Source: an uncultured Actinomycetota bacterium (GTDB taxonomy: Bacteria; Actinomycetota; Actinomycetes; Prado026). From it: 64,000 nt of DNA. The stretch is from contig CAWFVK010000009.1 of assembly GCA_963819215.1 (NCBI GenBank), positions 209,267 through 273,266 on the forward strand, read 5' to 3'. The position numbers were made by a program, and so were the translations under genes. The stretch's first letter is position 1. Each line of letters starts with the position of its first letter. Positions 1 through 64,000 of this stretch are shown here, one piece after another. The notes beneath the pieces are model-generated. The model was given only the letters and a program-made list of their open reading frames with translations. It had not been told where the DNA came from and searched no databases.

Positions 1-3000
1 ACTCCCGTCGCGGTGCGCCGGGCCTGCCGAGCACCCACGACGAGGGCGAGGGCGAAGCCGTCGAGTGGCTCTGGCTGCTGCACGACGACTGCGCTCCGGA
101 GCCCGAGACGCTGCGCGCGCTGCTGGCGGCGGTGGACGCCAGCCCCTCCATCGCGATCGCTGGTCCCAAGGTGCGCGGCTGGTCCGACTCCAGCAGCTTG
201 GTCGAGGTCGGCGTCACCATCGGCGGTGGCGGCCGCCGCGAGACCGGGCTGGAGCGCGGCGAGCTCGACCAGGGCCAGCACGACGGCCGCGCGGACGTCC
301 TGGCCGTCGGCACCGCCGGCATGCTCGTGCGCCGGGACGTCTGGGAGGCGCTGGGCGGCTTCGACCCGCGCCTGCCGCTGTTCAGGGACGACGTCGACCT
401 CGGCTGGCGGGCGAACCTGGCCGGCCACCGGGTGGTGATCGTGCCCGAGGCGATCGTCCACCACATCGAGGCCGCCGCCCATGGTCGGCGCAAGGCGCAC
501 GCGGTCGACAACCACGTCTACCGGGCGGACCGGCGGGCCGCGTTGCACGTCCTGCTGGCCAACGCCCCCGCCTACTCGTTGGCCTGGCACTGGTTCCGGC
601 TCTTCGTCGGCTCGCTGCTGCGGGTGGTCGGGCTGCTGATCGGCAAGGCACCGACCGACGCGTGGGACGAGGTGCTGGCTGCCGGCTCGGTGCTGTTCTC
701 GCCGGGTCCGTTGCTGCGCGCCCGTCGGGCGAGCGGCACGGACGAAGGCGGTGCCCGCGAGCACGGTGCGCCCGCTGCTGGCACCGCCGATGTCCGGCCT
801 GCGGCACGGGCTGGAGGCCGTCGCTGCGCTGGTGGGCGGGCGTTCGGACCGCGCCGGCACCGCGGGCAGCGGGCTCGAGTCCGGCCCCGTCGATGAGGAC
901 AACGAGCAGATCTCCTCCGGGCCGAGCCGGATCCGCAGCTTCCTCGCCCGGCCCGGCGTCGTGCTCGCTGCCGCCCTCCTGCTGCTGTCCCTGGTGGCGT
1001 TCCGCGGGCTGCTGTACGGCTCCGGCCTGCTGCAGGGCGGGATGCTCTACCCGACGGGTGACGGCGTGGGCTCGCTCTGGGGGACCTACCTCGCTTCCTG
1101 GCACGAGGTCGGGGTCGGGAGCCCGTCCGCGGCGTCGCCGTACCTCGTCCCGCTCGCTGCGGCTGTCCTGGTTGCTGCTCGGCAAGGTCTGGTTGGCGGT
1201 CGACCTGATCCTGCTGCTCGCTGTTCCGCTGGCCGGTGGCACGGCCTACGTCCTGCTCGGCAGGCTCGGCATCGGCCGGTGGACCCGGGTGGTGGGTGCG
1301 GTGGCCTACGCCTTCCTGCCCGCCGTCACCGGCGCGGTGGCTGGTGGTCGCCTCGGCACCGCGGTCGCCTCCTGGTTGCTGCCGGTCGTCGGCTGGCAGG
1401 CCTCTCGCGCCATCGGTCTGGGTGGCCAAGGCGCTGGCCCTGACGGCTCCCTGCGGCGCGCCTGGATCAGCGGGCTGCTCCTCGCGGTGGTCACGGCGTT
1501 CGTCCCGTGGCTGGGCCTGCTGGCCGCTGCGGTCGGGATCATCGCCGTGGCCGTCTTCAGGCGCAGCTCGCTCGGCTGCTGGCTGCGCCTCGGCGCGGTC
1601 CTCGTCGTGCCGCCGCTGGTGCTCCTCCCGTGGACCGTGCGGGCGGTACGCAACCCGTGGATCCTGCTCGGTGAGGCTGGGGCGCCCGACCCCGGCGCTC
1701 GCCGACCAGGGACTCCCGAGCTGGCATGTCGCCGTGGCGAACCCGGGCGGTCCTGGCGTCGCCGCCGGCCTGGATCACGATCGGTCTGCTCCTGGTCGGC
1801 CTGTCGGCGCTGCTGCGCAAGGACCGCCTGCGGGCCGCTGTCGGCGCCTGGATCGTCGTGCTGGTCGGCCTGCTCGCGGGACTGCTCGTGAACGGCCGCA
1901 CGGTGACTCCGCCCTCGCTCGGCCGGGCGATGGCCATCTGGCCGGGCCCCGCCACCTTGCTGATCGGCGGCGGGCTGGTCGTCGCCGCGCTGCTCGCCTT
2001 CGACGGCGCCCGCGAGCGCGTCTCGGCGTTCCGCTTCGGCTGGCGGCAACCCGTCGCGGGCTTGCTGGCCGTGGTCGGGCTGCTGGCGCCACCGCTGCTG
2101 CTGCTCTGGTGGGTGGCCGACGGCGTCGACCGGCAGCGGGAGCCCGTTGACCAGGGACACCACCGGCGAGGTGCCTGCTTACGTCGTGGCGTCGGCCAGC
2201 GTGCCGGCGCGCCCCCGTGCGCTGGTGCTGTCGACGGATCTGGCTCCGACCTCGACGGGGACGCAGGGCGGCTCGGTGACGTTCACCATCGTGCCCGGCG
2301 ACGGCAGGGTGCTGGGCGACGCCGAGGTCTCCCCGGCGAGCTCGCTGACCTCGGGTGCCGCAGCTGCGGTGGCGGCGATCGTGGCCGGCCGTGCCGGCAC
2401 TCCGGAGGTCGCGGCGATCGCGAGCTACGGCGTCGGGTTCATCGTGGTGACGCAGCCGGTCGCGCCCTCGGTCGCGCTCGCGCTCGACGGCGTCCCCGGG
2501 CTCAGCCGGCTGGGGGAGGACGAGACAGGTGTCGTCTGGCGCGTGACGCCGAGCGGCGCTCGGGTCCGCATCGTCACGAGCAGCGGGCAGAGCATCACGA
2601 TCGCGCCGGTCGCCGACCAGACGACGACCCAGGTCGACACCACGCTGCCCACCAGCCCGGTGCACGGCGCCCCCACCCTGGCGCAGCCGAGTGCCTCCCG
2701 GCTCGTCCTCGCCGAAGCGGCGGACCCCGGCTGGCACGCGAGCCTCAACGGCACAGCGCTGCCGTCCATCGTCGTGAACGGCTGGGCCCAGGGGTTCCAG
2801 CTCCCTGCTGCGACCGGTGGAGTCCCGGCCGGTCACCTCACCGTCACCTTCGAGGACAGCAGGGGCAGCTGGTTGACCGTGCAGCTGGTCCTGGTCCTGG
2901 TCGTCGTCCTGCTCGCCCTCCCGACCCGGCGGCGCAGCGGCCTCGAGCACGACCCCGGTGACGCCGACGTCGATGTCGCCCCGACGTCGCCAAGGAGCTC

Positions 3001-3038
3001 ACGACCGGAGCGCGCACGACCACGAGGTGGTCGCATGA
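1..3038 (+). pseudogene. Large membrane-anchored family-2 glycosyltransferase; 5' end lies outside the window and the frame is broken about 6 times
   Basis: From nt 3 the frame reads EWLWLLHDDCAPEPETLRALL..IAGPKV..GTAGMLVRRDVWEALGGFDPRLPLFRDDVDLGWR, a GT2 core. The multi-TM continuation has to be followed through ORFs 132-896, 751-1443, 65-1891, 1236-2150, 1726-2961 and 2147-. The probable stop is TGA 3036-3038, overlapping the next ATG (ATGA). Confidence 0.8.
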
Positions 3039-4516
3039 ACCGCCCCCGCCCTGTCGTGCTCCTGGGTGCGGCGTCGGCCTGCGTCGTGGTGGCCGTCGGG
3101 CTCGCCGCCGCGCTGCACCCTGTCGCGCCGACCACCAGCGTGGCTGCGGTCACCCGGCAGGTCAGCGACGTCTCGCTCGTCTGCGGATTCGTGCCCGGCC
3201 GGCCGGGAACCTCGGTCGTCGTCTCGGCCGCCGCCGACCAGCCCGGCCACGGCCGTCGACGGCATCAGCATCCGCAGGCTCGGCCAGCCAGTCACCGCCA
3301 AGCCGCTGATCACGGCGACCGTGCGGTCACCGTCCGCCGTCGCTGGTGGTGCCGAACGGCGACCGGCGGTCCGATGGTCATCCACGCCACCGGCGCGATG
3401 GCGCGGGGCCTCACCGGCCTGGTGTCGATCAAGGCCACCAGCGGTGCGGCCGAGGGCCTGCAGTCGCAGACGTGCACGGCGCCGAGCAACGACAGCTGGT
3501 TCGTCGGCGGCGGCGCCGGCGTGGGTCGCTCGTCCGCCCTGGTCCTGTCCAACCCGAGCTCGGCGCCGTCGACGGTCGACCTCACCGTGTACGGCGCGAA
3601 GGGTGCGTCCCAGCCGTCGGTCGGCCAGGGGATCACGGTTCCCGGCCGGGCGTCAGGTGAGCGTCGTGATGGACACCCTCATCCCCGGCGAGCTCGCGAC
3701 CGCCGTCGAGGTCCGCAGCCGCTCCGGGCCGCGTCGCGGCGATGCTCGTCGACAACCAGGTCGTCGGGCTCGAACCCCGGCGGGGTCGACGGCGTGCCGC
3801 CCGCTGCCGCGCCGGCGACGTCCGTCGTGGTGCCAGGCATCCCTGGCGACGCTGACGCGCGCAGGGCGCTGGCGCTGGTGGTCCCTGGCAGCAGCGACGC
3901 CGTCGTCCGGGTCCGGGTGTCCACCAACCAGGGCCTGCTCTCGCCGCCGTACCTCAGCGCCGTCGAGGTCCCCGGCGGGCCAGCTCACCACCGTCGACCT
4001 CTCGCGGTTCGGTCAGGTCGGGCCCTACTCCTTGGTCATCGAGTCCGACCAGCCGCTGGTCGCCGGGGTCCGGACCCTCACCTCGGCGCCTGGCGTGTCC
4101 CCGGACTTCTCCTACGCCGCCGGGTCGGTCGCGATGAGCCAGCCGCTCTTCCTCTCCTACGGCCGCAACGACCCCGACTCTGGCGACGACCGTGCTGCTG
4201 ACCGCGACCGGCAGCCAGGACCGCTCGGTGACGGTGACCACCGTGCCTGGCGTCGGGGCACCCACCTCGATCACCGTGCGCATCACCGCGGGCACGACCG
4301 TCTCGGTCGCCGTCGGCGGTGCCGCCAAGCTCCCCGTTCGGTGTTCTCATCACCCCGACCGGAGCGCCCGGCACCAACCTCTACGCCGCCTGGGTCGCCT
4401 CCGGCCACGAAGGCACGTCCCGGCTGCTGACCGGGCAGCCGCTGGTGGGAACCCCCGCCGCCGAGACGCTGCCCGGGGTCGCGCAGGATCCGTCCGTGGG
4501 CCTGCCAGGTCACTGA
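3035..4516 (+). pseudogene. DUF5719-like exported protein of the kind that normally follows the large GT2 in actinobacteria; frame broken about 8 times
   Basis: ATG 3035 gives MNRPRPVVLLGAASACVVVAVGLAAAL (signal/TM). Protein-like segments then alternate between frames: GPMVIHATGAMARGLTGLVSIKATSG..NDSWFVGGGAG, QVSVVMDTLIPGELATAVEV, VVVPGIPGDADARRALALVVPGSSDAVVRVRVS, QLTTVDLSRFGQVGPYSLVIESDQPLVAGVR. The end is ..PSVGLPGH* at 4516. The family name is assigned from memory of the synteny. Confidence 0.55.
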
Positions 4517-4540
4517 CCGCCGGCTGGCTGCGGCCCTCGG

Positions 4541-5044
4541 TCACGGCTGCGCGGGCGGCCCTCCGTCGTCCTCGAGGCTCTCGGGCGGCACACCGAGCAA
4601 GTCGGCGAGCCGCTCGACGACCACGCTCTGCACGAGCAGCGCCCGGCTGGTGAGGTCCTTGGCGCGAAGCTCGACCGGCCTGCGGTAGACGACCACCCGA
4701 GCGGCCGTCCCCGCGCCGTCCTTGCTGCTCGCCGTCCCCGGTTCCGACCGCCCGAGCGGGACTGGCTCGAGAGCGGCCTCGGCCATCGCGAGGGCGCTCT
4801 CCGGCGGGATCTCCTCGACGCCGATCTCGACGGCGCTCAGCCGCGCCAGGAGCGGCGGATCATGCCGGACGGCGCGCTCGGCGGACTCCACGGCGTCCAG
4901 GACCAGCTCGTCGAACCGCTCGGAGCGGCTCCGCGACAGCGGCACCTCGGGCGGGGCCAGCGGTCCGCGCATGCCCTTGCCTCGACGGTCCCGGCGGTCG
5001 CGCCGGACCCGGCGAGCGTGGGGGTCAGGCTCGGGTCCGGTCAC
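4541..5044 (-). CDS. Metallopeptidase family protein (zinicin-like, DUF1025 type)
   Basis: Intact 167-aa ORF with an RRDRRGKGMRGPLAPPEVPLSRSRSERFDELVLDAV N-terminus and an acidic C-terminus typical of this small actinobacterial family. It is convergent with the DUF5719 gene. Confidence 0.7.
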   Translation of the reverse strand: MTGPEPDPHARRVRRDRRDRRGKGMRGPLAPPEVPLSRSRSERFDELVLDAVESAERAVRHDPPLLARLSAVEIGVEEIPPESALAMAEAALEPVPLGRSEPGTASSKDGAGTAARVVVYRRPVELRAKDLTSRALLVQSVVVERLADLLGVPPESLEDDGGPPAQP

Positions 5045-5127
5045 CGCGGCAGCCTACGGCGCACGACACGGACCCGGTGGCTGGACCAATCCGAGCCGCT
5101 GTCGGCGCTCGCCGGTAGGTTCACGGG

Positions 5128-5485
5128 GTGAGCCTTCTTCGACGCTGCTCGCGTACCGCGTGCGGCAAGCCAGCAGTAGCAACGCTCACGTATGTCTACG
5201 CCGAGTCCACCGCGGTGCTGGGGCCGCTCGCCATGTACGCCGAGCCCCACTGCTACGACCTCTGCCAGGCCCACAGCGAGCGCCTGACCGCGCCGCGCGG
5301 CTGGGAGGTCGTCCGGCTCGCACCCGATCCTGCAGACGCTGCTGCCGAGCTCGGACGACCTCGAGGCCCTGGCCGACGCCGTCCGCGAGTCCGCCCGCCC
5401 GCCAGCCCGGTGCCGGAGCCGGCGGTCGACCCACGAGCAGGGGCGCCGCGGACACCTGCGCGTGCTCCGCCCCGTCGACGACTGA
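5128..5485 (+). pseudogene. DUF3499 domain protein with one frameshift near 5330
   Basis: GTG 5128 gives MSLLRRCSRTACGKPAVATLTYVYAESTAVLGPLAMYAEPHCYDLCQAHSERLTAPRGWEVVRL. The tail SSDDLEALADAVRE..GRRGHLRVLRPVDD* is in another frame, with stop TGA 5483-5485. Confidence 0.75.
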
Positions 5486-5565
5486 CCGGCGGCCCGAGCG
5501 CTGGCCGCGATGTCCGGTTTGTCACAGAATCGCCGGTTGCTCAAGGCCGGAGGGGGTTCCTGCCG

Positions 5566-5958
5566 ATGCAGCAGGTGTCCTTCCCCTTCACCCGTTCGGA
5601 GCATCCGATGACCCGGTCCACCGCAGCTGTCGCCGATCTCGCCGCCGGTCCGTCGTCGGCGGCGCTGTCCGCCGAGCCCACCAGCGCGCCGGTCAAGCCC
5701 AGGGGAAGCCGGAGCCGGGCCCGCAACCGGACCGAGGTCGTCGTGCCGCTCGGCTCGCTGACCCAGCCCGGCTCGCGTCCGACGTCGGTCTGCCGCACCT
5801 GCGCCAGCCCTCGTGTCACCAGCCTCACGCTGACCCTCACCGACGGCACCCCCGTGGAGTTCACCTCCTGCCACGCCTGCGAGTCGAAGTCCTGGTTGAC
5901 CGCCGAGGGCGAGCTCGACCGGGCCAGCGTGCTGGAGCGGACCCGCAAGATCCGTTAG
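5566..5958 (+). CDS. Hypothetical protein with a C-terminal CxxC..CxxC zinc-ribbon-like motif
   Basis: ATG 5566 follows GGAGGGGG (5549-5556). It forms the C-terminal part of ORF 5128-5958: ..SVCRTCASPRVTSLTLTLTDGTPVEFTSCHACESKSWLTAEGELDRASVLERTRKIR*. I do not recognise the family. Confidence 0.5.
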   Translation: MQQVSFPFTRSEHPMTRSTAAVADLAAGPSSAALSAEPTSAPVKPRGSRSRARNRTEVVVPLGSLTQPGSRPTSVCRTCASPRVTSLTLTLTDGTPVEFTSCHACESKSWLTAEGELDRASVLERTRKIR

Positions 5959-5988
5959 GCCCTCCGGCCGCCGGGTAGGCTCCACGGC

Positions 5989-7370
5989 ATGCGCGACCTC
6001 GGCAGCATCATCAAGGCGTACGACGTCCGCGGGACCTACCCCGACCAGCTCGACGAACAGCTCGCCCACGACGTGGGTGCGGCGTTCGTCCGGCTGCTCG
6101 GCCCGCGGACCGAGGCGGCGATCCGCAGACCGTGGTCATCGGCCACGACATGCGCCCGAGCAGTCCGGCGCTGGTCGACGCCTTCACCGAGGGCGCGACC
6201 GAGCAGGGCGCTGACGTCGTGCACATCGGCCTCGCGTCCACCGACGCCCTCTACTTCGCCTCGGGCTACCTCAACTGCCCGGGCGCGATGTTCACCGCCA
6301 GCCACAACCCGGCGAAGTACAACGGCATCAAGCTCTGCCGCGCGGGCGCAGCTCCGGTCGGCCAGGAGAGCGGGCTGGCCGAGATCCGGACCATGATCGA
6401 GACCGGCATCGAGCCGTACGACGGTCCGCCCGGCTCGGTGTCGGAGCGCGCGTTGCTCCCTGAGTACGCGGACTACCTCAAGAAGCTGGTCGACCTCTCG
6501 GCGATCCGGCACCTGACAGTCGTGGTCGACGCCGGCAACGGCATGGGCGGCTACACGGCCCCGATCGTGCTCGACGGCTTGCCGCTCACCGTCATCCCGA
6601 TGTACTTCGAGCTCGACGGCTCGTTCCCGAACCACGAGGCCAACCCGATCGAGCCCGCCAACGTCGCCGACCTGCAGGCCAAGGTCATCGAGACCGGCGC
6701 CGACCTCGGGCTGGCCTTCGACGGCGACGCCGACCGCTGCTTCGTCATCGACGAGCGCGGCGAGATCGTGACGCCGTCCACGCTCACCGCGCTGATCGCC
6801 GCCCGCGAGCTCGACCGGGTCCCCGGCTCGACCGTGATCCACAACCTGATCACCTCGCGCTCGGTCGCGGAGGTCGTGCGCGAGCACGGCGGCACCCCGG
6901 TCCGCACCAGGGTCGGCCACTCCTTCATCAAGGCGGTGATGGCCGAGACCGGAGCGGTGTTCGGCGGCGAGCACTCCGGTCACTTCTACTTCCGCGACTT
7001 CTGGCGTGCCGACTCGGGGATGCTGGCCGCGCTGCACACGATGGCGGCGCTCGGCGCGACGCCGGCCGGCACCACGCTGTCCAGCCTGCTCGCTGAGTAC
7101 GACCGCTACGTCGTCTCCGGGGAGATCAACTCGACCGTCGACGACGCCGCAGCCCGGATGGCCGCCGTCGAGGCTGCCTACACCGGACGCGACGACGTGG
7201 TCCTGGACCATCTCGACGGCCTGAGCGTCGACGCAGCCGACTGGTGGTTCAACCTGAGGGCGTCGAACACCGAGCCGCTGCTGCGGCTGAACGTCGAGGC
7301 CGCTGACGCCGCGACGATGGCTCGTGTTCGCGACGAGGTGCTGGCCGTCGTGCGAGGGGCCGCCGCGTGA
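5989..7370 (+). pseudogene. manB: Phosphomannomutase/phosphoglucomutase with one frameshift near 6116
   Basis: The N-terminus MRDLGSIIKAYDVRGTYPDQLDEQLAHDVGAAFVRLL is in the 5989 frame. The rest (VVIGHDMRPSS..FTASHNPAKYNGIKLC..DGDADRCFVIDERG..GGEHSGHFYF) is ORF 6132-7370. The junction gcggcgatccg looks like the loss of one g. Confidence 0.9.
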
Positions 7371-7579
7371 CCACGCCCTTCGGCCTCGACGCCCGGCTGC
7401 TCGAGATCCTGGCCTGCCCGTGCGAGCACCACGCGCCGGTCGAGCCGGACCTCGCCGTCGCCGCCCTCGTCTGCACCCGCTGCCGCACCAGCTTCCCCGT
7501 CAGGGACGGCATCCCGGTGATGCTGCTCGACGAGGCGACGCCAGGGCCATCGGGCGTCGGCGCCGACCTCCAGGGATGA
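7367..7579 (+). CDS. Trm112 family protein
   Basis: A 70-aa ORF with LLEILACP..LVCTRCRTSFPVRDGIPVMLLDEA. There is a GTGA start/stop overlap with manB. Confidence 0.85.
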   Translation: MTTPFGLDARLLEILACPCEHHAPVEPDLAVAALVCTRCRTSFPVRDGIPVMLLDEATPGPSGVGADLQG

Positions 7580-7586
7580 CCGGCCG

Positions 7587-8729
7587 GTGAGCCGCACCGT
7601 CGATGAAGCGCTCCTGGACGACGTCGCCGCGCTGACTGCATCGGACCGCAGCGGAACCCTCCTCGCGCTCGCCGGGGCGGGCGCCCAGGTCCGGTCGGCC
7701 TACACGGCGGCGATCGAGGCCGGTGCGTCGTCCGTCGCCGTGGACGGTCGGCCGCGCGCCGTCGTCGTCGCGGCTCTCGGTGGCTCCGCAGTGGTCGCTG
7801 ACCTGCTGCACGCGCTGGCTGGCCCGCGCTCGCCGGTGCCGGTCATGGTGGTCCACTCCAGCACGCTGCCGGGCTGGGTGAGCCCGCTCGACCTCGTCGT
7901 GGCGGTGTCGATGTCGGGTCGAGCCGCGGGCCCGCTTGCGGTGGCCGCCGAGGCCGCGCGGCGTGGCTGCCGGCTGCTCACCGTCGGGCGGGCCGGCTCT
8001 CCGCTGGCCGAGGTCTGCCTGCGGGCGCGTGGCGTGCACGTCCCCGTCCAGCAAGGTCTGCGCTCCTCCCGGGCCGGCCTGTGGGCGCTCAGCGTCCCGG
8101 TGCTCGTGGCTGCCGACGCCCTGGGCCTCATCGACTGCGGGCCCACCGTCTTCGAGCAGACCGCGACCTGCCTCGACGGTGTGGCGGAGACCGCGCGGCC
8201 CTCGTCGGAGTCGTTCGTCAACCCGGCGAAGTCGCTCGCCGTCGAGCTCGCCGGAACGGTGCCGCTGGTCCTGGGTGCGGGTGACCTCGCCGGGCTCGCC
8301 GCCGTCCGCGCAGCCGCGCAGCTCTCCCGCAACGCCCGGCACCCGGCTGTGCACGGGATCCTGCCGGACTCCGCCGCCGAGGTCGTCGCCACCTTCGACG
8401 GACCGTTCGCCGGCGGGGCGGACGGCGACAGCACCTTCTTCGACCCCTTCGACTCGCCCGAGGTCACCTCGCTGCGCCTGCTGATGCTGAGCGACGCCGA
8501 AGGCGAGGAGGACCCGGAGATCGCCAGGGTCGCGAGGGTGGTCGCCGAGACCGCCACCGAGGGCGGGGTCCGTGTCAGCAGCCTGCGCGCCGAGGCCGGA
8601 CCGCCGCTGGCGAGGCTGGCGAGCCTGGTGGGCCTCACCGACTTCGCGTCCGTCTACCTCGCGCTCGGGCTCGGCCTCGACCCTGCGACCTCACCGCACG
8701 TCGCGGATCTCAAGGAGCGCATGCGATGA
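7587..8729 (+). CDS. SIS domain protein (glucose/mannose-6-phosphate isomerase-like)
   Basis: Intact 380-aa ORF in the conserved slot between Trm112 and manA. Its sequence style is that of actinobacterial bifunctional PGI/PMI-like SIS proteins. Confidence 0.7.
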   Translation: MSRTVDEALLDDVAALTASDRSGTLLALAGAGAQVRSAYTAAIEAGASSVAVDGRPRAVVVAALGGSAVVADLLHALAGPRSPVPVMVVHSSTLPGWVSPLDLVVAVSMSGRAAGPLAVAAEAARRGCRLLTVGRAGSPLAEVCLRARGVHVPVQQGLRSSRAGLWALSVPVLVAADALGLIDCGPTVFEQTATCLDGVAETARPSSESFVNPAKSLAVELAGTVPLVLGAGDLAGLAAVRAAAQLSRNARHPAVHGILPDSAAEVVATFDGPFAGGADGDSTFFDPFDSPEVTSLRLLMLSDAEGEEDPEIARVARVVAETATEGGVRVSSLRAEAGPPLARLASLVGLTDFASVYLALGLGLDPATSPHVADLKERMR

Positions 8730-9655
8730 GCACCGAGGGTGGCACCAAGGCCATCGTCGCCGCGCTCGCTGCCAACGTCGGGATCGCGATCTCGAAGTTC
8801 GTCGCGTTCGCGTTCACCGGCTCGTCGTCCATGGCTGCGGAGGGCGTCCACTCCCTGGCCGACTCGGGAAACCAGGTGCTGCTGCTGGTCGGCGGCCACC
8901 GCTCCACCCGGGCCGCCAACGCGGAGCACCCCTTCGGCTACGGCCGGACGCGCTACGTGTACGCGTTCGTGGTGTCGATCGTGCTGTTCTCCCTCGGTGG
9001 GCTGTTCGCCATCTACGAGGGGTGGCACAAGATCCACGCGCCCGAGCCGCTCACCTCGCCCGCGTGGGCGTTCGGCGTGCTGCTCGTCGCCATCGTGCTC
9101 GAGGGCTTCTCGCTGCGCACCGCCGTCCGGGAGTCGAACGTGACCAGGGGCGCCGCCAGCTGGTGGGAGTTCGTGCGCAGGGCGAAGGCACCCGAGCTAC
9201 CCGTAGTCCTGCTCGAGGACACCGGGGCCCTGCTCGGCCTGGTGCTCGCGCTGATCGGAGTCACGCTCGCCGTGGTCACGGGGAACGGGCGCTGGGACGG
9301 CGTGGGTTCGCTCGCCATCGGCTCGCTGCTCGTCGTGATCGCGGTGTTCCTCGCGCTGGAGATGACGAGCCTGTTGATCGGCGAGGCTGCGGCCCCGGTG
9401 GTCGTCGACCAGATCCGCGCCGCCATCGAGGCCGGCGACGACATCGAGCGCATCATCCACCTCAAGACCCTGCACCTCGGGCCGGAGGAGATCCTGGTCG
9501 CCGCGAAGATCGCCGTCTCGCACGACGACACGGCCGCCGCGGTGGCCCGGGCCATCGACGCCGCCGAGGTGCGCCTGCGCGCGGCCGTGCCGATGACCCT
9601 CGTCATCTACCTCGAGCCCGACATCGACCGCGCCGCGGCGGGCTCCGTTGCCTGA
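8726..9655 (+). CDS. Cation diffusion facilitator family transporter
   Basis: Contains KAIVAALAANVGIAISKFVAFAFTGSSSMAAEGVHSLADSGNQ..HPFGYGR, six predicted TM segments and a C-terminal cytoplasmic domain. There is an ATGA overlap with the SIS gene. Confidence 0.85.
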   Translation: MSTEGGTKAIVAALAANVGIAISKFVAFAFTGSSSMAAEGVHSLADSGNQVLLLVGGHRSTRAANAEHPFGYGRTRYVYAFVVSIVLFSLGGLFAIYEGWHKIHAPEPLTSPAWAFGVLLVAIVLEGFSLRTAVRESNVTRGAASWWEFVRRAKAPELPVVLLEDTGALLGLVLALIGVTLAVVTGNGRWDGVGSLAIGSLLVVIAVFLALEMTSLLIGEAAAPVVVDQIRAAIEAGDDIERIIHLKTLHLGPEEILVAAKIAVSHDDTAAAVARAIDAAEVRLRAAVPMTLVIYLEPDIDRAAAGSVA

Positions 9656-9716
9656 GCAGCCCTCGGCGTCCACCCCGGCTGCTCAGCCGGGCGGTCGCCG
9701 GGGATCGCTGCAGGCC

Positions 9717-10844
9717 GTGCCGTTGGAGAACCCGGTGCGCGCCTACGCCTGGGGCTCGCTCACCGTCCTGCCCGAGCTCGTGGGCGCGGTGAGTCCGGCG
9801 GCCGAGCCTTGGGCGGAGATCTGGATGGGGGCCCACCCGGGCGGACCGTCCCTGCTGCCCGACGGCCGGCCGCTGTCCGACGTCGAGCCCGATCTCCCCT
9901 TCCTGGTCAAGCTCCTCGCCGCCGAGCGCCCGTTGTCGATCCAGGCCCATCCCGACCGTGCTCAGGCGGTCGCGGGCTACGCCGCCGAGGAGGCTGCCGG
10001 GATCGCGCTGTCCGCGCCCGAGCGTTCGTACAAGGACGCCAACCACAAGCCCGAGCTCCTGGTCGCCCTGACGCCGGTCTCCGCGCTCTGCGGGTTCAGG
10101 GCGCCGGCTGACGTGCTGCGGATGGCCGCCAGCCTCGGCTCGCCCGCGTTCTCCTCGCTGGTGGCTCCGCTGAACGCGGGCGAGCGTGCGCTGCGCGAGG
10201 TGTTCGAGGCGATGGTCGGCACGGCGAACCGGCCCGAGCTGCTCGCCGAGGTGGTCAAAGCCGCGACCGCGATGGCCGCCTCGGCCCCGACCGCCGAGGA
10301 GCGCTCGGCCGCGCGCTGGGCGCTGACGCTGGCGACCGACTTCCCGGCGGACCCCGGTGTGCTCGCGCCCTTCGTGCTGCAGCTCGTCGAGCTCGAGCCC
10401 GGTCAGGGCCTGTTCGTCGCCTCCGGTGTCCTGCACGCCTACCTGCACGGTGCGGGAGTGGAGATCCAGGCGTCCTCGGACAACGTCCTGCGTGGTGCGC
10501 TCACGCCGAAGCACGTCGACGTCCAGGAGCTGCTGAAGGTGGTGCGGTTCGAGGTCGGGGTGGATGCCCTCGTCCTCCCGGTCCACCGCAGCGACGGGGT
10601 GGACGCCTACCCCGTGCCGGCGGCCGACTTCGCGCTCTGGCGGGTCCGGCCGAGCGACCTCGGGCGCGCCGTGGTCGAGGCCGACGGCCCGCGCATCGTG
10701 GTCTGCGTCGAGGGTTCGGTCGAGGTCGCCGGCGTGCGGCTCGAGCCGGGACGAGCGGCCTTCGTCCCCGCGAGCGTGACTCCGCTCGTCGTGCACGGTG
10801 ACGGCACCTGCTTCGTGTCCGCCCAGCCGGCGCCGCAGGGCTAG
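9717..10844 (+). CDS. manA: Mannose-6-phosphate isomerase, class I
   Basis: Contains VPLENPVRAYAWGS..EIWMGAHPGGPSLL..PFLVKLLAAERPLSIQAHPD..YKDANHKPE. The ORF track starts at TTG 9648, but in-frame GTG 9717 fits the usual N-terminus better. Confidence 0.88.
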   Translation: MPLENPVRAYAWGSLTVLPELVGAVSPAAEPWAEIWMGAHPGGPSLLPDGRPLSDVEPDLPFLVKLLAAERPLSIQAHPDRAQAVAGYAAEEAAGIALSAPERSYKDANHKPELLVALTPVSALCGFRAPADVLRMAASLGSPAFSSLVAPLNAGERALREVFEAMVGTANRPELLAEVVKAATAMAASAPTAEERSAARWALTLATDFPADPGVLAPFVLQLVELEPGQGLFVASGVLHAYLHGAGVEIQASSDNVLRGALTPKHVDVQELLKVVRFEVGVDALVLPVHRSDGVDAYPVPAADFALWRVRPSDLGRAVVEADGPRIVVCVEGSVEVAGVRLEPGRAAFVPASVTPLVVHGDGTCFVSAQPAPQG

Positions 10845-10868
10845 CTGCCCGCGGTCGTGGGGCGTGTC

Positions 10869-11242
10869 TCAGCTGGCCCAGGCAGGGGCGAGCCTGCTGC
10901 CGTCGGGAAGCTCTGCCTCGAGGCCCACGCTGGAGGTCACCCAGACGTGAGCAGGTGTGGCGAGCGCGTTGTCCACCCGGAAGCTGGCGCCGGCCGGGAC
11001 CAGCACCACGTCGCCGGGCCGGGCCTCGGAACGCTCGCCGTCGACGTCCACGACCAGGCGGCCGTCCAGCACCAGCAGGACCTCCTCGCGAGAGGGCCGA
11101 TGAGGCTGTCCGGCGAGGGATCCCGCGATCTCGAGCTGCCACGCGCAGAGCTCGGCACTGCCCGTTCCGGGTCGGACGAAGGAGCTGAACCGGCTGCCGT
11201 GCAGCTCATGGGTGACGGCGTCTGCGGGGCGGATGACGGTCA
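10869..11242 (-). CDS. Cupin domain protein
   Basis: Contains HELHGSRFSSFVRPGTGSAELCAWQLEI..GQPHRPSREEVLLVLDGRLVVDVDGERSEARPGDVVLVPAGASFRV. The likely start is GTG 11242, after a GAAGGGA Shine-Dalgarno sequence; the ORF track extends to 11333. Confidence 0.7.
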
Positions 11243-11293
11243 CGAGGCGATCCCTTCGGAGAGCGGGTCGTTGGCTGGCGACGACGCGGAGAT

Positions 11294-11390
11294 GGTCAGG
11301 TAGATTGACCACATAGTCAGGTACCCTGACCACAATGTCAAGGAACTACCGTTCGCCGAAGTCGTCAGGTGTCCTGACCGACCTGTCAGG
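11294..11390. promoter_or_regulatory. Divergent cupin/MarR control region with repeated GTCAGG-N3-CCTGAC inverted repeats
   Basis: Perfect 6-3-6 palindromes gtcaggtaccctgac (11316-11330) and gtcaggtgtcctgac (11364-11378). An imperfect ggtcaggtagattgacc sits at 11294-11310 and an extra cctgtcagg at 11382-11390. All lie in a locally AT-richer spacer. Confidence 0.55.
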
Positions 11391-11398
11391 ATGGCCAG

Positions 11399-11845
11399 GT
11401 GGAGGACAACCCGGGGCTTGACATGCTGGCGCTCTTGCTGATGGCGTCGTCGACCCTGGTGGATGCCCTGCACGAGGGCGTCGTCGCCCGCGGTTTCGCC
11501 GACGTACGCCCGGCCCACGGCTTCGTGTTCGCCCGGCTCACGCCGGACGGGGCGACGGTCACCGAGCTCGCCGAGCACCTCGGCATGACCAAGCAGGCGG
11601 CGAGCGAGATGGTGGCCGAGCTCGAGGCCAAGGGCTACGTGCTGCGGACCCGGTCGACCGGTGACGCGAGGGCGCGGCTGGTGACCTTGACCGAGCGCGG
11701 CTGGGACTGCACCCGGGCGGCCACCGAGGCGGCCGACGACGCCGCTCGGCCCTGGCTGGACGCGTTGGGTCCCGCTCGCAGCGCCCAGCTGCGCGCGAGC
11801 CTGCTCTTGGTGGGGGGCGGCGGCAGGCTCCGGCCGACCTGGTAG
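11399..11845 (+). CDS. MarR family transcriptional regulator
   Basis: Contains HGFVFARLTPDGATVTELAEHLGMTKQAASEMVAELEAKGYVLRTRSTGDARARLVTLTERG, a winged helix. The start could instead be in-frame ATG 11423. Confidence 0.85.
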   Translation: MEDNPGLDMLALLLMASSTLVDALHEGVVARGFADVRPAHGFVFARLTPDGATVTELAEHLGMTKQAASEMVAELEAKGYVLRTRSTGDARARLVTLTERGWDCTRAATEAADDAARPWLDALGPARSAQLRASLLLVGGGGRLRPTW

Positions 11846-11905
11846 TCGTTCTCGGCAGCGGACGGCCAGCGAGCTACCTCATTCAGGCAGCGAGGACGTG
11901 AGGAG

Positions 11906-11978
11906 TGCCCCCGGCAGGATTCGAACCTGCGACACACGGTTTAGGAAACCGTTGCTCTATCCCCTGAGCTACGGGGGC
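11906..11978 (-). tRNA. tRNA-Arg (anticodon CCT)
   Basis: Manual cloverleaf on the minus strand: GCCCCCG-TA-GCTC-AGGGGATA-GAGC-A-ACGGT-TTCCTAA-ACCGT-GTGTC-GCAGG-TTCGAAT-CCTGC-CGGGGGC-A. CCA is not encoded. Confidence 0.9.
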
Positions 11979-12082
11979 GGGACGTGCTGACTTGCCTGCA
12001 GAAACTCAGCGGGATGTCCGAGTTGGCACGAGAGGGCGTCGTCGCGGTGATTCTAGGTGATCATCGGTGAGCAGCGACGCCA

Positions 12083-12547
12083 TCAAGTGGGCGTCGTGGC
12101 GGCGTCCTGGTCGTCGCGGGCGGCTTCGGCATTGGACTGCAATCGGGCCAGGAGCCCTTCGAGGGTGTTCAGCTCGGTGGGGTCGAGGCCGTCGCGTAGC
12201 TGTTCGTCGAACGCCGTTGCGGCGGCGCGAAGTTGCGCGAACATGGCCTGGCCTAGGTCGGTGAGTGCCACCTGGTGGACTCGCCGGTTGTTCGGATCGC
12301 GCGTGCGGGTGAGCAGGCCCGCTGCTTCCATCCGGTTGAGGTGATGGGTGAGCGTTGGCCCTTCGACCCCGACCGCCTCGGCAAGGTCGCGCTGCGCGCC
12401 GTGCTCGCGGGCCACGATCGAGACGAGGACCAGCCACGTCGACAGCGACCCGCCAGCGGCGTGAAGGGCCTGGTCAAAGGCTCGACTGACGATCTTGGCG
12501 GTCCGCGACAGGTTCAGCCCAAGCGGCTCGCGGTGTGGTCGGCTCAT
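12083..12547 (-). CDS. MarR family transcriptional regulator
   Basis: Contains MSRPHREPLGLNLSRTAKIVSRAFDQAL..GAQRDLAEAVGVEGPTLTHHLNRMEAAGLLTRTRDPNNRRVHQVALTDLG. ATG 12547 is preferred over the longer ORF start at 12607. Confidence 0.85.
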   Translation of the reverse strand: MSRPHREPLGLNLSRTAKIVSRAFDQALHAAGGSLSTWLVLVSIVAREHGAQRDLAEAVGVEGPTLTHHLNRMEAAGLLTRTRDPNNRRVHQVALTDLGQAMFAQLRAAATAFDEQLRDGLDPTELNTLEGLLARLQSNAEAARDDQDAATTPT

Positions 12548-12603
12548 AGTCAGGCAGCCTCGCATCCTTAACCGTGCGGTATACCCGAGACCGAATAAGA
12601 TAG

Positions 12604-12617
12604 ACATCGAACGATGT
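12604..12617. promoter_or_regulatory. Palindrome ACATCG-AA-CGATGT in the AT-rich divergent spacer; candidate MarR operator
   Basis: A perfect 6-2-6 inverted repeat read directly from the sequence, flanked by agatag/atatct partial symmetry. It lies between the MarR gene (12547, minus) and the oxidoreductase gene (12715, plus). Confidence 0.4.
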
Positions 12618-12714
12618 GATATCTATGATTCACTGACCATAGCGCGGCAACGGGGACCAGCGACGACCACGCGTGCCGAGTCGAGACCTGCGCCGGTCCC
12701 GGACAGGAGTAGTC

Positions 12715-13194
12715 ATGACCGAGGTGAATGCGTTCGATGCGACCCGGATGCAGGACAGGGCACGCCGGATGAACCGCATCAACGTCCCCATGCGCTTCAT
12801 CCTTGGGCTACCGTTCCCTACCCCGCTGAGCAGCCAGCTGATGCTGGTGTACCTGACCGGCCGCAAGACCGGCCGCCCCTACCGACAGCCGGTGAGCTAT
12901 GTCCGCGACGGGGACGTGCTGCTGACGCCCGGCGGCGGGAAATGGAAGCTGAACCTCCGCGAGGGCGAGCCAGTCATGATCCGGCTCCGCGGCCGGGACG
13001 TGACGGCCTATCCGGACCTGGTCAAAGACGCCGACGAGGTCGACGGGCTGCTGCAGCACATGGTGACGCGGAACAAGCGACTGACCTCGTTCGTGCCCTT
13101 CATCGACCGAGACGGTCTGATCGACCGAGCGAAGATGCAGGTGGCGCTTGAAAACGGCTTCGGCATCGTCCGTTGGCGTCTCGCCCCCCACTGA
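12715..13194 (+). CDS. Nitroreductase-family deazaflavin (F420)-dependent oxidoreductase-like protein
   Basis: MTEVNAF..RMNRINVPMRFILGLPFPTPLSSQLMLVYLTGRKTGRPYRQPVSYVRDGDVLLTPGGGKWKLNLREGEPV resembles the DUF385/FDOR signature (TGRKSG..R..P). ATG 12715 follows GGAG. Confidence 0.6.
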   Translation: MTEVNAFDATRMQDRARRMNRINVPMRFILGLPFPTPLSSQLMLVYLTGRKTGRPYRQPVSYVRDGDVLLTPGGGKWKLNLREGEPVMIRLRGRDVTAYPDLVKDADEVDGLLQHMVTRNKRLTSFVPFIDRDGLIDRAKMQVALENGFGIVRWRLAPH

Positions 13195-13245
13195 CTACCG
13201 AGGCCCCTTGACTGCCGAGGTCGCTTGACCACCGAGGCCGCCTAG
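13195..13245. repeat. Imperfect 17-bp tandem repeat, 3 copies
   Basis: ctaccgaggccccttga / ctgccgaggtcgcttga / ccaccgaggccgcctag, directly after the stop of the oxidoreductase gene. Copies 1 and 2 match at 14 of 17 positions. Confidence 0.8.
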
Positions 13246-13607
13246 GCTTGCCTCGTTGAACTTCTGGTTGGCAGGGGCCACGGCCGAGTACTGCCAGGCC
13301 TGCGAGGTCGCCCGCCTGGCACTCGGAGAGACGTCGATCCCGAAGTCCGGGACCTCGTCGGGAGTTGCCCACGCAATCAGGCGAAAGGCACGACCGCGGT
13401 CGGCTTCCCATCGCGTCATCCATGACCAGCTGGGGACACGTCCGCTGGGAGAACGTGGGACGAACGGGCACGTCAGACAGCGACGGCGTCGACGCGCAGG
13501 ACGACCCGGTTTGTCCCTGGCCGCCGCGACTGCCAGGGAACCGCTTTCCACAGGCGGTGACGTTGAAGGCGACGGGCCCTCCCCAGGCCTGTCATCATGG
13601 ACATGTT
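13195..13607 (-). other. Coding-like minus-strand segment of unknown product, probably a broken gene
   Basis: Minus-frame pieces (..GNMSMMTGLGRA..NRVVLRVDAVAV* then ..WEADRGRAFRLIAWATPDEVPDFGIDVS..QAWQYSAVAPANQKF) show G/C at most third codon positions, but they need at least one frame change. I recognise no family. Confidence 0.25.
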
Positions 13608-13692
13608 GCCGAGGTCACAGGGTCGCTCGGGAACGTCAACGGGTGCCGCAGTCGTCAAGGTTGCGTAGGCCCACCTCTGGAGGATCCATTCC

Positions 13693-14073
13693 ATGACCGC
13701 GCTCCGCGGCTTCACCCTGAACTCGCACAGCTATGAGTCGGACAAGGGCGTTGCCCCCGCCGAGTCCGAGTCCCGCAGCTACCACTGCCCGGCGGGCCAC
13801 GTCGTGATCCTCCGTTTCTCGGTCCAGGCGGAGGACGTCCCGACCACCTGGGACTGCCCCAAGTGCGGTCGCGTCGCCCACGAGGACCAAGCTGCCGCCG
13901 AGGCGCTGGGCGCGTCCGCGGCCGGTCGCGCACTCGTGTCGCCGCGCTCGAGCGTGACCGGCAAGACGCACTGGGACATGCTCCGTGAGCGTCGCTCGAT
14001 CGAGGACCTCGAGGAGATCCTGGCCGAGCGTCTCGAGCTCCTGCGCGCGGGTACCCGCGCGGTCACCCGCTAG
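13693..14073 (+). CDS. rbpA: RNA polymerase-binding protein RbpA
   Basis: Contains SYESDKGVAPAESESRSYHCPAGHVVILRFSVQAEDVPTTWDCPKCG..KTHWDMLRERRSIEDLEEILAERLELLR, i.e. the zinc-ribbon-like core plus the sigma-interaction helix typical of RbpA. Confidence 0.9.
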   Translation: MTALRGFTLNSHSYESDKGVAPAESESRSYHCPAGHVVILRFSVQAEDVPTTWDCPKCGRVAHEDQAAAEALGASAAGRALVSPRSSVTGKTHWDMLRERRSIEDLEEILAERLELLRAGTRAVTR

Positions 14074-14095
14074 CCGTCTCTCGGCGAGCCTGCCG

Positions 14096-14230
14096 ATGAC
14101 CGATCCCGGTACTCCCGAGCAGACCGCGGACGACACCGACCTCGGCTGGGGTGAGCGCGCGGTCGAGGGTGACCCGGACGACCTCGAGCGATTCCTGGTC
14201 GACCGGCCCCCGCACCACGGCGACGTCTAG
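14096..14230 (+). CDS. Small acidic conserved hypothetical protein
   Basis: MTDPGTPEQTADDTDLGWGERAVEGDPDDLERFLVDRPPHHGDV*. The DDTDxGWGE..PPHH pattern recurs in small actinobacterial proteins, as far as I recall. Confidence 0.45.
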   Translation: MTDPGTPEQTADDTDLGWGERAVEGDPDDLERFLVDRPPHHGDV

Positions 14231-14317
14231 GGCAGCGGGAGCGCTGCCCGCCGGCTCCGGCCGGCTCTGCTCACCACGCTTCTCGGTGGCGCGCCCCCCC
14301 ACGCCGCCCGGGAGCAC

Positions 14318-14356
14318 GAAGGCCTAGCTCACGACCCTGTCGTGCGCTGGGCCTTC
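14318..14356. terminator. Compound hairpin between convergent genes; possible bidirectional terminator
   Basis: The outer stem is GAAGGCC (14318-14324) with GGCCTTC (14350-14356). The inner stem is CACGAC-cct-GTCGTG (14330-14344). There is no clear U-tract. Confidence 0.35.
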
Positions 14357-14381
14357 TGTGCGTCCGCAGGCAGGACGTCCG

Positions 14382-14765
14382 TCAGGAGCGCGTGCGCAGC
14401 GAGTCGCGGATCTCGGTGAGGAGCTGCACCTCCGCCGACAGCGCCACGGCTTCCTCGGACGGCTTCTGGAAGCGCGCCCGCAGCGCGTTCACCGGCACCA
14501 CCACGAAGAAGTAGATCGCGGCCGCGACGATGAGGAAGTTGATCACCGCGGTGAGGATCAGGCCGATGCTGAAGTGCGCGCCGTTGATGGTGAAGGTCAG
14601 GACGCTGTCGAGGTCGGGCTTGCCGAAGATCGCCGCGATGAGCGGGGTGATGAGGCCGTTGACCAGGGCCGTGACCACCGTGGTGAAGGCAGCGCCGATG
14701 ACGATGCCGACGGCGAGGTCGACCACGTTGCCCCGCAGGACGAACTCACGAAAGCCCTTGATCAT
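14382..14765 (-). CDS. mscL: Large-conductance mechanosensitive channel
   Basis: MIKGFREFVLRGNVVDLAVGIVIGAAFTTVVTALVNGLITPLIAAIFG.., 127 aa from ATG 14765. The longer ORF-track N-terminus is spurious. Confidence 0.92.
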   Translation of the reverse strand: MIKGFREFVLRGNVVDLAVGIVIGAAFTTVVTALVNGLITPLIAAIFGKPDLDSVLTFTINGAHFSIGLILTAVINFLIVAAAIYFFVVVPVNALRARFQKPSEEAVALSAEVQLLTEIRDSLRTRS

Positions 14766-14814
14766 CTTGGTAGTCCTCACGCTCGAGTGCCCGTGGCGCC
14801 AACAGCCCCAGACC

Positions 14815-15531
14815 CTAGTGGAGTGCGCCTCGGCCCTGCCTCCCAGAGGGCGCCTCGAGCACGAACGACAGGCGGCTGGCGACGGCATCGATCGCCAGCG
14901 CGCTGGCCTGCGCGGGGCTGACCGCCAGCGTGACGAGGGCGCCGTCGAGCGCGTCGGTCGGCGAGCCCGCTCCGGCGGCGCTCGCCGGCACGGCCAGCAC
15001 CACCGCACCCGGGACCACGAGGCCGCCTGCCTTCGCGCCGTCATCGCTCGCCGACGCTGTCGCCGCAGAGCCACCGGCTGCCTCCGGTGCCGCAAGGACG
15101 TCGACCCGGTCGCCAGGAGCAAGCAGGGCGACCGAGGCGGCGTCTGCGATCCGTACCGGAGCGGCCACCAGCCCCTCGCTGCCGACGAGCAACGACGCCC
15201 CTGCCAGCCGGGCGTCGGTGAACGCCTCACCCCGCCGCATCCCGCCAGCGAGGGTGTGGCCGACCAGGGCGAGCGGCGGAGCGGGGTGCGCCGTCGGGCA
15301 CGACCGAGGCGGGGACTGCGAGCGGAGCGATGTCGTCAGTGGACAGGGTGACACCAGCGGCGAGGTCGTGGGCACGCGACGAGCACGACCGTGGTCGGCG
15401 TCGCAGCGCTTCTGGACTGGGGAAGTGCGATCACGCCCCGCCGCCGCGACCAGCGCCACGGCCAGCGCGCGGCGGCGGCCGCGACTGAGCCGCCGGCCCG
15501 TGAGAAGTCGGCGGCCGAGCGAGGGGCTCAC
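14815..15531 (-). pseudogene. SAF domain protein (CpaB/RcpC-like) with three frame changes
   Basis: After the N-terminal TM, the plausible sequence VIALPQSRSAATPTTVVLVA / RAHDLAAGVTLSTDDIAPLAVPASVVPDGAP / LALVGHTLAGGMRRGEAFTDARL is spread over three frames, switching near 15437, 15385 and 15290. The C-terminal part is intact. Confidence 0.65.
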
Positions 15532-15588
15532 GGCAGCGTGAGCCGCGGGGTCAGCCCGTCGAGCGCATGGCCGCAGGGACAGGTGCGT

Positions 15589-16347
15589 TCAGTGGGCAGG
15601 GTGGGGACGACCGAGGTCGAGCAGGCACTTCAGCTGTTCGATGCTCTGCGCGAAGACCGCCATGACCTCGTTGTGGGTGACGCCATGGCCCTCCTCGACG
15701 CCCGCGTCGAGGTCCGTCACCAGCGCGATGCACGTGTAGCAGAGCGCGAGCTCGCGGGCGAGCGCGGCCTCGGGGAAACCGGTCATCCCGACCACGGACC
15801 AGCCGTTCGCCGTGAACCAGCGGGACTCCGCCCGGGTCGAGAACCGCGGACCCTCGATCACCACCAGGGTTCCGCCGTCGACCGGCGGCCAGCCGCGGTC
15901 CGCCGCCGCCGCGAGCACCGCCTGCCGGCCGTCCGGGCAGTAGGGATCAGCGGTCGAGACGTGGATGGCTTCGTCGTCGAAGTAGGTCTGCGCGCGCCCG
16001 CTCGTACGATCGACGAACTGGTCAGGGACCACGAGCGTGCCAGGTCCGAGCTCGGGTCGAAGGCCGCCGACGGCAGACGGTGCCAGAACCTGGCTGACGC
16101 CGAGCGACCGGAGCGCCCACAGGTTCGCGCGGGACGGGATGCGGTGCGGCGGGAACTGGTGGTGCTCGCCGTGCCTCGGCAGGAAGGCCACCGACCGGCC
16201 CTCGATCTCGCCCAGCATGACTGGCGCGCTCGGCGGCCCGAAGGGGGTGTCGACCTCGACCGGTCTCAGGTGGTCGGCGAGGGCGTAGAAGCCTGAGCCG
16301 CCGATGATCCCGATCTCGGCGGCCCCGGGGGAGCTGGCTGAAGACAT
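15589..16347 (-). CDS. mtnP: S-methyl-5'-thioadenosine phosphorylase
   Basis: Contains IGIIGGSGFY..VAFLPRHGEHHQFPPHRIPSRANLWALRSLGV..VVGMTGFPEAALARELALCY. Intact at 252 aa. Confidence 0.9.
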   Translation of the reverse strand: MSSASSPGAAEIGIIGGSGFYALADHLRPVEVDTPFGPPSAPVMLGEIEGRSVAFLPRHGEHHQFPPHRIPSRANLWALRSLGVSQVLAPSAVGGLRPELGPGTLVVPDQFVDRTSGRAQTYFDDEAIHVSTADPYCPDGRQAVLAAAADRGWPPVDGGTLVVIEGPRFSTRAESRWFTANGWSVVGMTGFPEAALARELALCYTCIALVTDLDAGVEEGHGVTHNEVMAVFAQSIEQLKCLLDLGRPHPAH

Positions 16348-16407
16348 GGCGTGAGGCTATCCGCGGGGGTCACCGCGGCTGCCGGGCACCTGGCCCGGCT
16401 GTGGACG

Positions 16408-16819
16408 TCAGGAGGTGCTGGGGCTTCCTGTGGACGAGCTGGAGGCCGTCTTGGCCGCGGGAGTCGCGGCCTTGGTGCTGCTTGACCCCGAGTCCGACCC
16501 TGACCCGGACCCGGAGCCCGACCCGGACCCGGACCCGGCCCGACCCGCCATCCGACTTCGCCTCCGACGTGCCGCCGGACTTGCCCTCGGACTTTGAGTC
16601 ACTCGAGGCCGCCGGGACGGAGCTGCTCTTCTTGCCGTTCTCCGCCCGGCTGTCCGTGCGGTAGAAGCCGGAACCCTTGAACACCACGCCCACGGCGGAG
16701 AACACCTTGCGCAGCCGGCCGCCGCACGCGGGGCAGACGGTCAAGGGGTCGTCGGTGAACGACTGGAACTGCTCGTGCGGCTCGCCGCACTCGGTGCAGA
16801 GGTACTGGTAGGTCGGCAC
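16408..16819 (-). pseudogene. FmdB-family zinc-ribbon protein with a Gly/Ser-rich tail; frame broken inside a hexanucleotide repeat
   Basis: GTG 16819 follows AGGAG and gives (M)PTYQYLCTECGEPHEQFQSFTDDPLTVCPACGGRLRKVFSAVGVVFKGSGFYRTDSR. The natural-looking tail GSGSGSGSGSGSGSDSGSSSTKAATPAAK..STS* (stop at 16408) is in a different frame from the ORF that runs to 16370. Confidence 0.75.
16490..16549. repeat. GACCCG-type hexanucleotide microsatellite encoding (Gly-Ser)n on the minus strand
   Basis: gagtccgaccct gacccg gacccg gagccc gacccg gacccg gacccg gcccgacccgcc. The unit at about 16538 (cggcccgac) is 2 nt shorter than the parallel cggagcccgac, and this coincides with the frame break in fmdB. 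Confidence 0.8.
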
Positions 16820-16888
16820 GCAACGACTCCTGGTCTCGCCACATCCTGGTCGAGGCCACGACACAGCTGGCAGCCGCAGGTGCTGGTA

Positions 16889-16929
16889 GGCACAGTTGGC
16901 ACTCATCGACCCTGAGTGCCAATTGTGCC
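16889..16929. promoter_or_regulatory. Long near-perfect inverted repeat in the divergent fmdB spacer
   Basis: ggcacagttggcactca (16889-16905), loop tcgaccc, tgagtgccaattgtgcc (16913-16929). The arms complement at 16 of 17 positions. The one mismatch is a G-T, which would be a G-U wobble only in a plus-strand transcript. Confidence 0.5.
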
Positions 16930-17080
16930 ATGCCGTGGAACTCGCTCGCACGGCCACCGCCCGGGTCACCCGGGCGCCGCACGTATCACGCGGTTGCTCG
17001 GAGCATCTTCTGAGTCGTCGAGGCACTCCGGTCGCTCGACCCGGCAGCCGCCCAGCCGTCCAGCTATGCAGGAGCCCGTC

Positions 17081-17254
17081 ATGTACCAGCCACCCGTCGC
17101 AGTCCTCGGCACCAAGATCGCCGCCGGAGCCGGCACCCTCGCGGTGCTCCCGCACACCGGCGCCCTCGGGGTGGTCTGGCTGTGCGTCGCCGGATTCACG
17201 CTGACCATGGCCGGACTCGCCGTGCTCCAGCTGCTCCCGCGCAGGCAGGCCTGA
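17081..17254 (+). CDS. Candidate 57-aa membrane peptide carrying an LPxTG-like sorting signal
   Basis: ATG 17081 sits 6 nt after GGAG. The product is MYQPPVAVLGTKIAAGAGTLAVLPHTGALGVVWLCVAGFTLTMAGLAVLQLLPRRQA*. Almost every codon ends in G/C. The LPHTG, hydrophobic stretch and RR tail together mimic a sortase signal, but there is no obvious N-terminal signal peptide. Confidence 0.35.
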   Translation: MYQPPVAVLGTKIAAGAGTLAVLPHTGALGVVWLCVAGFTLTMAGLAVLQLLPRRQA

Positions 17255-17346
17255 CGCAACGATGTCCTGCGTTGTCAGGACATTGGCGAACAACCTGTCA
17301 TGAACAGAGGATTGACAGGGATTGTTGCAGCCGGTAACAAAGCCCG

Positions 17347-17547
17347 ATGGCAGCATCGGAGGAGTACCGCAGGCTGCTCGACCTCGAGTACGACATCGAG
17401 CGCAGCTTCCCGCAGGTCCCGCGTGACAAGGTCCACGCGGTCGTCGAGAACGAGTGGATGCAGTACCTGCACGCGCCGGTACGCGACTTCATCCCGGTGC
17501 TCGTCGGGCGCCGGGCCCGCGGCCTGCTGCAGGCGCTGTCGAAGTAG
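17347..17547 (+). CDS. Small helical protein resembling the three-helix-bundle dimerization domain family
   Basis: MAASEEYRRLLDLEYDIERSFPQVPRDKVHAVVENEWMQYLHAPVRDFIPVLVGRRARGLLQALSK*. The ..VRDFIPVLV.RRAR pattern recalls the N-terminal domains of actinobacterial LMW-phosphatase-like proteins. This is from memory only. Confidence 0.4.
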   Translation: MAASEEYRRLLDLEYDIERSFPQVPRDKVHAVVENEWMQYLHAPVRDFIPVLVGRRARGLLQALSK

Positions 17548-17610
17548 CGGTCGCACCGCCTCGTCACCAGGTGGGAGCACCACGGCGCCGACTCGCGCCT
17601 GACTCGACCC

Positions 17611-17678
17611 GGTTCGGCCGCGCTTCCTGGTTCGGCCGCGCTTCCTGGTTCGGCCGCGCTTCCTGGTTCGGCCGCGCA
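17611..17678. repeat. Perfect 18-bp tandem repeat, 3.8 copies (VNTR)
   Basis: The unit ggttcggccgcgcttcct occurs at 17611, 17629 and 17647, with a partial copy at 17665-17678. The array ends 21 nt before the probable DUF1345 start. Confidence 0.95.
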
Positions 17679-17698
17679 TGGGCGGACAGGATGAGCCC

Positions 17699-18358
17699 AT
17701 GACCTCCTCCACGGACCCGGGCCCGACCTTCAGCCGGCGTCAGCGGGCCTCGGCGGGGATGCGGCTGACGGCGGCCGTGCTGATCGGGTTGGTGGTCGGC
17801 GGCAGCTGCGCGCTGGTCATGGACTGGCGCACCGCGGCCCTCGTCGCCTGGATCGTCGCGGCGTTGCTGTTCCTCGGCTGGACGTGGGCGACCGTCTGGC
17901 CGCTGACGCACGCGCAGACGATGGCCCTGGCCCGGCTCGAGGACCCGTCCCGACCGGCCGCCGACCTCGTGCTGCTGTTCGCCGCCGTCGGCAGCATGGT
18001 GGCGGTGGCGCTGGTCATCTTCCACGCCCAGGAGTCGGGCTGGGCGCGCACCGTGCTCGGGGTGGTCTCGGTCATCGCCTCGTGGGCCGTCGTCCACACC
18101 GTGTTCATGCTGAAGTACACCCGGCTGTACTTCATGGACCCGGTGGGCGGCATCGACTTCAAGTCCGACGAGGAGCCCGTGTACAAGGACTTCGCCTACG
18201 TGGCGTTCACCGTGGGGATGACCTACCAGGTGTCCGACACCGACATCGGGCGACGGGCGATCAGGCTGACGATCCTGCGGCACGCCCTCCTGTCGTTCTT
18301 GTTCGGGACGGTGATCATCGCGGTGACGATCAACCTGGTGGCCGGGCTCGGCCACTAG
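17699..18358 (+). CDS. DUF1345 domain membrane protein
   Basis: Contains MTSSTDPGPTF..RLTAAVLIGLVVGG..FMLKYTRLYFMDPVGGIDFKSDEEPVYKDFAYVAFTVGMTYQVSDTDI. ATG 17699 has an AGGA 7 nt upstream; the ORF track starts at ATG 17678. Confidence 0.75.
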   Translation: MTSSTDPGPTFSRRQRASAGMRLTAAVLIGLVVGGSCALVMDWRTAALVAWIVAALLFLGWTWATVWPLTHAQTMALARLEDPSRPAADLVLLFAAVGSMVAVALVIFHAQESGWARTVLGVVSVIASWAVVHTVFMLKYTRLYFMDPVGGIDFKSDEEPVYKDFAYVAFTVGMTYQVSDTDIGRRAIRLTILRHALLSFLFGTVIIAVTINLVAGLGH

Positions 18359-18396
18359 CCGAGCGGTCGGACGCGCGCCGCGGGAGGATGCAGGGC

Positions 18397-19363
18397 ATGG
18401 AACGCGAGCTGGTCCGGCCGATGCTCGCCGTGCCTGGTGTCCTGCCGCCGCCCACCGAGGAGGACGCCTGGTCCTTCGAGATGAAGTGGGACGGCGTCCG
18501 GGTGGTGCTGTACGTCGAGGACGGTGAGCCGGCGGCGTACACGCGCAACGACAGGGACGTCATCGCGAGCTACCCGGAGCTCAGGGCGTTCGCGGCGGCG
18601 CAGACTGACCACCAGCTCGTGCTCGACGGCGAGATGGTGGCGCTGGACGTCGCCGGGCGGCCCGACTTCGGCCTTCTGCAGCAACGGATGCATCTCACCA
18701 AGCCCGTGCAGGTCGAGGCAGCGCGTGCCGCCGTCCCGGCGATCTACCTCGTGTTCGACCTGCTGAGGCTGGACGGCACCTCGTTGCTGGCCGCAGACCT
18801 ACGACGACCGGCGTGGGCTGCTGGAGGAGCTCGCGCTGGCCGGTGAGTCCTGGGCGGTCCCCCCGGCGTTCGCAGGCAACGGCGCGGCCGCTTTCGCCGC
18901 TTCGAAGGAGCGCGGTCTCGAGGGCGTCGTGGCCAAGCGACGGCAGAGCAGGTACGAGCCTGGTCGGCGCTCGTCCTCGTGGGTGAAGGTCAAGAACATC
19001 CGGACGCAAGAGGTGGTGGTCGGGGGCTACACGTTGGGGCAGGGGAACAGGGCGGGCACCGTCGGCGCCTTGCTGCTCGGGATCCCTGGCCTCGACGGCC
19101 TGGACTACGTGGGTCACGTGGGCACCGGCTTCACCGGCGAGGTGCTGGCCGACCTGCTCGGGCGACTGGCTGCGAGCGAGCGTGCGACGTCGCCGTTCGC
19201 CGCGCCGTTGCCCCGCGCGGACGCCAAGGACGCGCGCTGGGTCGAGCCCGTGCTCGTCGGCGAGGTCGCGTTCAGCGAGTTCACCGCGACGGGGCGGCTG
19301 CGGCATCCGACCTGGCGCGGGCTGCGCGAGGACAAGGCGCCGGGCGACGTGGTGCGGGAGTGA
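18397..19363 (+). pseudogene. ATP-dependent DNA ligase (LigC/LigD ligase-domain type) with one frameshift near 18795
   Basis: Contains MERELVRPMLAV..WSFEMKWDGVRVVLYVEDGE..LVLDGEMVAL..RPDFGLLQQR (the KxDG adenylation motif). After the shift it reads YDDRRGLLEEL..GLEGVVAKRRQSRYEPGRRSSSWVKVKN..GRLRHPTWRGLREDK*. Confidence 0.85.
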
Positions 19364-19367
19364 GTCG

Positions 19368-20429
19368 ATGACCAGCGGGTCGACGAACGATGCCGGGCGC
19401 AGCGATGACGAGCGCCGGCAACGCGCGCTCGACGCGTTGGACGCGATCGCCTTCCTGCTCGAGCGCGAGCTGGCGGCCTCGCACCGGGTCGAAGCCTTCC
19501 GGCACGCCGAGGACGTCGTCGAGTCCATGACGGCGACCGAGCTCCGACGCCGGCTGGACGAGGGCACCCTCACCGAGATCGCCGGGATCGGGCCGCAAGA
19601 CGTCGACAGTCATCGCGGAGGCAGCCCAGGGCCGAACCCCTGCCTATCTCGCCGAGCTGCAGCCCACGACGTCCCCGAGCCTGGACCGGGCGCCGAGCTC
19701 CTCGCGCTGCAGAGGGGCGACGCGCACAGCCACACGGACGAGTCGGACGGCGGCAGCCCGCTGCGCCGGATGGGGATGACGGCGCGGGCGCTCGGGCGCG
19801 AGTGGCAGGTGATCACCGACCACTCGCCCACGCTCACGGTGGCGAACGGGCTGGACGCCGCCCGGCTGCGGGCGCAGGGCCGTGCGATCGACGCCTTCAA
19901 CGCGCAAGATCCGGGCGTCCGGCTGCTCAAGGGCATCGAGTGCGACATCCTGCTCGACGGCGCCCTCGACCAGGAGCAGGACCTCCTGCGTTCGCTCGAC
20001 CTGGTCGTGGTGTCCGTGCACAGCAAGCTGCGGATGCCGGGGCCGGAGATGACCGAGCGCATGGTGGCGGCGATCGCCAACCCGGCGACCGACGTGCTCG
20101 GCCACTGCACGGGGCGCCGCATCGTGGGCCGTCCGCGCCCGCCGTCCGACTTCGACGCCGAGATCGTCTTCGCGGCCTGCCAGCTGTTCGAGGTCGCGGT
20201 GGAGATCAACTGCCGGCCTGACCGCCTGGACCCACCGATGGAGCTGCTCAGGCAGGCCGCCGAGCAGGACTGCCTGTTCTCCATCGACACCGATGCGCAC
20301 GCCCCCGGTCAGCTGGACTGGCAGGCGGCGGGGTGCGAGCGGGCCGCCTCGGCGGGGATCGAGGCGGATCGCATCGTCACGACGTGGCCGGTCGAGCGCC
20401 TGCTCGAATGGACGGCTCGGCGCCGGTAG
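19368..20429 (+). pseudogene. PolX-like HhH plus PHP phosphoesterase domain protein with two frame changes (about 19595 and 19665)
   Basis: The N-terminus ..LTEIAGIGP continues in another frame as KTSTVIAEAAQGRTPAYLAELQP. It then returns to ..LQRGDAHSHTDESDGGSPL..VITDHSP..VVSVHSKLRM..LGHCTGRRI..FSIDTDAHAP (PHP His/Asp motifs). No polymerase palm domain is seen. Confidence 0.7.
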
Positions 20430-20463
20430 CGCACGTGCCGCCGACACTAGGCTGGCGCGCGAG

Positions 20464-20931
20464 ATGACTGCCGACGACCCGGCCTTCGGCCACCTGCCGA
20501 TCGACCCCGACCTCGGTCCGGCCGCCGCGCGCTGGCAGCTCGCCCTGGTCGTCGCCGTCGGCGGAGCGCTCGGTGGCGCGGCGCGCTACGGCATCAACCA
20601 GCTCTGGCCCGACCCGCCTGGCTTCCCGTGGTCGACCTTCGTCGAGAACGTGAGCGGCAGCCTGCTGCTCGGCGTGCTGCTCGTGCTGGTCGTCGAGGTC
20701 AGCACACCGCATGCGTTCGTCCGCCCGTTCCTCGGTACGGGGGTCCTCGGCGGCTACACGACGTTCTCCGCGTACACCTCGGACGTCCGGCGGCTGCTTG
20801 CGGACAGCCAGGCGGCCACCGCCTTGGTCTACCTCGTGGCGTCCTTGGTGCTCGGACTGCTGGCGTGCTGGCTCGGGATCGTGCTCACGCGTCGGCTGGC
20901 GAACGGGCGAGCGCACGGGTGGACGCCATGA
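20464..20931 (+). CDS. crcB: Fluoride channel CrcB/FluC, subunit 1
   Basis: Contains LALVVAVGGALGGAARYGIN..STFVENVSGSLLLGVLL..GTGVLGGYTTFSAY. There is an ATGA overlap with the second crcB. Confidence 0.85.
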   Translation: MTADDPAFGHLPIDPDLGPAAARWQLALVVAVGGALGGAARYGINQLWPDPPGFPWSTFVENVSGSLLLGVLLVLVVEVSTPHAFVRPFLGTGVLGGYTTFSAYTSDVRRLLADSQAATALVYLVASLVLGLLACWLGIVLTRRLANGRAHGWTP

Positions 20932-21293
20932 CGACGCTGCTCGTGATGCTGGGCGCGGCCCTCGGAGCGGCCGCGCGGTACCTCGTCGACGGCGCGGTGC
21001 AGTCCCGGCACCAGCGCGGCTTCCCGTTCGGCACCCTGCTGATCAACGTGAGCGGCTCCCTGCTGCTCGGGCTGCTGCTGGGTGCGGCGGCTCGCGGGCA
21101 CACCTCAGCGCACCTGCTGGCCTTCGCGGCGACCGGGGTGTGCGGCGGCTTCACCACGTTCAGCACCTTCAGCTACGAGACCGTGCTGCTGGGCGAGGAC
21201 GGCCGAAGCCGCGCCGCCGTGCTGAACGTCGTGGCCAGCGTCGGGCTGGGGCTTCTCGCGGCCGCCCTCGGCTACTGGGCGACGAGCCGCTGA
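20928..21293 (+). CDS. crcB: Fluoride channel CrcB/FluC, subunit 2
   Basis: MTTLLVMLGAALGAAARYLVDG..FPFGTLLINVSGSLLLGLLLG..TGVCGGFTTFSTFSYE. Confidence 0.88.
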   Translation: MTTLLVMLGAALGAAARYLVDGAVQSRHQRGFPFGTLLINVSGSLLLGLLLGAAARGHTSAHLLAFAATGVCGGFTTFSTFSYETVLLGEDGRSRAAVLNVVASVGLGLLAAALGYWATSR

Positions 21294-21316
21294 GCCAGCC
21301 GTCACGGTTGCCAGGG

Positions 21317-21944
21317 CTACCGGGCGAAGCGGACCACCCGCAGGGGCGTGACCGCCACGTCCACCCTGCGGTCGTGGCTCTCGGTCGGCACGGTCGCGAG
21401 CAGCTCGTCGTCGAAGACCAGCCCGACGACGAGGGCTCCGGCCGGCACCCGGCCGAGCGCGCGGTCGTAGGAGCCGCCGCCCTGGCCGAGCCGTGATCCG
21501 TCGGCGTCGATCGCGCTGCTCGGCACCACCACGACCGCCGCCTCGGCCACCGCCTGCGTGCCGAGCCGGGCGCCGGTGGGCTCCATGAGCGGGGTGGCGC
21601 CGGGTGCGACGGCGGAGGGTCGCAACGCGTCCAGCGTGGTCGAGCTCGGCCCAGTCCAGGTCGAGGTCGGGCTGGAGCACCGGGAGCAGCACCCGTGTCC
21701 CGCGCCCGACGAGGGCTGCGAGCAGCGCCTGCGTGCCGGGCTCGGTCGCACCCGAGACGTAGAGGGCGATCGTGGCCGCCGCCGAGGTCTCCGGCAACGC
21801 CAGCACCCGCCGGGCGAACGCGTCGGCTGCCCGCCGGCGCTCGTCCTGCGGCCGCGCGCGCCGAGCAGCGCGAATCGCCGAACGCAGGGCGGCCTTGCCC
21901 TGGGCCGCATCGCCCGTCGGTACCGCGGTGGGTTGCTCCGCCAC
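21317..21944 (-). pseudogene. 5-formyltetrahydrofolate cyclo-ligase with a frameshift near 21650
   Basis: GTG 21944 follows AGGAGG and gives VAEQPT..GKAALRSAIRAARRA..IALYVSGATEPGTQALLAALVGRGTRVLLPV. The C-terminal half, PLMEPTGARLG..VVVVPSSAIDADGSRLGQGGGSYDRAL, is in ORF 21317-22033. Confidence 0.8.
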
Positions 21945-22049
21945 CTGCCACCTCCTGACCTCGACGGGGCATCCGGTCCCGACAGCCTCCCAGCAGACCC
22001 TGCGCCTTCCCGCAGGGCTCGCGAAACCCGCACCCTCTAGGGTGCCAAC

Positions 22050-22955
22050 ATGCGCATCACGAAAGCCGTCATCCCCGCGGCCGGGCTCGGCACACGCTTC
22101 CTGCCGGCGACCAAGGCCATGCCCAAGGAGATGCTGCCGGTCGTCGACAAGCCGGCCATCCAGTACGTCGTGGAGGAAGCCGCAGCGGCCGGGCTGACCG
22201 ACGTGCTGATGGTGACCGGTCGGAGCAAGCGTGCCCTGGAGGACCACTTCGACCGCAACGGGGAGCTGGAGGAGTCGCTGGAGGAGAAGGGGGACCTCGA
22301 GCGGCTCGCCATGATCCGGTTCTCCGCCGAGCTCGCGCGGGTGCACTACGTCCGGCAGGGGCAGGCGCTCGGGCTGGGTCACGCCGTGCTCTGCGCCGAG
22401 CAGCACGTCGGGGACCAGGCGTTCGCGGTGCTCCTCGGCGATGACCTCATCGACCCGAGGGACCCGTTGCTGACCACCATGACGGCGACCCAGGAGAGCA
22501 AGGGCGGCTCGGTGGTCGCGCTCATGGAGGTCCCGCGTTCGCAGATCCACCTCTATGGCTGCGCCGCGGTCGAGGGCGTGCCTGGTGAGGACGCCATCGT
22601 GCGGATCACCGACCTCGTCGAGAAGCCGAGTGCCGAGGAGGCCCCCAGCACGTACGCCGTGATCGGCCGGTACGTGCTCGACGCCGCGGTCTTCGGCGCC
22701 ATCAAGGACACCGGTCCCGGTCGCGGTGGCGAGATCCAGCTGACCGACGCGCTTCGTACCTTGACCGGGCTCGAGGCTGCGCGCGGCGGCGGCATCCACG
22801 GCGTCGTGTTCAGCGGTCGCCGCTATGACACCGGTGACCGCCTCGACTACCTCAAAGCCGTCGTCCGGCTCGCCTGCGAGCGCGACGACCTCGGGCCCGA
22901 GTTCCGGGCGTGGCTCGGCGAGTTCACCAGCAGCCTCCAGGTCACCGCGAGATGA
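22050..22955 (+). CDS. galU: UTP--glucose-1-phosphate uridylyltransferase
   Basis: Contains KAVIPAAGLGTRFLPATKAMPKEMLPVVDKPAIQYVVEEA..VRQGQALGLGHAVLCA..VEKP. Intact at 301 aa. Confidence 0.93.
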   Translation: MRITKAVIPAAGLGTRFLPATKAMPKEMLPVVDKPAIQYVVEEAAAAGLTDVLMVTGRSKRALEDHFDRNGELEESLEEKGDLERLAMIRFSAELARVHYVRQGQALGLGHAVLCAEQHVGDQAFAVLLGDDLIDPRDPLLTTMTATQESKGGSVVALMEVPRSQIHLYGCAAVEGVPGEDAIVRITDLVEKPSAEEAPSTYAVIGRYVLDAAVFGAIKDTGPGRGGEIQLTDALRTLTGLEAARGGGIHGVVFSGRRYDTGDRLDYLKAVVRLACERDDLGPEFRAWLGEFTSSLQVTAR

Positions 22956-24176
22956 AGAGCGTCGACCAGCACCTCGCGGACTGCCTCGGGTCGATCGAGC
23001 CCCTCGGCGCGCATCGACCTGCAGCTGCTGGACGCCCACGGCTGCATCCTGGCCGAGGACGTCATCGCGCAGGCTCCGTTGCCGAGCTGGGACAACTCGT
23101 CGATGGACGGCTACGCGGTCCTGGCCGCAGACGTCGCGGGCGCGTCCGCCAGCACGCCCGTGTCGCTGCCGGTGATGGGTGACATCCCGGCCGGCCGCCC
23201 TGCCCGCGTCGGCGTCCAGCCCGGCACCACGATGCGGATCATGACGGGGGCACCGATGCCGGCCGGCGCCGATGCAGTGGTCCCGGTCGAGTGGACCGAC
23301 GGCGGGGTGGCGACCGTGCACATCGGCCAGCCGATCCCGGCCGGCGGGTTCGTGCGTCGCGCGGGCAGCGACATCCAGGCGGGATCGGTCGTGCTCGCGT
23401 CGGGAACTCGGCTCGGGCCTGCCCAGCTGGGCGTGCTGGCCGCGGTCGGTCGGGATCGCGTGGTGGTGCGCCCCAAGCCCCGCGTGGTTCTGCTGTCCAC
23501 CGGCTCCGAGCTCGTCGAGCCCGGGCTCCCGCTGCAGGCCGGTCAGATCAGTGAGTCGAACAGCTTCGCCCTCACCGCGGCGGCCAAGGAGGCCGGCGCA
23601 CTCGCCTACCGGGTCGGGATCGTCGACGACGACCCGCGCCGGCTGCTCGACGCCATCGAGGACCAGCTGATCAGGGCCGACCTCGTGGTGACCACGGGTG
23701 GGGTCAGTGCCGGCGCCTACGACGTCGTCAAGGAGGTCCTCGGCAGGCTGGGCACGGTGACCTTCGAGAAGGTCGCCATGCAGCCAGGGATGCCGCAGGG
23801 GTTCGGGGTGATCGGCCCCGACGCCACGCCGATCTTCACGCTGCCCGGGAACCCGGTCAGCGCCTACGTGTCGTTCGAGGTCTTCGTCCGTCCCGTCATC
23901 CGGCGCATGCTCGGGGTCGAGCCGCTGCTGCGTCCGACCGTGCGCGCGGTGGCCACCGAGCCGTTCACCTCGCCGGAGGGCAAGCGCCAGTTCGCCAGGG
24001 GCTGGCTGGCCGTCGAGGACGGCCGCTACGTCGTGCGGCCGGTCGGTGGCCAGGGCTCGCACCTCGTCCACAACCTGGCGCACGCCAACAGCCTCGTGGT
24101 GATCCCCGAGACGACGACCGAGGTGCCGGCTGGCGGCACGGTGACGGTGATGGTGCTGGAGCGTCGGCTCTCATGA
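22952..24176 (+). pseudogene. moeA: MoeA-type molybdopterin molybdotransferase fold protein, positionally the gephyrin-like Glp; one frameshift near 23005
   Basis: MKSVDQHLADCLGSIEPLGA is followed, in the 23079 frame, by [92 protein letters not shown]. There is an ATGA overlap with galU. Confidence 0.85.
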
Positions 24177-24656
24177 CCGACGGCTTCTCCCACCTCGACG
24201 CCGCAGGTGCCGCGCGGATGGTCGACGTGTCGGAGAAGGAGATCACGGTGCGCAGCGCCACCGCGTCCGGCCGGGTCGTCGTCTCGGCCGAGGTCGTGCG
24301 CCTGCTCACCGAGGGCGGCCTGCCGAAGGGCGACGCGCTCGCGGTGGCCAGGATCGCAGGGATCCAGGCAGCGAAACGCACCCCGGACCTCGTGCCGCTG
24401 TGCCACCCCATCGCGATCCATGCGGTCGCGGTCGACCTCGTCGTCGGCAGCACCGACGTGCGTGATCACCGCGACGGTGCGCACCGCCGACCGCACCGGC
24501 GTCGAGATGGAGGCGCTCACCTGCGTCGCCGTGGCGGGGCTCGCCCTGGTGGACATGGTCAAGGGTGTCGACCCGGCCGCGGTCATCACCGACGTGCGGG
24601 TCGAGGAGAAGCTGGGCGGGAAGACCGGTCGCTGGACGAGAGCCACCTCGGCATGA
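24173..24656 (+). pseudogene. moaC: Cyclic pyranopterin monophosphate synthase MoaC with one frameshift near 24465
   Basis: [62 protein letters not shown] is followed, in frame 24207-24656, by [33 protein letters not shown]. Confidence 0.88.
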
Positions 24657-25243
24657 GCAGCCCATGGCCCGTCGAGCTCGTCGAGGGATCGGTGCGGCTG
24701 CGGCCGATCCGGACCCGTGACCGGATCGAGTGGCGCTCGGTCAGGGACCGCAACGCCGCGTGGCTGCGTCCCTGGGAGGCGACGTCGCCCTCGGGGCCGG
24801 CCGACCAGCCGTCCACCTTCGGGCAGATGGTGCGAGCTCTGACCTCGGAGGCCAGGGCGGGTCGGGTGATGCCCTTCGTCATCGGCTACGAAGGCCGGCT
24901 GGTCGGGCAGCTGACTGTCGGCGGCATCGTGTGGGGCTCGTTGCGCGGGGCCCACATCGGTTACTGGGTGGACCAGCAGGTCGCCGGCCGGGGGATCACG
25001 CCGACCGCTGTCGCGATGGCGACCGACCACGTGTTCTCCCTCGGGCTCCACCGGGTCGAGGTGAACATCCGACCGGAGAACGCGGCGTCGCTGCGCGTGG
25101 TGGAGAAGCTCGGCTTCCGACTCGAGGGACTGCGCCCGAGGTTCTTGCACATCAACGGGGACTGGCGCGACCACCTCAGCTTCGTCCTCACTCCGGAAGA
25201 GGTTCCGGAGGGGCTGCTCAACCGCTGGCGGGGCACCCGCTGA
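24653..25243 (+). CDS. GNAT family N-acetyltransferase (RimJ/RimL-like)
   Basis: Contains [79 protein letters not shown]. There is an ATGA overlap with moaC. Confidence 0.8.
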
Positions 25244-25345
25244 TAGCACGTCCAGCGTTAGCCCGGCAGGACCTTTGCAGTGAATCCTGCGACACACCGC
25301 GCACAATGCGTGGCCGAGAGGCCGCCGACACCTAACGTTCCGAAC

Positions 25346-26224
25346 GTGAGTAGCCCCGGTGGTCTGATCTACGTAGTCATCGCTGCGCTCTGGGCCATCG
25401 TCCTGCTCCCCATCTGGCTACGACGGCACGACGAGGTCGCCGAGTCGCGGTCGGTGGACCGGTTCCAGGGAGCCATGCGCACGCTCTCGCGCCGCAACCC
25501 TTCCGCCGCACCCCGGGAGGTCTTCGTGCCTCACCGTGAGCCGTCGTCGCGCACCCCCGACCATGCCGACCAGCCGCTGTCGCCCAGCGCGGTGGCCGCT
25601 CGCCGTCGCCGGAACGTCGGTCTCGTCCTGCTGGGCCTCACCCTGATGGTCGTGGTCCTCGGCGTGGCGAACGTGCTGCCGCTGTACGTCGCCGCGATCC
25701 CGCTGCTGCTCCTGCTGCTCTTCGTCGCGCAGGCCCGCGGATCCGCTCGGCGTCAGCGCGAGCAGGACCTCGCGGCCCGTCGCGAGCGCGCTGCCGCCGT
25801 CCGCCGCGAACGTCGTGAGCAGGCCGCCGCGACCTTGGCCGGCCCGATGGCGAGCCCCGCTCGTCCCGCTGCCGCGCCCGTGACGCTGGAGTCAGGCACC
25901 CGCGAGTCGGTCGCGGTCCGGCCGGCATTCGTCGCTCCCGAGGCCGCCACCGCCGAAGAGCTCTTCGACGCGCAGGCCGGCGAGGCGTGGCAGCCGGTGC
26001 CGGTGCCGCTGCCGACCTACGTCTCCGCTCCGAAGGCCCCGCGGTCGGTGCGCGTCATCGACCTCACCCAGCCCGGTTCCTGGACCTCAGGGCGCACCGA
26101 GCACACCGAACCCGAGCTCTCCGAGCTGCAGGCCGCGGCCCAGCAGGCCGCTGCGGCGGTCGAGCGCGACCCGATCGTCACCGGTGAGGTGCTGGTCGAG
26201 CGCCGCCGGGCTGTCGGGGACTGA
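25346..26224 (+). CDS. glpR: Divisome membrane protein SepX/GlpR-like
   Basis: GTG 25346 gives SSPGGLIYVVIAALWAIVLLPIWLRRHDE..SVDRF, followed by a second TM, a long Arg/Ala-rich linker and the conserved tail WQPVPVPLPTYVSAPKAPRSVRVIDL. It sits downstream of the moeA-like gene, as in the described glp-glpR loci. Confidence 0.7.
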   Translation: MSSPGGLIYVVIAALWAIVLLPIWLRRHDEVAESRSVDRFQGAMRTLSRRNPSAAPREVFVPHREPSSRTPDHADQPLSPSAVAARRRRNVGLVLLGLTLMVVVLGVANVLPLYVAAIPLLLLLLFVAQARGSARRQREQDLAARRERAAAVRRERREQAAATLAGPMASPARPAAAPVTLESGTRESVAVRPAFVAPEAATAEELFDAQAGEAWQPVPVPLPTYVSAPKAPRSVRVIDLTQPGSWTSGRTEHTEPELSELQAAAQQAAAAVERDPIVTGEVLVERRRAVGD

Positions 26225-26279
26225 CCCGAGGCGAGCGGTCGAGCGCACCTGACGTCCTTGCTATCCTTCTCACGGTTCC

Positions 26280-26353
26280 GGGGCTGTGGCGCAGTCCGGT
26301 AGCGCACCTCGTTCGCATCGAGGGGGTCCAGGGTTCAAATCCCTGCAGCTCCA
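26280..26353 (+). tRNA. tRNA-Ala (anticodon CGC)
   Basis: GGGGCTG-TG-GCGC-AGTCCGGTA-GCGC-A-CCTCG-TTCGCAT-CGAGG-GGGTC-CAGGG-TTCAAAT-CCCTG-CAGCTCC-A. The G3:U70 alanine identity pair is present. Confidence 0.92.
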
Positions 26354-26378
26354 CCCGGTTCAGCAGCACGGCTCCGAT

Positions 26379-26413
26379 GAGGCCCCTCCCACCGAGGGGC
26401 CTCTTCGTCGTTT
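26379..26413 (+). terminator. Intrinsic terminator after tRNA-Ala
   Basis: A perfect 10-bp stem, gaggcccctc / gaggggcctc, with loop ccacc, followed by ttcgtcgttt. Confidence 0.7.
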
Positions 26414-26515
26414 CGCTCGCCGCAGCCCCGGCCCCGGCCGCGACGGGCCAGGTCGAGCCACCCCCGCTGGTGCAGGGAAGCAGCCAACCGAGCGCCCAGC
26501 GTTAGCACCCCAGAA

Positions 26516-26556
26516 GACTCGAGCCCCGACCAGATCTCCTGGTCAGGGCTCGAGCC
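26516..26556 (-). terminator. Hairpin downstream of the S53 peptidase gene
   Basis: gactcgagccccgaccag, loop atctc, ctggtcagggctcgagcc. The arms complement at 16 of 18 positions, and on the minus strand the hairpin is followed by tcttct. Confidence 0.5.
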
Positions 26557-26612
26557 ATCTTCAGAGTGCGACCTGGATGGCCGTGAAGCTGATCAGCCAC
26601 CCAGGGTCACGA

Positions 26613-28511
26613 TCAGCCAGCCGGCGGGATGGCCGTGATCCAGGACGGGCCACCGGTCCCCAGACCGGTCACGTCGTCCCAGCCCTTCGTGACGGTCAGG
26701 CTGGAGTCCTGACCGAAGGTCCGGACCGAGTAGAGCAGCCCGGCCGTGGCGTCGATGCCGTTGGCGAAGTCCACCCGGACGTCCCCAGCCTGCTTCGGTG
26801 TCCCCTTCACATCGGTGAACGCCGTCGGGTTCGCGTAGATCGTCGGGTTGAGCAGCCCGACTGCGCTCCCGGCGTTCTCCAGGGTGAGAGCGGTCAGACC
26901 GGCGAACAACGGTGACGCGAGGCTGGTGCCACCGATCCGGTACTGGTCGTAGTACTTGCCGTCCGGGAAGGTCTGGGTGAGACCGATGAGCATCCCGGTG
27001 TTCGGGTCGGCATCCATGGAGACGTCAGGAACGCCGCGGTACGGGCTCTTGCTGGTCCCGGCCTGGTAGGCGGGCTTGTTGAACAGCGAGGAGTACCCGC
27101 CGCCGGCTCCGTAGAGGAAGCCCACCGGAGACCACGAGGTGCCGTCAGCGGAGAGCGAGTACTTCTGGGTTCCCCAGCCGGCCTGGAACGCGATGGCGCC
27201 GTTCCCGTTGATCGCGGTTGACGTGCCACCCACGGCGGTGACGTAGGGGTCGGAGGTCGGGAAGTCGACCTGCTTGATCCCGGTGTTGGCGAGCTCGTCG
27301 CCGTTGTCACCGGAGGAGAACATGAAGCTGATGCCCTCCACGGCGCCCTGCAGGAACACGGCCTCGTAGGCGGCGATGCTGTCCTGCGTCTCGCCCTCGG
27401 CCGGCTCGCCCCAGGAGTTGGTCACGAGCTGCGCGGTGTCGTCGATGACGACCTGGGCCAGCGCGTCGAGCAGGTCGTTGTCCTCGCAGCTCGCAGCGCC
27501 GTAGTAGTGGATGTTCGCGCCAGGTGCCATCGCGTGCACGGCCTCGACGTCGAGGCTCTGCTCGCTCGACCAGCCCGACGGTCCGCAGTCGGCCGCGTGC
27601 GTGAACGGCTTGGCGATCGTCTGGGTGAACTGACCAGGCGCGTAGGAGCCGTCACCGTTGAGCTCGGCGTACTTGTTGGTGTCCTTCGCCAGCGTGTTCG
27701 ACGCGTAGGCGTCGGTGATGGCCACCGTGACGCCGGAGCCGTCGAGGGTCGTCCCGCCCTCGTAGGCGGAGCGCAGCTGCGGCCCGGTGTACCCGCACGG
27801 GGCGTACGACAGGGTCGAGCCGTCGAACTTCGGCAGCGGTGTGCTGAAGTCAGCCTTGTACTTCGCCTGGATCTGGCCGAAGTAGATCGAGCAAGGGCGG
27901 GCGTTGCGGAACCCTGCGGGCGGGACCACGGCCGGCTTCGCGATCACCGGGGTCGTGTCCAGGCCGGTCACCGTCAGCACGGTCGAGGCCAGCGAGCTGG
28001 GGATCTTCAGGGCGCTCGTCGGCGCCTGCACGGTCTTCCCGCCGTGGTTGAAGCGAGCGATGGTGGTGCCGAAGGTCTTCTCGGCGGCGCTCACCGAACC
28101 GCTGAAGGCGACGTAGCTGTTGGCCGCGCCGACCGACGTGACATGCAGACCGCCCGAGCTGAGCATGCTCTCGACCGCGCGCACGCTGGCGGCCGTGGGC
28201 TGGTACCGCGCCGCGTACTGGGACGCAGACAGGAACTGCCGGTAGGTCGCGCTGCCAGGGGTGGCGAGCGCCGTCGCGACGTCGGCCAGGTTGGCGAGGC
28301 CGCCACGCGGGGCGAGGTAGACGCGACCGCTGGCCGAGGTGCTCGCGCTTGCGTGGCCCAGGCTCTGGGCGTGAGCCGTCCAGCTGGGCTGAGAGTTCGG
28401 GATGGCCCACGACCTGTCGGGCGCGGCGTTAGCCACACCACCTCCGGCCGTCAGTACGGTCGCGGCGGCTGTAGCCACCGCGACGCTCAGGGCAAGAACG
28501 GTTCTGCGCAT
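26613..28511 (-). CDS. Secreted S53 (sedolisin/kumamolisin-like) serine peptidase with a pro-domain
   Basis: Signal MRRTVLALSVAVATAAATVLTAGGGVANA. The pro-kumamolisin-like N-terminus reads ..YRQFLSASQYAARYQPTAASV... The catalytic part carries SWGEP..FMFSSGDNG..VTAVGGTS..GGTSLASPLFAGL. Intact at 632 aa. Confidence 0.85.
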   Translation of the reverse strand: MRRTVLALSVAVATAAATVLTAGGGVANAAPDRSWAIPNSQPSWTAHAQSLGHASASTSASGRVYLAPRGGLANLADVATALATPGSATYRQFLSASQYAARYQPTAASVRAVESMLSSGGLHVTSVGAANSYVAFSGSVSAAEKTFGTTIARFNHGGKTVQAPTSALKIPSSLASTVLTVTGLDTTPVIAKPAVVPPAGFRNARPCSIYFGQIQAKYKADFSTPLPKFDGSTLSYAPCGYTGPQLRSAYEGGTTLDGSGVTVAITDAYASNTLAKDTNKYAELNGDGSYAPGQFTQTIAKPFTHAADCGPSGWSSEQSLDVEAVHAMAPGANIHYYGAASCEDNDLLDALAQVVIDDTAQLVTNSWGEPAEGETQDSIAAYEAVFLQGAVEGISFMFSSGDNGDELANTGIKQVDFPTSDPYVTAVGGTSTAINGNGAIAFQAGWGTQKYSLSADGTSWSPVGFLYGAGGGYSSLFNKPAYQAGTSKSPYRGVPDVSMDADPNTGMLIGLTQTFPDGKYYDQYRIGGTSLASPLFAGLTALTLENAGSAVGLLNPTIYANPTAFTDVKGTPKQAGDVRVDFANGIDATAGLLYSVRTFGQDSSLTVTKGWDDVTGLGTGGPSWITAIPPAG

Positions 28512-28620
28512 GGAGCAACACCTCGCTGTTCGGATGTCGTCGCGACTAGCACCGGTAGGAGCGGTCGCCTGCGGGGACCTGCCTACTCCCGGCGTGCCGC
28601 ATGCGCAACCGCATCGACGG

Positions 28621-30375
28621 TCAGATCCAGCTGCGGAACCACATCCGCCGCAGCCAGTCGGCGTTGCTCATGAGGTCGCCGACCAGGATCGGCCAGAGCC
28701 AGGCCGTGTCCGCGAGGACCAGCAGGAGATAGACCCCGACGGCGGCCGAACCGAAGAACCTGCGGTTCGGCGACGCTCCGCGCTCGCCGATCACCGAGCT
28801 GAGCAGCAGCGTCAGGCCGAGGATCATGAACGGGGCGAAGCAGACCGCGTAGAAGGTGAAGATGGTGCGGTCGGTCCCGAGCCACGGGACCCAGCCGGCG
28901 AGGATGCCCGCCAGAGCGGCACCCGCCCGCCAGTCCCGGGCACCAGCCCAGCGCCACACCAGCCAGACCGCAGCGGCGGTGGCCGCCCACCAGATCGCCG
29001 GGGTCCCGATCGAGGTGACCTCTCGCACGCAGCTCGAGGCCGTGCAGCCGGCCTCGCCCTGCTTGAGGTTGACCGACCAGAAGGCGGTCGGCCGGGCCTG
29101 GATGAGCCACCCGATCGCCTTGGCCGCGTAGGGGTGGTAGCTCGTCAGGTGCGTGTGGAAGTAGTACATCTGCTGGTGGTAGCCGATGAGCGCCCGCACG
29201 CTGTCCGGCAGGAACGTCGGTCCGCCGCGGGAGAGGTCCCAGTCGCGCTTCTGGTGCCCGAAGGTGATCAGCCAGGGGAGCCAGGTCACGGCGTAGACGG
29301 CGAACGCGACCGGCAGCGTCGTCAGCAGGGCCTGCCACGCGTCGCGGACGAGCATCGCCCAGAACGGCCAGCGGACGCCCGCCGTCTTGCGCGCGCCCCA
29401 GTCCCAGCACAGCGACATCACGACGAAGAGCAGCAGGAAGTAGAGCCCACTCCACTTCGTCGCGCAGGCGAGCCCCAGCAGGACGGCGGCGGTGATCCGC
29501 CACGGTCGCCAGCCCAGCCAGGGCCCGTGCTCCAGCGGGCCCACGCGGGGCTCGGCCGGGGGCGTCCAGAACTGGGAGTCCGCCGTCGGCGACGGAGGTC
29601 CGTCGGCGGAGTAGACCCCGGACTCGCCGAGGTACGGGGCTGCGCCGACGGGGACGGCGAGCTCGAGCCGGCGTGCTGCCTGGCGTTGTTCCGCCCAGTC
29701 GGCGAGCCTGGCCCGCGACTTGTCCCTGTCGATCACCAGCGCGCCGAAACCGGCGAGCACGAAGAACGCCAACGTGATGTCGAGCAGCCCGGTGCGGGAG
29801 AGGACGATCGACAGGCTGTCCAGCGCGAGCAGCAGTCCGGCGATGCAGCCGATGAGCGTCGAGCGGGTCATCCGCCGCACGATCCGCGCCAGCATCAGGA
29901 CCATGAGCGTGCCGAGGACCGCCGGCACCACGCGCCAGCCGAACGGGTTGGCCCCGAAGATCCACTCGCCGACCCCGATGGTCCACTTGCCGACCGGCGG
30001 GTGCACGACGTACTCGGCCATGCCGGTGAAGACGTTCGAGTTGCCGGCCAGGATCTTGTCGTTGGCGTCGCTGACGGTGACCTGCTCGTACCCGTACCGG
30101 ATGAGCGACAGGGCGTCCTTGGCGTAGTACGTCTCGTCGAAGGAGAAGACGTGCGGCTGGCCGAGGTTCACGAAGCGCAGGAATCCGCCGATCGCGGTGA
30201 CGACGAGCGGTCCGCCCCAGCCCCACCAGCCGTCCTGCGGCATCGGGGGGAGCAGCCGCTCGCGGACGGATCGGCGGGGCGCGTCACCGTCGGCGCCGTC
30301 GCTGGTCACGGGGGTGGGGTCGTCAGGACTCGCGTCGTCCGTGAGGTCGGCATCCGCCGCCAGCGTGCCGCTCAT
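28621..30375 (-). CDS. pmt: Dolichyl/polyprenyl-phosphate-mannose--protein mannosyltransferase (GT39)
   Basis: Contains GFLRFVNLGQPHVFSFDETYYAKDALSLIRYGYE (the loop-1 DE motif) and many TM segments. ATG 30375 (MSGTLAAD..) is preferred; the ORF track starts at 30414. Confidence 0.88.
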   Translation of the reverse strand: MSGTLAADADLTDDASPDDPTPVTSDGADGDAPRRSVRERLLPPMPQDGWWGWGGPLVVTAIGGFLRFVNLGQPHVFSFDETYYAKDALSLIRYGYEQVTVSDANDKILAGNSNVFTGMAEYVVHPPVGKWTIGVGEWIFGANPFGWRVVPAVLGTLMVLMLARIVRRMTRSTLIGCIAGLLLALDSLSIVLSRTGLLDITLAFFVLAGFGALVIDRDKSRARLADWAEQRQAARRLELAVPVGAAPYLGESGVYSADGPPSPTADSQFWTPPAEPRVGPLEHGPWLGWRPWRITAAVLLGLACATKWSGLYFLLLFVVMSLCWDWGARKTAGVRWPFWAMLVRDAWQALLTTLPVAFAVYAVTWLPWLITFGHQKRDWDLSRGGPTFLPDSVRALIGYHQQMYYFHTHLTSYHPYAAKAIGWLIQARPTAFWSVNLKQGEAGCTASSCVREVTSIGTPAIWWAATAAAVWLVWRWAGARDWRAGAALAGILAGWVPWLGTDRTIFTFYAVCFAPFMILGLTLLLSSVIGERGASPNRRFFGSAAVGVYLLLVLADTAWLWPILVGDLMSNADWLRRMWFRSWI

Positions 30376-30431
30376 CCGGTCATCGTAGGCAACGAGGCTG
30401 GGAATCAGTCGCACCCTGGCAAGATGCGCAC

Positions 30432-31296
30432 GTGAGCGGTCTGCTGGTCCTCGCGGGCACCCCGATCGGCGACCCTCGCGACGCTCCCCCTCGGCTGGCG
30501 GACGAGCTGCGCCGCGCCGACCTCATCGCGGCCGAGGACACCCGCCGGCTGCGCCGGCTGCTCGCGGCGCTGGGACTGGTCGTCGGGGTCGACGTGCTCG
30601 GCACGATCGTCAGCTACCACGAGCACAACGAGGCCAGCGCGGACCGCTGGCCTCGTCGAGGCGCTCAGCAACGGCGCCAGGGTGCTGCTCGTGACCGACG
30701 CCGGGATGCCGTCGGTCTCCGACCCCGGGTTCCGGCTCGTCGCGGCGGCGGTCGCTGGCCGGGGTGCGGGTGACCGCCGTCCCAGGTCCGAGCGCGGTGC
30801 TGACGGCGCTGGCGGTGTCCGGGCTGCCGGTCGACCGTTTCTGCTTCGAAGGGTTCCTGCCGCGCAAGGCCGGTGAGCGCGCTGCCCGCCTCGCGGGGCT
30901 GGCCGGCGACCCGCGGACGCTGGTCTTCTTCGAGGCGCCGCACCGGTTGGCCGTGATGCTCGAGGCGCTGGTCGGTGCGTTCGGGCCGGACCGATCGGCG
31001 GCCGTCTGCCGGGAGCTCACGAAGACGTACGAGGAGGTCCGGCGTGGCCCGCTGGCCGAGCTCGCAGCTTGGGCCGCCGGCGGCGTCCGCGGCGAGGTGA
31101 CCGTCGTCGTCTCCGGCGCCCCCGCCCCGGGTCCGGTCCTGACGGTCCACCGTCGGCCACCGAGCTCGCGCGGCAGGTCGCCGAGCGGGAGGCCGCGGGC
31201 CAGCCCCGCAAGGACGCCATCGCCGAGGTCGCTCGCACCCTCGGGCTGCCGAAGCGGTCGGTGTTCGACGCGGTCGTCGCCGCGAGGACCCGGTGA
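30432..31296 (+). pseudogene. rsmI: 16S rRNA (cytidine1402-2'-O)-methyltransferase with three frame changes (about 30635, 30762 and 31135)
   Basis: The pieces are MSGLLVLAGTPIGDPRDAPPRLADELRRADLIAAEDTRR / [35 protein letters not shown] / [54 protein letters not shown] / ..[25 protein letters not shown]. Confidence 0.88.
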
Positions 31297-31344
31297 GCCC
31301 GCGCGGGCGGCAAACGGCCTCGACGTGCTCGATATCCTTGAGGC

Positions 31345-32954
31345 ATGCCCGAGCGCCCCGAACCGACCGCCGAGAAGGCCTTCTTCGTCACGACCCCGAT
31401 CTACTACGTCAACGACGCGCCGCACATCGGGCATGCCTACACCACGGTCGCCGGCGACGTCCTCACCCGCTGGCACCGCCAGCGCGGCGAGAAGGTCTGG
31501 TTCCTGACCGGGACGGACGAGCACGGCGAGAAGGTGCTGCGCTCGGCGCAGGCCCACGACATGGCCCCGCAGGAGTGGTGCGACCGGCTCGTGGAGACCG
31601 CCTGGAAGCCCGTGCTCACCACGATCGACGCCGCCAACGACGACTTCATCCGCACCACCGAGCCTCGGCACACCGTCCGGGTCCAGGCCTTCCTGCAGAA
31701 CCTCTACGACGCCGGCGAGATCTACGAGGACCTCTACGAGGGGCCCGTACTGCGTGTCGTGCGAGGAGTTCAAGCTCCCGGGTGACCTGCGCGAGGGCGA
31801 CGGCGAGTACGCCGGCTCGATGGTCTGCCTGATCCACGGCACGCCGGTCGAGCTGCTGTCCGAGCGCAACTGGTTCTTCCGGCTGTCCAGCTACACCGAC
31901 CGCCTCCTCGAGCACTACGCCGAGCACCCCGAGGCTGTCGAGCCGGCCAGCGCCCGCAACGAGGTCCTGTCGTTCCTGCGCGGCGGCCTGCAGGACCTCT
32001 CCATCTCGCGGTCGAGCTTCGACTGGGGCATCCCCGTTCCCTGGGACCCGGACCAGGTCGTGTACGTCTGGTTCGACGCGTTGCTGAACTACGCGACTGC
32101 GGTGGGGCTCTGCGACGAGCCAGGGACGCCGGGTGGGGAGAAGTTCGCCAGCACGTTCCCCGCGGACGTCCACCTCGTCGGCAAGGACATCCTGCGGTTC
32201 CACGCGGTGATCTGGCCGGCCATGCTGATGGCTGCCCAGCTCCCGTTGCCCCGCAAGGTCTTCGCGCACGGCTGGCTGCTCGTGGGCGGGGAGAAGATGA
32301 GCAAGACCAAGCTCACCGGGATCGCGCCGAGCGACATCATCGACACCTTCGGGTCGGACGCCTTCCGCTACTACTTCCTGCGGGCCATCGCCTTCGGGTC
32401 CGACGGCTCGTTCTCCTGGGAGGACATGCAGCGCGCGGTACACCGCCGAGCTCGCCAACGGCTTCGGCAACCTCGCGTCGAGGGTCGCTGCGATGGTCAA
32501 CCGCTACTGCGACGGCGTGCTTCCTGCCGAGGGCGAGGTCGGCGAGGCCGAGCGCGCGGTGCACGAGGCAGCCCGGGTCGCCGCGGCGGCCGCGGACGAC
32601 GCCGTCCTGGCGCTCGACTTCGCTGGCGGGCTCGACGCCGTGTGGGGTCTGGTCGATCGCCTGAACGGCTACCTCACCGAGCAGCAGCCCTGGCAGGTCG
32701 CGAAGGACGACACCCAACGCGCCCGCCTGGAGACGATTCTCTACACGGCCGCCGAGGGACTGCGGGTGCTGGCGGTGCTGCTCAACGCGTTCCTGCCCAA
32801 GGCCAGCGCAGCGCTGTGGGAGTCGCTCGGGGCGCAGCCCAAGCTCGGTCCGCTCGCGGAGCAGCCGATCGGCCAGGCAGGTCGCTGGGGGCAGCTCCCG
32901 GCCGGGCTGCTCGTGACGAAGGGCGCGGTGCTGTTCCCGAGGGTCGAGGAGTAG
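31345..32954 (+). pseudogene. metG: Methionine--tRNA ligase with two frame changes (about 31745 and 32437)
   Basis: The pieces are [23 protein letters not shown] (HIGH) .. YEGP / YCVSCEEFKLPGDL..WFDALLNY..HLVGKDILRFHAVIWPAML..GEKMSKTKLTG (KMSKS) / ..AELANGFGNLASRVAAMVNRY..LFPRVEE*. The first break is at gaggggcccgtactgc. Confidence 0.92.
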
Positions 32955-33839
32955 TGGCGGGCGAGCCGGTCCGCGAACGATCCTCGTCCGGGCGCACCCG
33001 GGACACGTCGTACCCGCCCGCGCCGGACCAGCTCCCGGTCGAGGTGCTCGACAGCCACTGCCACCTCGACATCCGGGACGGCGACGCCTGGCTGTCCGTC
33101 GAGGACGCCCTCGCCGCCTCTGCTGCCGTCGGCGTGCCGCGCATCGTCCAGATCGGCTGCGACCTCCCGAGCGCTCGATGGTCGGTGGAGGTGGCCGAGC
33201 AGCACGCCAGCATCGTCGCCGGCGTGGCTCTGCACCCGAACGAGGCGCCCCGCATCCACGCCGAGCAAGGCAGCGCCGCGCTCGACGCCGCCCTCGCCGA
33301 GATCGACGCGCTGGCGACGTCGTCGCGGGTGCGCGTGATCGGCGAGACCGGCCTCGACTACTTCCGCACGGAGCCAGCAGGCCGTGCTGTGCAACAAGAA
33401 TCGTTCCGGCAGCACATCGCGCTGGCGAAGAAGCACGACAAGGTGCTGATGATCCACGACCGTGACGCGCACGCCGACGTGCTGCGGATCCTGCGGGAGC
33501 GAGGGCGCCCCGAAGGCGGTGGTGTTCCACTGCTTCAGCGGCGACGCCGCGATGGCCCGCGAGTGCGTCGACGCCGGCTACGTCCTGTCCTTCGCCGGGA
33601 CGGTGACCTTCAAGAACGCAGCGAGCCTGCGGGACGCCCTGCGCGCGACGCCGCTCGAGTCGCTGCTGGTCGAGACCGATGCTCCGTTCCTCACCCCGAC
33701 CCCGTACCGCGGCCGCCCGAACGCCTCGTTCCTCATCCCGCTGACGGTGCGTGCCATGGCCGCGGAGAAGCAGGTCGACGTCGCCGAGCTCTGCGCCGCG
33801 ATCGCGACGACGGGCGAGCGGTTGTTCGGGCCCTTCTGA
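32954..33839 (+). pseudogene. TatD family hydrolase with one frameshift near 33500
   Basis: VLDSHCHLDIRDG..GVALHPNEA..IGETGLDYFR..QQESFRQHIALAKKHDKVLMIHDRDAHADVLRIL is followed, in frame 33462-33839, by AVVFHCFSGD..LSFAGTVTFKNA..LLVETDAPFLTPTPYRG. Confidence 0.85.
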
Positions 33840-33944
33840 GCCCCCGCATTGCCAGGCGAGGGCCCGCTCCGTTAGCGTGCTGGGTCATTGGCCGGAGTCG
33901 GGGAAGCTTCGGCGGCGCGTACGGCTGCTCAATGGATCCCGCAC

Positions 33945-33970
33945 CACCTGATCTCGAACACCTGATCTCG
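33945..33970. repeat. Tandem direct repeat cacctgatctcg (two copies, 14-nt period) in the rpfB leader
   Basis: gcaccac-ctgatctcg-aa-cac-ctgatctcg-caccac, read directly from the sequence. It lies inside the 218-nt lower-GC spacer 33840-34057. Confidence 0.8.
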
Positions 33971-34057
33971 CACCACGGATCGCGCATCGTTGACCACGCC
34001 GTAGACCTTTGACGTGCCGCCTGCCCGTGCCCGGGTACTGCGAGAGCTGGAGGCAGC

Positions 34058-35209
34058 GTGCGCGCACGTCCGCTTGCCCTGGCTCTGTACGGCGTGCTCG
34101 CTGCCGCACTGATCGCCGGGCCTGTCGCGTACGTGCTCTCGGAGAAGTCGGTCACCCTCGACGTCGACGGCCAGGTCTCCACGGTCCAGTCCTACGCCGG
34201 CACGGTCGGCGAGCTCCTGCACCAGCAGGACGTCCGCTTCGACAACCGCGACGTCGTCTCACCGAGCCCCGCCGAGCGGCTGCAGAACGGCGAGCGCATC
34301 GCCGTCGTGAACGCCCGCCCCGTCACCATCACCATCGACGGCACCCCGGTCGCGATCTGGACCACGGCACAGACCGTCGCCGAGCTGAGCTCCAGCTTCG
34401 GCGTGCGGTTCGAGGACGCCTATCTCTCGACGTCACGGTCGACCCGTATCCCGTTGTCGGGGCTGTCGTTGAGCGCGCGGATGCCCAAGGCGGTGACCGT
34501 CGTCGACGCCGGCCACCGCACAGCTCTGGTGACGACCGCGGCGACCTGGGCTCAGGTCCTGAGCGATGCCGGGATCGCCGTGAGCGCGCAGGACCTCACC
34601 AGCCTCGACCCGTCGAGCGCACCGACTGACGGCGCGGTCGACACCATCACCCGCATCACCTTGTCCAAGGGCCAGCGGCTGGTACGCGTGCAGTACCCGA
34701 TCGTCCACCGCCCGTCGGCGTTGCTCTACGTCGGGACGTCGAAGGTGGTGCAGCAGGGTCACTTCGGCGGGGTCCTGCAGACCTGGCACTACACGTACAA
34801 GAACGGCAAGCAGGTCGCTGCCACGATGGTCAGCTCGAAGCAGGTCAGCCCCGCGATCTCGGAGATCGTCGCCGTCGGCACGAAGGCCCGACCGGTCGCC
34901 ACGGTGACGCAGGCCCCGGTCGCGAAGACCACGGCCCCGACGCCCACGAAGCCGCCGGCGACGTCGGTCGACTCGCTCGACTGGTCAGCGCTCGCCCAGT
35001 GCGAGTCGGGCGGCAACCCGCAGGCGGTGGGCGGCGGCGGGCTCTACTTCGGGCTGTACCAGTTCATGGTCAGCACCTGGCAGGCGATGGGCGGCTCGGG
35101 CAACCCGATCAACGCCTCGGCGGCCGAGCAGACCTACCGGGCCAAGCTCCTGTACCTCCGCAGCGGTGCCGGCAGCTGGCCGTACTGCGGCCAGTTCCTG
35201 TTCAAGTGA
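34058..35209 (+). CDS. rpfB: Resuscitation-promoting factor RpfB-like (DUF348 repeats, G5, Rpf transglycosylase domain)
   Basis: N-terminal TM, three DUF348-like repeats ([23 protein letters not shown].., [22 protein letters not shown].., [23 protein letters not shown]..), a G5 region, and the C-terminal [24 protein letters not shown]. Confidence 0.88.
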
Positions 35210-35252
35210 CCGGTGCTGCGGAGCGGCAGTCGCGCCCGTCGGCCGCCCAGGA

Positions 35253-36126
35253 GTGAGTGGCGCCTCAGCCTTGCTGGGTCCCGCCGAGGTCCGTGCGCTC
35301 GCGGCGCAGCTCGGCCTGCGACCGACCAAGTCGCGTGGGCAGAACTTCGTCATCGACCCGAACACGGTGCGACGCATCGCGGCTGCCGCTGACCTGGTCG
35401 GCCGACGACGTCGTGCTCGAGGTCGGTCCTGGCCTCGGTTCGCTGACCTTGGCGTTGCTGCCGCTGGTTCGTTCGGTGGTCGCGGTGGAGATCGACGCCG
35501 GCCTGGCCCGGCAGCTGCCGGCGACCGTGGCCGACCGCGCGCCCACCTTGGCCGGCCAACTGCACGTCGTCGAGGCCGACGCGCTGACGGTGACCGCCGC
35601 CGACCTCGCTGGGCCGGCGCCCACCGCGCTGGTGGCCAACCTGCCCTACAACGTCTCGGTGCCGGTGCTGCTCCATCTGCTCGAGGTGCTGCCGTCGCTG
35701 ACGCACGTGCTCGTGCTCGTGCAGGCAGAGGTGGCCGACAGGCTGGCCGCGGGGCCGGGCTCCAAGGTCTACGGCGTGCCGTCGGTCAAGGCGCGGTGGT
35801 ACGCCGACGTCCGACGTGCGGGCTCGGTGGGACGCACCGTGTTCTGGCCCGCCCCCAACGTCGACTCGGGCCTGGTCGCGATGACCCGACGGCAGCCACC
35901 TCTGACCTCGGCCAGCCGCGCAGAGGTGTTCGCCGTGGTGGACGCCGCCTTCGGCCAGCGACGCAAGACGATGCGGGCAGCTCTGGCCGGCTGGGCCGGC
36001 TCCGCCGCTGCCGCCGAGCAGGCCTTGCGGGCCGCCGGCGTCGACCCGCAGGTGCGCGGCGAGCAGCTCACCATCGAGACCTTCGCGCGCATCGCCGAGC
36101 AGCGTCCGGTCGCGCTGGCCCCGTAG
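35253..36126 (+). pseudogene. rsmA: 16S rRNA (adenine1518/1519-N6)-dimethyltransferase with one frameshift near 35400
   Basis: GTG 35253 follows CCAGGAG and gives ..[42 protein letters not shown]. The 35257 frame then carries [37 protein letters not shown].. Confidence 0.9.
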
Positions 36127-36135
36127 AGTCCAGGG

Positions 36136-37075
36136 GTGCCCAGGACCGCGGTGACCGTGCGCGTCCCGGCCAAGGTGAACCTCCAGCTGTCGGTCGGCGC
36201 GCGCCGCCCGGACGGCTACCACGACCTCGTCACGGTCTTCCAGGCGATCAGCGTCTACGACGACGTCACGGCGGTCGCCGGCGAGCAGGGCAGCGGTGTC
36301 CACGTCACCGTCGAGGGCGACGGCGCCGAGCACGTCCCGCTCGACGGCAGCAACCTGGCCACCAGGGCTGCCGTGCTGCTGGCCGAGCAGGCCGGGCGTC
36401 ATCCCTGACGTGCGCCTGCACGTCCACAAGCGGATCCCCGTCGCGGGTGGCATGGCCGGCGGGAGCGCCGATGCAGCTGCGACGCTGCTGGCGTGCGACA
36501 CGCTGTGGGCGCTGCGCACGGACCGCCAGGTGCTGCACGAGCTCGCGGCGCGCCTCGGCGCCGACGTCCCTTTCGGTCTGGTCGGCGGGACGGCGGTCGG
36601 GCTCGGCACGGGGACGCAGCTGACCGCCGCGCTGGCTCGCGGTCGCTTCCACTGGGTGCTCGCGCTCGCCGAGGACGGCCTGTCCACGGCAGAGGTGTTC
36701 GCGACCTTCGACGACCTCTCCGCGCAGTCCATCCGCCCGGAGCCGCACCTGCTCGACGACCTCATGTCGGCGCTGCGTGCCGGCGACGCGACCAGGCTCG
36801 GCAGAGCGCTGCACAACGACCTGCAACGGGCTGCCCTGGAGCTCCGGCCGGCGCTGCAGTTCACCCTCGACCTCGGCGAGGAGTACGGCGCGCTGGCCGC
36901 CGTGGTGTCCGGGTCGGGACCGACCGTCGCCTTCCTCGCCAAGGACGACACCAACGCGCTGGACCTCGCTGCTGCGCTGTCCTCGGCCGGGGTCTGCCGG
37001 GCCGCGGTCACCGCCGAGGGTCCGGTGCCCGGGGCGAAGGTGCTGGACGTCGCCGAGCCACCGGACACCTGGTGA
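36136..37075 (+). pseudogene. ispE: 4-(cytidine 5'-diphospho)-2-C-methyl-D-erythritol kinase with one frameshift near 36392
   Basis: [35 protein letters not shown] is followed, in frame 36296-37075, by [39 protein letters not shown]. Confidence 0.9.
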
Positions 37076-37082
37076 GCCCAGC

Positions 37083-38858
37083 ATGAGCAGCACCGGTCCC
37101 AACCTGCTCAACCTCGAGGACGTCCGGCTGGCGTACGGCACCAGGACCTTGCTCGACGGTGTCTCGCTCGGTGTCGCCGCCGGCGAGCGCGTCGGCGTGG
37201 TCGGCCGTAACGGCGGCGGCAAGACGACCCTGCTGGAGGTGCTGGCCGGTCGCCGGACCCCCGACGGCGGCCGGGTCACGCACGCGGGTGGTCTGCGCGT
37301 CGGCTACCTCGCGCAGCAGGACGACCTCGACCCCACGGTGACGGTCCGGTTCGCGGTGGTCGCAGACCTGCCCGAGCACGCGTGGCGGTCGGACCCGAGG
37401 ACGCGGGGGCTGACCGACGCGCTGCTCGCCGGGCTGGACCTCGACGCGCTGGTGGGGCCGCTGTCCGGCGGTGAGCGGCGCAGGGTCGCGCTGGCCAACC
37501 TGCTGGTCGAGGACCCTGACCTGCTGCTGCTGGACGAGCCGACCAACCACCTGGACGTCGAAGGCGTGGACTGGCTGGCCAGGCATCTGGCGGCCCGCAA
37601 GGGTGCCGTCGTCGCCGTGACCCACGACCGCTGGTTCCTCGATGCCGTCGCCCAGCGGATGTGGGAGGTCGGGGACGGTGACGTGCACGGCTACGAGGGC
37701 GGCTACGCGGCCTACGTCCTCGCGAAGGCCGAGCGCAACCGGCTGGCCCAGGGCGCTGCGGACCGCCGGCAGAACCTGCTGCGCAAGGAGCTCGCCTGGC
37801 TCCGCAGGGGTCCGCCGGCCCGGACCTCCAAGCCGCAGTTCCGCATCGACGCCGCCAACGCCCTGATCGCGGACGAGCCGCCGCCGCGCGACACCGTCGA
37901 GCTCACCAGGTTCGCCGGTGCTCGGCTGGGGCGCAGCGTCTACGACCTCGAGGACGTCTCGCTGGCCTTCGGTGACCGCGTCCTGCTGCGCGACGTCACC
38001 TGGCGGCCGGGACCGGGCGACCGCATCGGCGTCGTCGGCGTCAACGGGGCGGGCAAGACGACGCTGCTGCGGATCCTCGCCGGGGTCCAGCGGCCCGACT
38101 CCGGTTCGGTGCGCGTCGGCACGACGGTGCAGGCGGCCTACCTCTCGCAGGAGGTCACCGAGCTGCCGGGCGAGCTTCGAGCGCTCGAGGCCGTCGAGCA
38201 GGTCCGTTCGGTGATCGACCTCGGCAAGGGGCGCGAGATCACGGCGCTGCAGCTCGCTCGAGCGGTTCGGCTTCACCGGCGAGCGGCTGTGGACCAGGGT
38301 GCGGCGAGCTGTCCGGTGGCGAGCGCCGCCGGCTGCAGCTGCTGCGACTGCTGATGGCCGCGCCCGAACGTGCTGCTGCTGGACGAGCCGACCAACGACC
38401 TCGACGTCGAGACGCTGAACGCGCTCGAGGACCTGCTCGACGAGTGGGCCGGGACGCTGGTGGTGGTCTCGCATGACCGGTACTTCCTCGAGCGGGTCTG
38501 CGACGGCGTGGTCGGGCTGCTCGGCGATGGCCGGCTGCGCGACCTGCCCGGCGGGGTCGATGAGTACCTGCGCCTGCGCGAGGCTGCGGAGCGCGCCGCC
38601 GAGGCCACGCTCGGCGAGTCCGGTCGAGGCGTCGAGGCGCCGAGCACCCCCGAGCAGGAGCGCGCTGCCCGCAAGGCGCTGGTCCGGATCGAGCGGCAGC
38701 TCGGGAAGCTCGCTGACGCCGAGGCCCGGCTGCATGCCCAGATGGAGCAGGCCGCCACCGACCACGTGCGCGTGGGTGAGCTCGACGTGGAGCTCCGCAG
38801 TCTGCAGCGGCAGGTGGCCGAGCTCGAGGAGGAGTGGCTGCTGCTCTCGGACGACTGA
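37083..38858 (+). pseudogene. ABC-F family ATPase (two ABC domains, coiled-coil tail) with three frame changes (about 38258, 38300 and 38358)
   Basis: Domain 1 has GVVGRNGGGKTTLL..LSGGERRRVALANLL..LLLLDEPTNHLD. Domain 2 has GVVGVNGAGKTTLL. Its signature ELSGGERRRLQLLRLL is readable only after frame switches. It then continues LLLDEPTNDLD..VVVSHDRYFL. Confidence 0.85.
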
Positions 38859-38921
38859 GCGGCGCGGGCCGCTGGCTCACCGCCGGAGGTGCGGCTGAGG
38901 CTCCTGTGACATGGTGGGCCG

Positions 38922-39797
38922 GTGACCGAGACCGTGGACGTCGCCTGGGGCTCGCAGGGCGCTCGGGATCTCGCGAGCCGCACGGACATCCTGGTGCTCG
39001 TCGACGTCCTCTCGTTCACGACCTCGCTGACCATCGCGGTTGCCTGCGGGGCCGAGGTGTGGCCGTTCGCGCCGAGCTCCGACGGCGCCGAGCAGCTCGC
39101 CAGGGAGATCGGTGCCGTGCTGGCCAGGGGGCGGTCGACGCGGTCCGGCCCGACCCTGTCCCCGGCGACGCTCCTCGACCTCGAGCGAGGCAGCCGGCTC
39201 GTGCTGCCCTCGCCGAACGGCTCAGCCATCGCGCACGCCGCGCTCGGGAGCGGGGTCCCCATGGCCGCCGCCTGCCTGCGCAACGCCAGCGCCGCAGCGC
39301 GGTTCCTGGCCGACTTCCGACGGGTCGGCATCGTGGCTGCGGGTGAGCGGTGGGGCGACGGCTCGTTGCGCCCCGCCTATGAGGACCTCCTGGGTGCCGG
39401 CGTGGTCGCGGCTGACCTGTACGCGCGGGGCGCGACGGGGTCTCCCGACGCTGACGCCGCGGTGGCAGCGGCGCGCTCGCCGCGAGCGCTGGCCGAGTGC
39501 CCGTCAGGGATCGAGCTGGTCGACCGCGGCTTCGCGGAGGACGTCGCCCTCGCCGAGGAGCGCGACGTCACCGAGACGCTCCCGCTGCTGCAGTCGGGGC
39601 GGTTCAGCGCTCGCGGCACCCGCGGGCTGAGGGCGGTCAGTCCTCGGCGTCGTCGAACGGCGCGGTCACCACGCGCAGCAGCGAGGCGAGGCGGAGCCGG
39701 TCGGACGGCCGCAGGCTCGCGAGGATCGCGTTCTCCTGGGCCAGCAGGTCGGCGAGCGCAGCGTCGACCTGACGGCGCCCCGACTCGGACAAGGTGA
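38922..39797 (+). CDS. 2-phosphosulfolactate phosphatase (ComB) family protein; the 3' end is doubtful
   Basis: Contains DILVLVDVLSFTTSLTIAV..LPSPNGSAI. The ORF runs 160 nt into the convergent MarR gene. A TGA at 39628-39630 in another frame would give a normal-length product, so a late frameshift is likely. Confidence 0.55.
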   Translation: MTETVDVAWGSQGARDLASRTDILVLVDVLSFTTSLTIAVACGAEVWPFAPSSDGAEQLAREIGAVLARGRSTRSGPTLSPATLLDLERGSRLVLPSPNGSAIAHAALGSGVPMAAACLRNASAAARFLADFRRVGIVAAGERWGDGSLRPAYEDLLGAGVVAADLYARGATGSPDADAAVAAARSPRALAECPSGIELVDRGFAEDVALAEERDVTETLPLLQSGRFSARGTRGLRAVSPRRRRTARSPRAAARRGGAGRTAAGSRGSRSPGPAGRRAQRRPDGAPTRTR

Positions 39798-40179
39798 CCA
39801 GCACCCCGCGCCGGTCGTCTGGGTCGGGCCGCCGGGTGACCAGCGAGCGGGACGCGAGCCGGTCGATCCGGTTGGTCATCGTCCCGCTGGTCACCAGCGT
39901 CAAGGTCAGCAGCTGACCGGGCGACAGCTCGTACGGCGGACCAGCGCGGCGCAGGGCCGCCAGCACGTCGAACTCCCAGGTCTCGAGGTCGTGCTCGGCG
40001 AACGCCGCTCGCCGCGCCCGGTCGAGGTGCCGGGCCAGCCGGGTGACGCGGGACAGGACCTCCAGCGGGGAGACGTCGAGGTCGGGGCGCTCGCGCTGCC
40101 ACGCTGCGACCAGCCGGTCCACCTCGTCCGGGCCGACAGCGGTGTCCTCGCGTCGCCTCGCCCCCTGCTTGCCGCCCAT
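39637..40179 (-). CDS. MarR family transcriptional regulator
   Basis: Contains MGGKQGARRRED..LSRVTRLARHLDRARRAAFAEHDLETWEFDVLAALRRAG..MTNRIDRLASRSLVTRRPDPDDRRGVLVTLSESG. Confidence 0.85.
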   Translation of the reverse strand: MGGKQGARRREDTAVGPDEVDRLVAAWQRERPDLDVSPLEVLSRVTRLARHLDRARRAAFAEHDLETWEFDVLAALRRAGPPYELSPGQLLTLTLVTSGTMTNRIDRLASRSLVTRRPDPDDRRGVLVTLSESGRRQVDAALADLLAQENAILASLRPSDRLRLASLLRVVTAPFDDAED

Positions 40180-40360
40180 CGTCGGAGCATAGCCAGGCCA
40201 GGGCCGTTCTCTTGACGTCGAGAGAGACGCTTTTTGGGGCATCGCGTCCGGTCGCCTACCGTTGACGCGGTCGTCTGCAGCAGGCGGCGGCGTGGCCGGA
40301 ACCCGTCGATCGCGGGCTGGCTCGAGCAGGCGCACGACTCACGAGTGGACGGCGGTGCAC

Positions 40361-40918
40361 ATGCGAACGGCGGTGCACACGCGCAGAGTCACGACCCCCT
40401 GGCTGCTCATCGCGGTCGTGGTCGTGGGCCTGCTCGCCGGCGGGCGTCGTGCTCGCGATCAAGCAGCTCAACCCCGGGCCGCCGGTCGTGCCGGCGGCGT
40501 ACCGCTCGATGATCATGTCGGCGGCTGCCAGCTGCCCGCAGCTCAAACCGATGCTGCTCGCCGCCCAGATCGAGCAGGAGAGCGGCTGGGACCCGAGGCG
40601 CGCAGCGGGGCAGGCGCCGAGGGCATCGCCCAGTTCGTGCCGTCGACCTGGGCCGCCTACGCCGTGGATGGTGACGGGGACGGCATCAAGGACGTCTTCA
40701 ACCCGAAGGACGCGATCGCCTCGGCCGCCGCGTTCGACTGCGAGCTCTACCGCGAGATCGCCAGCGTGCCCGGCAACAAGGACGAGCTCATGCTCGCGGC
40801 CTACAACGCCGGACCCGACAAGGTCCACAAGTACCAGGCCGTCCCACCGTTCCCCGAGACCAGGAACTACGTCAGCCGGATCATGGCGCGCAGCAAGGTC
40901 CTCACGCTCGGCCAGTGA
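40361..40918 (+). pseudogene. Lytic transglycosylase (SLT domain) with an N-terminal TM; two frame changes (about 40445 and 40600)
   Basis: The pieces are MRTAVHTRRVTTPWLLIAVVVVGLLAGG / VLAIKQLNPGPPVVPAAYRSMIMSAAASCPQLKPMLLAAQIEQESGWDP / [37 protein letters not shown]. Confidence 0.75.
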
Positions 40919-41591
40919 CCGCAGGGGTCAGCGGTTGCGCGCGGCCGATCAGCTCGGGGTGCGGCTCGAGCCCGGACAGGCCGTTCCAGGAGAGGTTGAC
41001 GAGGTGGGCCGCCACCTCCGCCTTCTTCGGCCGCTTGGCGTCCAGCCACCACTGGCCGGTGAGCGCGACCATGCCGACGAGCATCTGCGAGTACAGCGGC
41101 GCGTACTTGGGGTCGAAGCCGCGCGCCTTGAACTGGCGGCCGAGGATGTGCTCGACCTGGGTGGCGATGTCGCTGATGAGGCTGGTGAAGGTCCCGGTCG
41201 AGCTGCCGACGCCGGAGTCGCGCACGAGGATGCGGAAGCCGTCGGCGTGGTCGTCGATGTAGTCGAGCAGCGCGAACGCCGCCTGCTCGAGGAGCTCGCG
41301 GGGGTGGCCACCGGTCAGCGCGCCGGTGACGCCGTCGAGCAGGCGCTGCATCTCGCGGTCGACGACCACGGCGTAGAGGCCCTCCTTGCCGCCGAAGTGC
41401 TCGTAGACGACCGGCTTGGAGACCCCGGCCTTGGCGGCGATCTCCTCGACGGACGTGCCCTCCAGGCCCTTCTCGGCGAACAGCTTCCGCCCGACGTCCA
41501 CGAGCTGGGCCCGGCGCTCCTTGCCGGTCATCCGGCCGCGGGAGCCGCGGCCGAGGGCGTCGGTCGCTGCGCTGTCGATGCTGTCGGTCAC
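40902..41591 (-). CDS. TetR/AcrR family transcriptional regulator
   Basis: Contains ERRAQLVDVGRKLFAEKGLEGTSVEEIAAKAGVSKPVVYEHFGGKEGLY (the HTH). GTG 41591 or a downstream ATG is the likely start. The long upstream extension of ORF 40902-42158 is spurious. Confidence 0.85.
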   Translation of the reverse strand: MTDSIDSAATDALGRGSRGRMTGKERRAQLVDVGRKLFAEKGLEGTSVEEIAAKAGVSKPVVYEHFGGKEGLYAVVVDREMQRLLDGVTGALTGGHPRELLEQAAFALLDYIDDHADGFRILVRDSGVGSSTGTFTSLISDIATQVEHILGRQFKARGFDPKYAPLYSQMLVGMVALTGQWWLDAKRPKKAEVAAHLVNLSWNGLSGLEPHPELIGRAQPLTPAVTGRA

Positions 41592-41659
41592 GGCCCCATC
41601 ATCTACCTGGGCCGTGGGAGACTGGCGCCGGCGCCGGAGGCCGTTCGGTCCGGTGTCGC

Positions 41660-41735
41660 TCCGCCGTGGGGTAATTGGCAGCCTGCAGCCCTTTGAAGGC
41701 TTGCGGTCCTGGATCGAGTCCAGGCGGCGGAACCA
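41660..41735 (+). tRNA. tRNA-Gln (anticodon TTG) with encoded CCA; some non-canonical positions
   Basis: Manual fold: TCCGCCG-TG-GGGT-AATTGGCA-GCCT-G-CAGCC-CTTTGAA-GGCTT-GCGGT-CCTGG-ATCGAGT-CCAGG-CGGCGGA-A-CCA. It has a perfect acceptor stem with U1:A72 but an A at T-loop position 54, a C27-U43 mismatch and two G-U pairs in the D stem. It is hidden under spurious ORFs. Confidence 0.65.
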
Positions 41736-41837
41736 CCGCTCGACGACGGTCCGGCACCGGTATCCTCGACGGACAGGGCGGTACCAGCGATCGTTCGTTG
41801 CCCCCCGTCCGACGCACGACACTCGTCGAGGAGCCGC

Positions 41838-43379
41838 GTGAGCGCACAACGCCCCGCTGCGGTGCTCGTGCTCGCTGCTGGCGAGGGGACCCGGATGCGG
41901 TCCGCCACCCCGAAGGTCCTGCACGCCATCGGTGGGCGCACGCTGCTCGGGCACGCTGTCGCCGCGGCCAGCGGACTGCGGCCCGAGCACCTCGTCGTCG
42001 TCGTGCGGCACGGCCGCGCGGCGGTCGTCGCGCACGTCGACGAGCTCGCCGCGGCCGCCGGCTCCGCCATCGTGGTGGCCGACCAGGACGACCGTCCCGG
42101 GACCGGCCGGGCCGTCGACGTGCGGGCTCGCGGCGCTGCCGGCGGGCGCGGCGGTCACGCGGCACGGTGGTGGTCACCTACGGCGACGTCCCGCTCCTGA
42201 CGACCGAGACCCTGCGCACGCTGCTGGCCAGCGCACGCACGCCCGGGCCGCCGCGGTCACCGTGCTCACGGCGCAGGTCCCGGCCCCGACCGGCTACGGC
42301 CGGATCCTGCGCGACCCGTCCGGCGGCGGTGCTCGCGATCGTCGAGGAGGCCGACGCCACCGCGGAGCAGCGCGCGATCACCGAGGTCAACTCCGGGATC
42401 TACGCCTTCGACGCCACCGTGCTCCGGGCCGGCCTCGCCGCAGCTCGGCACCGACAACGCCGCCGGCGAGGCGTACCTCACCGACGTCGTCGCGCTCGCG
42501 GTCGCGGCCGGCCACTCGGTCGGGGCGCTGCTCGTCGACGACCCCGAGCAGACCGAGGGCGTGAACGACCGCGTCCAGCTCGCCCGGCTCGGCCGCGTGC
42601 TGCGGGACCGGGTCGTCCAGGGCTGGCAGCGCGCCGGGGTGACCGTGGTCGACCCGCAGACCACCTGGGTCGACGTCGAGGTCCGAGCTGAGCCCGGACG
42701 TCACGCTGCTGCCCGGGACGCCAGCTGCTCGGCTCGACCTCGGTCGGCGTCCGGCGCGACGGTCGGGCCCGGACACCACGCTGCGCGACTGCGCGGTGGG
42801 CGAGCGGGCCGTCGTCCGTGCGCAGCGACGGCACGGGCTCGGTCATCGAGGCCGGGGCCGTCGTCGGTCCCTTCTCCTACCTCCGCCCCGGCACCGTGCT
42901 CGGCGCCGACGGCAAGATCGGTGCGTTCGTCGAGACCAAGAACGCCGTGATCGGCGCCGGGCTCGAAGGTCCCGCACCTGTCCTACGTCGGCGACGCGTC
43001 GATCGGGGTCGGGCTCGAACATCGGCGCGGCCACCGTCTTCGTCAACTACGACGGCGTCGCCAAGCACCGCACGGTGGTCGGCGACCACGTCCGCATCGG
43101 CTCCGACACGATGCTCGTCGCCCCGGTGACGATCGGCGACGGCGCCTACACGGCAGCCGGCTCGGTGATCGACCGCGACGTCCCGCCCGGGCGCGCTCGG
43201 CGTCGGGCGGGCCCGCCAGCGCACCATCGAGGGCTGGGTGGCCCGGCGCCGCGCGGGGTCGGCCTCCGCCGACGCCGCGCTGCTGCTACACCTGCTCCTG
43301 ACGACCAGCGGCTTCCGGGGACGGCACGCCAGCGAACGGACCGAGCACGGCTTCGACGAGCGAGGAGCAGAGCCAGTGA
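41838..43379 (+). pseudogene. glmU: Bifunctional UDP-N-acetylglucosamine diphosphorylase / glucosamine-1-phosphate N-acetyltransferase; about 14 frame changes
   Basis: Readable pieces in alternating frames: [34 protein letters not shown].. / [18 protein letters not shown] / VTVLTAQVPAPTGYGRILRD / AVLAIVEEADATAEQRAITEVNSGIYAF / EAYLTDVVALA..VNDRVQLA / hexapeptide-repeat part ..[34 protein letters not shown] / [12 protein letters not shown] / [14 protein letters not shown]... The likely stop is TGA 43377-43379, in a GTGA overlap with prs. Confidence 0.85.
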
Positions 43380-44362
43380 GCTCGATCAAGAGCAGCAGCG
43401 AGAAGAAGCTCATGCTGTGCTCCGGGCGCGCGTACCCGGAGCTCGCGGACGAGGTCGCGGACCACCTCGGCGTCGACCTCACGCCGGTCTCGGCGTACGA
43501 CTTCGCGAACGGCGAGATCTTCGTGCGCTTCGAGGAGTCGGTGCGCGGCTGCGACGCGTTCGTGCTGCAGAGCCACAGCCACGACATCAACAAGTGGATC
43601 ATGGAGCAGCTGATCATGGTCGACGCGCTCAAGCGCGCGTCAGCCAAGCGCATCACCGTCGTCATGCCCGTTCTACGGCTACGCGCGGCAGGACAAGAAG
43701 CACCGCGGCCGCGAGCCCATCTCCGCCCGGCTGGTCGCCGACATGATGAAGGTCGCCGGCGCCGACCGGCTGATGGTCGTCGACCTCCACACCTCGCAGA
43801 TCCAGGGCTTCTTCGACGGTCCCGTCGACCACCTCTCCGCGCTGCCGCTGCTCGCCCAGTACGTCCGCGGCCGCGGTGGACAAGGGACGCCTCACCGTCG
43901 TCTCCCCGGACTCCGGCCGGGTCCGGGAGGCCGAGCGCTGGACGAACGTGCTCGGCGGCGTCCCGCTCGCGTTCATCCACAAGACCCGCGGACCCGCTGG
44001 TCCCCAACGAGGCGACCGCCAACCGGGTGGTCGGCATGGTCGAGGGCCGCACCTGCGTGCTCGATCGACGACATGATCGACACCGCCGGCACGATCGTGA
44101 AGGCCGCCGACGCGCTGTTCGACAACGGCGCCGCGGAGGTCATCATCGCCGCGACCCACGGCGTGTTCTCCGGGCCGGCGGTCGACCGGCTCAAGAACAG
44201 CCGGGTGTCGCGAGGTCGTCGTCACCAACACGCTGCCGATGACCGAGGACAAGCGCGTTCGACAAGCTCACCGTGCTCTCGATCGCCCCGCTGGTCGCGC
44301 GGGCGATCCGCGAGGTGTTCGAGGACGGCTCGGTGACCAGCCTGTTCAACGGCAGCGCCTGA
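43376..44362 (+). pseudogene. prs: Ribose-phosphate diphosphokinase; about 6 frame changes
   Basis: The pieces are [57 protein letters not shown] / [27 protein letters not shown] / RLTVVSPDSGRV / VVGMVEGRTCVL / IDDMIDTAGTIV..IIAATHGVFSGPA / VVVTNTLP / LTVLSIAPLVARAIREVFEDGSVTSLFNGSA*. Confidence 0.88.
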
Positions 44363-44626
44363 GCCTGCTCGGTTTCTCCGGCCCGGCCGTCGTCGTCTAG
44401 ACTCGGCGGGTTGCCTCGGCGAGGGGACCTTCCAGTTCCGGCTGGGAACGCTCCCGTGATCGACGCGGTCGGTGCTCCGAGCCGCCCTGCCTCGTGCCTG
44501 CCGTGGCCGCCCGACCGCAGTCCGCCAGCTCCGCCCGCCAGCCCAGCCTCACCCGTCCAGCACAGCCCGCCACGCGCCAGCTCCGCACCGTACGTGCAGC
44601 GCCACACAGCTCTGAGGAGATCAGTC

Positions 44627-45229
44627 GTGCCCGAGGTCAGCATCGTCGCCGAGACCCGTTCCGAGTTCGGCAAGGGGGCCGCGCGCCGCGTCCGCCGCTC
44701 AGGTCAGGTCCCCGGTGTCCTGTACGGGCACGGCAGCGACCCGCTGCACATCTCGCTGCCGGGCCACGAGCTCCTGCGCGCGCTGCGCACGGCGAACGTC
44801 CTGTTCGAGGTCTCGCTGGACGGCAAGACCGTGCTGGCCCTGCCGAAGGCTGTCCAGCGCGACGTCGTCCACCAGGTGCTCGAGCACATCGACCTCGTGA
44901 TCGTCACCCGCGGCGAGAAGGTCTCGGTCGACGTCTCGATCAACATCATCGGCAAGGTCGCCGGCGGTCTGGTCGAGCAGTCCGCGGCCACCGTCTCCGT
45001 CGAGGCCGAGGCCACCCACATCCCGACCGAGATCGTGCTCGACGTCGACGGCCGCGAGATCGGCGACATCGTGCGTGCCGGCGACCTCGTCCTGCCCACC
45101 GGATCGAGCCTGGCCAGCGACCCCGACCTGGTGATCGCGCACATCGTCGAGCCGCAGGCCGAGGAGCCGGAGCCCGTCGCCGCGACGACCGAGGCTGCCG
45201 CCGCACCGGCCGAGGGCACCGAGGACTGA
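44627..45229 (+). CDS. rplY: 50S ribosomal protein L25 / general stress protein Ctc
   Basis: GTG 44627 follows GAGGAGA and gives ..[51 protein letters not shown], with an acidic C-terminal tail. Confidence 0.88.
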
Positions 45230-45260
45230 CCGAGCCCTCCCTGCAAGGACGCGACCACCG

Positions 45261-45872
45261 GTGAACGAGGGCCCGAACGAGGGCAGCTGGCTGGTGGTGG
45301 GCCTCGGAAACCCCGGACCGACCTATGCCGGGACACGGCACAACGCCGGCTTCTTCGTGGTCGACCTGCTCGCCGAGCGCGTCGGCGGCCGGTTCAAGGC
45401 CCATCGCGGCCGGGCCGACGTCGTCGAGGGCGCCCTCGGTCCGCCGACCTCCGGCCTGCGCCGACGCGTCGTCCTCGCCAAGCCGAAGTCGTTCATGAAC
45501 GAGTCAGGCGGTCCCGTCGCGAGCATGCGCGACTTCTTCAAGGTCCCCCTCGAGCGCATCGTCGTCGTCCATGACGAGCTCGACCTGCCCTTCGGCGCGC
45601 TCCGGCTGAAGCGCGGCGGCGGCGACAACGGCCACAACGGCCTGCGCTCGGTGTCCAAGGCGCTGGGCTCGCCGCAGTACCTCCGGGTCCGGGTCGGGAT
45701 CGGCCGTCCGCCTGGGCGGATGGACCCCGCTGCCTTCGTGCTGAAGGCCTTCTCGGCCGCGGAGCAGCGCGAGCTGCCGTTGCTGGTCGACCGAGCCGCC
45801 GACGCCGTCGAGGCCGTGGTCGAGCAGGGTCTCGAGCTCGCCCAGAACACCTTCAACCGCGACGTCCCCTGA
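45261..45872 (+). CDS. pth: Peptidyl-tRNA hydrolase
   Basis: Contains [71 protein letters not shown]. Confidence 0.92.
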
Positions 45873-45935
45873 CGTCGAAGAATACTACTAAACAAATAGG
45901 ATTTATCGGTAAACGGACGGTGAAATCTGTCATTT

Positions 45936-45955
45936 CGTGACGGTGCGTGACGGTG
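45936..45955. repeat. Tandem cgtgacggtg (two copies) plus a related cggacggtga at 45914-45923, in an AT-rich junction
   Basis: Read directly from the sequence, inside the roughly 265-bp conspicuously AT-rich spacer 45873-46137 between pth and the first glycan-cluster gene. Confidence 0.75.
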
Positions 45956-46137
45956 AATTTCCACCCCGTAGGTCTTTTGGCCACAAGCATCGGACGTTCG
46001 GACGATTCCTTGCTCCTGCTATGGATTCGGCTCTGGGGGTCTCCCTAGAGTACGAACCCTGATCCCGTTCATGGAGGGGTGCAGACCGAGTGGTCAGCAT
46101 CTGAGCGAGGTCACTGGGGTGGGAAGTCGAGGGAAAT

Positions 46138-47637
46138 ATGTCGGTCTTGGACCAGCGGCCGGGTACCGCTCTTGGTCACGCAGGGCTCGTGACCACCACA
46201 CTGACCGATCGCCCCGCCGAGCTCGCCGTCGTCCGCCCCCGCCGGGCCTCGTGGCAGCGTGGATATGTCGTCCGCTGTATCGGTGTCGACGCCGTGGCCG
46301 CGATCATCGGCGGGACCAGCGCCTACGTCCTGCGCTGGGGCGACACCCCGAAGACCCACTACCTCGTCATCAACGCACTGCTGCCCTTCATCTGGGTCGC
46401 CGCCATCGCGCTGAGCCGGGCCTACGAGCCCCGCTTCCTCGGGGCCGGCTCCGAGGAGTTCCGCCGGGTGGGTCGGGCCGCCGTGGGGCTCATCGCCGTC
46501 GTCTCGGTCATCTCCTACGCCTTCAACCTCGACCCCGCCCGCCGCTACGTCCTGATCGGCATCCCGATCGCAGCCGGTGTCGACCTGCTTGGTCGGTACC
46601 TGCTGCGGCACTGGCTGCACACGCGCCGGGCCAAGGGGCAGTACCTGGATCGGGTGGTCGTCGTCGGCCACGAGATCCCCGTGCTCGACCTCCTGCGCCG
46701 CCTCGGCGACGAGTCGTGGCACGGCCTGCACGTCGTGGGTGCCTGTCTGCCGGTCGGCGGCAACCGGCCCGCACTGCTCGACCGAGGGGTCACCGTCGTC
46801 GGCGGGTTCGACTCCGTGGCCCGTGCGGTACGCCTGCACGACGCTGACGTCGTCGCCGTTCTTGCCAGCCCGGACCTCGGCCCGGAGCAGCTGCGCCAGC
46901 TTGCCTGGGACCTCGAGCCGACCGGCGCCGACCTCATGGTCGCCCCTTCGCTGGTCGAGGTCGCCGGTCCACGGCTCTCGATCCGCCCGGTCTCCGGACT
47001 GCCCCTGCTCCAGGTCGAGCAGCCGCAGTTCACGGGCATGCGCCGCATCGTGAAGTCCACCTTCGACCGCACGACGGCCGCGGTTGCCGTCCTGCTGCTC
47101 TCGCCCGTGCTGCTCCTGATCGCGCTGGCGGTGCGCCTCACCAGCTCCGGCCCGGCGTTCTTCCGCCAGGAGCGCGTCGGGCGTGATGGCAAGACCTTCA
47201 CGATGATCAAATTCCGCACCATGGTGGTCGACGCCGAGAGCCGCCGCGAGCAGCTCCTCGAGCTGTCCGACCGTGACGGCCTCATGTTCAAGATGCGCTC
47301 CGACCCGCGGATCACCAAGATCGGCTCGCTGCTCCGCAGGTACTCCCTCGACGAGCTCCCGCAGCTGATCAACGTGGCGCGGGGCGACATGTCGCTGGTC
47401 GGCCCTCGCCCGCCGCTGCCGTCCGAGGTCGCGGAGTATGCCGCCGACGTCCGCCGCCGGCTGCTCGTTCGTCCCGGGCTCACCGGGCTGTGGCAGGTCA
47501 GCGGCCGCGCCGACCTCTCTTGGGAAGAGTCCGTGCGACTCGACCTCCGCTACGTGGACAACTGGTCGCTCGCCAGCGACCTGCTGATCCTCTGGAAGAC
47601 CGCTCGCGCTGTCCTCACGGGCAGCGGAGCCTACTGA
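46138..47637 (+). CDS. Polyprenyl-phosphate sugar-phosphate transferase (WbaP/CpsE-type initiating enzyme)
   Basis: Four or five N-terminal TMs, a central domain, and the C-terminal bacterial sugar-transferase signature ..RRIVKSTFDRTTAAVAVLLLSPVLLLIALAVRLTSSGPAFFRQERVGRDGKTFTMIKFRTM..DELPQLINVARGDMSLVGPRP. Intact at 499 aa. Confidence 0.88.
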   Translation: MSVLDQRPGTALGHAGLVTTTLTDRPAELAVVRPRRASWQRGYVVRCIGVDAVAAIIGGTSAYVLRWGDTPKTHYLVINALLPFIWVAAIALSRAYEPRFLGAGSEEFRRVGRAAVGLIAVVSVISYAFNLDPARRYVLIGIPIAAGVDLLGRYLLRHWLHTRRAKGQYLDRVVVVGHEIPVLDLLRRLGDESWHGLHVVGACLPVGGNRPALLDRGVTVVGGFDSVARAVRLHDADVVAVLASPDLGPEQLRQLAWDLEPTGADLMVAPSLVEVAGPRLSIRPVSGLPLLQVEQPQFTGMRRIVKSTFDRTTAAVAVLLLSPVLLLIALAVRLTSSGPAFFRQERVGRDGKTFTMIKFRTMVVDAESRREQLLELSDRDGLMFKMRSDPRITKIGSLLRRYSLDELPQLINVARGDMSLVGPRPPLPSEVAEYAADVRRRLLVRPGLTGLWQVSGRADLSWEESVRLDLRYVDNWSLASDLLILWKTARAVLTGSGAY

Positions 47638-47709
47638 TCCATCCATCCAGCAGACCGGCAGCGGCAAGGACGCCGCAAGGCCCGGTCCGTCCGACCATGA
47701 CCTCAGGCA

Positions 47710-47751
47710 GTCACCCTGGGTGACCATCCCGCTTAGGATGGTGACCCTCCC
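47710..47751. promoter_or_regulatory. Palindrome plus direct repeats upstream of cysQ; candidate operator
   Basis: gtcaccctgggtgac (47710-47724, a perfect 6-3-6 palindrome); hairpin ccatcc-cgctta-ggatgg (47724-47741); direct repeat ggtgaccatccc / ggtgaccctccc (47719-47730 and 47740-47751, 21-bp spacing). Confidence 0.4.
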
Positions 47752-47791
47752 GAACTGTCGAGCCGGGGATCCGAACCGAAGGGAGCGCAGC

Positions 47792-48545
47792 GTGCAGACC
47801 ACGACGACGGACGCGCAGCTCGCGACCGACCTCGCCGCGGCCGCGGGACGCCTCCTGGAGCACGTCCGCAACGAGCACGCCGGCCTGCCGCAGGACGAGC
47901 TCAAGGCGCTGGGGGACCGGTCCGCGCAGGACTTCCTGGCCGCCGGGCTCGCCGAGGCTCGACCCGATGACAAGGTCCTCTCGGAGGAGGCCTCCGACGA
48001 CCGTCGGCGCCTGACCGCGGACCGCGTCTGGATCATCGACCCGCTGGACGGCACCCGCGAGTTCTCCGAGGGTCGCCATGACTGGGCCGTGCACGTGGCG
48101 CTGTGGCAGCGAGGCACGCTCGTCGCCGGGGCGGTCGCGCTGCCGGGCTTGAGCACCGTGCTCGCCACCGACCCTGCGCCGGTGCTGCCCGCACCCCACG
48201 GTGGCCGGCTCCGGATGGCCGTCAGCCGGAGCCGTCCGCCGGCGCTGGCCACCCGCTCGCCGAGCGCCTCGACCTCGAGCAGGTCCCGATGGGTTCCGCC
48301 GGCTACAAGGTCGCGGCCGTGATCAGGGGCGAGGTCGACGCTCTACGTCCACGCCGGCGGCCAGTACGAGTGGGACAGCGCGGCCCCGGTCGCGGTCGCC
48401 GTCGCCGCCGGCCTGTTCACGTCCCGGATCGACGGCTCGCCGTTGCTCTACAACCAGGAGGAGGTCCTGCTGCCCGGACCTGGTCGTGTGCCGGCCCGAG
48501 CTCGCCCAGCAGGTTCTCGCAACGATCGCGGAGGTAACGGCGTGA
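47792..48545 (+). pseudogene. cysQ: 3'(2'),5'-bisphosphate nucleotidase (PAP phosphatase) with three frame changes (about 48247, 48341 and 48478)
   Basis: GTG 47792 follows GAAGGGAG and gives ..KVLSEEASDD..RVWIIDPLDGTREFSEG..WAVHVAL. The following pieces are ..[18 protein letters not shown] / [31 protein letters not shown] / [22 protein letters not shown]. Confidence 0.8.
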
Positions 48546-49512
48546 CGCCGGCCGAGAGCACGTCCACAGCCGACGCTGACACGGGAGGTGCGGGCGGCGC
48601 GGGCAACGACTACCAGCCTGTCGCAGCTACGCACGCTGGAGTCCGAGTCGATCCACATCATCCGCGAGGTCGTCGCGGAGATGCGAGCGCCCTGCGCTGC
48701 TGTTCTCCGGCGGCAAGGACTCCATCGTGATGCTGCGGCTCGCCGAGAAGGCGTTCTGCGCCGGCACCGGTGCCCGTTCCCGATCATGCACGTCGACACC
48801 GGCCTGAACTTCCCCGAGGTCATCGCCTTCCGCGACAAGCGGGTCGCCGAGCTCGGCGTGACGCTGATCGTCGCGTCGGTGCAGGAGGCCATCGATCGCG
48901 GCGAGGTCCGCGAGGAGCCCAACGGGTCCCGCAACCGGATCCAGACGCCGGTGCTGCTCGCGCATGCCGAGGCGCAACCGCTTCGACGCCCTGTTCGGGG
49001 GCGCCCGTCGCGACGAGGAGAAGGCCCGCGCCAAGGAGCGCGTGTTCTCCTTCCGCGACGAGTTCGGCCAGTGGGACCCGAAGAACCAGCGGCCCGGAGC
49101 TCTGGAGCCTCTACAACGGCCGCGTCCACAACGGCGAGAGCATCCGGGTCTTCCCGCTCTCGAACTGGACCGAGCTCGACATCTGGCAGTACATCGAGGC
49201 CGAGAGCATCGCGCTGCCGTCGATCTACTTCGCCGCACGAGCGCGAGGTCGTACGACCGCGACGGCATGATCATGGCGGTCAACGAGTTCTCGCCGCCCC
49301 GGGCCGGCGAGGAGGTCTTCACCGCGACGGTGCGCTACCGCACCGTCGGCGACGCGAACCTCACCGCCGCGGTGCGTTCGGACGCCGACACGCTCGCGAA
49401 GATCATCGACGAGATCGCCGCGACCAGGATCACCGAGCGCGGCGCCACCCGCGGCGACGACAAGGTCAGCGAAGCGGCCATGGAAGACCGCAAGAAAGAG
49501 GGCTACTTCTGA
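48542..49512 (+). pseudogene. cysD: Sulfate adenylyltransferase subunit 2; about 7 frame changes
   Basis: The pieces are [21 protein letters not shown] / [24 protein letters not shown] / [33 protein letters not shown] / [40 protein letters not shown] / [33 protein letters not shown] / HEREVV / [18 protein letters not shown]. Confidence 0.88.
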
Positions 49513-50761
49513 TGGACCTGCTCCGCTTCGCCACCGCCGGCTCCGTCGACGACGGCAAGAGCACCCTCATCGGTCGCCTGCTCTACGACACCAAGGCGAT
49601 CTTCAGCGACCAGCTCGAGTCGGTCGAGCGCACCAGCCGCGAGCGTGGGGACGAGTACACCAACCTCGCGCTGCTCACCGACGGCCTGCGCGCCGAGCGC
49701 GAGCAGGGCATCACCATCGACGTCGCCTACCGCTACTTCGCGACGCCCAAGCGCAAGTTCATCATCGCCGACACCCCCGGGCACATCCAGTACACGCGGA
49801 ACATGGTCACCGGCGCCTCCACCGCCGACCTCGCGATCATCCTGGTCGACGCCCGCAACGGACTGGTCGAGCAGAGCCGCCGGCACGCGTTCCTGACCAC
49901 GCTGCTGCGTGTCCCGCACCTCGTGCTCTGCGTCAACAAGATGGACCTCGTCGACTACTCCGAGACGGTGTTCGAGTCGATCAGGGCCGAGTTCACGGCG
50001 TTCGCGACCAAGCTCAACGTCCCGGACCTCACCTTCATCCCGGTCTCGGCGCTGGCCGGCGACAACGTCGTCACCCGCAGCGACAAGATGCCTTGGTACG
50101 ACGGCCCGAGCCTGCTGCACCACCTGGAGAACGTGCACGTCGCCTCCGACCGCAACCTCGTCGACGTCCGGTTCCCCGTGCAGTACGTCATCCGGCCGAT
50201 GCAGTCCTCGCACCCGGACTACCGCGGGTACGCGGGCCAGGTGGCCGGTGGCGTGATGAAGCCGGGCGACGAGGTCACCGTCCTGCCCGTCCGGGTTCAC
50301 CTCCACGGATCAAGGCCATCGACACCGCCGACGGCCCCGTGGCGGAGGCCTTCGCCCCGATGTCCGTCACCGTCCGGCTCGAGGACAACCTCGACGTCTC
50401 GCGCGGTGACATGATCTGCCGGCCGCACAACATGCCGGCCGTGACCCAGGACATCGACGCCATGGTCTGCTGGATGGACTCCGCGGTGTCGATGCGCCCC
50501 GGCGCCAAGCTCGCCATCAAGCACACGACCCGGACCGCCCGCGCTCTGGTGAAGGACATCCAGTACCGGCTCGACATCAACACGCTGCATCGCGACGACA
50601 CGTCGTCCGAGCTCGCGCTCAACGAGATCGGCCGGGTGCGGCTGCGCACCACGCAGCCGCTGCTCGCTGACCCCTACCAGCGCAACCGGACCACCGGCGG
50701 CTTCGTGCTCATCGACGAGGCCACGAACCGGACGGTCGCAGCGGGGATGATCACCGAGTGA
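49512..50761 (+). pseudogene. cysN: Sulfate adenylyltransferase subunit 1 (GTPase), with no fused APS-kinase domain; one frameshift near 50290
   Basis: Contains [24 protein letters not shown] (G1), DTPGH (G3) and NKMD (G4). After ..GDEVTVLP the frame switches to ORF 50093-50761 (..[36 protein letters not shown]). The next gene starts 15 nt later. Confidence 0.9.
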
Positions 50762-50775
50762 GCGTGAGGTAGGGC

Positions 50776-51441
50776 ATGCGCACGCTGCCCGCGTCGGTCC
50801 AGCCCGTGGCGGACTCCGTCTTCGCGGCCCGCCGAGCCTGGTACCGCTCGCGCTACCCGCGGCTCGAGATCGGCGAGGGGGTCATGTTCATCGGCCGGCT
50901 GCGCCTTCGCGGCGGCACCCGGCTCGTCCTCGGTGACAACGTCCGGATCCGGCAGAACGTCATCGTCAACGGCGGCGGCACCGTCACTGTCGGGCACGAC
51001 ACCCTGCTGAACGGGTGCTGGATCGGATCCGCCAGCTCGGTCGACGTCGGGCCCTGGTGCCTGGTCAGCGACTGCAACATCTCGGACACCGACTACCACA
51101 ACTTGCTCCCGGCCCAGCGGCACCTCGCACTCACCTCCAAGGCGGTGGCTCCGGTCACGCTCGGACGGAACGTGTGGGTGGGCGCGCGCGCGATCGTCCT
51201 CAAGGGGACCAGCATCGGGGACGACTCCGTGGTCGGCTCCGGAGCCGTCGTCCGAGGGACGGTCCCGGCGGGTGTGATCGTGGCGGGGAACCCGGCTGAG
51301 ATCGTCCGCACCTTCACAGCCGAGGAGCGGACGGCCGAGGGCGACGACCTCCGGGCAGCCGAGAGGTCAGACCTGGATCGGCCGAACGGTCGGAACAGGG
51401 AGACCGCGGGCACGGCAGGGCCCTCCGGGCCGTTACCGTAA
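50776..51441 (+). CDS. Hexapeptide-repeat (left-handed beta-helix) acyl/acetyltransferase
   Basis: Contains VLGDNVRIRQNVIVNGGGTVTVGHDTLLNGCWIGS..VTLGRNVWVGARAIVLKGTSIGDDSVVGSGAVVRGTVPAGVIVAGNPAEIV. Confidence 0.8.
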   Translation: MRTLPASVQPVADSVFAARRAWYRSRYPRLEIGEGVMFIGRLRLRGGTRLVLGDNVRIRQNVIVNGGGTVTVGHDTLLNGCWIGSASSVDVGPWCLVSDCNISDTDYHNLLPAQRHLALTSKAVAPVTLGRNVWVGARAIVLKGTSIGDDSVVGSGAVVRGTVPAGVIVAGNPAEIVRTFTAEERTAEGDDLRAAERSDLDRPNGRNRETAGTAGPSGPLP

Positions 51442-51520
51442 GTACACCCTCCGTCTCGGGGCGCGTGCGGGAAGTGAACGTGCATCGACGGGCGGACGAC
51501 CTTTTGACGATGGGGAGCTC

Positions 51521-53152
51521 ATGCCTGCAGACCAGCCGAGCCGCGAGCCTGCCAATGCGGACCGCATTGACCTCCTCGGCATGTTCCGGCGGCGCGCGTG
51601 GGTGCTCGTCCTCTTCGTGGTGCTCGGCGTTGGCCTTGGCCACGTCCTGTCGGGCAAGCTGCCCGTCAAGTACTCGTCCACCACGTCCGTCCTCGTGTCG
51701 CCGATCGGCCTCCCGACGCTGCAGAGTGGTTCGACACTCGCTCGCGCCGAGGCGCCGCTGAACCTGGAGACGGAGTCGCAGGTCGTGCTGAGTGAGCCGG
51801 TGGCCACCGCGGCTGCGGCCCTCGCCGGCGACAAGCGCCCGATCGCCACCGTGATCAGCGAGATGGACGTCCAGGTCCCCCCGAACACGACCGTGCTGAG
51901 CATCACCGCGACCACCAGCAACGCAGCGCACGCCCAGGCCTTGTCGGCGGCGTTCGCGAAGGCGTACATCGACGACCGCAACACGACCGCGCAGGCAGCC
52001 GTGACCAGTGCCACGACGTCACTGACCGCCCAGCTCGACGCGCTGAACAAGCAGCTCCAGGCGGTTTCCAGCCAGATCGCGACGATCCCGGCCGGCAACG
52101 CGGACCGCACCTTCGCCGAGGCTCAGCAGCAGATCCTGGTGACCCAGGTGGCCGCGGTTTCCAGCGACCTCACCCGGCTCAAGTCCACCCAGATCACGCC
52201 GGGCAACGTGCTCGTCGCGGCGACCCCGGGGGAGGCGCCCGGCCTGCCTCTTGGCAAGCTGGCCACCCTCGCGGGCGGCCTGCTCGGTCTGGTCCTGGGC
52301 TTCCTGGCCATGCTCCTGCTCGAGCGTCTCGACCGCCGGCTGCACCGTGGCATCGACGTGGAGCGGCTCGCCGGAGTGCCCCTGCTCGGCGAGCTCCCCA
52401 AGATCAAGCGCAAGGACCGCAGCCTTCCGGTCACCGACGCACTCGGCGACGGCTACGGGCCGATCCGCAACGAGGTCGCGGCCCGGCTTCCAGCAGGCGG
52501 CGGCGTGCTGCTGGTGGTGCCCGTCGGCTCCGGCGGAGCCATCGCCACCACCAACCTCGCGGCGGCGTTCTCGCGGGCCGGTGAGCTTGCCGTCCTGGTG
52601 TGCGCCGACCTGTCGGACGCCGGAGCGGCCGACACCCTCGGCATCGCGCCGGGTGTGCCCGGGCTCGCTGATGCGCTTCGTGGCGATGTCGCCACCGTCC
52701 CGTTGCTCCCGTGCGACGTCGACGGCCTGTCCGTCCTGGCGCCGGGTACCGACATCGAGTCGGCCCGCGACCTCCTGCAGGGGCCACGGTTCGTCCGGGT
52801 AGTCACCGACGCCTCCGTTGGCAGCGACCTCCTGCTCGTCCAGGCACCCTCGAGCACCACCGGCTCCGACGCCCAGACGATGGCTCGGGCCGCCTCTGCC
52901 GTCGTCCTGGTCGTCGAGGTCGGCCGCACCGACCGCTCGGACCTGGTCCATGCTGCTGCCCAGTTCGACCGCATGGGTGCCCGTGTTCTCGGGGCGGTTG
53001 CGCTCCCCACGGGCTCGGAGGCCAGGAACGCCGCGCGTCCTGCCTCACGGCGCGCACCCGCGATGGCACCCGCAGCCGAGACCATCCTCAGCGAGGGTGG
53101 CGGCCGCATGCACGTCAGCGAGGCTGAACGGGCTGGACGGTCCGCTCCGTGA
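51521..53152 (+). CDS. Polysaccharide co-polymerase (Wzz/PCP-2-like) with a C-terminal P-loop-like domain lacking a canonical Walker A
   Basis: TM1 (WVLVLFVVLGVGLG), a periplasmic coiled region and TM2 (LAGGLLGLVLGFLAMLLL). The ATPase-like domain follows. Where a BY-kinase would have GxGKS/T it reads VVPVGSGGAIATTNLA. It also has VLVCADLSD and DLLLVQAPS, and no C-terminal Tyr cluster. Confidence 0.7.
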   Translation: MPADQPSREPANADRIDLLGMFRRRAWVLVLFVVLGVGLGHVLSGKLPVKYSSTTSVLVSPIGLPTLQSGSTLARAEAPLNLETESQVVLSEPVATAAAALAGDKRPIATVISEMDVQVPPNTTVLSITATTSNAAHAQALSAAFAKAYIDDRNTTAQAAVTSATTSLTAQLDALNKQLQAVSSQIATIPAGNADRTFAEAQQQILVTQVAAVSSDLTRLKSTQITPGNVLVAATPGEAPGLPLGKLATLAGGLLGLVLGFLAMLLLERLDRRLHRGIDVERLAGVPLLGELPKIKRKDRSLPVTDALGDGYGPIRNEVAARLPAGGGVLLVVPVGSGGAIATTNLAAAFSRAGELAVLVCADLSDAGAADTLGIAPGVPGLADALRGDVATVPLLPCDVDGLSVLAPGTDIESARDLLQGPRFVRVVTDASVGSDLLLVQAPSSTTGSDAQTMARAASAVVLVVEVGRTDRSDLVHAAAQFDRMGARVLGAVALPTGSEARNAARPASRRAPAMAPAAETILSEGGGRMHVSEAERAGRSAP

Positions 53153-54150
53153 CCGGAGCCAGCAGCAGCTGGCTCCCCGGCGCACTGGTCGTCGCGGGCG
53201 TGCTGGTGCTCGCGACCGCTTGCTCGTCCGCCGCCTCGAAGGCCGACCCGATAGCGAGCCCCAGCATTCCGATCGCGACACCGTCCACCCCAACCCCCAC
53301 CCCGACGCCAACGCCGACCGGCCCGGTGGCGCCGCTGACCGGGCTGCTGACGACACCCGCGATCCTTGCCCGCCCGGTCATCGCGGTCTCGGTCGCCGGG
53401 AGTGCGCCGGCTGGGCTTGCGCAGGCGGACATCGTCTACGAAGAGATGTCGGACGGACTGCGCTGGGTCGCCCTCTACCAGTCAACGGACACCACGGTGA
53501 GCGCCGTGGGCCAGGCTCGCCCGATGGATCCGACCGCGATCGCGGACGAGAAGCCCGTGTACGTCTTCGCCGGCGCACAGAAGGGCGTTCTCACCGTCGT
53601 CGACAAGGCGACGCTGGTACCCGCCGACCTCACCATGAACACCACGTTGTTCGCCGGCCCCATCACGGCGCCGACGATCGCCACGGCGACCATCCGCGGT
53701 GCGTTCACCTCCGTTCCAGGAGTCCCGCTGCTCCCGTACCGTGCTGCCACGGATCCGCAGCCCGCCGCGAACAAGCCGGCCAGCAAGCTGGTGCTGGCGG
53801 CTGCAGGTCAGCCGACTCAGGTGTGGAGCTACGATCGCGCCTCGCACGTGTGGAAGTGCACCTCGGGCGGCCCCGCCGTCGCGACGGCCAACCTGGTGGT
53901 GCAGGTCGTGACCTACAAGTCGGTGCAGCTCTCGCACCCGAACGGGGCCTACGTGCCGAGCGCACGGGTGCTGGGGACCGGTACGTCCGACGTCTTCTCC
54001 GGCCCCTCCGTCGTCACCGGGACCTGGCGTAAGGGTGGCGCCGCGGCGGCGACCAGCTACAGCGACGCCCACGGAATTGCCGCTCGCATGCTCCCTGGCT
54101 CCACGTGGATCCTGCTGGCGCCGGTGGGCGCGACGGTGACGATCTCATGA
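53149..54150 (+). CDS. DUF3048-like lipoprotein
   Basis: Lipobox VLVLATAC-S, a Pro/Thr linker, then PLTGLLTTPAILARPVIAVSV..GLAQADIVYEEMSDGLRWVALYQ. There is a GTGA overlap with the upstream gene. Confidence 0.6.
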   Translation: MTGASSSWLPGALVVAGVLVLATACSSAASKADPIASPSIPIATPSTPTPTPTPTPTGPVAPLTGLLTTPAILARPVIAVSVAGSAPAGLAQADIVYEEMSDGLRWVALYQSTDTTVSAVGQARPMDPTAIADEKPVYVFAGAQKGVLTVVDKATLVPADLTMNTTLFAGPITAPTIATATIRGAFTSVPGVPLLPYRAATDPQPAANKPASKLVLAAAGQPTQVWSYDRASHVWKCTSGGPAVATANLVVQVVTYKSVQLSHPNGAYVPSARVLGTGTSDVFSGPSVVTGTWRKGGAAAATSYSDAHGIAARMLPGSTWILLAPVGATVTIS

Positions 54151-55577
54151 CCGCCGATCTCGACGGTCGGCCACTCGCCCCGCCGCTGCCCGTGCCGGCT
54201 CGCCCGTCGGCCAACCGGCTCCGACTCTTCCGGCTACCAGCGGCCTGGCCGATCGTCCTGCTGCTCGGCGGTTTCCCGATCTGGTGGGCGCTCGGGTTCG
54301 GCGTCTTCATCTTCATGATCATGGCTGTCCCGATGGCCGTGCATCTGTGGCGTCGTCGGCCGATCAAGCTGCCCACCGGGTTCGGGTTGTGGGCTCTCTT
54401 CTTGGTGTGGCTGATCGCTGGGATCTTCGTGCTGGAGCTCAGCCCGATCGGGACCATCGCTGACTCGTTGAGCTCCCGACTGTTCGGCTACGGGCTGCGG
54501 CTGGGGAGCTATCTCGCGCTGACGATCATGCTCATCTACATAGGCAACCTGACCGAGGAGGAACTGCCTCGGCGCCGCCTCGTCGGGCTGCTGGCGTGGA
54601 TGTTCGTGGTGACGACTGCGGGCGGCATGCTCGGCGTGCTGGCCCCCCACCTGTCCTTCACCTCGCCGTTCGAGCTCATCCTGCCCGGCAGCATCAGGAC
54701 CAACTCGTACGTGCAGAGCCTCGTGCACCCTGCGTCGAGCCAGCTGCAAGACGTCTTGGGCTACCAGGCCCCGCGGCCGAAGGCGCCCTACGAGTACACG
54801 AACGCCTGGGGGAACAACCTCTCCATCACCGGCGTCTGGTTCGTCGCCTACCTCGCGCTCGGTGGCCTGACGCGCTTCAAGGGCTTCCGCTGGCCGGTCG
54901 CGGCCCTGGTCTTCGTGCTCGCGCTCATCGGCGCCATCTGGTCGCTCAACCGTGGCCTGTGGATCGGGCTGGGACTCTCCATCGTGTACGTCGCGGTCCG
55001 GCTGGCGATGCGGCGCAAGTTCGCGGTGCTCGGTGCGCTCGGTGCGCTGATCTGCTTGCTCGCGGTCGCCGTCCCGTTCTCCCCGCTCGGTGACGTGATC
55101 TCGGCTCGGCTCGACAATGGCAAGTCCAACGCGATCCGGACCAACCTCACCCAGCAGACCATCGAGGTGGTCAAGCAGTCCCCGCTGCTCGGCTTCGGCA
55201 GCACGCGGACAGCCATCGGCAGCCCGGACTCGCTCACCGTGGGTAAGAGCGCGGACTGTCCGCAGTGCGGGAACTTCGTCATCGGCAGCAACGGGCAGAT
55301 CTGGCAGCTCCTGGTCGCGACCGGTTACGTCGGGCTGTTCCTGTACCTCGCGTTCTTCCTGTACTCGATCTGGCGGTACCGCAGCGACGACTCAGCCATC
55401 GGCATTGCGGGAGGCCTGGTCCTCTGTCTGGCCTTGTTCTACGCACTCGTCTACAACGCGGTTCCTTCTCCGCTGGCCTTCTACTTCCTCTCCGTCGGGC
55501 TCCTGTGGCGCAACCGGATCGCGCGCCGCGAGAAGTCCGCGCGCGAGGGCGTCGATCTGCACGCGGTGCAGGTATGA
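54147..55577 (+). CDS. O-antigen ligase/polymerase family (Wzy-like) integral membrane protein
   Basis: About 12 TM segments with a large loop ..SLNRGLWIGLGLSIVYVAVRL.. and ..NGKSNAIRTNLTQQTIEVVKQSPLLGFG.. typical of the Wzy_C family. There is an ATGA overlap. Confidence 0.7.
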   Translation: MTADLDGRPLAPPLPVPARPSANRLRLFRLPAAWPIVLLLGGFPIWWALGFGVFIFMIMAVPMAVHLWRRRPIKLPTGFGLWALFLVWLIAGIFVLELSPIGTIADSLSSRLFGYGLRLGSYLALTIMLIYIGNLTEEELPRRRLVGLLAWMFVVTTAGGMLGVLAPHLSFTSPFELILPGSIRTNSYVQSLVHPASSQLQDVLGYQAPRPKAPYEYTNAWGNNLSITGVWFVAYLALGGLTRFKGFRWPVAALVFVLALIGAIWSLNRGLWIGLGLSIVYVAVRLAMRRKFAVLGALGALICLLAVAVPFSPLGDVISARLDNGKSNAIRTNLTQQTIEVVKQSPLLGFGSTRTAIGSPDSLTVGKSADCPQCGNFVIGSNGQIWQLLVATGYVGLFLYLAFFLYSIWRYRSDDSAIGIAGGLVLCLALFYALVYNAVPSPLAFYFLSVGLLWRNRIARREKSAREGVDLHAVQV

Positions 55578-56806
55578 CCACCCGTCGCGAGTACCTCCTC
55601 GAGGTGGCGGGGCTGATGTGGCCTGGCGCCGACGTCTCGATCGTCAAGACCCCGCTTGGCTCGGCCAACGCACGGGTCCACGGCCCCGGCCAGGTTCGCC
55701 AGTTCGTCCTCGTGCCGTCGGCGAACGACCCCCGGCTCGTGCTGCCGGCCGGCGCCCCCGCGGCGGCCGCCCACGCGGCTACCGGCTTCACCGGGCACCG
55801 ATCTGGCTCCGCTGGGCTGCGCGGCAGGGTGCTCTCCGGCACGCTGCGTTCCGGCGTGGGCGACCGGGTGCTCCGCGATCGCCTCGTCATCAGGGGATCC
55901 GACGGACTCGACACGCATCTGTCCACCGTGCTCGGCACCGAGGTCCTCATCAGCATGCATGTCGGTCCGGCCCGAGCGAATCGCAAGCCCGTCCTGCAGC
56001 TCACCTCGACCGACGGCAGGATCCTTGGCTACGCCAAGATCGGGTTCAACCCGTTGACGGCTGAGCTGGTGGACGCGGAGGCCGAGGCCCTCGCGGCCGT
56101 GGGGAAGGCGGGTTTGCGGACTATCGTCGCGCCCGAGCTGCTGCACCACGGCCACTGGGGCGAGCTCGCCATCGTCGTGCAGTCGCCGCTGCCAGCGGCG
56201 AGCTCCGTCGCCGCCTCACCTGCGGCGATGGTCTCAGCGATGGTCGAACTCGCGCGCAGCTCCGAGCTCCCCGAGTCACCGCTCATCGATGCTCCGTACG
56301 TGCGACGGCTCTCCGCCGCGCTCGCCGACCTCGGCCCGGACGGCAACCGGCTCTCGCTCGTGGTCGAGAGCCTGGTCGCGTTGCCCGAGCACGTCCCGGT
56401 GGCCTTCGGGGCCTGGCACGGCGACTGGACCACCTGGAACTGCGCCGATGCCGGTGGTGGACGCCTGCTTGTCTGGGACTGGGAACGGTATGCCGCCGGA
56501 GTGCCCATCGGCTTCGATGCGCTCCACCAGCGCCTGCAGTCCACGGTGCACGGGCTTGCCGTCATCGAGCCGGCGCACGCCACCGCGGTGATCGAGGCCG
56601 CCCCCGAACTGCTGCGGCCGTTCGGTGTGCCAGCCGACGTCGCAGGCATGGTCGCGGTCCTCTACCTCTGCGAGATCGCCTGCCGGTACCTCACGGACCG
56701 TCAGGCCGACGCCGGCGGCCGCCTCGGTCGCGTCGGCGAGTGGCTGGTGCCTGCTGTCGAGCCCTATGTCGCAGGGCTCACTCACCGAGGGAGAACGCCC
56801 GCATGA
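55574..56806 (+). CDS. Aminoglycoside/choline-kinase-fold phosphotransferase family protein
   Basis: The catalytic-loop-like AFGAWHGDWTTWNC (HGDxxxxN) is followed by LLVWDWERYAAGVPIGFDALH (the metal-binding D-x-E region). There are ATGA overlaps on both sides. Confidence 0.55.
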   Translation: MTTRREYLLEVAGLMWPGADVSIVKTPLGSANARVHGPGQVRQFVLVPSANDPRLVLPAGAPAAAAHAATGFTGHRSGSAGLRGRVLSGTLRSGVGDRVLRDRLVIRGSDGLDTHLSTVLGTEVLISMHVGPARANRKPVLQLTSTDGRILGYAKIGFNPLTAELVDAEAEALAAVGKAGLRTIVAPELLHHGHWGELAIVVQSPLPAASSVAASPAAMVSAMVELARSSELPESPLIDAPYVRRLSAALADLGPDGNRLSLVVESLVALPEHVPVAFGAWHGDWTTWNCADAGGGRLLVWDWERYAAGVPIGFDALHQRLQSTVHGLAVIEPAHATAVIEAAPELLRPFGVPADVAGMVAVLYLCEIACRYLTDRQADAGGRLGRVGEWLVPAVEPYVAGLTHRGRTPA

Positions 56807-57666
56807 GCCCGAGCATCCCGCTCCCCGTCCAGCGCGTCGTGCGGCGCGCCTCGCGGCTGGGCGGCCAGGTGACGGCCTCGGCCCGGATGGAGCCCTCGTT
56901 CCTGCTGGTCGGCGCGCAGCGGTGCGGCACCACCTCGATGTACAAGACCATCACGGCTCACCCGCAGGTGCTGCCAGCGGTGCTGCACAAGGGCGTGCAC
57001 TACTTCGACACGGGCTACGCCAACGGGCCGTCCTGGTACCGCGGGCACTTTCCGCTGAAGGTCAGCGCCAAGCGGCTCTCCTCGCGGCTGGGCGCGAAGG
57101 TCCAGACCGGGGAGTCCAGCCCGTATTACATGTTCCACCCACTGGCCGGCCCGCGGATCGCGAAGGACCTGCCAGACGTCCGCCTTGTCGTCCTGCTTCG
57201 TGATCCGGTCGAGCGCGCCTACTCGGCCTTCACCCACGAGAGCGCCCGCGGGTTCGAGACCGAGACCTTCGAGCGCGCCCTCGAGCTCGAGGACGAGCGC
57301 CTCGCCGGCGAGGAGGACAAGCTCCGCAACGACCCCACGTACCGAAGTCATGCGCACCAGCACAATGCCTACGTGACCCGCGGGCGTTACATGGAGCAGC
57401 TCGAGCGGCTCGAACAGACCTTCGGGCGTGACCGGTTGTTCGTCGTCGACTCAGGTGACCTCTTCGCTGACGCAGGCCCCACGCTGGACGGGCTCTTCGC
57501 CTACCTCGGGCTGGAGCCGTGGCGGCCGGAGAGCTTCGAGAAGCACAACGCCCGACCGCGCACCTCGATGTCACCGGAGTTGTACGACAAGCTGCGCGCC
57601 GGGTACGAGCCGTATGACGCCCGGCTCGCGGACTGGCTCGGGCGCCCCCCGAGCTGGCGGCGATGA
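56803..57666 (+). CDS. Sulfotransferase (Sulfotransfer_1-like) with PAPS-binding motifs
   Basis: 5'-PSB-like FLLVGAQRCGTTSMY and 3'-PB-like VVLLRDPVERAYSAF. Confidence 0.8.
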   Translation: MSPSIPLPVQRVVRRASRLGGQVTASARMEPSFLLVGAQRCGTTSMYKTITAHPQVLPAVLHKGVHYFDTGYANGPSWYRGHFPLKVSAKRLSSRLGAKVQTGESSPYYMFHPLAGPRIAKDLPDVRLVVLLRDPVERAYSAFTHESARGFETETFERALELEDERLAGEEDKLRNDPTYRSHAHQHNAYVTRGRYMEQLERLEQTFGRDRLFVVDSGDLFADAGPTLDGLFAYLGLEPWRPESFEKHNARPRTSMSPELYDKLRAGYEPYDARLADWLGRPPSWRR

Positions 57667-59316
57667 CGCAGGACACGACCAACGCGGACAACGCCACCGG
57701 GGTCAGCTCGGCCGGCGTCCGACAGCTTGCACGTCGCAGCTCGGCCAGCCTCTTCGGTTCCGCCGTCACCGCGGTCGCCCAGCTGGGACTCTCGGTTGCG
57801 GTCGCGCGTGGCCTCACCCGTGAGGATGCCGGTCTCTTCTTCTCGGCCACCTCACTGTTCCTGATCATCAGCACCGTCGTGAAGCTCGGTACGCCCACCG
57901 GCCTGGTGTGGGCGTTGAGCGGGCAGCGGGCGCGCGGCGAGCTGAGCCGGATCAACCCGACGCTCCGCATCGCGCTCCTCCCGGTCCTGATCGCTGGCGT
58001 CGTCGCCGGGCTCGCGATGCTTCTGCTCGCGGGCAACCTGGCCACCTGGCTGCTCGACAGCACGGCGAGCCCGCTGACCCATCAGCGCCTCGAGACCTCG
58101 CTGCGCATCATGGCCGTCTTCGTGCCGGTCGCGGCGATGTACGACGCCGTGACCGCGGCCAGCCGAGGCGCCGGCGTCATGCGTCCCACCATCGTCATCG
58201 AGCGGCTGGCCCGCCCGATCCTGCAGTGCCTGCTCGTGGTCGCCGCTGCGCTTGCCGGCTCCCTTGTCGGCGCCTCACTCGGCTGGGTCCTCCCGTATGC
58301 GGTGGCGTTGGTGCTGATGATCCGGATGACGCGCAGGATCGTCACGAAGGTGACCGCGGGCCAGGGGGCGCTGGTCGCTCCCGCCGAGATCGAGGCGCGC
58401 GGACGACGACCCGGCTGAGGTGGTCGCCGTCGAGAACGCTGCTGCCGGCGGCTCCACGGGGAGCGAGCGTCCCGGGGAGGGTCGATGGTTCTGGGCGTTC
58501 ACGGCGCCGCGGGCGGTCGCGAACCTAGGGCAGATCGTGCTGCAACGGCTCGACATCGTGCTCGTCGGTGTGCTGCGCGGACCCAAGGACGCCGCGGTCT
58601 ACGCAGCAGCGACGCGCTTCCTCGTGCTGGGCCAAGCCGCGGCGCTGTCCATCTCGCTCGCCGTCCAGCCGAACCTGGGTGAGGCGATCGGCGCGGGAGA
58701 GCCGCTCAAGGCCAAGAACATCTACCGCACAGCCACGACCTGGCTCATCGTGGTGACCTGGCCGATCTACCTGTTCTCGATGGTCGCCCCCGGGCTGATC
58801 CTGAGCGTGTTCGGGCGCGCTTACTCCGCAGGGGCTCCGGTCATCGTGCTGCTCTCCGCCTCGATGCTCGTCGCCACCGGCTGCGGCATGGTCGACATGG
58901 TGCTGAACATGGCCGGGCGCAGCTGGTGGAACCTGTTCAACGTGATGCTCGCCGTCGTGGTGTTCGTCGTCCTTGAGCTGATCCTGATTCCGACGCACGG
59001 CATCGTCGGTGCAGCGGTCGGGTGGTCGGTGGCGATCCTGGTGACGAATCTGGTGCCGCTGGGGCAGGTCGGGCTGATCCTGCACCTGCACCCGTTCGGC
59101 CGGTCGACCTTCACCGCCGCCGGCTGGGCTGCCATCGCGGCCGGCCTGCTGCCGTGGTTGGTGCTGCGCTGGGGTTCACCGAGCAACGTCGAGACGATTG
59201 CCGTGCTCATCGCGAGTGCGCTGGTCTACGCCGTCGGGCTGTGGCCGCTGCGCGCGGTGCTCGCCCTCGACAAGATGCCCGTGCCTGGCAAGCTTCGACG
59301 GATGCTCGCCCGCTGA
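57663..59316 (+). pseudogene. MOP-superfamily polysaccharide flippase (Wzx-like), split by one frameshift near 58400
   Basis: ORF 57663-58418 (6 TMs) and ORF 58420-59316 (..RWFWAFTAPRAVANLGQIVLQRLDIVLVGVL.. plus 6-8 TMs) are the two halves of one transporter. The second frame is open upstream across the stop. Confidence 0.75.
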
Positions 59317-59332
59317 TTGAACGGGGCCGTGG

Positions 59333-60259
59333 TCAGATACCGCGGCCGCGTTTGTGCAGCACTTCGAGCACCCTGGGCGCGGACACGATGCCGCTGGCCA
59401 CGGCCACGGCTAGCACGCCACGCGGCTCCTTGTAGTTGTGCCGCAACGACTTTCCGGCCGTTCGCAGCGCGTCGCCCCGCCGGCCGAGCGCCGCCTGGTC
59501 AAAGGCGATCTGCCCGAGCAGTCGGCCGACGCCCACCCCCGAGGTCCAGAGGTCTGGGTGGTGCTCGAGCATCCACTCATGCGCGGCGAGCTTGGTCTCC
59601 CAGCGCCGCGAGAAGAACGACGTCTGTCCCCACAGGACCCGCACCAACGGCTGGTCCACGTGCACGATGGGATGGCGGGCCGACGCGCGGAGCAGGATGT
59701 CCCAGTCCTCGCACATGCTTCCCGGGATCGTCTCGTCGAGCAGCCCGATGCCGTCGACCAGCGCCTCGCGACGAGCCATGAAGGTCGATGAGTGGAGCAT
59801 GGCCAACCGGCTCGCAAGGAGCTCGGGATAGGTGATGCGTTCGCGTCCAGCGAGCCGATCGGTCTCGTGGTCCTGGAACACGACCCTGATGCCGGTGGAC
59901 GCGAACTCCGCCGCCGGCTGGGCCTGCAAGGCCGCCACCTGGGTCTTGAGCTTGCCGGGCAACCACTCGTCGTCGTCGTCGCAGAACGCCACGAGCTCGG
60001 CAGACGTCGACAGGATCGCCGTGTTCCGGGTGCCGCAAAGGCCTTGCGTCCGGGTGTTCTCCAGGATGGTGAGTGGCAGGCCCTCGAGGTCCGCCACCAG
60101 CGTGGGGTCGGGCTCGGTGTGGTCGAACACGACAACTGCCTCGAGCCGGCCCGGGTACTCCTGGGCGCCGATGGCACGAAGTGCCTTGCGCAGGAGCTCC
60201 GGCCGGTCACGCGTGGGGAGCAGCACCGCGACGTCTGGCCAGGTGGCCGGCTCAGCCAT
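59333..60259 (-). CDS. Family-2 glycosyltransferase
   Basis: Contains VAVLLPTRDRPELLRKALRAIGAQEY..VVVFDH..GLCGTRNTAILSTSAELVAFCDDDDEWLPGKL. Intact at 308 aa. Confidence 0.85.
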   Translation of the reverse strand: MAEPATWPDVAVLLPTRDRPELLRKALRAIGAQEYPGRLEAVVVFDHTEPDPTLVADLEGLPLTILENTRTQGLCGTRNTAILSTSAELVAFCDDDDEWLPGKLKTQVAALQAQPAAEFASTGIRVVFQDHETDRLAGRERITYPELLASRLAMLHSSTFMARREALVDGIGLLDETIPGSMCEDWDILLRASARHPIVHVDQPLVRVLWGQTSFFSRRWETKLAAHEWMLEHHPDLWTSGVGVGRLLGQIAFDQAALGRRGDALRTAGKSLRHNYKEPRGVLAVAVASGIVSAPRVLEVLHKRGRGI

Positions 60260-61337
60260 CCGCTGCCCTGCCGGTCCCGGGTCGGTAGCCGAGCAGTGCG
60301 GCCACCGGGGCGGTCAGCACGGTCACCATGCGACGCTGCCGGCTCGGCATGAGCGAGCGCCACTTCTGGTCATTGGCGACCTCGATGTGACCGGTCTGGT
60401 AACGCATCGGATTGCCTGCGACCTGGTGCGAGACACCGAGGTCAACACTGCTCGGCTGGGCTGCCGCGAGTGTCTGTTCATTGACGGGCACGTCGGCGAA
60501 CTCAAGGATCCCGGCCAGGAGCTCGCGTGGGTCCTCGACGAAGTCCTCGTACCGCACCAGCCTGGTCTTGGTGCCTGCGAGCCGCGGGATCTCCAGCAGG
60601 ACGTTGTGGCCCGACCACAGCACGGCCACGTGGGCGGGAGAAAAGGTCGGCATGTACGAGGTGTCGAGCTGGCCATCGGCATCAGCGTCGTCGCCTCGCA
60701 ACGGCTGACGGACAGCCTCGGGTCGAGCCACCACCCTGGTCCAGGAGAATGCGACGCCGCGGCTGTCTCGTACCAGGTGCAGCAGTCGCACCCGAAGGTC
60801 GGGTGAGGTTCGCAGGCAGTAGGCAAGCGACGTGCTCTTGCTGGAGTCCACGATGACCCGGCTGCCGGTGACGGTTCGAGCAGCGCGGTACACGGCCGCG
60901 AAGGCGGCGACGTATTCGTCCAGCTCGGCACTGAACTGCCCACGAGGGCGTAGCAGTCGGGGGATGTTCTTGACGTCATCGATGCGGCGCCCGAGCTCGG
61001 CCATCCGGGCGGTGTCGACGTTCTGCCAGCCGCCGAAGGCTTCGGCGCCGACCGCCGTCCAGAACGGGCAGGTGTGGAAGGTCTCGCCGCAGCCGCAGAG
61101 CTCGTCCTGCTCGATGCCTCGGCTCCAGAGAAACATGACCTCGCCGAGGGAGCACACGGAGTCGACTTCGCCGAGCAGGCGCTCGATCAGCGTTGACCCA
61201 CTCCGCCCGATGCCGCCGAGGTACAGGAGGTCGACGGGCGCATGCGAAGCGATGGGGGAGGGCGTGCGCCCGGTGTGGTGCGTGCCGCGCGAGGGCGCGC
61301 GGCCAGCGTCGCTCGGGGACACTGCCGTCATGTCCAC
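60252..61337 (-). CDS. Sulfotransferase family protein (Sulfotransfer_3-like)
   Basis: 5'-PSB-like LLYLGGIGRSGSTLIERLL and 3'-PB-like LLHLVRDSRGVAFS. It overlaps the downstream GT2 gene by 8 nt. Confidence 0.75.
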   Translation of the reverse strand: MDMTAVSPSDAGRAPSRGTHHTGRTPSPIASHAPVDLLYLGGIGRSGSTLIERLLGEVDSVCSLGEVMFLWSRGIEQDELCGCGETFHTCPFWTAVGAEAFGGWQNVDTARMAELGRRIDDVKNIPRLLRPRGQFSAELDEYVAAFAAVYRAARTVTGSRVIVDSSKSTSLAYCLRTSPDLRVRLLHLVRDSRGVAFSWTRVVARPEAVRQPLRGDDADADGQLDTSYMPTFSPAHVAVLWSGHNVLLEIPRLAGTKTRLVRYEDFVEDPRELLAGILEFADVPVNEQTLAAAQPSSVDLGVSHQVAGNPMRYQTGHIEVANDQKWRSLMPSRQRRMVTVLTAPVAALLGYRPGTGRAADG

Positions 61338-61368
61338 CGCCTCGCCGTCATCCAGTCAATGGTAGCTC

Positions 61369-61410
61369 GTCCGATCGGACCATATGTCGTTCTTCGTACC
61401 GATCTGGACC
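61369..61410. promoter_or_regulatory. Palindrome and direct repeat upstream of the sulfotransferase-GT2 operon
   Basis: gtccgatcggac (61369-61380, a perfect 12-bp palindrome) and the repeat ccgatcggacc / ccgatctggacc (61371-61381 and 61399-61410), in a lower-GC spacer. Confidence 0.35.
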
Positions 61411-61496
61411 GGCCTTTACGCAAGACTGGCACCAGAAAGTCAGCGCCGTCCGCCGCTCGGCGCACCCATGGACTGCCCCTCGGCACGCAAGTACGT

Positions 61497-61526
61497 CAAC
61501 CCGGCTGGGATCACCCAGCCGGGTTG
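61497..61526 (-). terminator. 13-bp perfect hairpin spanning the GH26 stop codon
   Basis: caacccggctggg-atca-cccagccgggttg. On the minus strand it includes the last codons ..NPAG* of the GH26 gene. There is no U-tract. Confidence 0.4.
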
Positions 61527-62611
61527 AAGTACGGCTGCGACGCGATGCTGCCCATGGTTCGGAGGTCAGCTGGTGTTCCGCGCAAGGACCAGTGCCTGAT
61601 CCGGCCGTCCTTCGCGACGTCGCTGTCGAAGTACACCGCGGCCTTGATGCTCGGGTTCGCTTGGATCCACGCGGCTCCGGCGGTGAGCCAGGCGCTCCGC
61701 GAGCCCGGCGTCGGGTTCTGCGTCCCGAACTCGCCGAACATCAGCGGCTTGTCGTGTTCGGCCGCGAACTTCATGAACGACGCCGACACCTGCGCGAGCG
61801 AGGCGGTCCGTGGATCCGGCGCGTAGGAGTCCGTGCAGATCCAGTCGACCTCGGAGTCACCCGGGTAGTAGGCCGGCGCCGTCCCGTTGTCGAAGCCGGA
61901 GGCGAGCGGGCACCAGACCCACCCGACGTTGGTGGCTCCAACCTCGGTGAAGATCGAGCGGATGTGCGTCCAGGCGGCGATGAAGTCCTGTGGCGAGCCG
62001 ACTTCGGCCTTGAGATTCGGCCGGTCCATCTCCCAGCGCCACCGCAGCAGCACAGGCGCGCCGAGGGCCTTCACCGCGGTCGCGCGCTCGCGGATCATCG
62101 TGTCGTACTTGCCTGCGGTGATGTCCGTCGTCTTGGTACCGGCCCAGGAGAGCAGGAGCTGCGAGCCGCGTGCCGCGACAGCTTCATCGAAGGCGGACGG
62201 GAATGGATCGGTCCAGGTGTGGAAGTCGTGGACCACGGTGAGCTTGTGCCCGAGGTCGGCCTCGTACGCATTGAGCGCAGCGATGCGACCGGCCTCGGTG
62301 AAGACCGTGGGCTGCACCCATGCACCGAGCCAGGCTCCCGTGGCCGGCGGTACGGGAGCCGGCGGAACGCTCGAGCTCGGTGTCGGCGAGGGCGCTGTCG
62401 TCGCCGCACTGGCGGATGTCGTCGGTGCCGCCGAGTTGCCGGTGGAGCTCGACGACAGGTGCAGCGCAATCAGCACCACCGCCACCACGACCACGACGGT
62501 GGCCGCGAGTGCCGCAACGAGCCTGGGTCTTCCCCCCATGACGCTCCCAGCTGGTTGGCCGATGCACCGGAGGCAAAGGTTCCGTAAGGATAGACTCGCG
62601 AACCAGCTCAC
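61511..62611 (-). CDS. Membrane-anchored glycoside hydrolase family 26-like glycanase
   Basis: N-terminal TM, a Ser/Pro/Thr linker, then ..VLLRWRWEMDRPN.. (acid/base Glu context) and ..KPLMFGEFGTQ.. (nucleophile Glu context). Also WVWCPLASG and YYPGDSEVDWICTDSY. Confidence 0.65.
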   Translation of the reverse strand: MSWFASLSLRNLCLRCIGQPAGSVMGGRPRLVAALAATVVVVVAVVLIALHLSSSSTGNSAAPTTSASAATTAPSPTPSSSVPPAPVPPATGAWLGAWVQPTVFTEAGRIAALNAYEADLGHKLTVVHDFHTWTDPFPSAFDEAVAARGSQLLLSWAGTKTTDITAGKYDTMIRERATAVKALGAPVLLRWRWEMDRPNLKAEVGSPQDFIAAWTHIRSIFTEVGATNVGWVWCPLASGFDNGTAPAYYPGDSEVDWICTDSYAPDPRTASLAQVSASFMKFAAEHDKPLMFGEFGTQNPTPGSRSAWLTAGAAWIQANPSIKAAVYFDSDVAKDGRIRHWSLRGTPADLRTMGSIASQPYFNPAG

Positions 62612-62697
62612 TCGTTCCGCTGTTCGTGCCGCAGCCGGTGGTCCCGCTGTCGGTCTGTCAGCCGTCCATCAGCCTCATGCACAGTGTTGAGGAGAGC

Positions 62698-63489
62698 ATG
62701 CTCGTCGACAGCAAACGGCTGGTGTTCGTTGCTGGTCTGCACCGCAGCGGCACCACCGCGCTGGCCCGGATGCTTGCCGACCACCCGCAGATCAGCGGCC
62801 TGGAGAACACCGGAGTACGTGAGGACGAGGGCCAGCACCTCCAGGACGTCTACCCCGTCGGACAGACCTACGGCGGCCCCGGCCGGTTCGCCAGGAATCC
62901 GCACGCGCACCTCACCGAGAGCTCACCGCTGCTGACCTCGGACGCGGCGGACCGCATGCTGGCCGCCTGGCTGCCGTACTGGGATCTCAACAGACCCTTC
63001 CTGGTGGAGAAGTCGCCACCGAACCTCGTGATGGGCCGTTTCCTGCAGGCGGCCTTCCCTGGCAACGCTTTTGTCGCTGTCGTTCGACACCCCGTCGTCG
63101 TCGCGCTGTCCACCAAGAAGTGGGCGCCGCGGACCACCCTGGAGCAGCTCGTCGAGCATTGGTTCATCGCGCACGACACGCTGGTTGCTGACGCGCCGTC
63201 GATCCAGCGACTCCTGGTGCTGCGCTACGAGGACCTCATGGCAGAGCCCGTCCCCGAGCTCGAGCGAGTCCGAGCATTCATCGGGCTCGACGGCGCGATC
63301 CCGGCGGACCGCGTCGATGCCTCGCGCAGTAGCAGGTACGAGCAGCAATGGGACGACCTCGCCACCGGGAGCTGGTTGAAGCGGCGTCAGCGCGCGGCCA
63401 TTGAACGCCGCTTCGCCGACCGCGCTGCGGCCTACGGGTACGACATCAGCGACCTGCGGTCACGGGCTCCATGGACTTGGCCGTACTGA
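62698..63489 (+). CDS. Sulfotransferase family protein
   Basis: MLVDSKRLVFVAGLHRSGTTALARML (5'-PSB-like) and FVAVVRHPVVVALS (3'-PB-like). Alternative in-frame starts are at 62626 and 62677. Confidence 0.7.
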   Translation: MLVDSKRLVFVAGLHRSGTTALARMLADHPQISGLENTGVREDEGQHLQDVYPVGQTYGGPGRFARNPHAHLTESSPLLTSDAADRMLAAWLPYWDLNRPFLVEKSPPNLVMGRFLQAAFPGNAFVAVVRHPVVVALSTKKWAPRTTLEQLVEHWFIAHDTLVADAPSIQRLLVLRYEDLMAEPVPELERVRAFIGLDGAIPADRVDASRSSRYEQQWDDLATGSWLKRRQRAAIERRFADRAAAYGYDISDLRSRAPWTWPY

Positions 63490-64000
63490 CAGCCTTCGAA
63501 CCCCGCCGCCACCTGAAGCGGCTGGGCTGAAGCACCGCCCCGACGTGACCGCTCGGGGAGACGGCCGATCGCGTCGCCGCACCGGCGACCTCGCGCAGCA
63601 GGGTGCGATGGGCCCTGGTGACGAGGACGACGCCGTCGGCCTGATCGTTGAGCCCGCCGGTGTAGGACTTCCGTTCAGGACCGAGCACGAGCAGGTAATC
63701 CGCCGTGCCGCGGACGAGGTCGAACCGGCGGCGCATGGTGACGTCGTTGACCGGTGCGCGCGCGCCGTCGAGGAGCTGCCCCTGGCCAAAGACACGCATC
63801 GGCCCGGAGTTTTCAGGGGATGGTCCAGCGATGACTGCCGAGTCAGCCCCCGTCGACCAGGTACTAAGCGCCCCACGCCGGCTGGCCGCGTTCAGCACGA
63901 TCTCGGCTACGCCTTCGCCGTTCGCCAACCGTCCTTCCGTGAGCACGCTGGTGTCGTCGAGTCGGGCACCCGGCCACGCCGCAACCGTGACGTCGTAGCC
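63446..64000 (-). CDS. C-terminal part of a second P-loop-like (BY-kinase/CpsD-like, degenerate) protein; the 5' end lies outside the window
   Basis: The frame is open to the window edge. ..RRRFDLVRGTADYLLVLGPERKSYTGGLNDQADGVVLVTRAHRTLLREV..GHVGAVL aligns by eye with the C-terminal domain of the 51521-53152 protein (..DLLLVQAPSSTTGSDAQTMARAASAVVLVVEVGRTDRSDL..ARVLGAVAL). Confidence 0.4.
   Translation of the reverse strand, partial: GYDVTVAAWPGARLDDTSVLTEGRLANGEGVAEIVLNAASRRGALSTWSTGADSAVIAGPSPENSGPMRVFGQGQLLDGARAPVNDVTMRRRFDLVRGTADYLLVLGPERKSYTGGLNDQADGVVLVTRAHRTLLREVAGAATRSAVSPSGHVGAVLQPSRFRWRRGSKAVSTAKSMEPVTAGR

Follow-up and report, generated by a model that had tools for sequence, protein, structure and literature searches.

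A widespread type of actinobacterial Wzx/Wzy gene cluster whose polysaccharide product is most likely sulfated

The window analysed here, a stretch of 64,000 nucleotides from an uncultured actinomycete, carries a gene cluster that, judged from its sequence, is a real surface-polysaccharide cluster with a most likely sulfated product. The cluster type is widespread in actinobacteria and has a precedent in the wps-1 cluster of Actinoplanes, described genetically in June 2026. A sequence-only reading had proposed a Wzx/Wzy-dependent glycan locus in which sulfation is part of the purpose, and this central proposal is supported by the sulfotransferase motifs, which are kept, by the co-occurrence of sulfate genes in 49 of 67 loci and by a sulfotransferase-GT2 fusion in Mumia. 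All genes it had named were recovered at the same positions by Pfam, NCBIfam, PDB matches and Foldseek, and are given here with the flanking spacer and the terminal ORF:

45873..46137, no strand: pth-wbaP intergenic spacer, AT-rich, sequence read directly
46138..47637, plus: WbaP-like initiating polyprenyl-phosphate hexose-1-phosphate transferase (Pfam Bac_transf, 4.5e-69)
47720..48545 (approximate ends), plus: cysQ-like 3'(2'),5'-bisphosphate nucleotidase (PAP phosphatase), frame-broken by at least three indels
48588..49512, plus: cysD, sulfate adenylyltransferase small subunit, readable only across at least five frame changes
49509..50761, plus: cysN, sulfate adenylyltransferase GTPase subunit, two indels near 50285-50300
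50776..51441, plus: hexapeptide-repeat O-acetyltransferase of the WbbJ/WcaF/maltose-acetyltransferase type (Pfam Hexapep)
51521..53152, plus: Wzz/PCP polysaccharide co-polymerase (weak Wzz match, 1e-4, under the gathering score; NCBIfam matches)
53149..54150, plus: DUF3048 protein (Pfam DUF3048 and DUF3048_C)
54147..55577, plus: Wzy-type repeat-unit polymerase (Pfam Wzy_C, 7.8e-11)
55574..56806, plus: cytoplasmic APH/fructosamine-3-kinase-fold kinase, WpsI counterpart (AF2 model and Foldseek)
56803..57666, plus: ST1 sulfotransferase, WpsH counterpart (Sulfotransfer_3, 2e-11; Sulfotransfer_1)
57663..59316, plus: Wzx flippase, MOP superfamily (Polysacc_synt and MatE on two halves)
59333..60259, minus: GT2 glycosyltransferase, WpsA counterpart (Pfam Glycos_transf_2)
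60252..61337, minus: ST2 sulfotransferase, WpsB counterpart (Sulfotransfer_3, 6e-11)
61511..62611, minus: membrane-anchored GH26-family glycanase, WpsE counterpart (CtLic26A match)
62626..63489, plus: ST3 sulfotransferase, accessory (Sulfotransfer_3, 2.5e-26)
63446..64000, minus: partial ORF running out of the window, no assigned function, coding-like GC3

Five gene junctions are 4-nt overlaps, exactly as had been reported (GTGA at 53149; ATGA at 54147, 55574, 56803 and 57663), and the start of cysN overlaps the stop of cysD (TGATG), which together argue for translational coupling. The upstream block of pth, rplY, prs and glmU was likewise found, and the 265 bp between pth and wbaP are visibly richer in AT than the flanks, in line with the AT-rich junction described before. 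The plus-strand operon probably has its promoter and 5' leader in this spacer; an Rfam search of it matched no family, and a comparison with the equivalent spacer of the related locus L035 gave no conservation. The idea of a lower-GC insertion fared poorly, as the drop in G+C is small (0.695 in the cluster against 0.70-0.74 upstream) and the rplY-pth adjacency also exists in L035, L073 and L078; an island was rejected because the position recurs in these three other lineages. The ORF at 63446-64000 on the minus strand has no Pfam match and no homologue among 89 related loci. All conserved components lie inside the window, against the suggestion that the cluster continues beyond it, although the missing second glycosyltransferase could lie past the end: apart from the primer, the window encodes a single glycosyltransferase, and 54 of 67 relatives carry a further GT28C- or GT26-type enzyme.

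In a genome scan, at least 541 species genomes contained the kinase marker. Across full-length loci the core hardly varies; in 68 of these, each from a different species, PCP, Wzy and ST1 are present throughout, followed by Wzx (67), GH26 (65), ST2 (59) and GT2 (57). The collinear core Wzz-(DUF3048)-Wzy-kinase-ST1-Wzx together with GH26, ST2 and GT2 was found in Micromonospora, Mumia, Actinoplanes and the cultured strain L008, which also shares the WbaP-CysQ-CysD-CysN head. A sulfate-activation or PAP-phosphatase gene, of three different kinds, is located at a distance of at most 10 kb in 73% of the loci (49/67), and the neighbouring gene of the Actinoplanes type has a complete APS-kinase domain. 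Within some families the cluster type is nearly ubiquitous. Such near ubiquity would fit a sulfated, Wzx/Wzy-made polymer that is attached to the wall, as a secondary cell-wall glycopolymer or lipoglycan anchor, instead of being a free exopolysaccharide, as would the location in a conserved core region beside glmU-prs-rplY-pth, which recurs in other orders, and the Actinoplanes mutants, in which sporangium architecture is altered rather than a slime phenotype observed (PMC13390465). We regard a wall-linked product as rather unlikely, though deserving some weight; neither an LCP-family ligase nor a gene for wall linkage turned up in the window or among the related loci inspected, and a PCP accompanied by a secreted glycanase is reminiscent of loci for EPS and capsules.

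The assembly genes are consistent with a Wzx/Wzy system. The WbaP-like protein scores 417.9 bits against NCBIfam TIGR03025 (EPS polyprenyl glycosylphosphotransferase; cutoff 295.55). The NCBIfam matches of the Wzz/PCP protein are EpsG, tyrosine-autokinase and chain-length-determinant models; it has two predicted TM segments and a C-terminal P-loop domain without the Walker-A lysine, a degeneracy common to its homologues, and is 33-37% identical to Wzz of Micromonospora, Mumia and Actinoplanes. Wzy shows 46-62% identity to Wzy of related loci, and GT2 53-64% identity to GT2 of Actinoplanes and L008 and to the fusion protein of Mumia.

The kinase at 55574-56806 gave no match in the Pfam search, and some homologues carry PF01636. 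The earlier call of an APH fold is backed by the predicted structure (pLDDT 91.6), for which Foldseek ranks FN3K, APH and macrolide 2'-phosphotransferases highest; K155, E169, H282-G-D284, N289 and D302 are invariant in the alignment. The hexapeptide protein matches WbbJ, maltose O-acetyltransferase and WcaF in NCBIfam, all under cutoff. The DUF3048 protein, with homologues in 22 of 68 related loci, has an N-terminal sequence resembling a signal or lipobox (VLATAC) and a Pro/Thr-rich linker and is predicted to be extracytoplasmic. For the GH26 ORF at 61511-62611, which probably starts at the Met at 62539, Pfam gave no match at 0.01, and after trimming Glyco_hydro_26 was the sole match (E 0.015, 15.1 bits, below the gathering score). 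The GH26-like assignment finds support in the solved lichenase CtLic26A, which aligns over 248 residues (3e-21) including both catalytic Glu; identity to GH26 proteins of related loci is 42-56%, and the sequence reads as an N-terminal TM helix followed by a Ser/Thr/Pro linker.

The PAPS-binding 5'-PSB and 3'-PB strings quoted earlier are present in all of ST1 to ST3 and kept in homologues. In ST1, GxQRCGTTS, E104 and RDPxERxxS are invariant across 120 homologues, and the structure matches are PDB 3rnl (8e-19) and heparan-sulfate 3-O-sulfotransferases (1e-11). ST2, the stop of which overlaps the start of GT2 by 8 nt, keeps GRSG[ST]T and VRDxRxVAxS in 61 loci and resembles the sulfotransferase domains of CurM and OLS, and also TPST. 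ST3 is found in few related loci only and has weak similarity to TPST2; its homologues in L014 and L035 are 56-58% identical with both motifs kept. In Mumia the counterpart of ST2 is fused to GT2.

Genes dedicated to sulfate activation accompany PAPS-dependent sulfotransferases for carbohydrates or glycolipids in the rhizobial nodPQ-nodH and mycobacterial CysDNC-CysQ-Stf systems; CysQ removes PAP there, and sulfate goes to lipo-oligosaccharides or glycolipids instead of a Wzy-polymerised glycan. Both systems have the APS kinase fused to CysN (NodQ, CysNC); unlike these, the CysN of the window has no kinase domain, and a search of the whole 64 kb detected no APS kinase (CysC). The claim that the locus has its own sulfate-activation genes therefore holds for making APS and removing PAP but fails at the PAPS-forming step, and PAPS could not be made from the locus alone. 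This gap counts toward another possibility, that the sulfotransferases have an acceptor other than a glycan (such as a lipid, a metabolite or protein tyrosine) and lie beside an unsulfated polysaccharide locus with cysDN as a housekeeping assimilation operon, as do the best solved-structure matches of ST2 and ST3, which are polyketide (CurM/OLS) and protein-tyrosine sulfotransferases. We consider it very improbable, given that ST1 lies between kinase and Wzx with 4-nt overlaps in a set where 68 of 68 loci have it, and resembles carbohydrate (heparan-sulfate) sulfotransferases with the catalytic Glu kept, and given the Mumia ST2-GT2 fusion and the three kinds of co-localised sulfate genes.

Several genes cannot be read in a single frame. 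Pfam detects Inositol_P (CysQ-like) at 47588-48322, only the N-terminal half of cysQ, PAPS_reduct fragments of cysD in two frames, and GTP_EFTU and GTP-eEF1A_C of cysN in different frames. cysQ is 54% identical to the intact CysQ of L008, whose top NCBIfam match, TIGR01331, is under its cutoff; tblastn with the intact L008 CysD, which exceeds NCBIfam cutoffs, gave 51-62% identity, and the two parts of cysN are 81% and 67% identical to L008 CysN (420 aa). One indel, located between about 58380 and 58470, divides wzx into two ORFs (57663-58418 and 58420-59316), and intact Wzx homologues of 515 aa align to both halves in different frames. In total cysQ needs at least three shifts, cysD at least five, cysN two and wzx one. 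We read these as assembly errors in a MAG of an uncultured actinomycete, not as gene decay, because the essential genes glmU and prs are broken too, with at least six frame changes each. True pseudogenes, with no polymer or none sulfated, appear improbable to us: the indels are indeed concentrated in cysQ/cysD (about eight or more in 48.2-49.5 kb against roughly one in 51.5-64 kb) and none of the four genes has a single-frame reading, but GC3 frame switching is frequent in the first 45 kb, the affected genes keep 51-81% identity to intact orthologues without stop-rich decay outside the shift points, and the source resembles an uncultured MAG contig, in which conserved genes are expected to carry consensus errors. 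The disruption of these four genes had been passed over in the sequence-only reading.

Taken as assembly errors, the frameshifts leave a pathway of the wps-1 type as the likely function, with a short-repeat heteropolysaccharide decorated in the cytoplasm before export. What the sequences show is gene identity, conserved motifs, synteny and co-occurrence, and from these we infer which step follows which, what the substrates are and that the product bears sulfate. The WbaP-like enzyme would load hexose-1-phosphate onto undecaprenyl phosphate, and GT2, possibly with a second glycosyltransferase encoded outside the window, would extend the repeat unit. The lipid-linked repeat would then receive sulfate from PAPS through the three soluble sulfotransferases, phosphate on a sugar hydroxyl from the APH/FN3K-fold kinase and O-acetyl groups from the hexapeptide transferase. 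CysD/CysN may raise the local supply of APS, the step from APS to PAPS would have to use a cysC encoded elsewhere, and CysQ would clear the inhibitory product PAP. Wzx would flip the decorated unit and Wzy polymerise it, with the chain length set by the PCP and its non-catalytic P-loop domain, and outside the membrane the anchored GH26 and the DUF3048 lipoprotein may trim or release the polymer.

Sulfated polysaccharides are known from other bacteria. The sulfated capsular polysaccharide of Vibrio sp. KMM 8419 was solved by NMR, and its locus likewise holds three sulfotransferases, with second copies of cysD, cysN and cysC, a combination of cys genes and sulfotransferases that its authors call a hallmark of sulfated polysaccharide synthesis; unlike the window it uses ABC-transporter (Kps) export, has no Wzy, includes an APS kinase and belongs to a Gram-negative host (PMC11641403). 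The xss cluster of Synechocystis produces the sulfated EPS synechan, its composition and the role of the cluster having been shown by gene disruption, with no in vitro assay of the individual sulfotransferases (Maeda et al., eLife 2021, PMC8205485). By its description it is also a Wzx/Wzy/PCP-dependent EPS cluster, with two sulfotransferases of distinct subfamilies, but it is cyanobacterial, plasmid-borne and has eight glycosyltransferases, and the paper, which mentions the rhizobial and mycobacterial systems above, describes no kinase, GH26 or PAPS-pathway genes (PMC8205485).

The closest likeness is to wps-1 of Actinoplanes missouriensis (AMIS_7280-7380, wpsA-K; adjacent AMIS_7390), which is required for sporangium formation and whose product is a predicted, not proven, sulfated EPS (Tezuka & Ohnishi, Appl Environ Microbiol 2026, PMC13390465). 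[quoted passage not shown] The novelty claimed for the window is reduced accordingly, and what stands is that no actinobacterial sulfated polysaccharide of such a locus has been chemically characterised. For the host of the window, an uncultured actinomycete, nothing points to sporangia. Shared are the collinear core Wzz (WpsK)-Wzy (J)-protein-kinase-like (I)-sulfotransferase (H)-Wzx (G), GH26 (E), the second sulfotransferase (B), GT2 (A) and a sulfate-activation gene beside the Wzz gene. Against congeneric Actinoplanes loci of wps-1 layout, the corresponding window proteins reach 35-57% identity, and the orthology to A. missouriensis is drawn through these loci. GT26 (WpsC), methyltransferase (WpsF) and DUF4262 (WpsD) of wps-1 are absent from the window, where CysQ-CysD-CysN replaces the Sat-like/APS-kinase gene and a WbaP-type primer, a hexapeptide acetyltransferase, DUF3048 and a third sulfotransferase are added.

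The locus adds one more member to a kind of gene cluster that was published recently, here in low-quality sequence from an uncultured organism. Because of the high GC content of the window (~70-74%), ORF lists were swamped by spurious frames; the gene map was drawn from GC3 frame analysis together with profile searches and comprises the following features:

45261-45872, plus strand: pth
Between pth and the wbaP-like gene: AT-richer spacer of 265 bp
46138-47637, plus strand: WbaP-like polyprenyl-phosphate hexose-1-P transferase (Bac_transf 4.5e-69; TIGR03025 above cutoff)
~47720-50761, plus strand: cysQ, cysD, cysN
50776-51441, plus strand: hexapeptide O-acetyltransferase
51521-53152, plus strand: Wzz-like polysaccharide co-polymerase (PCP)
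53149-54150, plus strand: DUF3048 protein
54147-55577, plus strand: Wzy
55574-56806, plus strand: 410-aa protein with no Pfam match (kinase)
56803-57666, plus strand: sulfotransferase ST1
57663-59316, plus strand: Wzx
59333-60259, minus strand: GT2
60252-61337, minus strand: sulfotransferase ST2
61511-62611, minus strand: GH26-like protein
62626-63489, plus strand: sulfotransferase ST3, diverging from the minus-strand GH26-ST2-GT2 set

The sequence-only reading had proposed a Wzx/Wzy glycan cluster with sulfation at 45873-64000. Profile searches of the window recovered the genes it had listed, and its five 4-nt start/stop overlaps are found in the sequence exactly as quoted. In addition, cysD and cysN are joined by a TGATG junction, the ST2 and GT2 genes overlap by 8 nt, and the minus-strand GH26, ST2 and GT2 genes converge on the plus-strand genes. 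The Wzx/Wzy-pathway set is complete within the window: initiating phosphoglycosyltransferase, Wzx (readable only once one frameshift is corrected), Wzy and PCP. The Pfam match of the PCP lies below the gathering score, and its assignment draws support from NCBIfam matches and from the Wzz proteins of related loci, to which it is homologous. The lower GC content reported for the cluster is visible but the drop is only modest (0.695 vs 0.70-0.74). A genomic island was rejected, since this difference is small and the adjacency of rplY-pth to the cluster is conserved elsewhere, in L035 129-1486 (Streptosporangiales MAG), L073 ~20461-21033 (Blastococcus MAG) and L078 ~19652-21048 (Modestobacter MAG); adjacency across orders argues for an old position and no recent island. 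A riboswitch or leader RNA in the pth-wbaP spacer was likewise dropped, as an Rfam search of the spacer gave no match and alignment with the equivalent L035 spacer revealed no conserved element. Further upstream, core-genome context is present at 5979-10844, 28621-30522, 34013-35209 and 41660-41735; upstream genes include phosphomannomutase, a PGI-like SIS protein, phosphomannose isomerase, protein O-mannosyltransferase and an RpfB-like DUF348-G5-transglycosylase, and a tRNA-Gln lies directly ahead of glmU. At the opposite end, the last 44 nt of ST3 are shared with a partial coding-looking ORF (63446-64000, minus strand), which matches no Pfam family and is without a homologue in any of the 89 related loci retrieved from other genomes.

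The many indels in the sequence had gone unnoticed in the sequence-only reading. The Inositol_P profile matches cysQ over the N-terminal half only, PAPS_reduct matches cysD in pieces that lie in two frames, cysN has its GTPase domain and its C-terminal domain in different frames, and Wzx is divided into two ORFs. Judged by alignment with the intact orthologues of L008, a cultured-strain relative, cysQ contains at least 3 shifts and cysD at least 5; cysN has 2, both inside a 30-nt stretch, and wzx has 1. The simplest reading is that these breaks stem from error-prone assembly of an uncultured actinomycete and not from pseudogenisation. The essential genes glmU and prs upstream (41800-44340) are broken in the same manner: each needs at least 6 frame changes, hopping among all three frames, and their Pfam domains, searched with ORF fragments, are partial matches on ORFs in different frames. 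Frame switching is also frequent over the first 45 kb (1-45000). Genuine decay of cysQ and cysD in the window organism, against which the state of glmU and prs speaks, has a low probability; it is kept as a rival because the uneven spread of the indels, which would favour it, lacks a certain explanation. Conserved genes (glmU, prs, cysD, cysN, cysQ) are rich in indels and 51.5-64 kb has few, with equal homopolymer density in the two kinds of region. Within the preferred reading of assembly error, this spread may stem from a long-read metagenome assembly in which several strains were merged into one consensus. The closest relatives of the window phosphomannomutase are at most 86% identical and come only from metagenomes and MAGs, the MAGs with the nearest proteins being labelled Frankiales, Motilibacteraceae, Jiangellaceae or Mycobacteriales.

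All three sulfotransferases score above the Pfam gathering cutoff (Sulfotransfer_1/3). The PAPS-binding motifs quoted in the sequence-only reading hold up in each of them, as they align to solved sulfotransferases and are conserved in 120 (ST1), 61 (ST2, locus-linked) and 2 (ST3) homologues. ST1, which has ~6,000 detectable homologues with 60-73% identity across Actinomycetes, resembles the bacterial sulfotransferase structure 3rnl (8e-19) and heparan-sulfate 3-O-sulfotransferases (1e-11). Its 5'-PSB, E104 and 3'-PB all align with solved sulfotransferases, and GxQRCGTTS, E104 and RDPxERxxS are invariant in the 120 homologues; E104 aligns with the Glu in the 'EKTPAY' segment of HS 3-OST-1, which we take to be the catalytic base. 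ST2 resembles the sulfotransferase domains of CurM and OLS as well as TPST, and ST3 weakly resembles TPST2, the alignments of both to TPST and CurM being too weak for placing the catalytic base.

As to the sulfate-activation genes ascribed to the locus, the ATP sulfurylase CysD/CysN is present (as frame-broken copies; the intact L008 orthologues are above the NCBIfam cutoffs) but an APS kinase is not detectable in the 64 kb. A tblastn search for CysC with an actinobacterial APS-kinase domain gave a best E of 0.56, and the window CysN ends without a fused kinase domain. The cysQ product has an IMPase-family fold and is a putative CysQ, judged from its position beside cysDN and from the best NCBIfam match of the intact L008 protein, which is CysQ below cutoff (97 bits vs 229). 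Two loci, L010 and L080, each carry CysQDN as well as a Sat-like/CysC gene. In 38 loci, among them L006 (5149-6657; Actinoplanes sp. NPDC051470), a sulfate adenylyltransferase/APS kinase gene lies beside Wzz. In this Actinoplanes-type neighbour gene the APS-kinase domain is complete, the sulfurylase is matched only in its N-terminal PUA-like part, and the score of the entire protein stays well short of the cutoff for the bifunctional enzyme. Judged by its domains it may serve chiefly as an APS kinase, which suggests PAPS formation as the need specific to the locus.

Sequence searches with the kinase against PDB and NCBIfam returned nothing useful, and its assignment came only from an alignment-based structure model. 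The AF2 model (pLDDT 91.6) has a bilobal fold with beta3 Lys, alphaC Glu, an HGDxxxxN catalytic loop and a metal-binding Asp, and its top Foldseek matches are FN3K, APH and Mph (macrolide 2'-phosphotransferases) with probability 1.00 and target TM of 0.5-0.6. K155, E169, H282-G-D284, N289 and D302 are invariant in a 30-sequence alignment, with the motifs HGDxxxxN and D-x-E, so that model, structural matches and invariant residues bear out the APH-fold kinase named in the sequence-only reading. The family comprises more than 2,000 proteins, several with PF01636, for which the window protein gives no match; its structural neighbours are enzymes that phosphorylate hydroxyls of sugars. The kinase was also considered as a stand-in APS kinase and set aside as less probable, because these neighbours act on small molecules at sugar or alcohol hydroxyls and because Actinoplanes-type loci hold a genuine APS-kinase domain alongside it. 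Ahead of the N-lobe, residues ~1 to 100-130 (55574-55900) form an N-terminal extension that was modelled with confidence and in which the Actinoplanes homologue has a weak DUF2017 match. Compared with the query, the APH/FN3K structures are shorter by ~100 residues, and the query-normalised TM is lower than the target-normalised one, which suggests that the extension is uncovered by the matches.

The glycanase call was likewise sound: the GH26 protein matches the lichenase CtLic26A at 3e-21 and GH26 beta-1,3-xylanases at 1e-5, and its Glu residues in 'WEMD' and 'GEFG' align to those in 'HEAN' and 'AEFA' of CtLic26A, presumably the catalytic pair. PF02156 scores 15.1 bits on the window protein versus a gathering score of 20.2, which relatives exceed. 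An N-terminal TM helix followed by a Ser/Thr/Pro linker indicates that the protein acts outside the membrane. Read from its probable start Met, the protein (61511-62539, minus strand) is closest to Clostridium thermocellum Lic26A and beta-1,3-xylanases, with marginal similarity to mannanases. The repeat backbone might thus be beta-glucan-like rather than mannan, as these similarities hint; published discussion of the A. missouriensis counterpart WpsE centres on mannanases (PMC13390465). In the PCP, a C-terminal P-loop domain (52520-53010) is related to BY-kinases. Its Walker-A lacks the Lys (VGSGGAIATT), homologues in the related loci are similarly degenerate, and no tyrosine cluster was seen at the C-terminus; the domain appears to be kinase-like, non-catalytic and conserved.

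The functional reading of the locus as one for a sulfated Wzx/Wzy glycan was largely right, and the locus is real and coherent. Gene identities, motifs, synteny and co-occurrence are observed. The best-supported model has five stages. A short repeat would be assembled in the cytoplasm on undecaprenyl phosphate and decorated by the three sulfotransferases, the sugar-type kinase and the O-acetyltransferase. Local APS synthesis and PAP removal would support decoration, with the APS kinase encoded elsewhere. Wzx would then flip the repeat, Wzy polymerise it and the PCP exert control, and the lichenase-like GH26 and the DUF3048 lipoprotein would process the polymer outside the cytoplasm. Substrates, step order and sulfate on the product are predictions from sequence.

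The closest characterised system is the wps-1 cluster of Actinoplanes missouriensis (AMIS_7280-7380), which encodes WpsA (GT2), B (sulfotransferase), C (GT26), D (DUF4262), E (GH26), F (methyltransferase), G (Wzx), H (sulfotransferase), I (protein-kinase-like), J (Wzy) and K (Wzz). [quoted passage not shown] Orthology to the AMIS_7280-7380 proteins was inferred via congeneric Actinoplanes loci of matching gene order. The window locus is a wps-1-type member, as these loci show the exact wps-1 gene order and their proteins are 35-57% identical to those of the window (42%, 45% and 53% at the WpsE, WpsB and WpsA positions). Beyond wps-1 the window holds WbaP, CysQDN, the acetyltransferase, DUF3048 and a third sulfotransferase, whereas it is without the GT26, methyltransferase and DUF4262 genes of wps-1. 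A tblastn search of the window with the Actinoplanes GT26 (WpsC) and methyltransferase (WpsF) found nothing, and both genes are accessory, occurring in 38/68 and 35/68 loci. Less close parallels are offered by the synechan xss cluster, with Wzx/Wzy and two sulfotransferases, where composition and gene disruption established a sulfated EPS (PMC8205485), and the capsule locus of Vibrio KMM 8419, whose authors consider PAPS genes and sulfotransferases inside a polysaccharide locus a hallmark of the synthesis of sulfated polysaccharides (PMC11641403). Our literature search for sulfated EPS in actinomycetes found only reviews.

In a scan of one genome per species the kinase was present in at least 541 species genomes, spread over Micromonosporaceae, Streptosporangiales, Geodermatophilaceae, Propionibacteriales and one Solirubrobacterales MAG. 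Among 68 full 20-kb loci, a sample heavy in Micromonosporaceae, PCP, Wzy and ST1 were each present in 68/68, Wzx in 67/68, GH26 in 65/68, ST2 in 59/68, GT2 in 57/68, the Sat-like/APS-kinase gene in 38/68, CysQ in 14/68 and CysDN in 9/68. After removal of one further duplicate, 49/67 loci have at least one of these sulfate genes at a distance of no more than 10 kb, which is a very large enrichment as sulfate-activation genes occur only once or twice per multi-megabase genome. To our knowledge sulfated polysaccharides are regarded as uncommon in bacteria other than cyanobacteria and a few marine Gram-negatives, and we know of no chemically defined sulfated polysaccharide from Actinomycetota. The window is one more error-laden example and no new system; it is the survey that widens a single-species genetic report to a conserved core in hundreds of species, usually adjoined by a PAPS-pathway gene. 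Since these include the easily cultured Micromonospora, tractable strains allow a direct test of whether and why actinobacteria make sulfated glycans. New beyond the literature are how widely the cluster is distributed, how tightly it is linked to PAPS-pathway genes, the invariance of the kinase-sulfotransferase pair and the affinity of GH26 to lichenases rather than mannanases; the FN3K/APH-fold kinase and the lichenase-like GH26 are two unexplored enzymes within the Wzx/Wzy pathway. Only tentatively, and with the odds against it as a whole, all this could be read jointly as a phylum-wide, unstudied class of surface polysaccharide in at least 541 species, sulfated as well as phosphorylated, with a general envelope role far beyond Actinoplanes sporangia; the invariant kinase translationally coupled to the HS-3-OST-like sulfotransferase would then be a new family of lipid-linked-glycan kinases and an obligate partner of sulfation.

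The core order Wzz-Wzy-kinase-sulfotransferase-Wzx (51521-59316 in the window) recurs in L006 and L007 (both Actinoplanes), L001, L004 and L008. The Micromonospora locus L001 includes, in this order, sulfotransferase, Wzz, DUF3048, Wzy, kinase, sulfotransferase, Wzx, GH26. In the Mumia locus L004, Wzz, Wzy, kinase, sulfotransferase and Wzx are followed by a single 646-aa protein (13258-15198; Mumia sp. Pv 4-285, CP162023) that unites an ST2-type sulfotransferase with GT2, encoded by two separate though overlapping genes in the window; this fusion is a Rosetta-stone link of sulfation to glycan assembly. L008 (GCA_000719025.1) shares the WbaP-CysQ-CysD-CysN head of the window and continues with PCP, DUF3048, Hexapep, Wzy, kinase, sulfotransferase and Wzx, along with reversed GT28C-GT2-sulfotransferase and GH26 genes. 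This locus carries three PCP/Wzz-like paralogues (646, 464 and 500 aa, at 3663-5603, 7237-8631 and 19029-20531), while the window has one.
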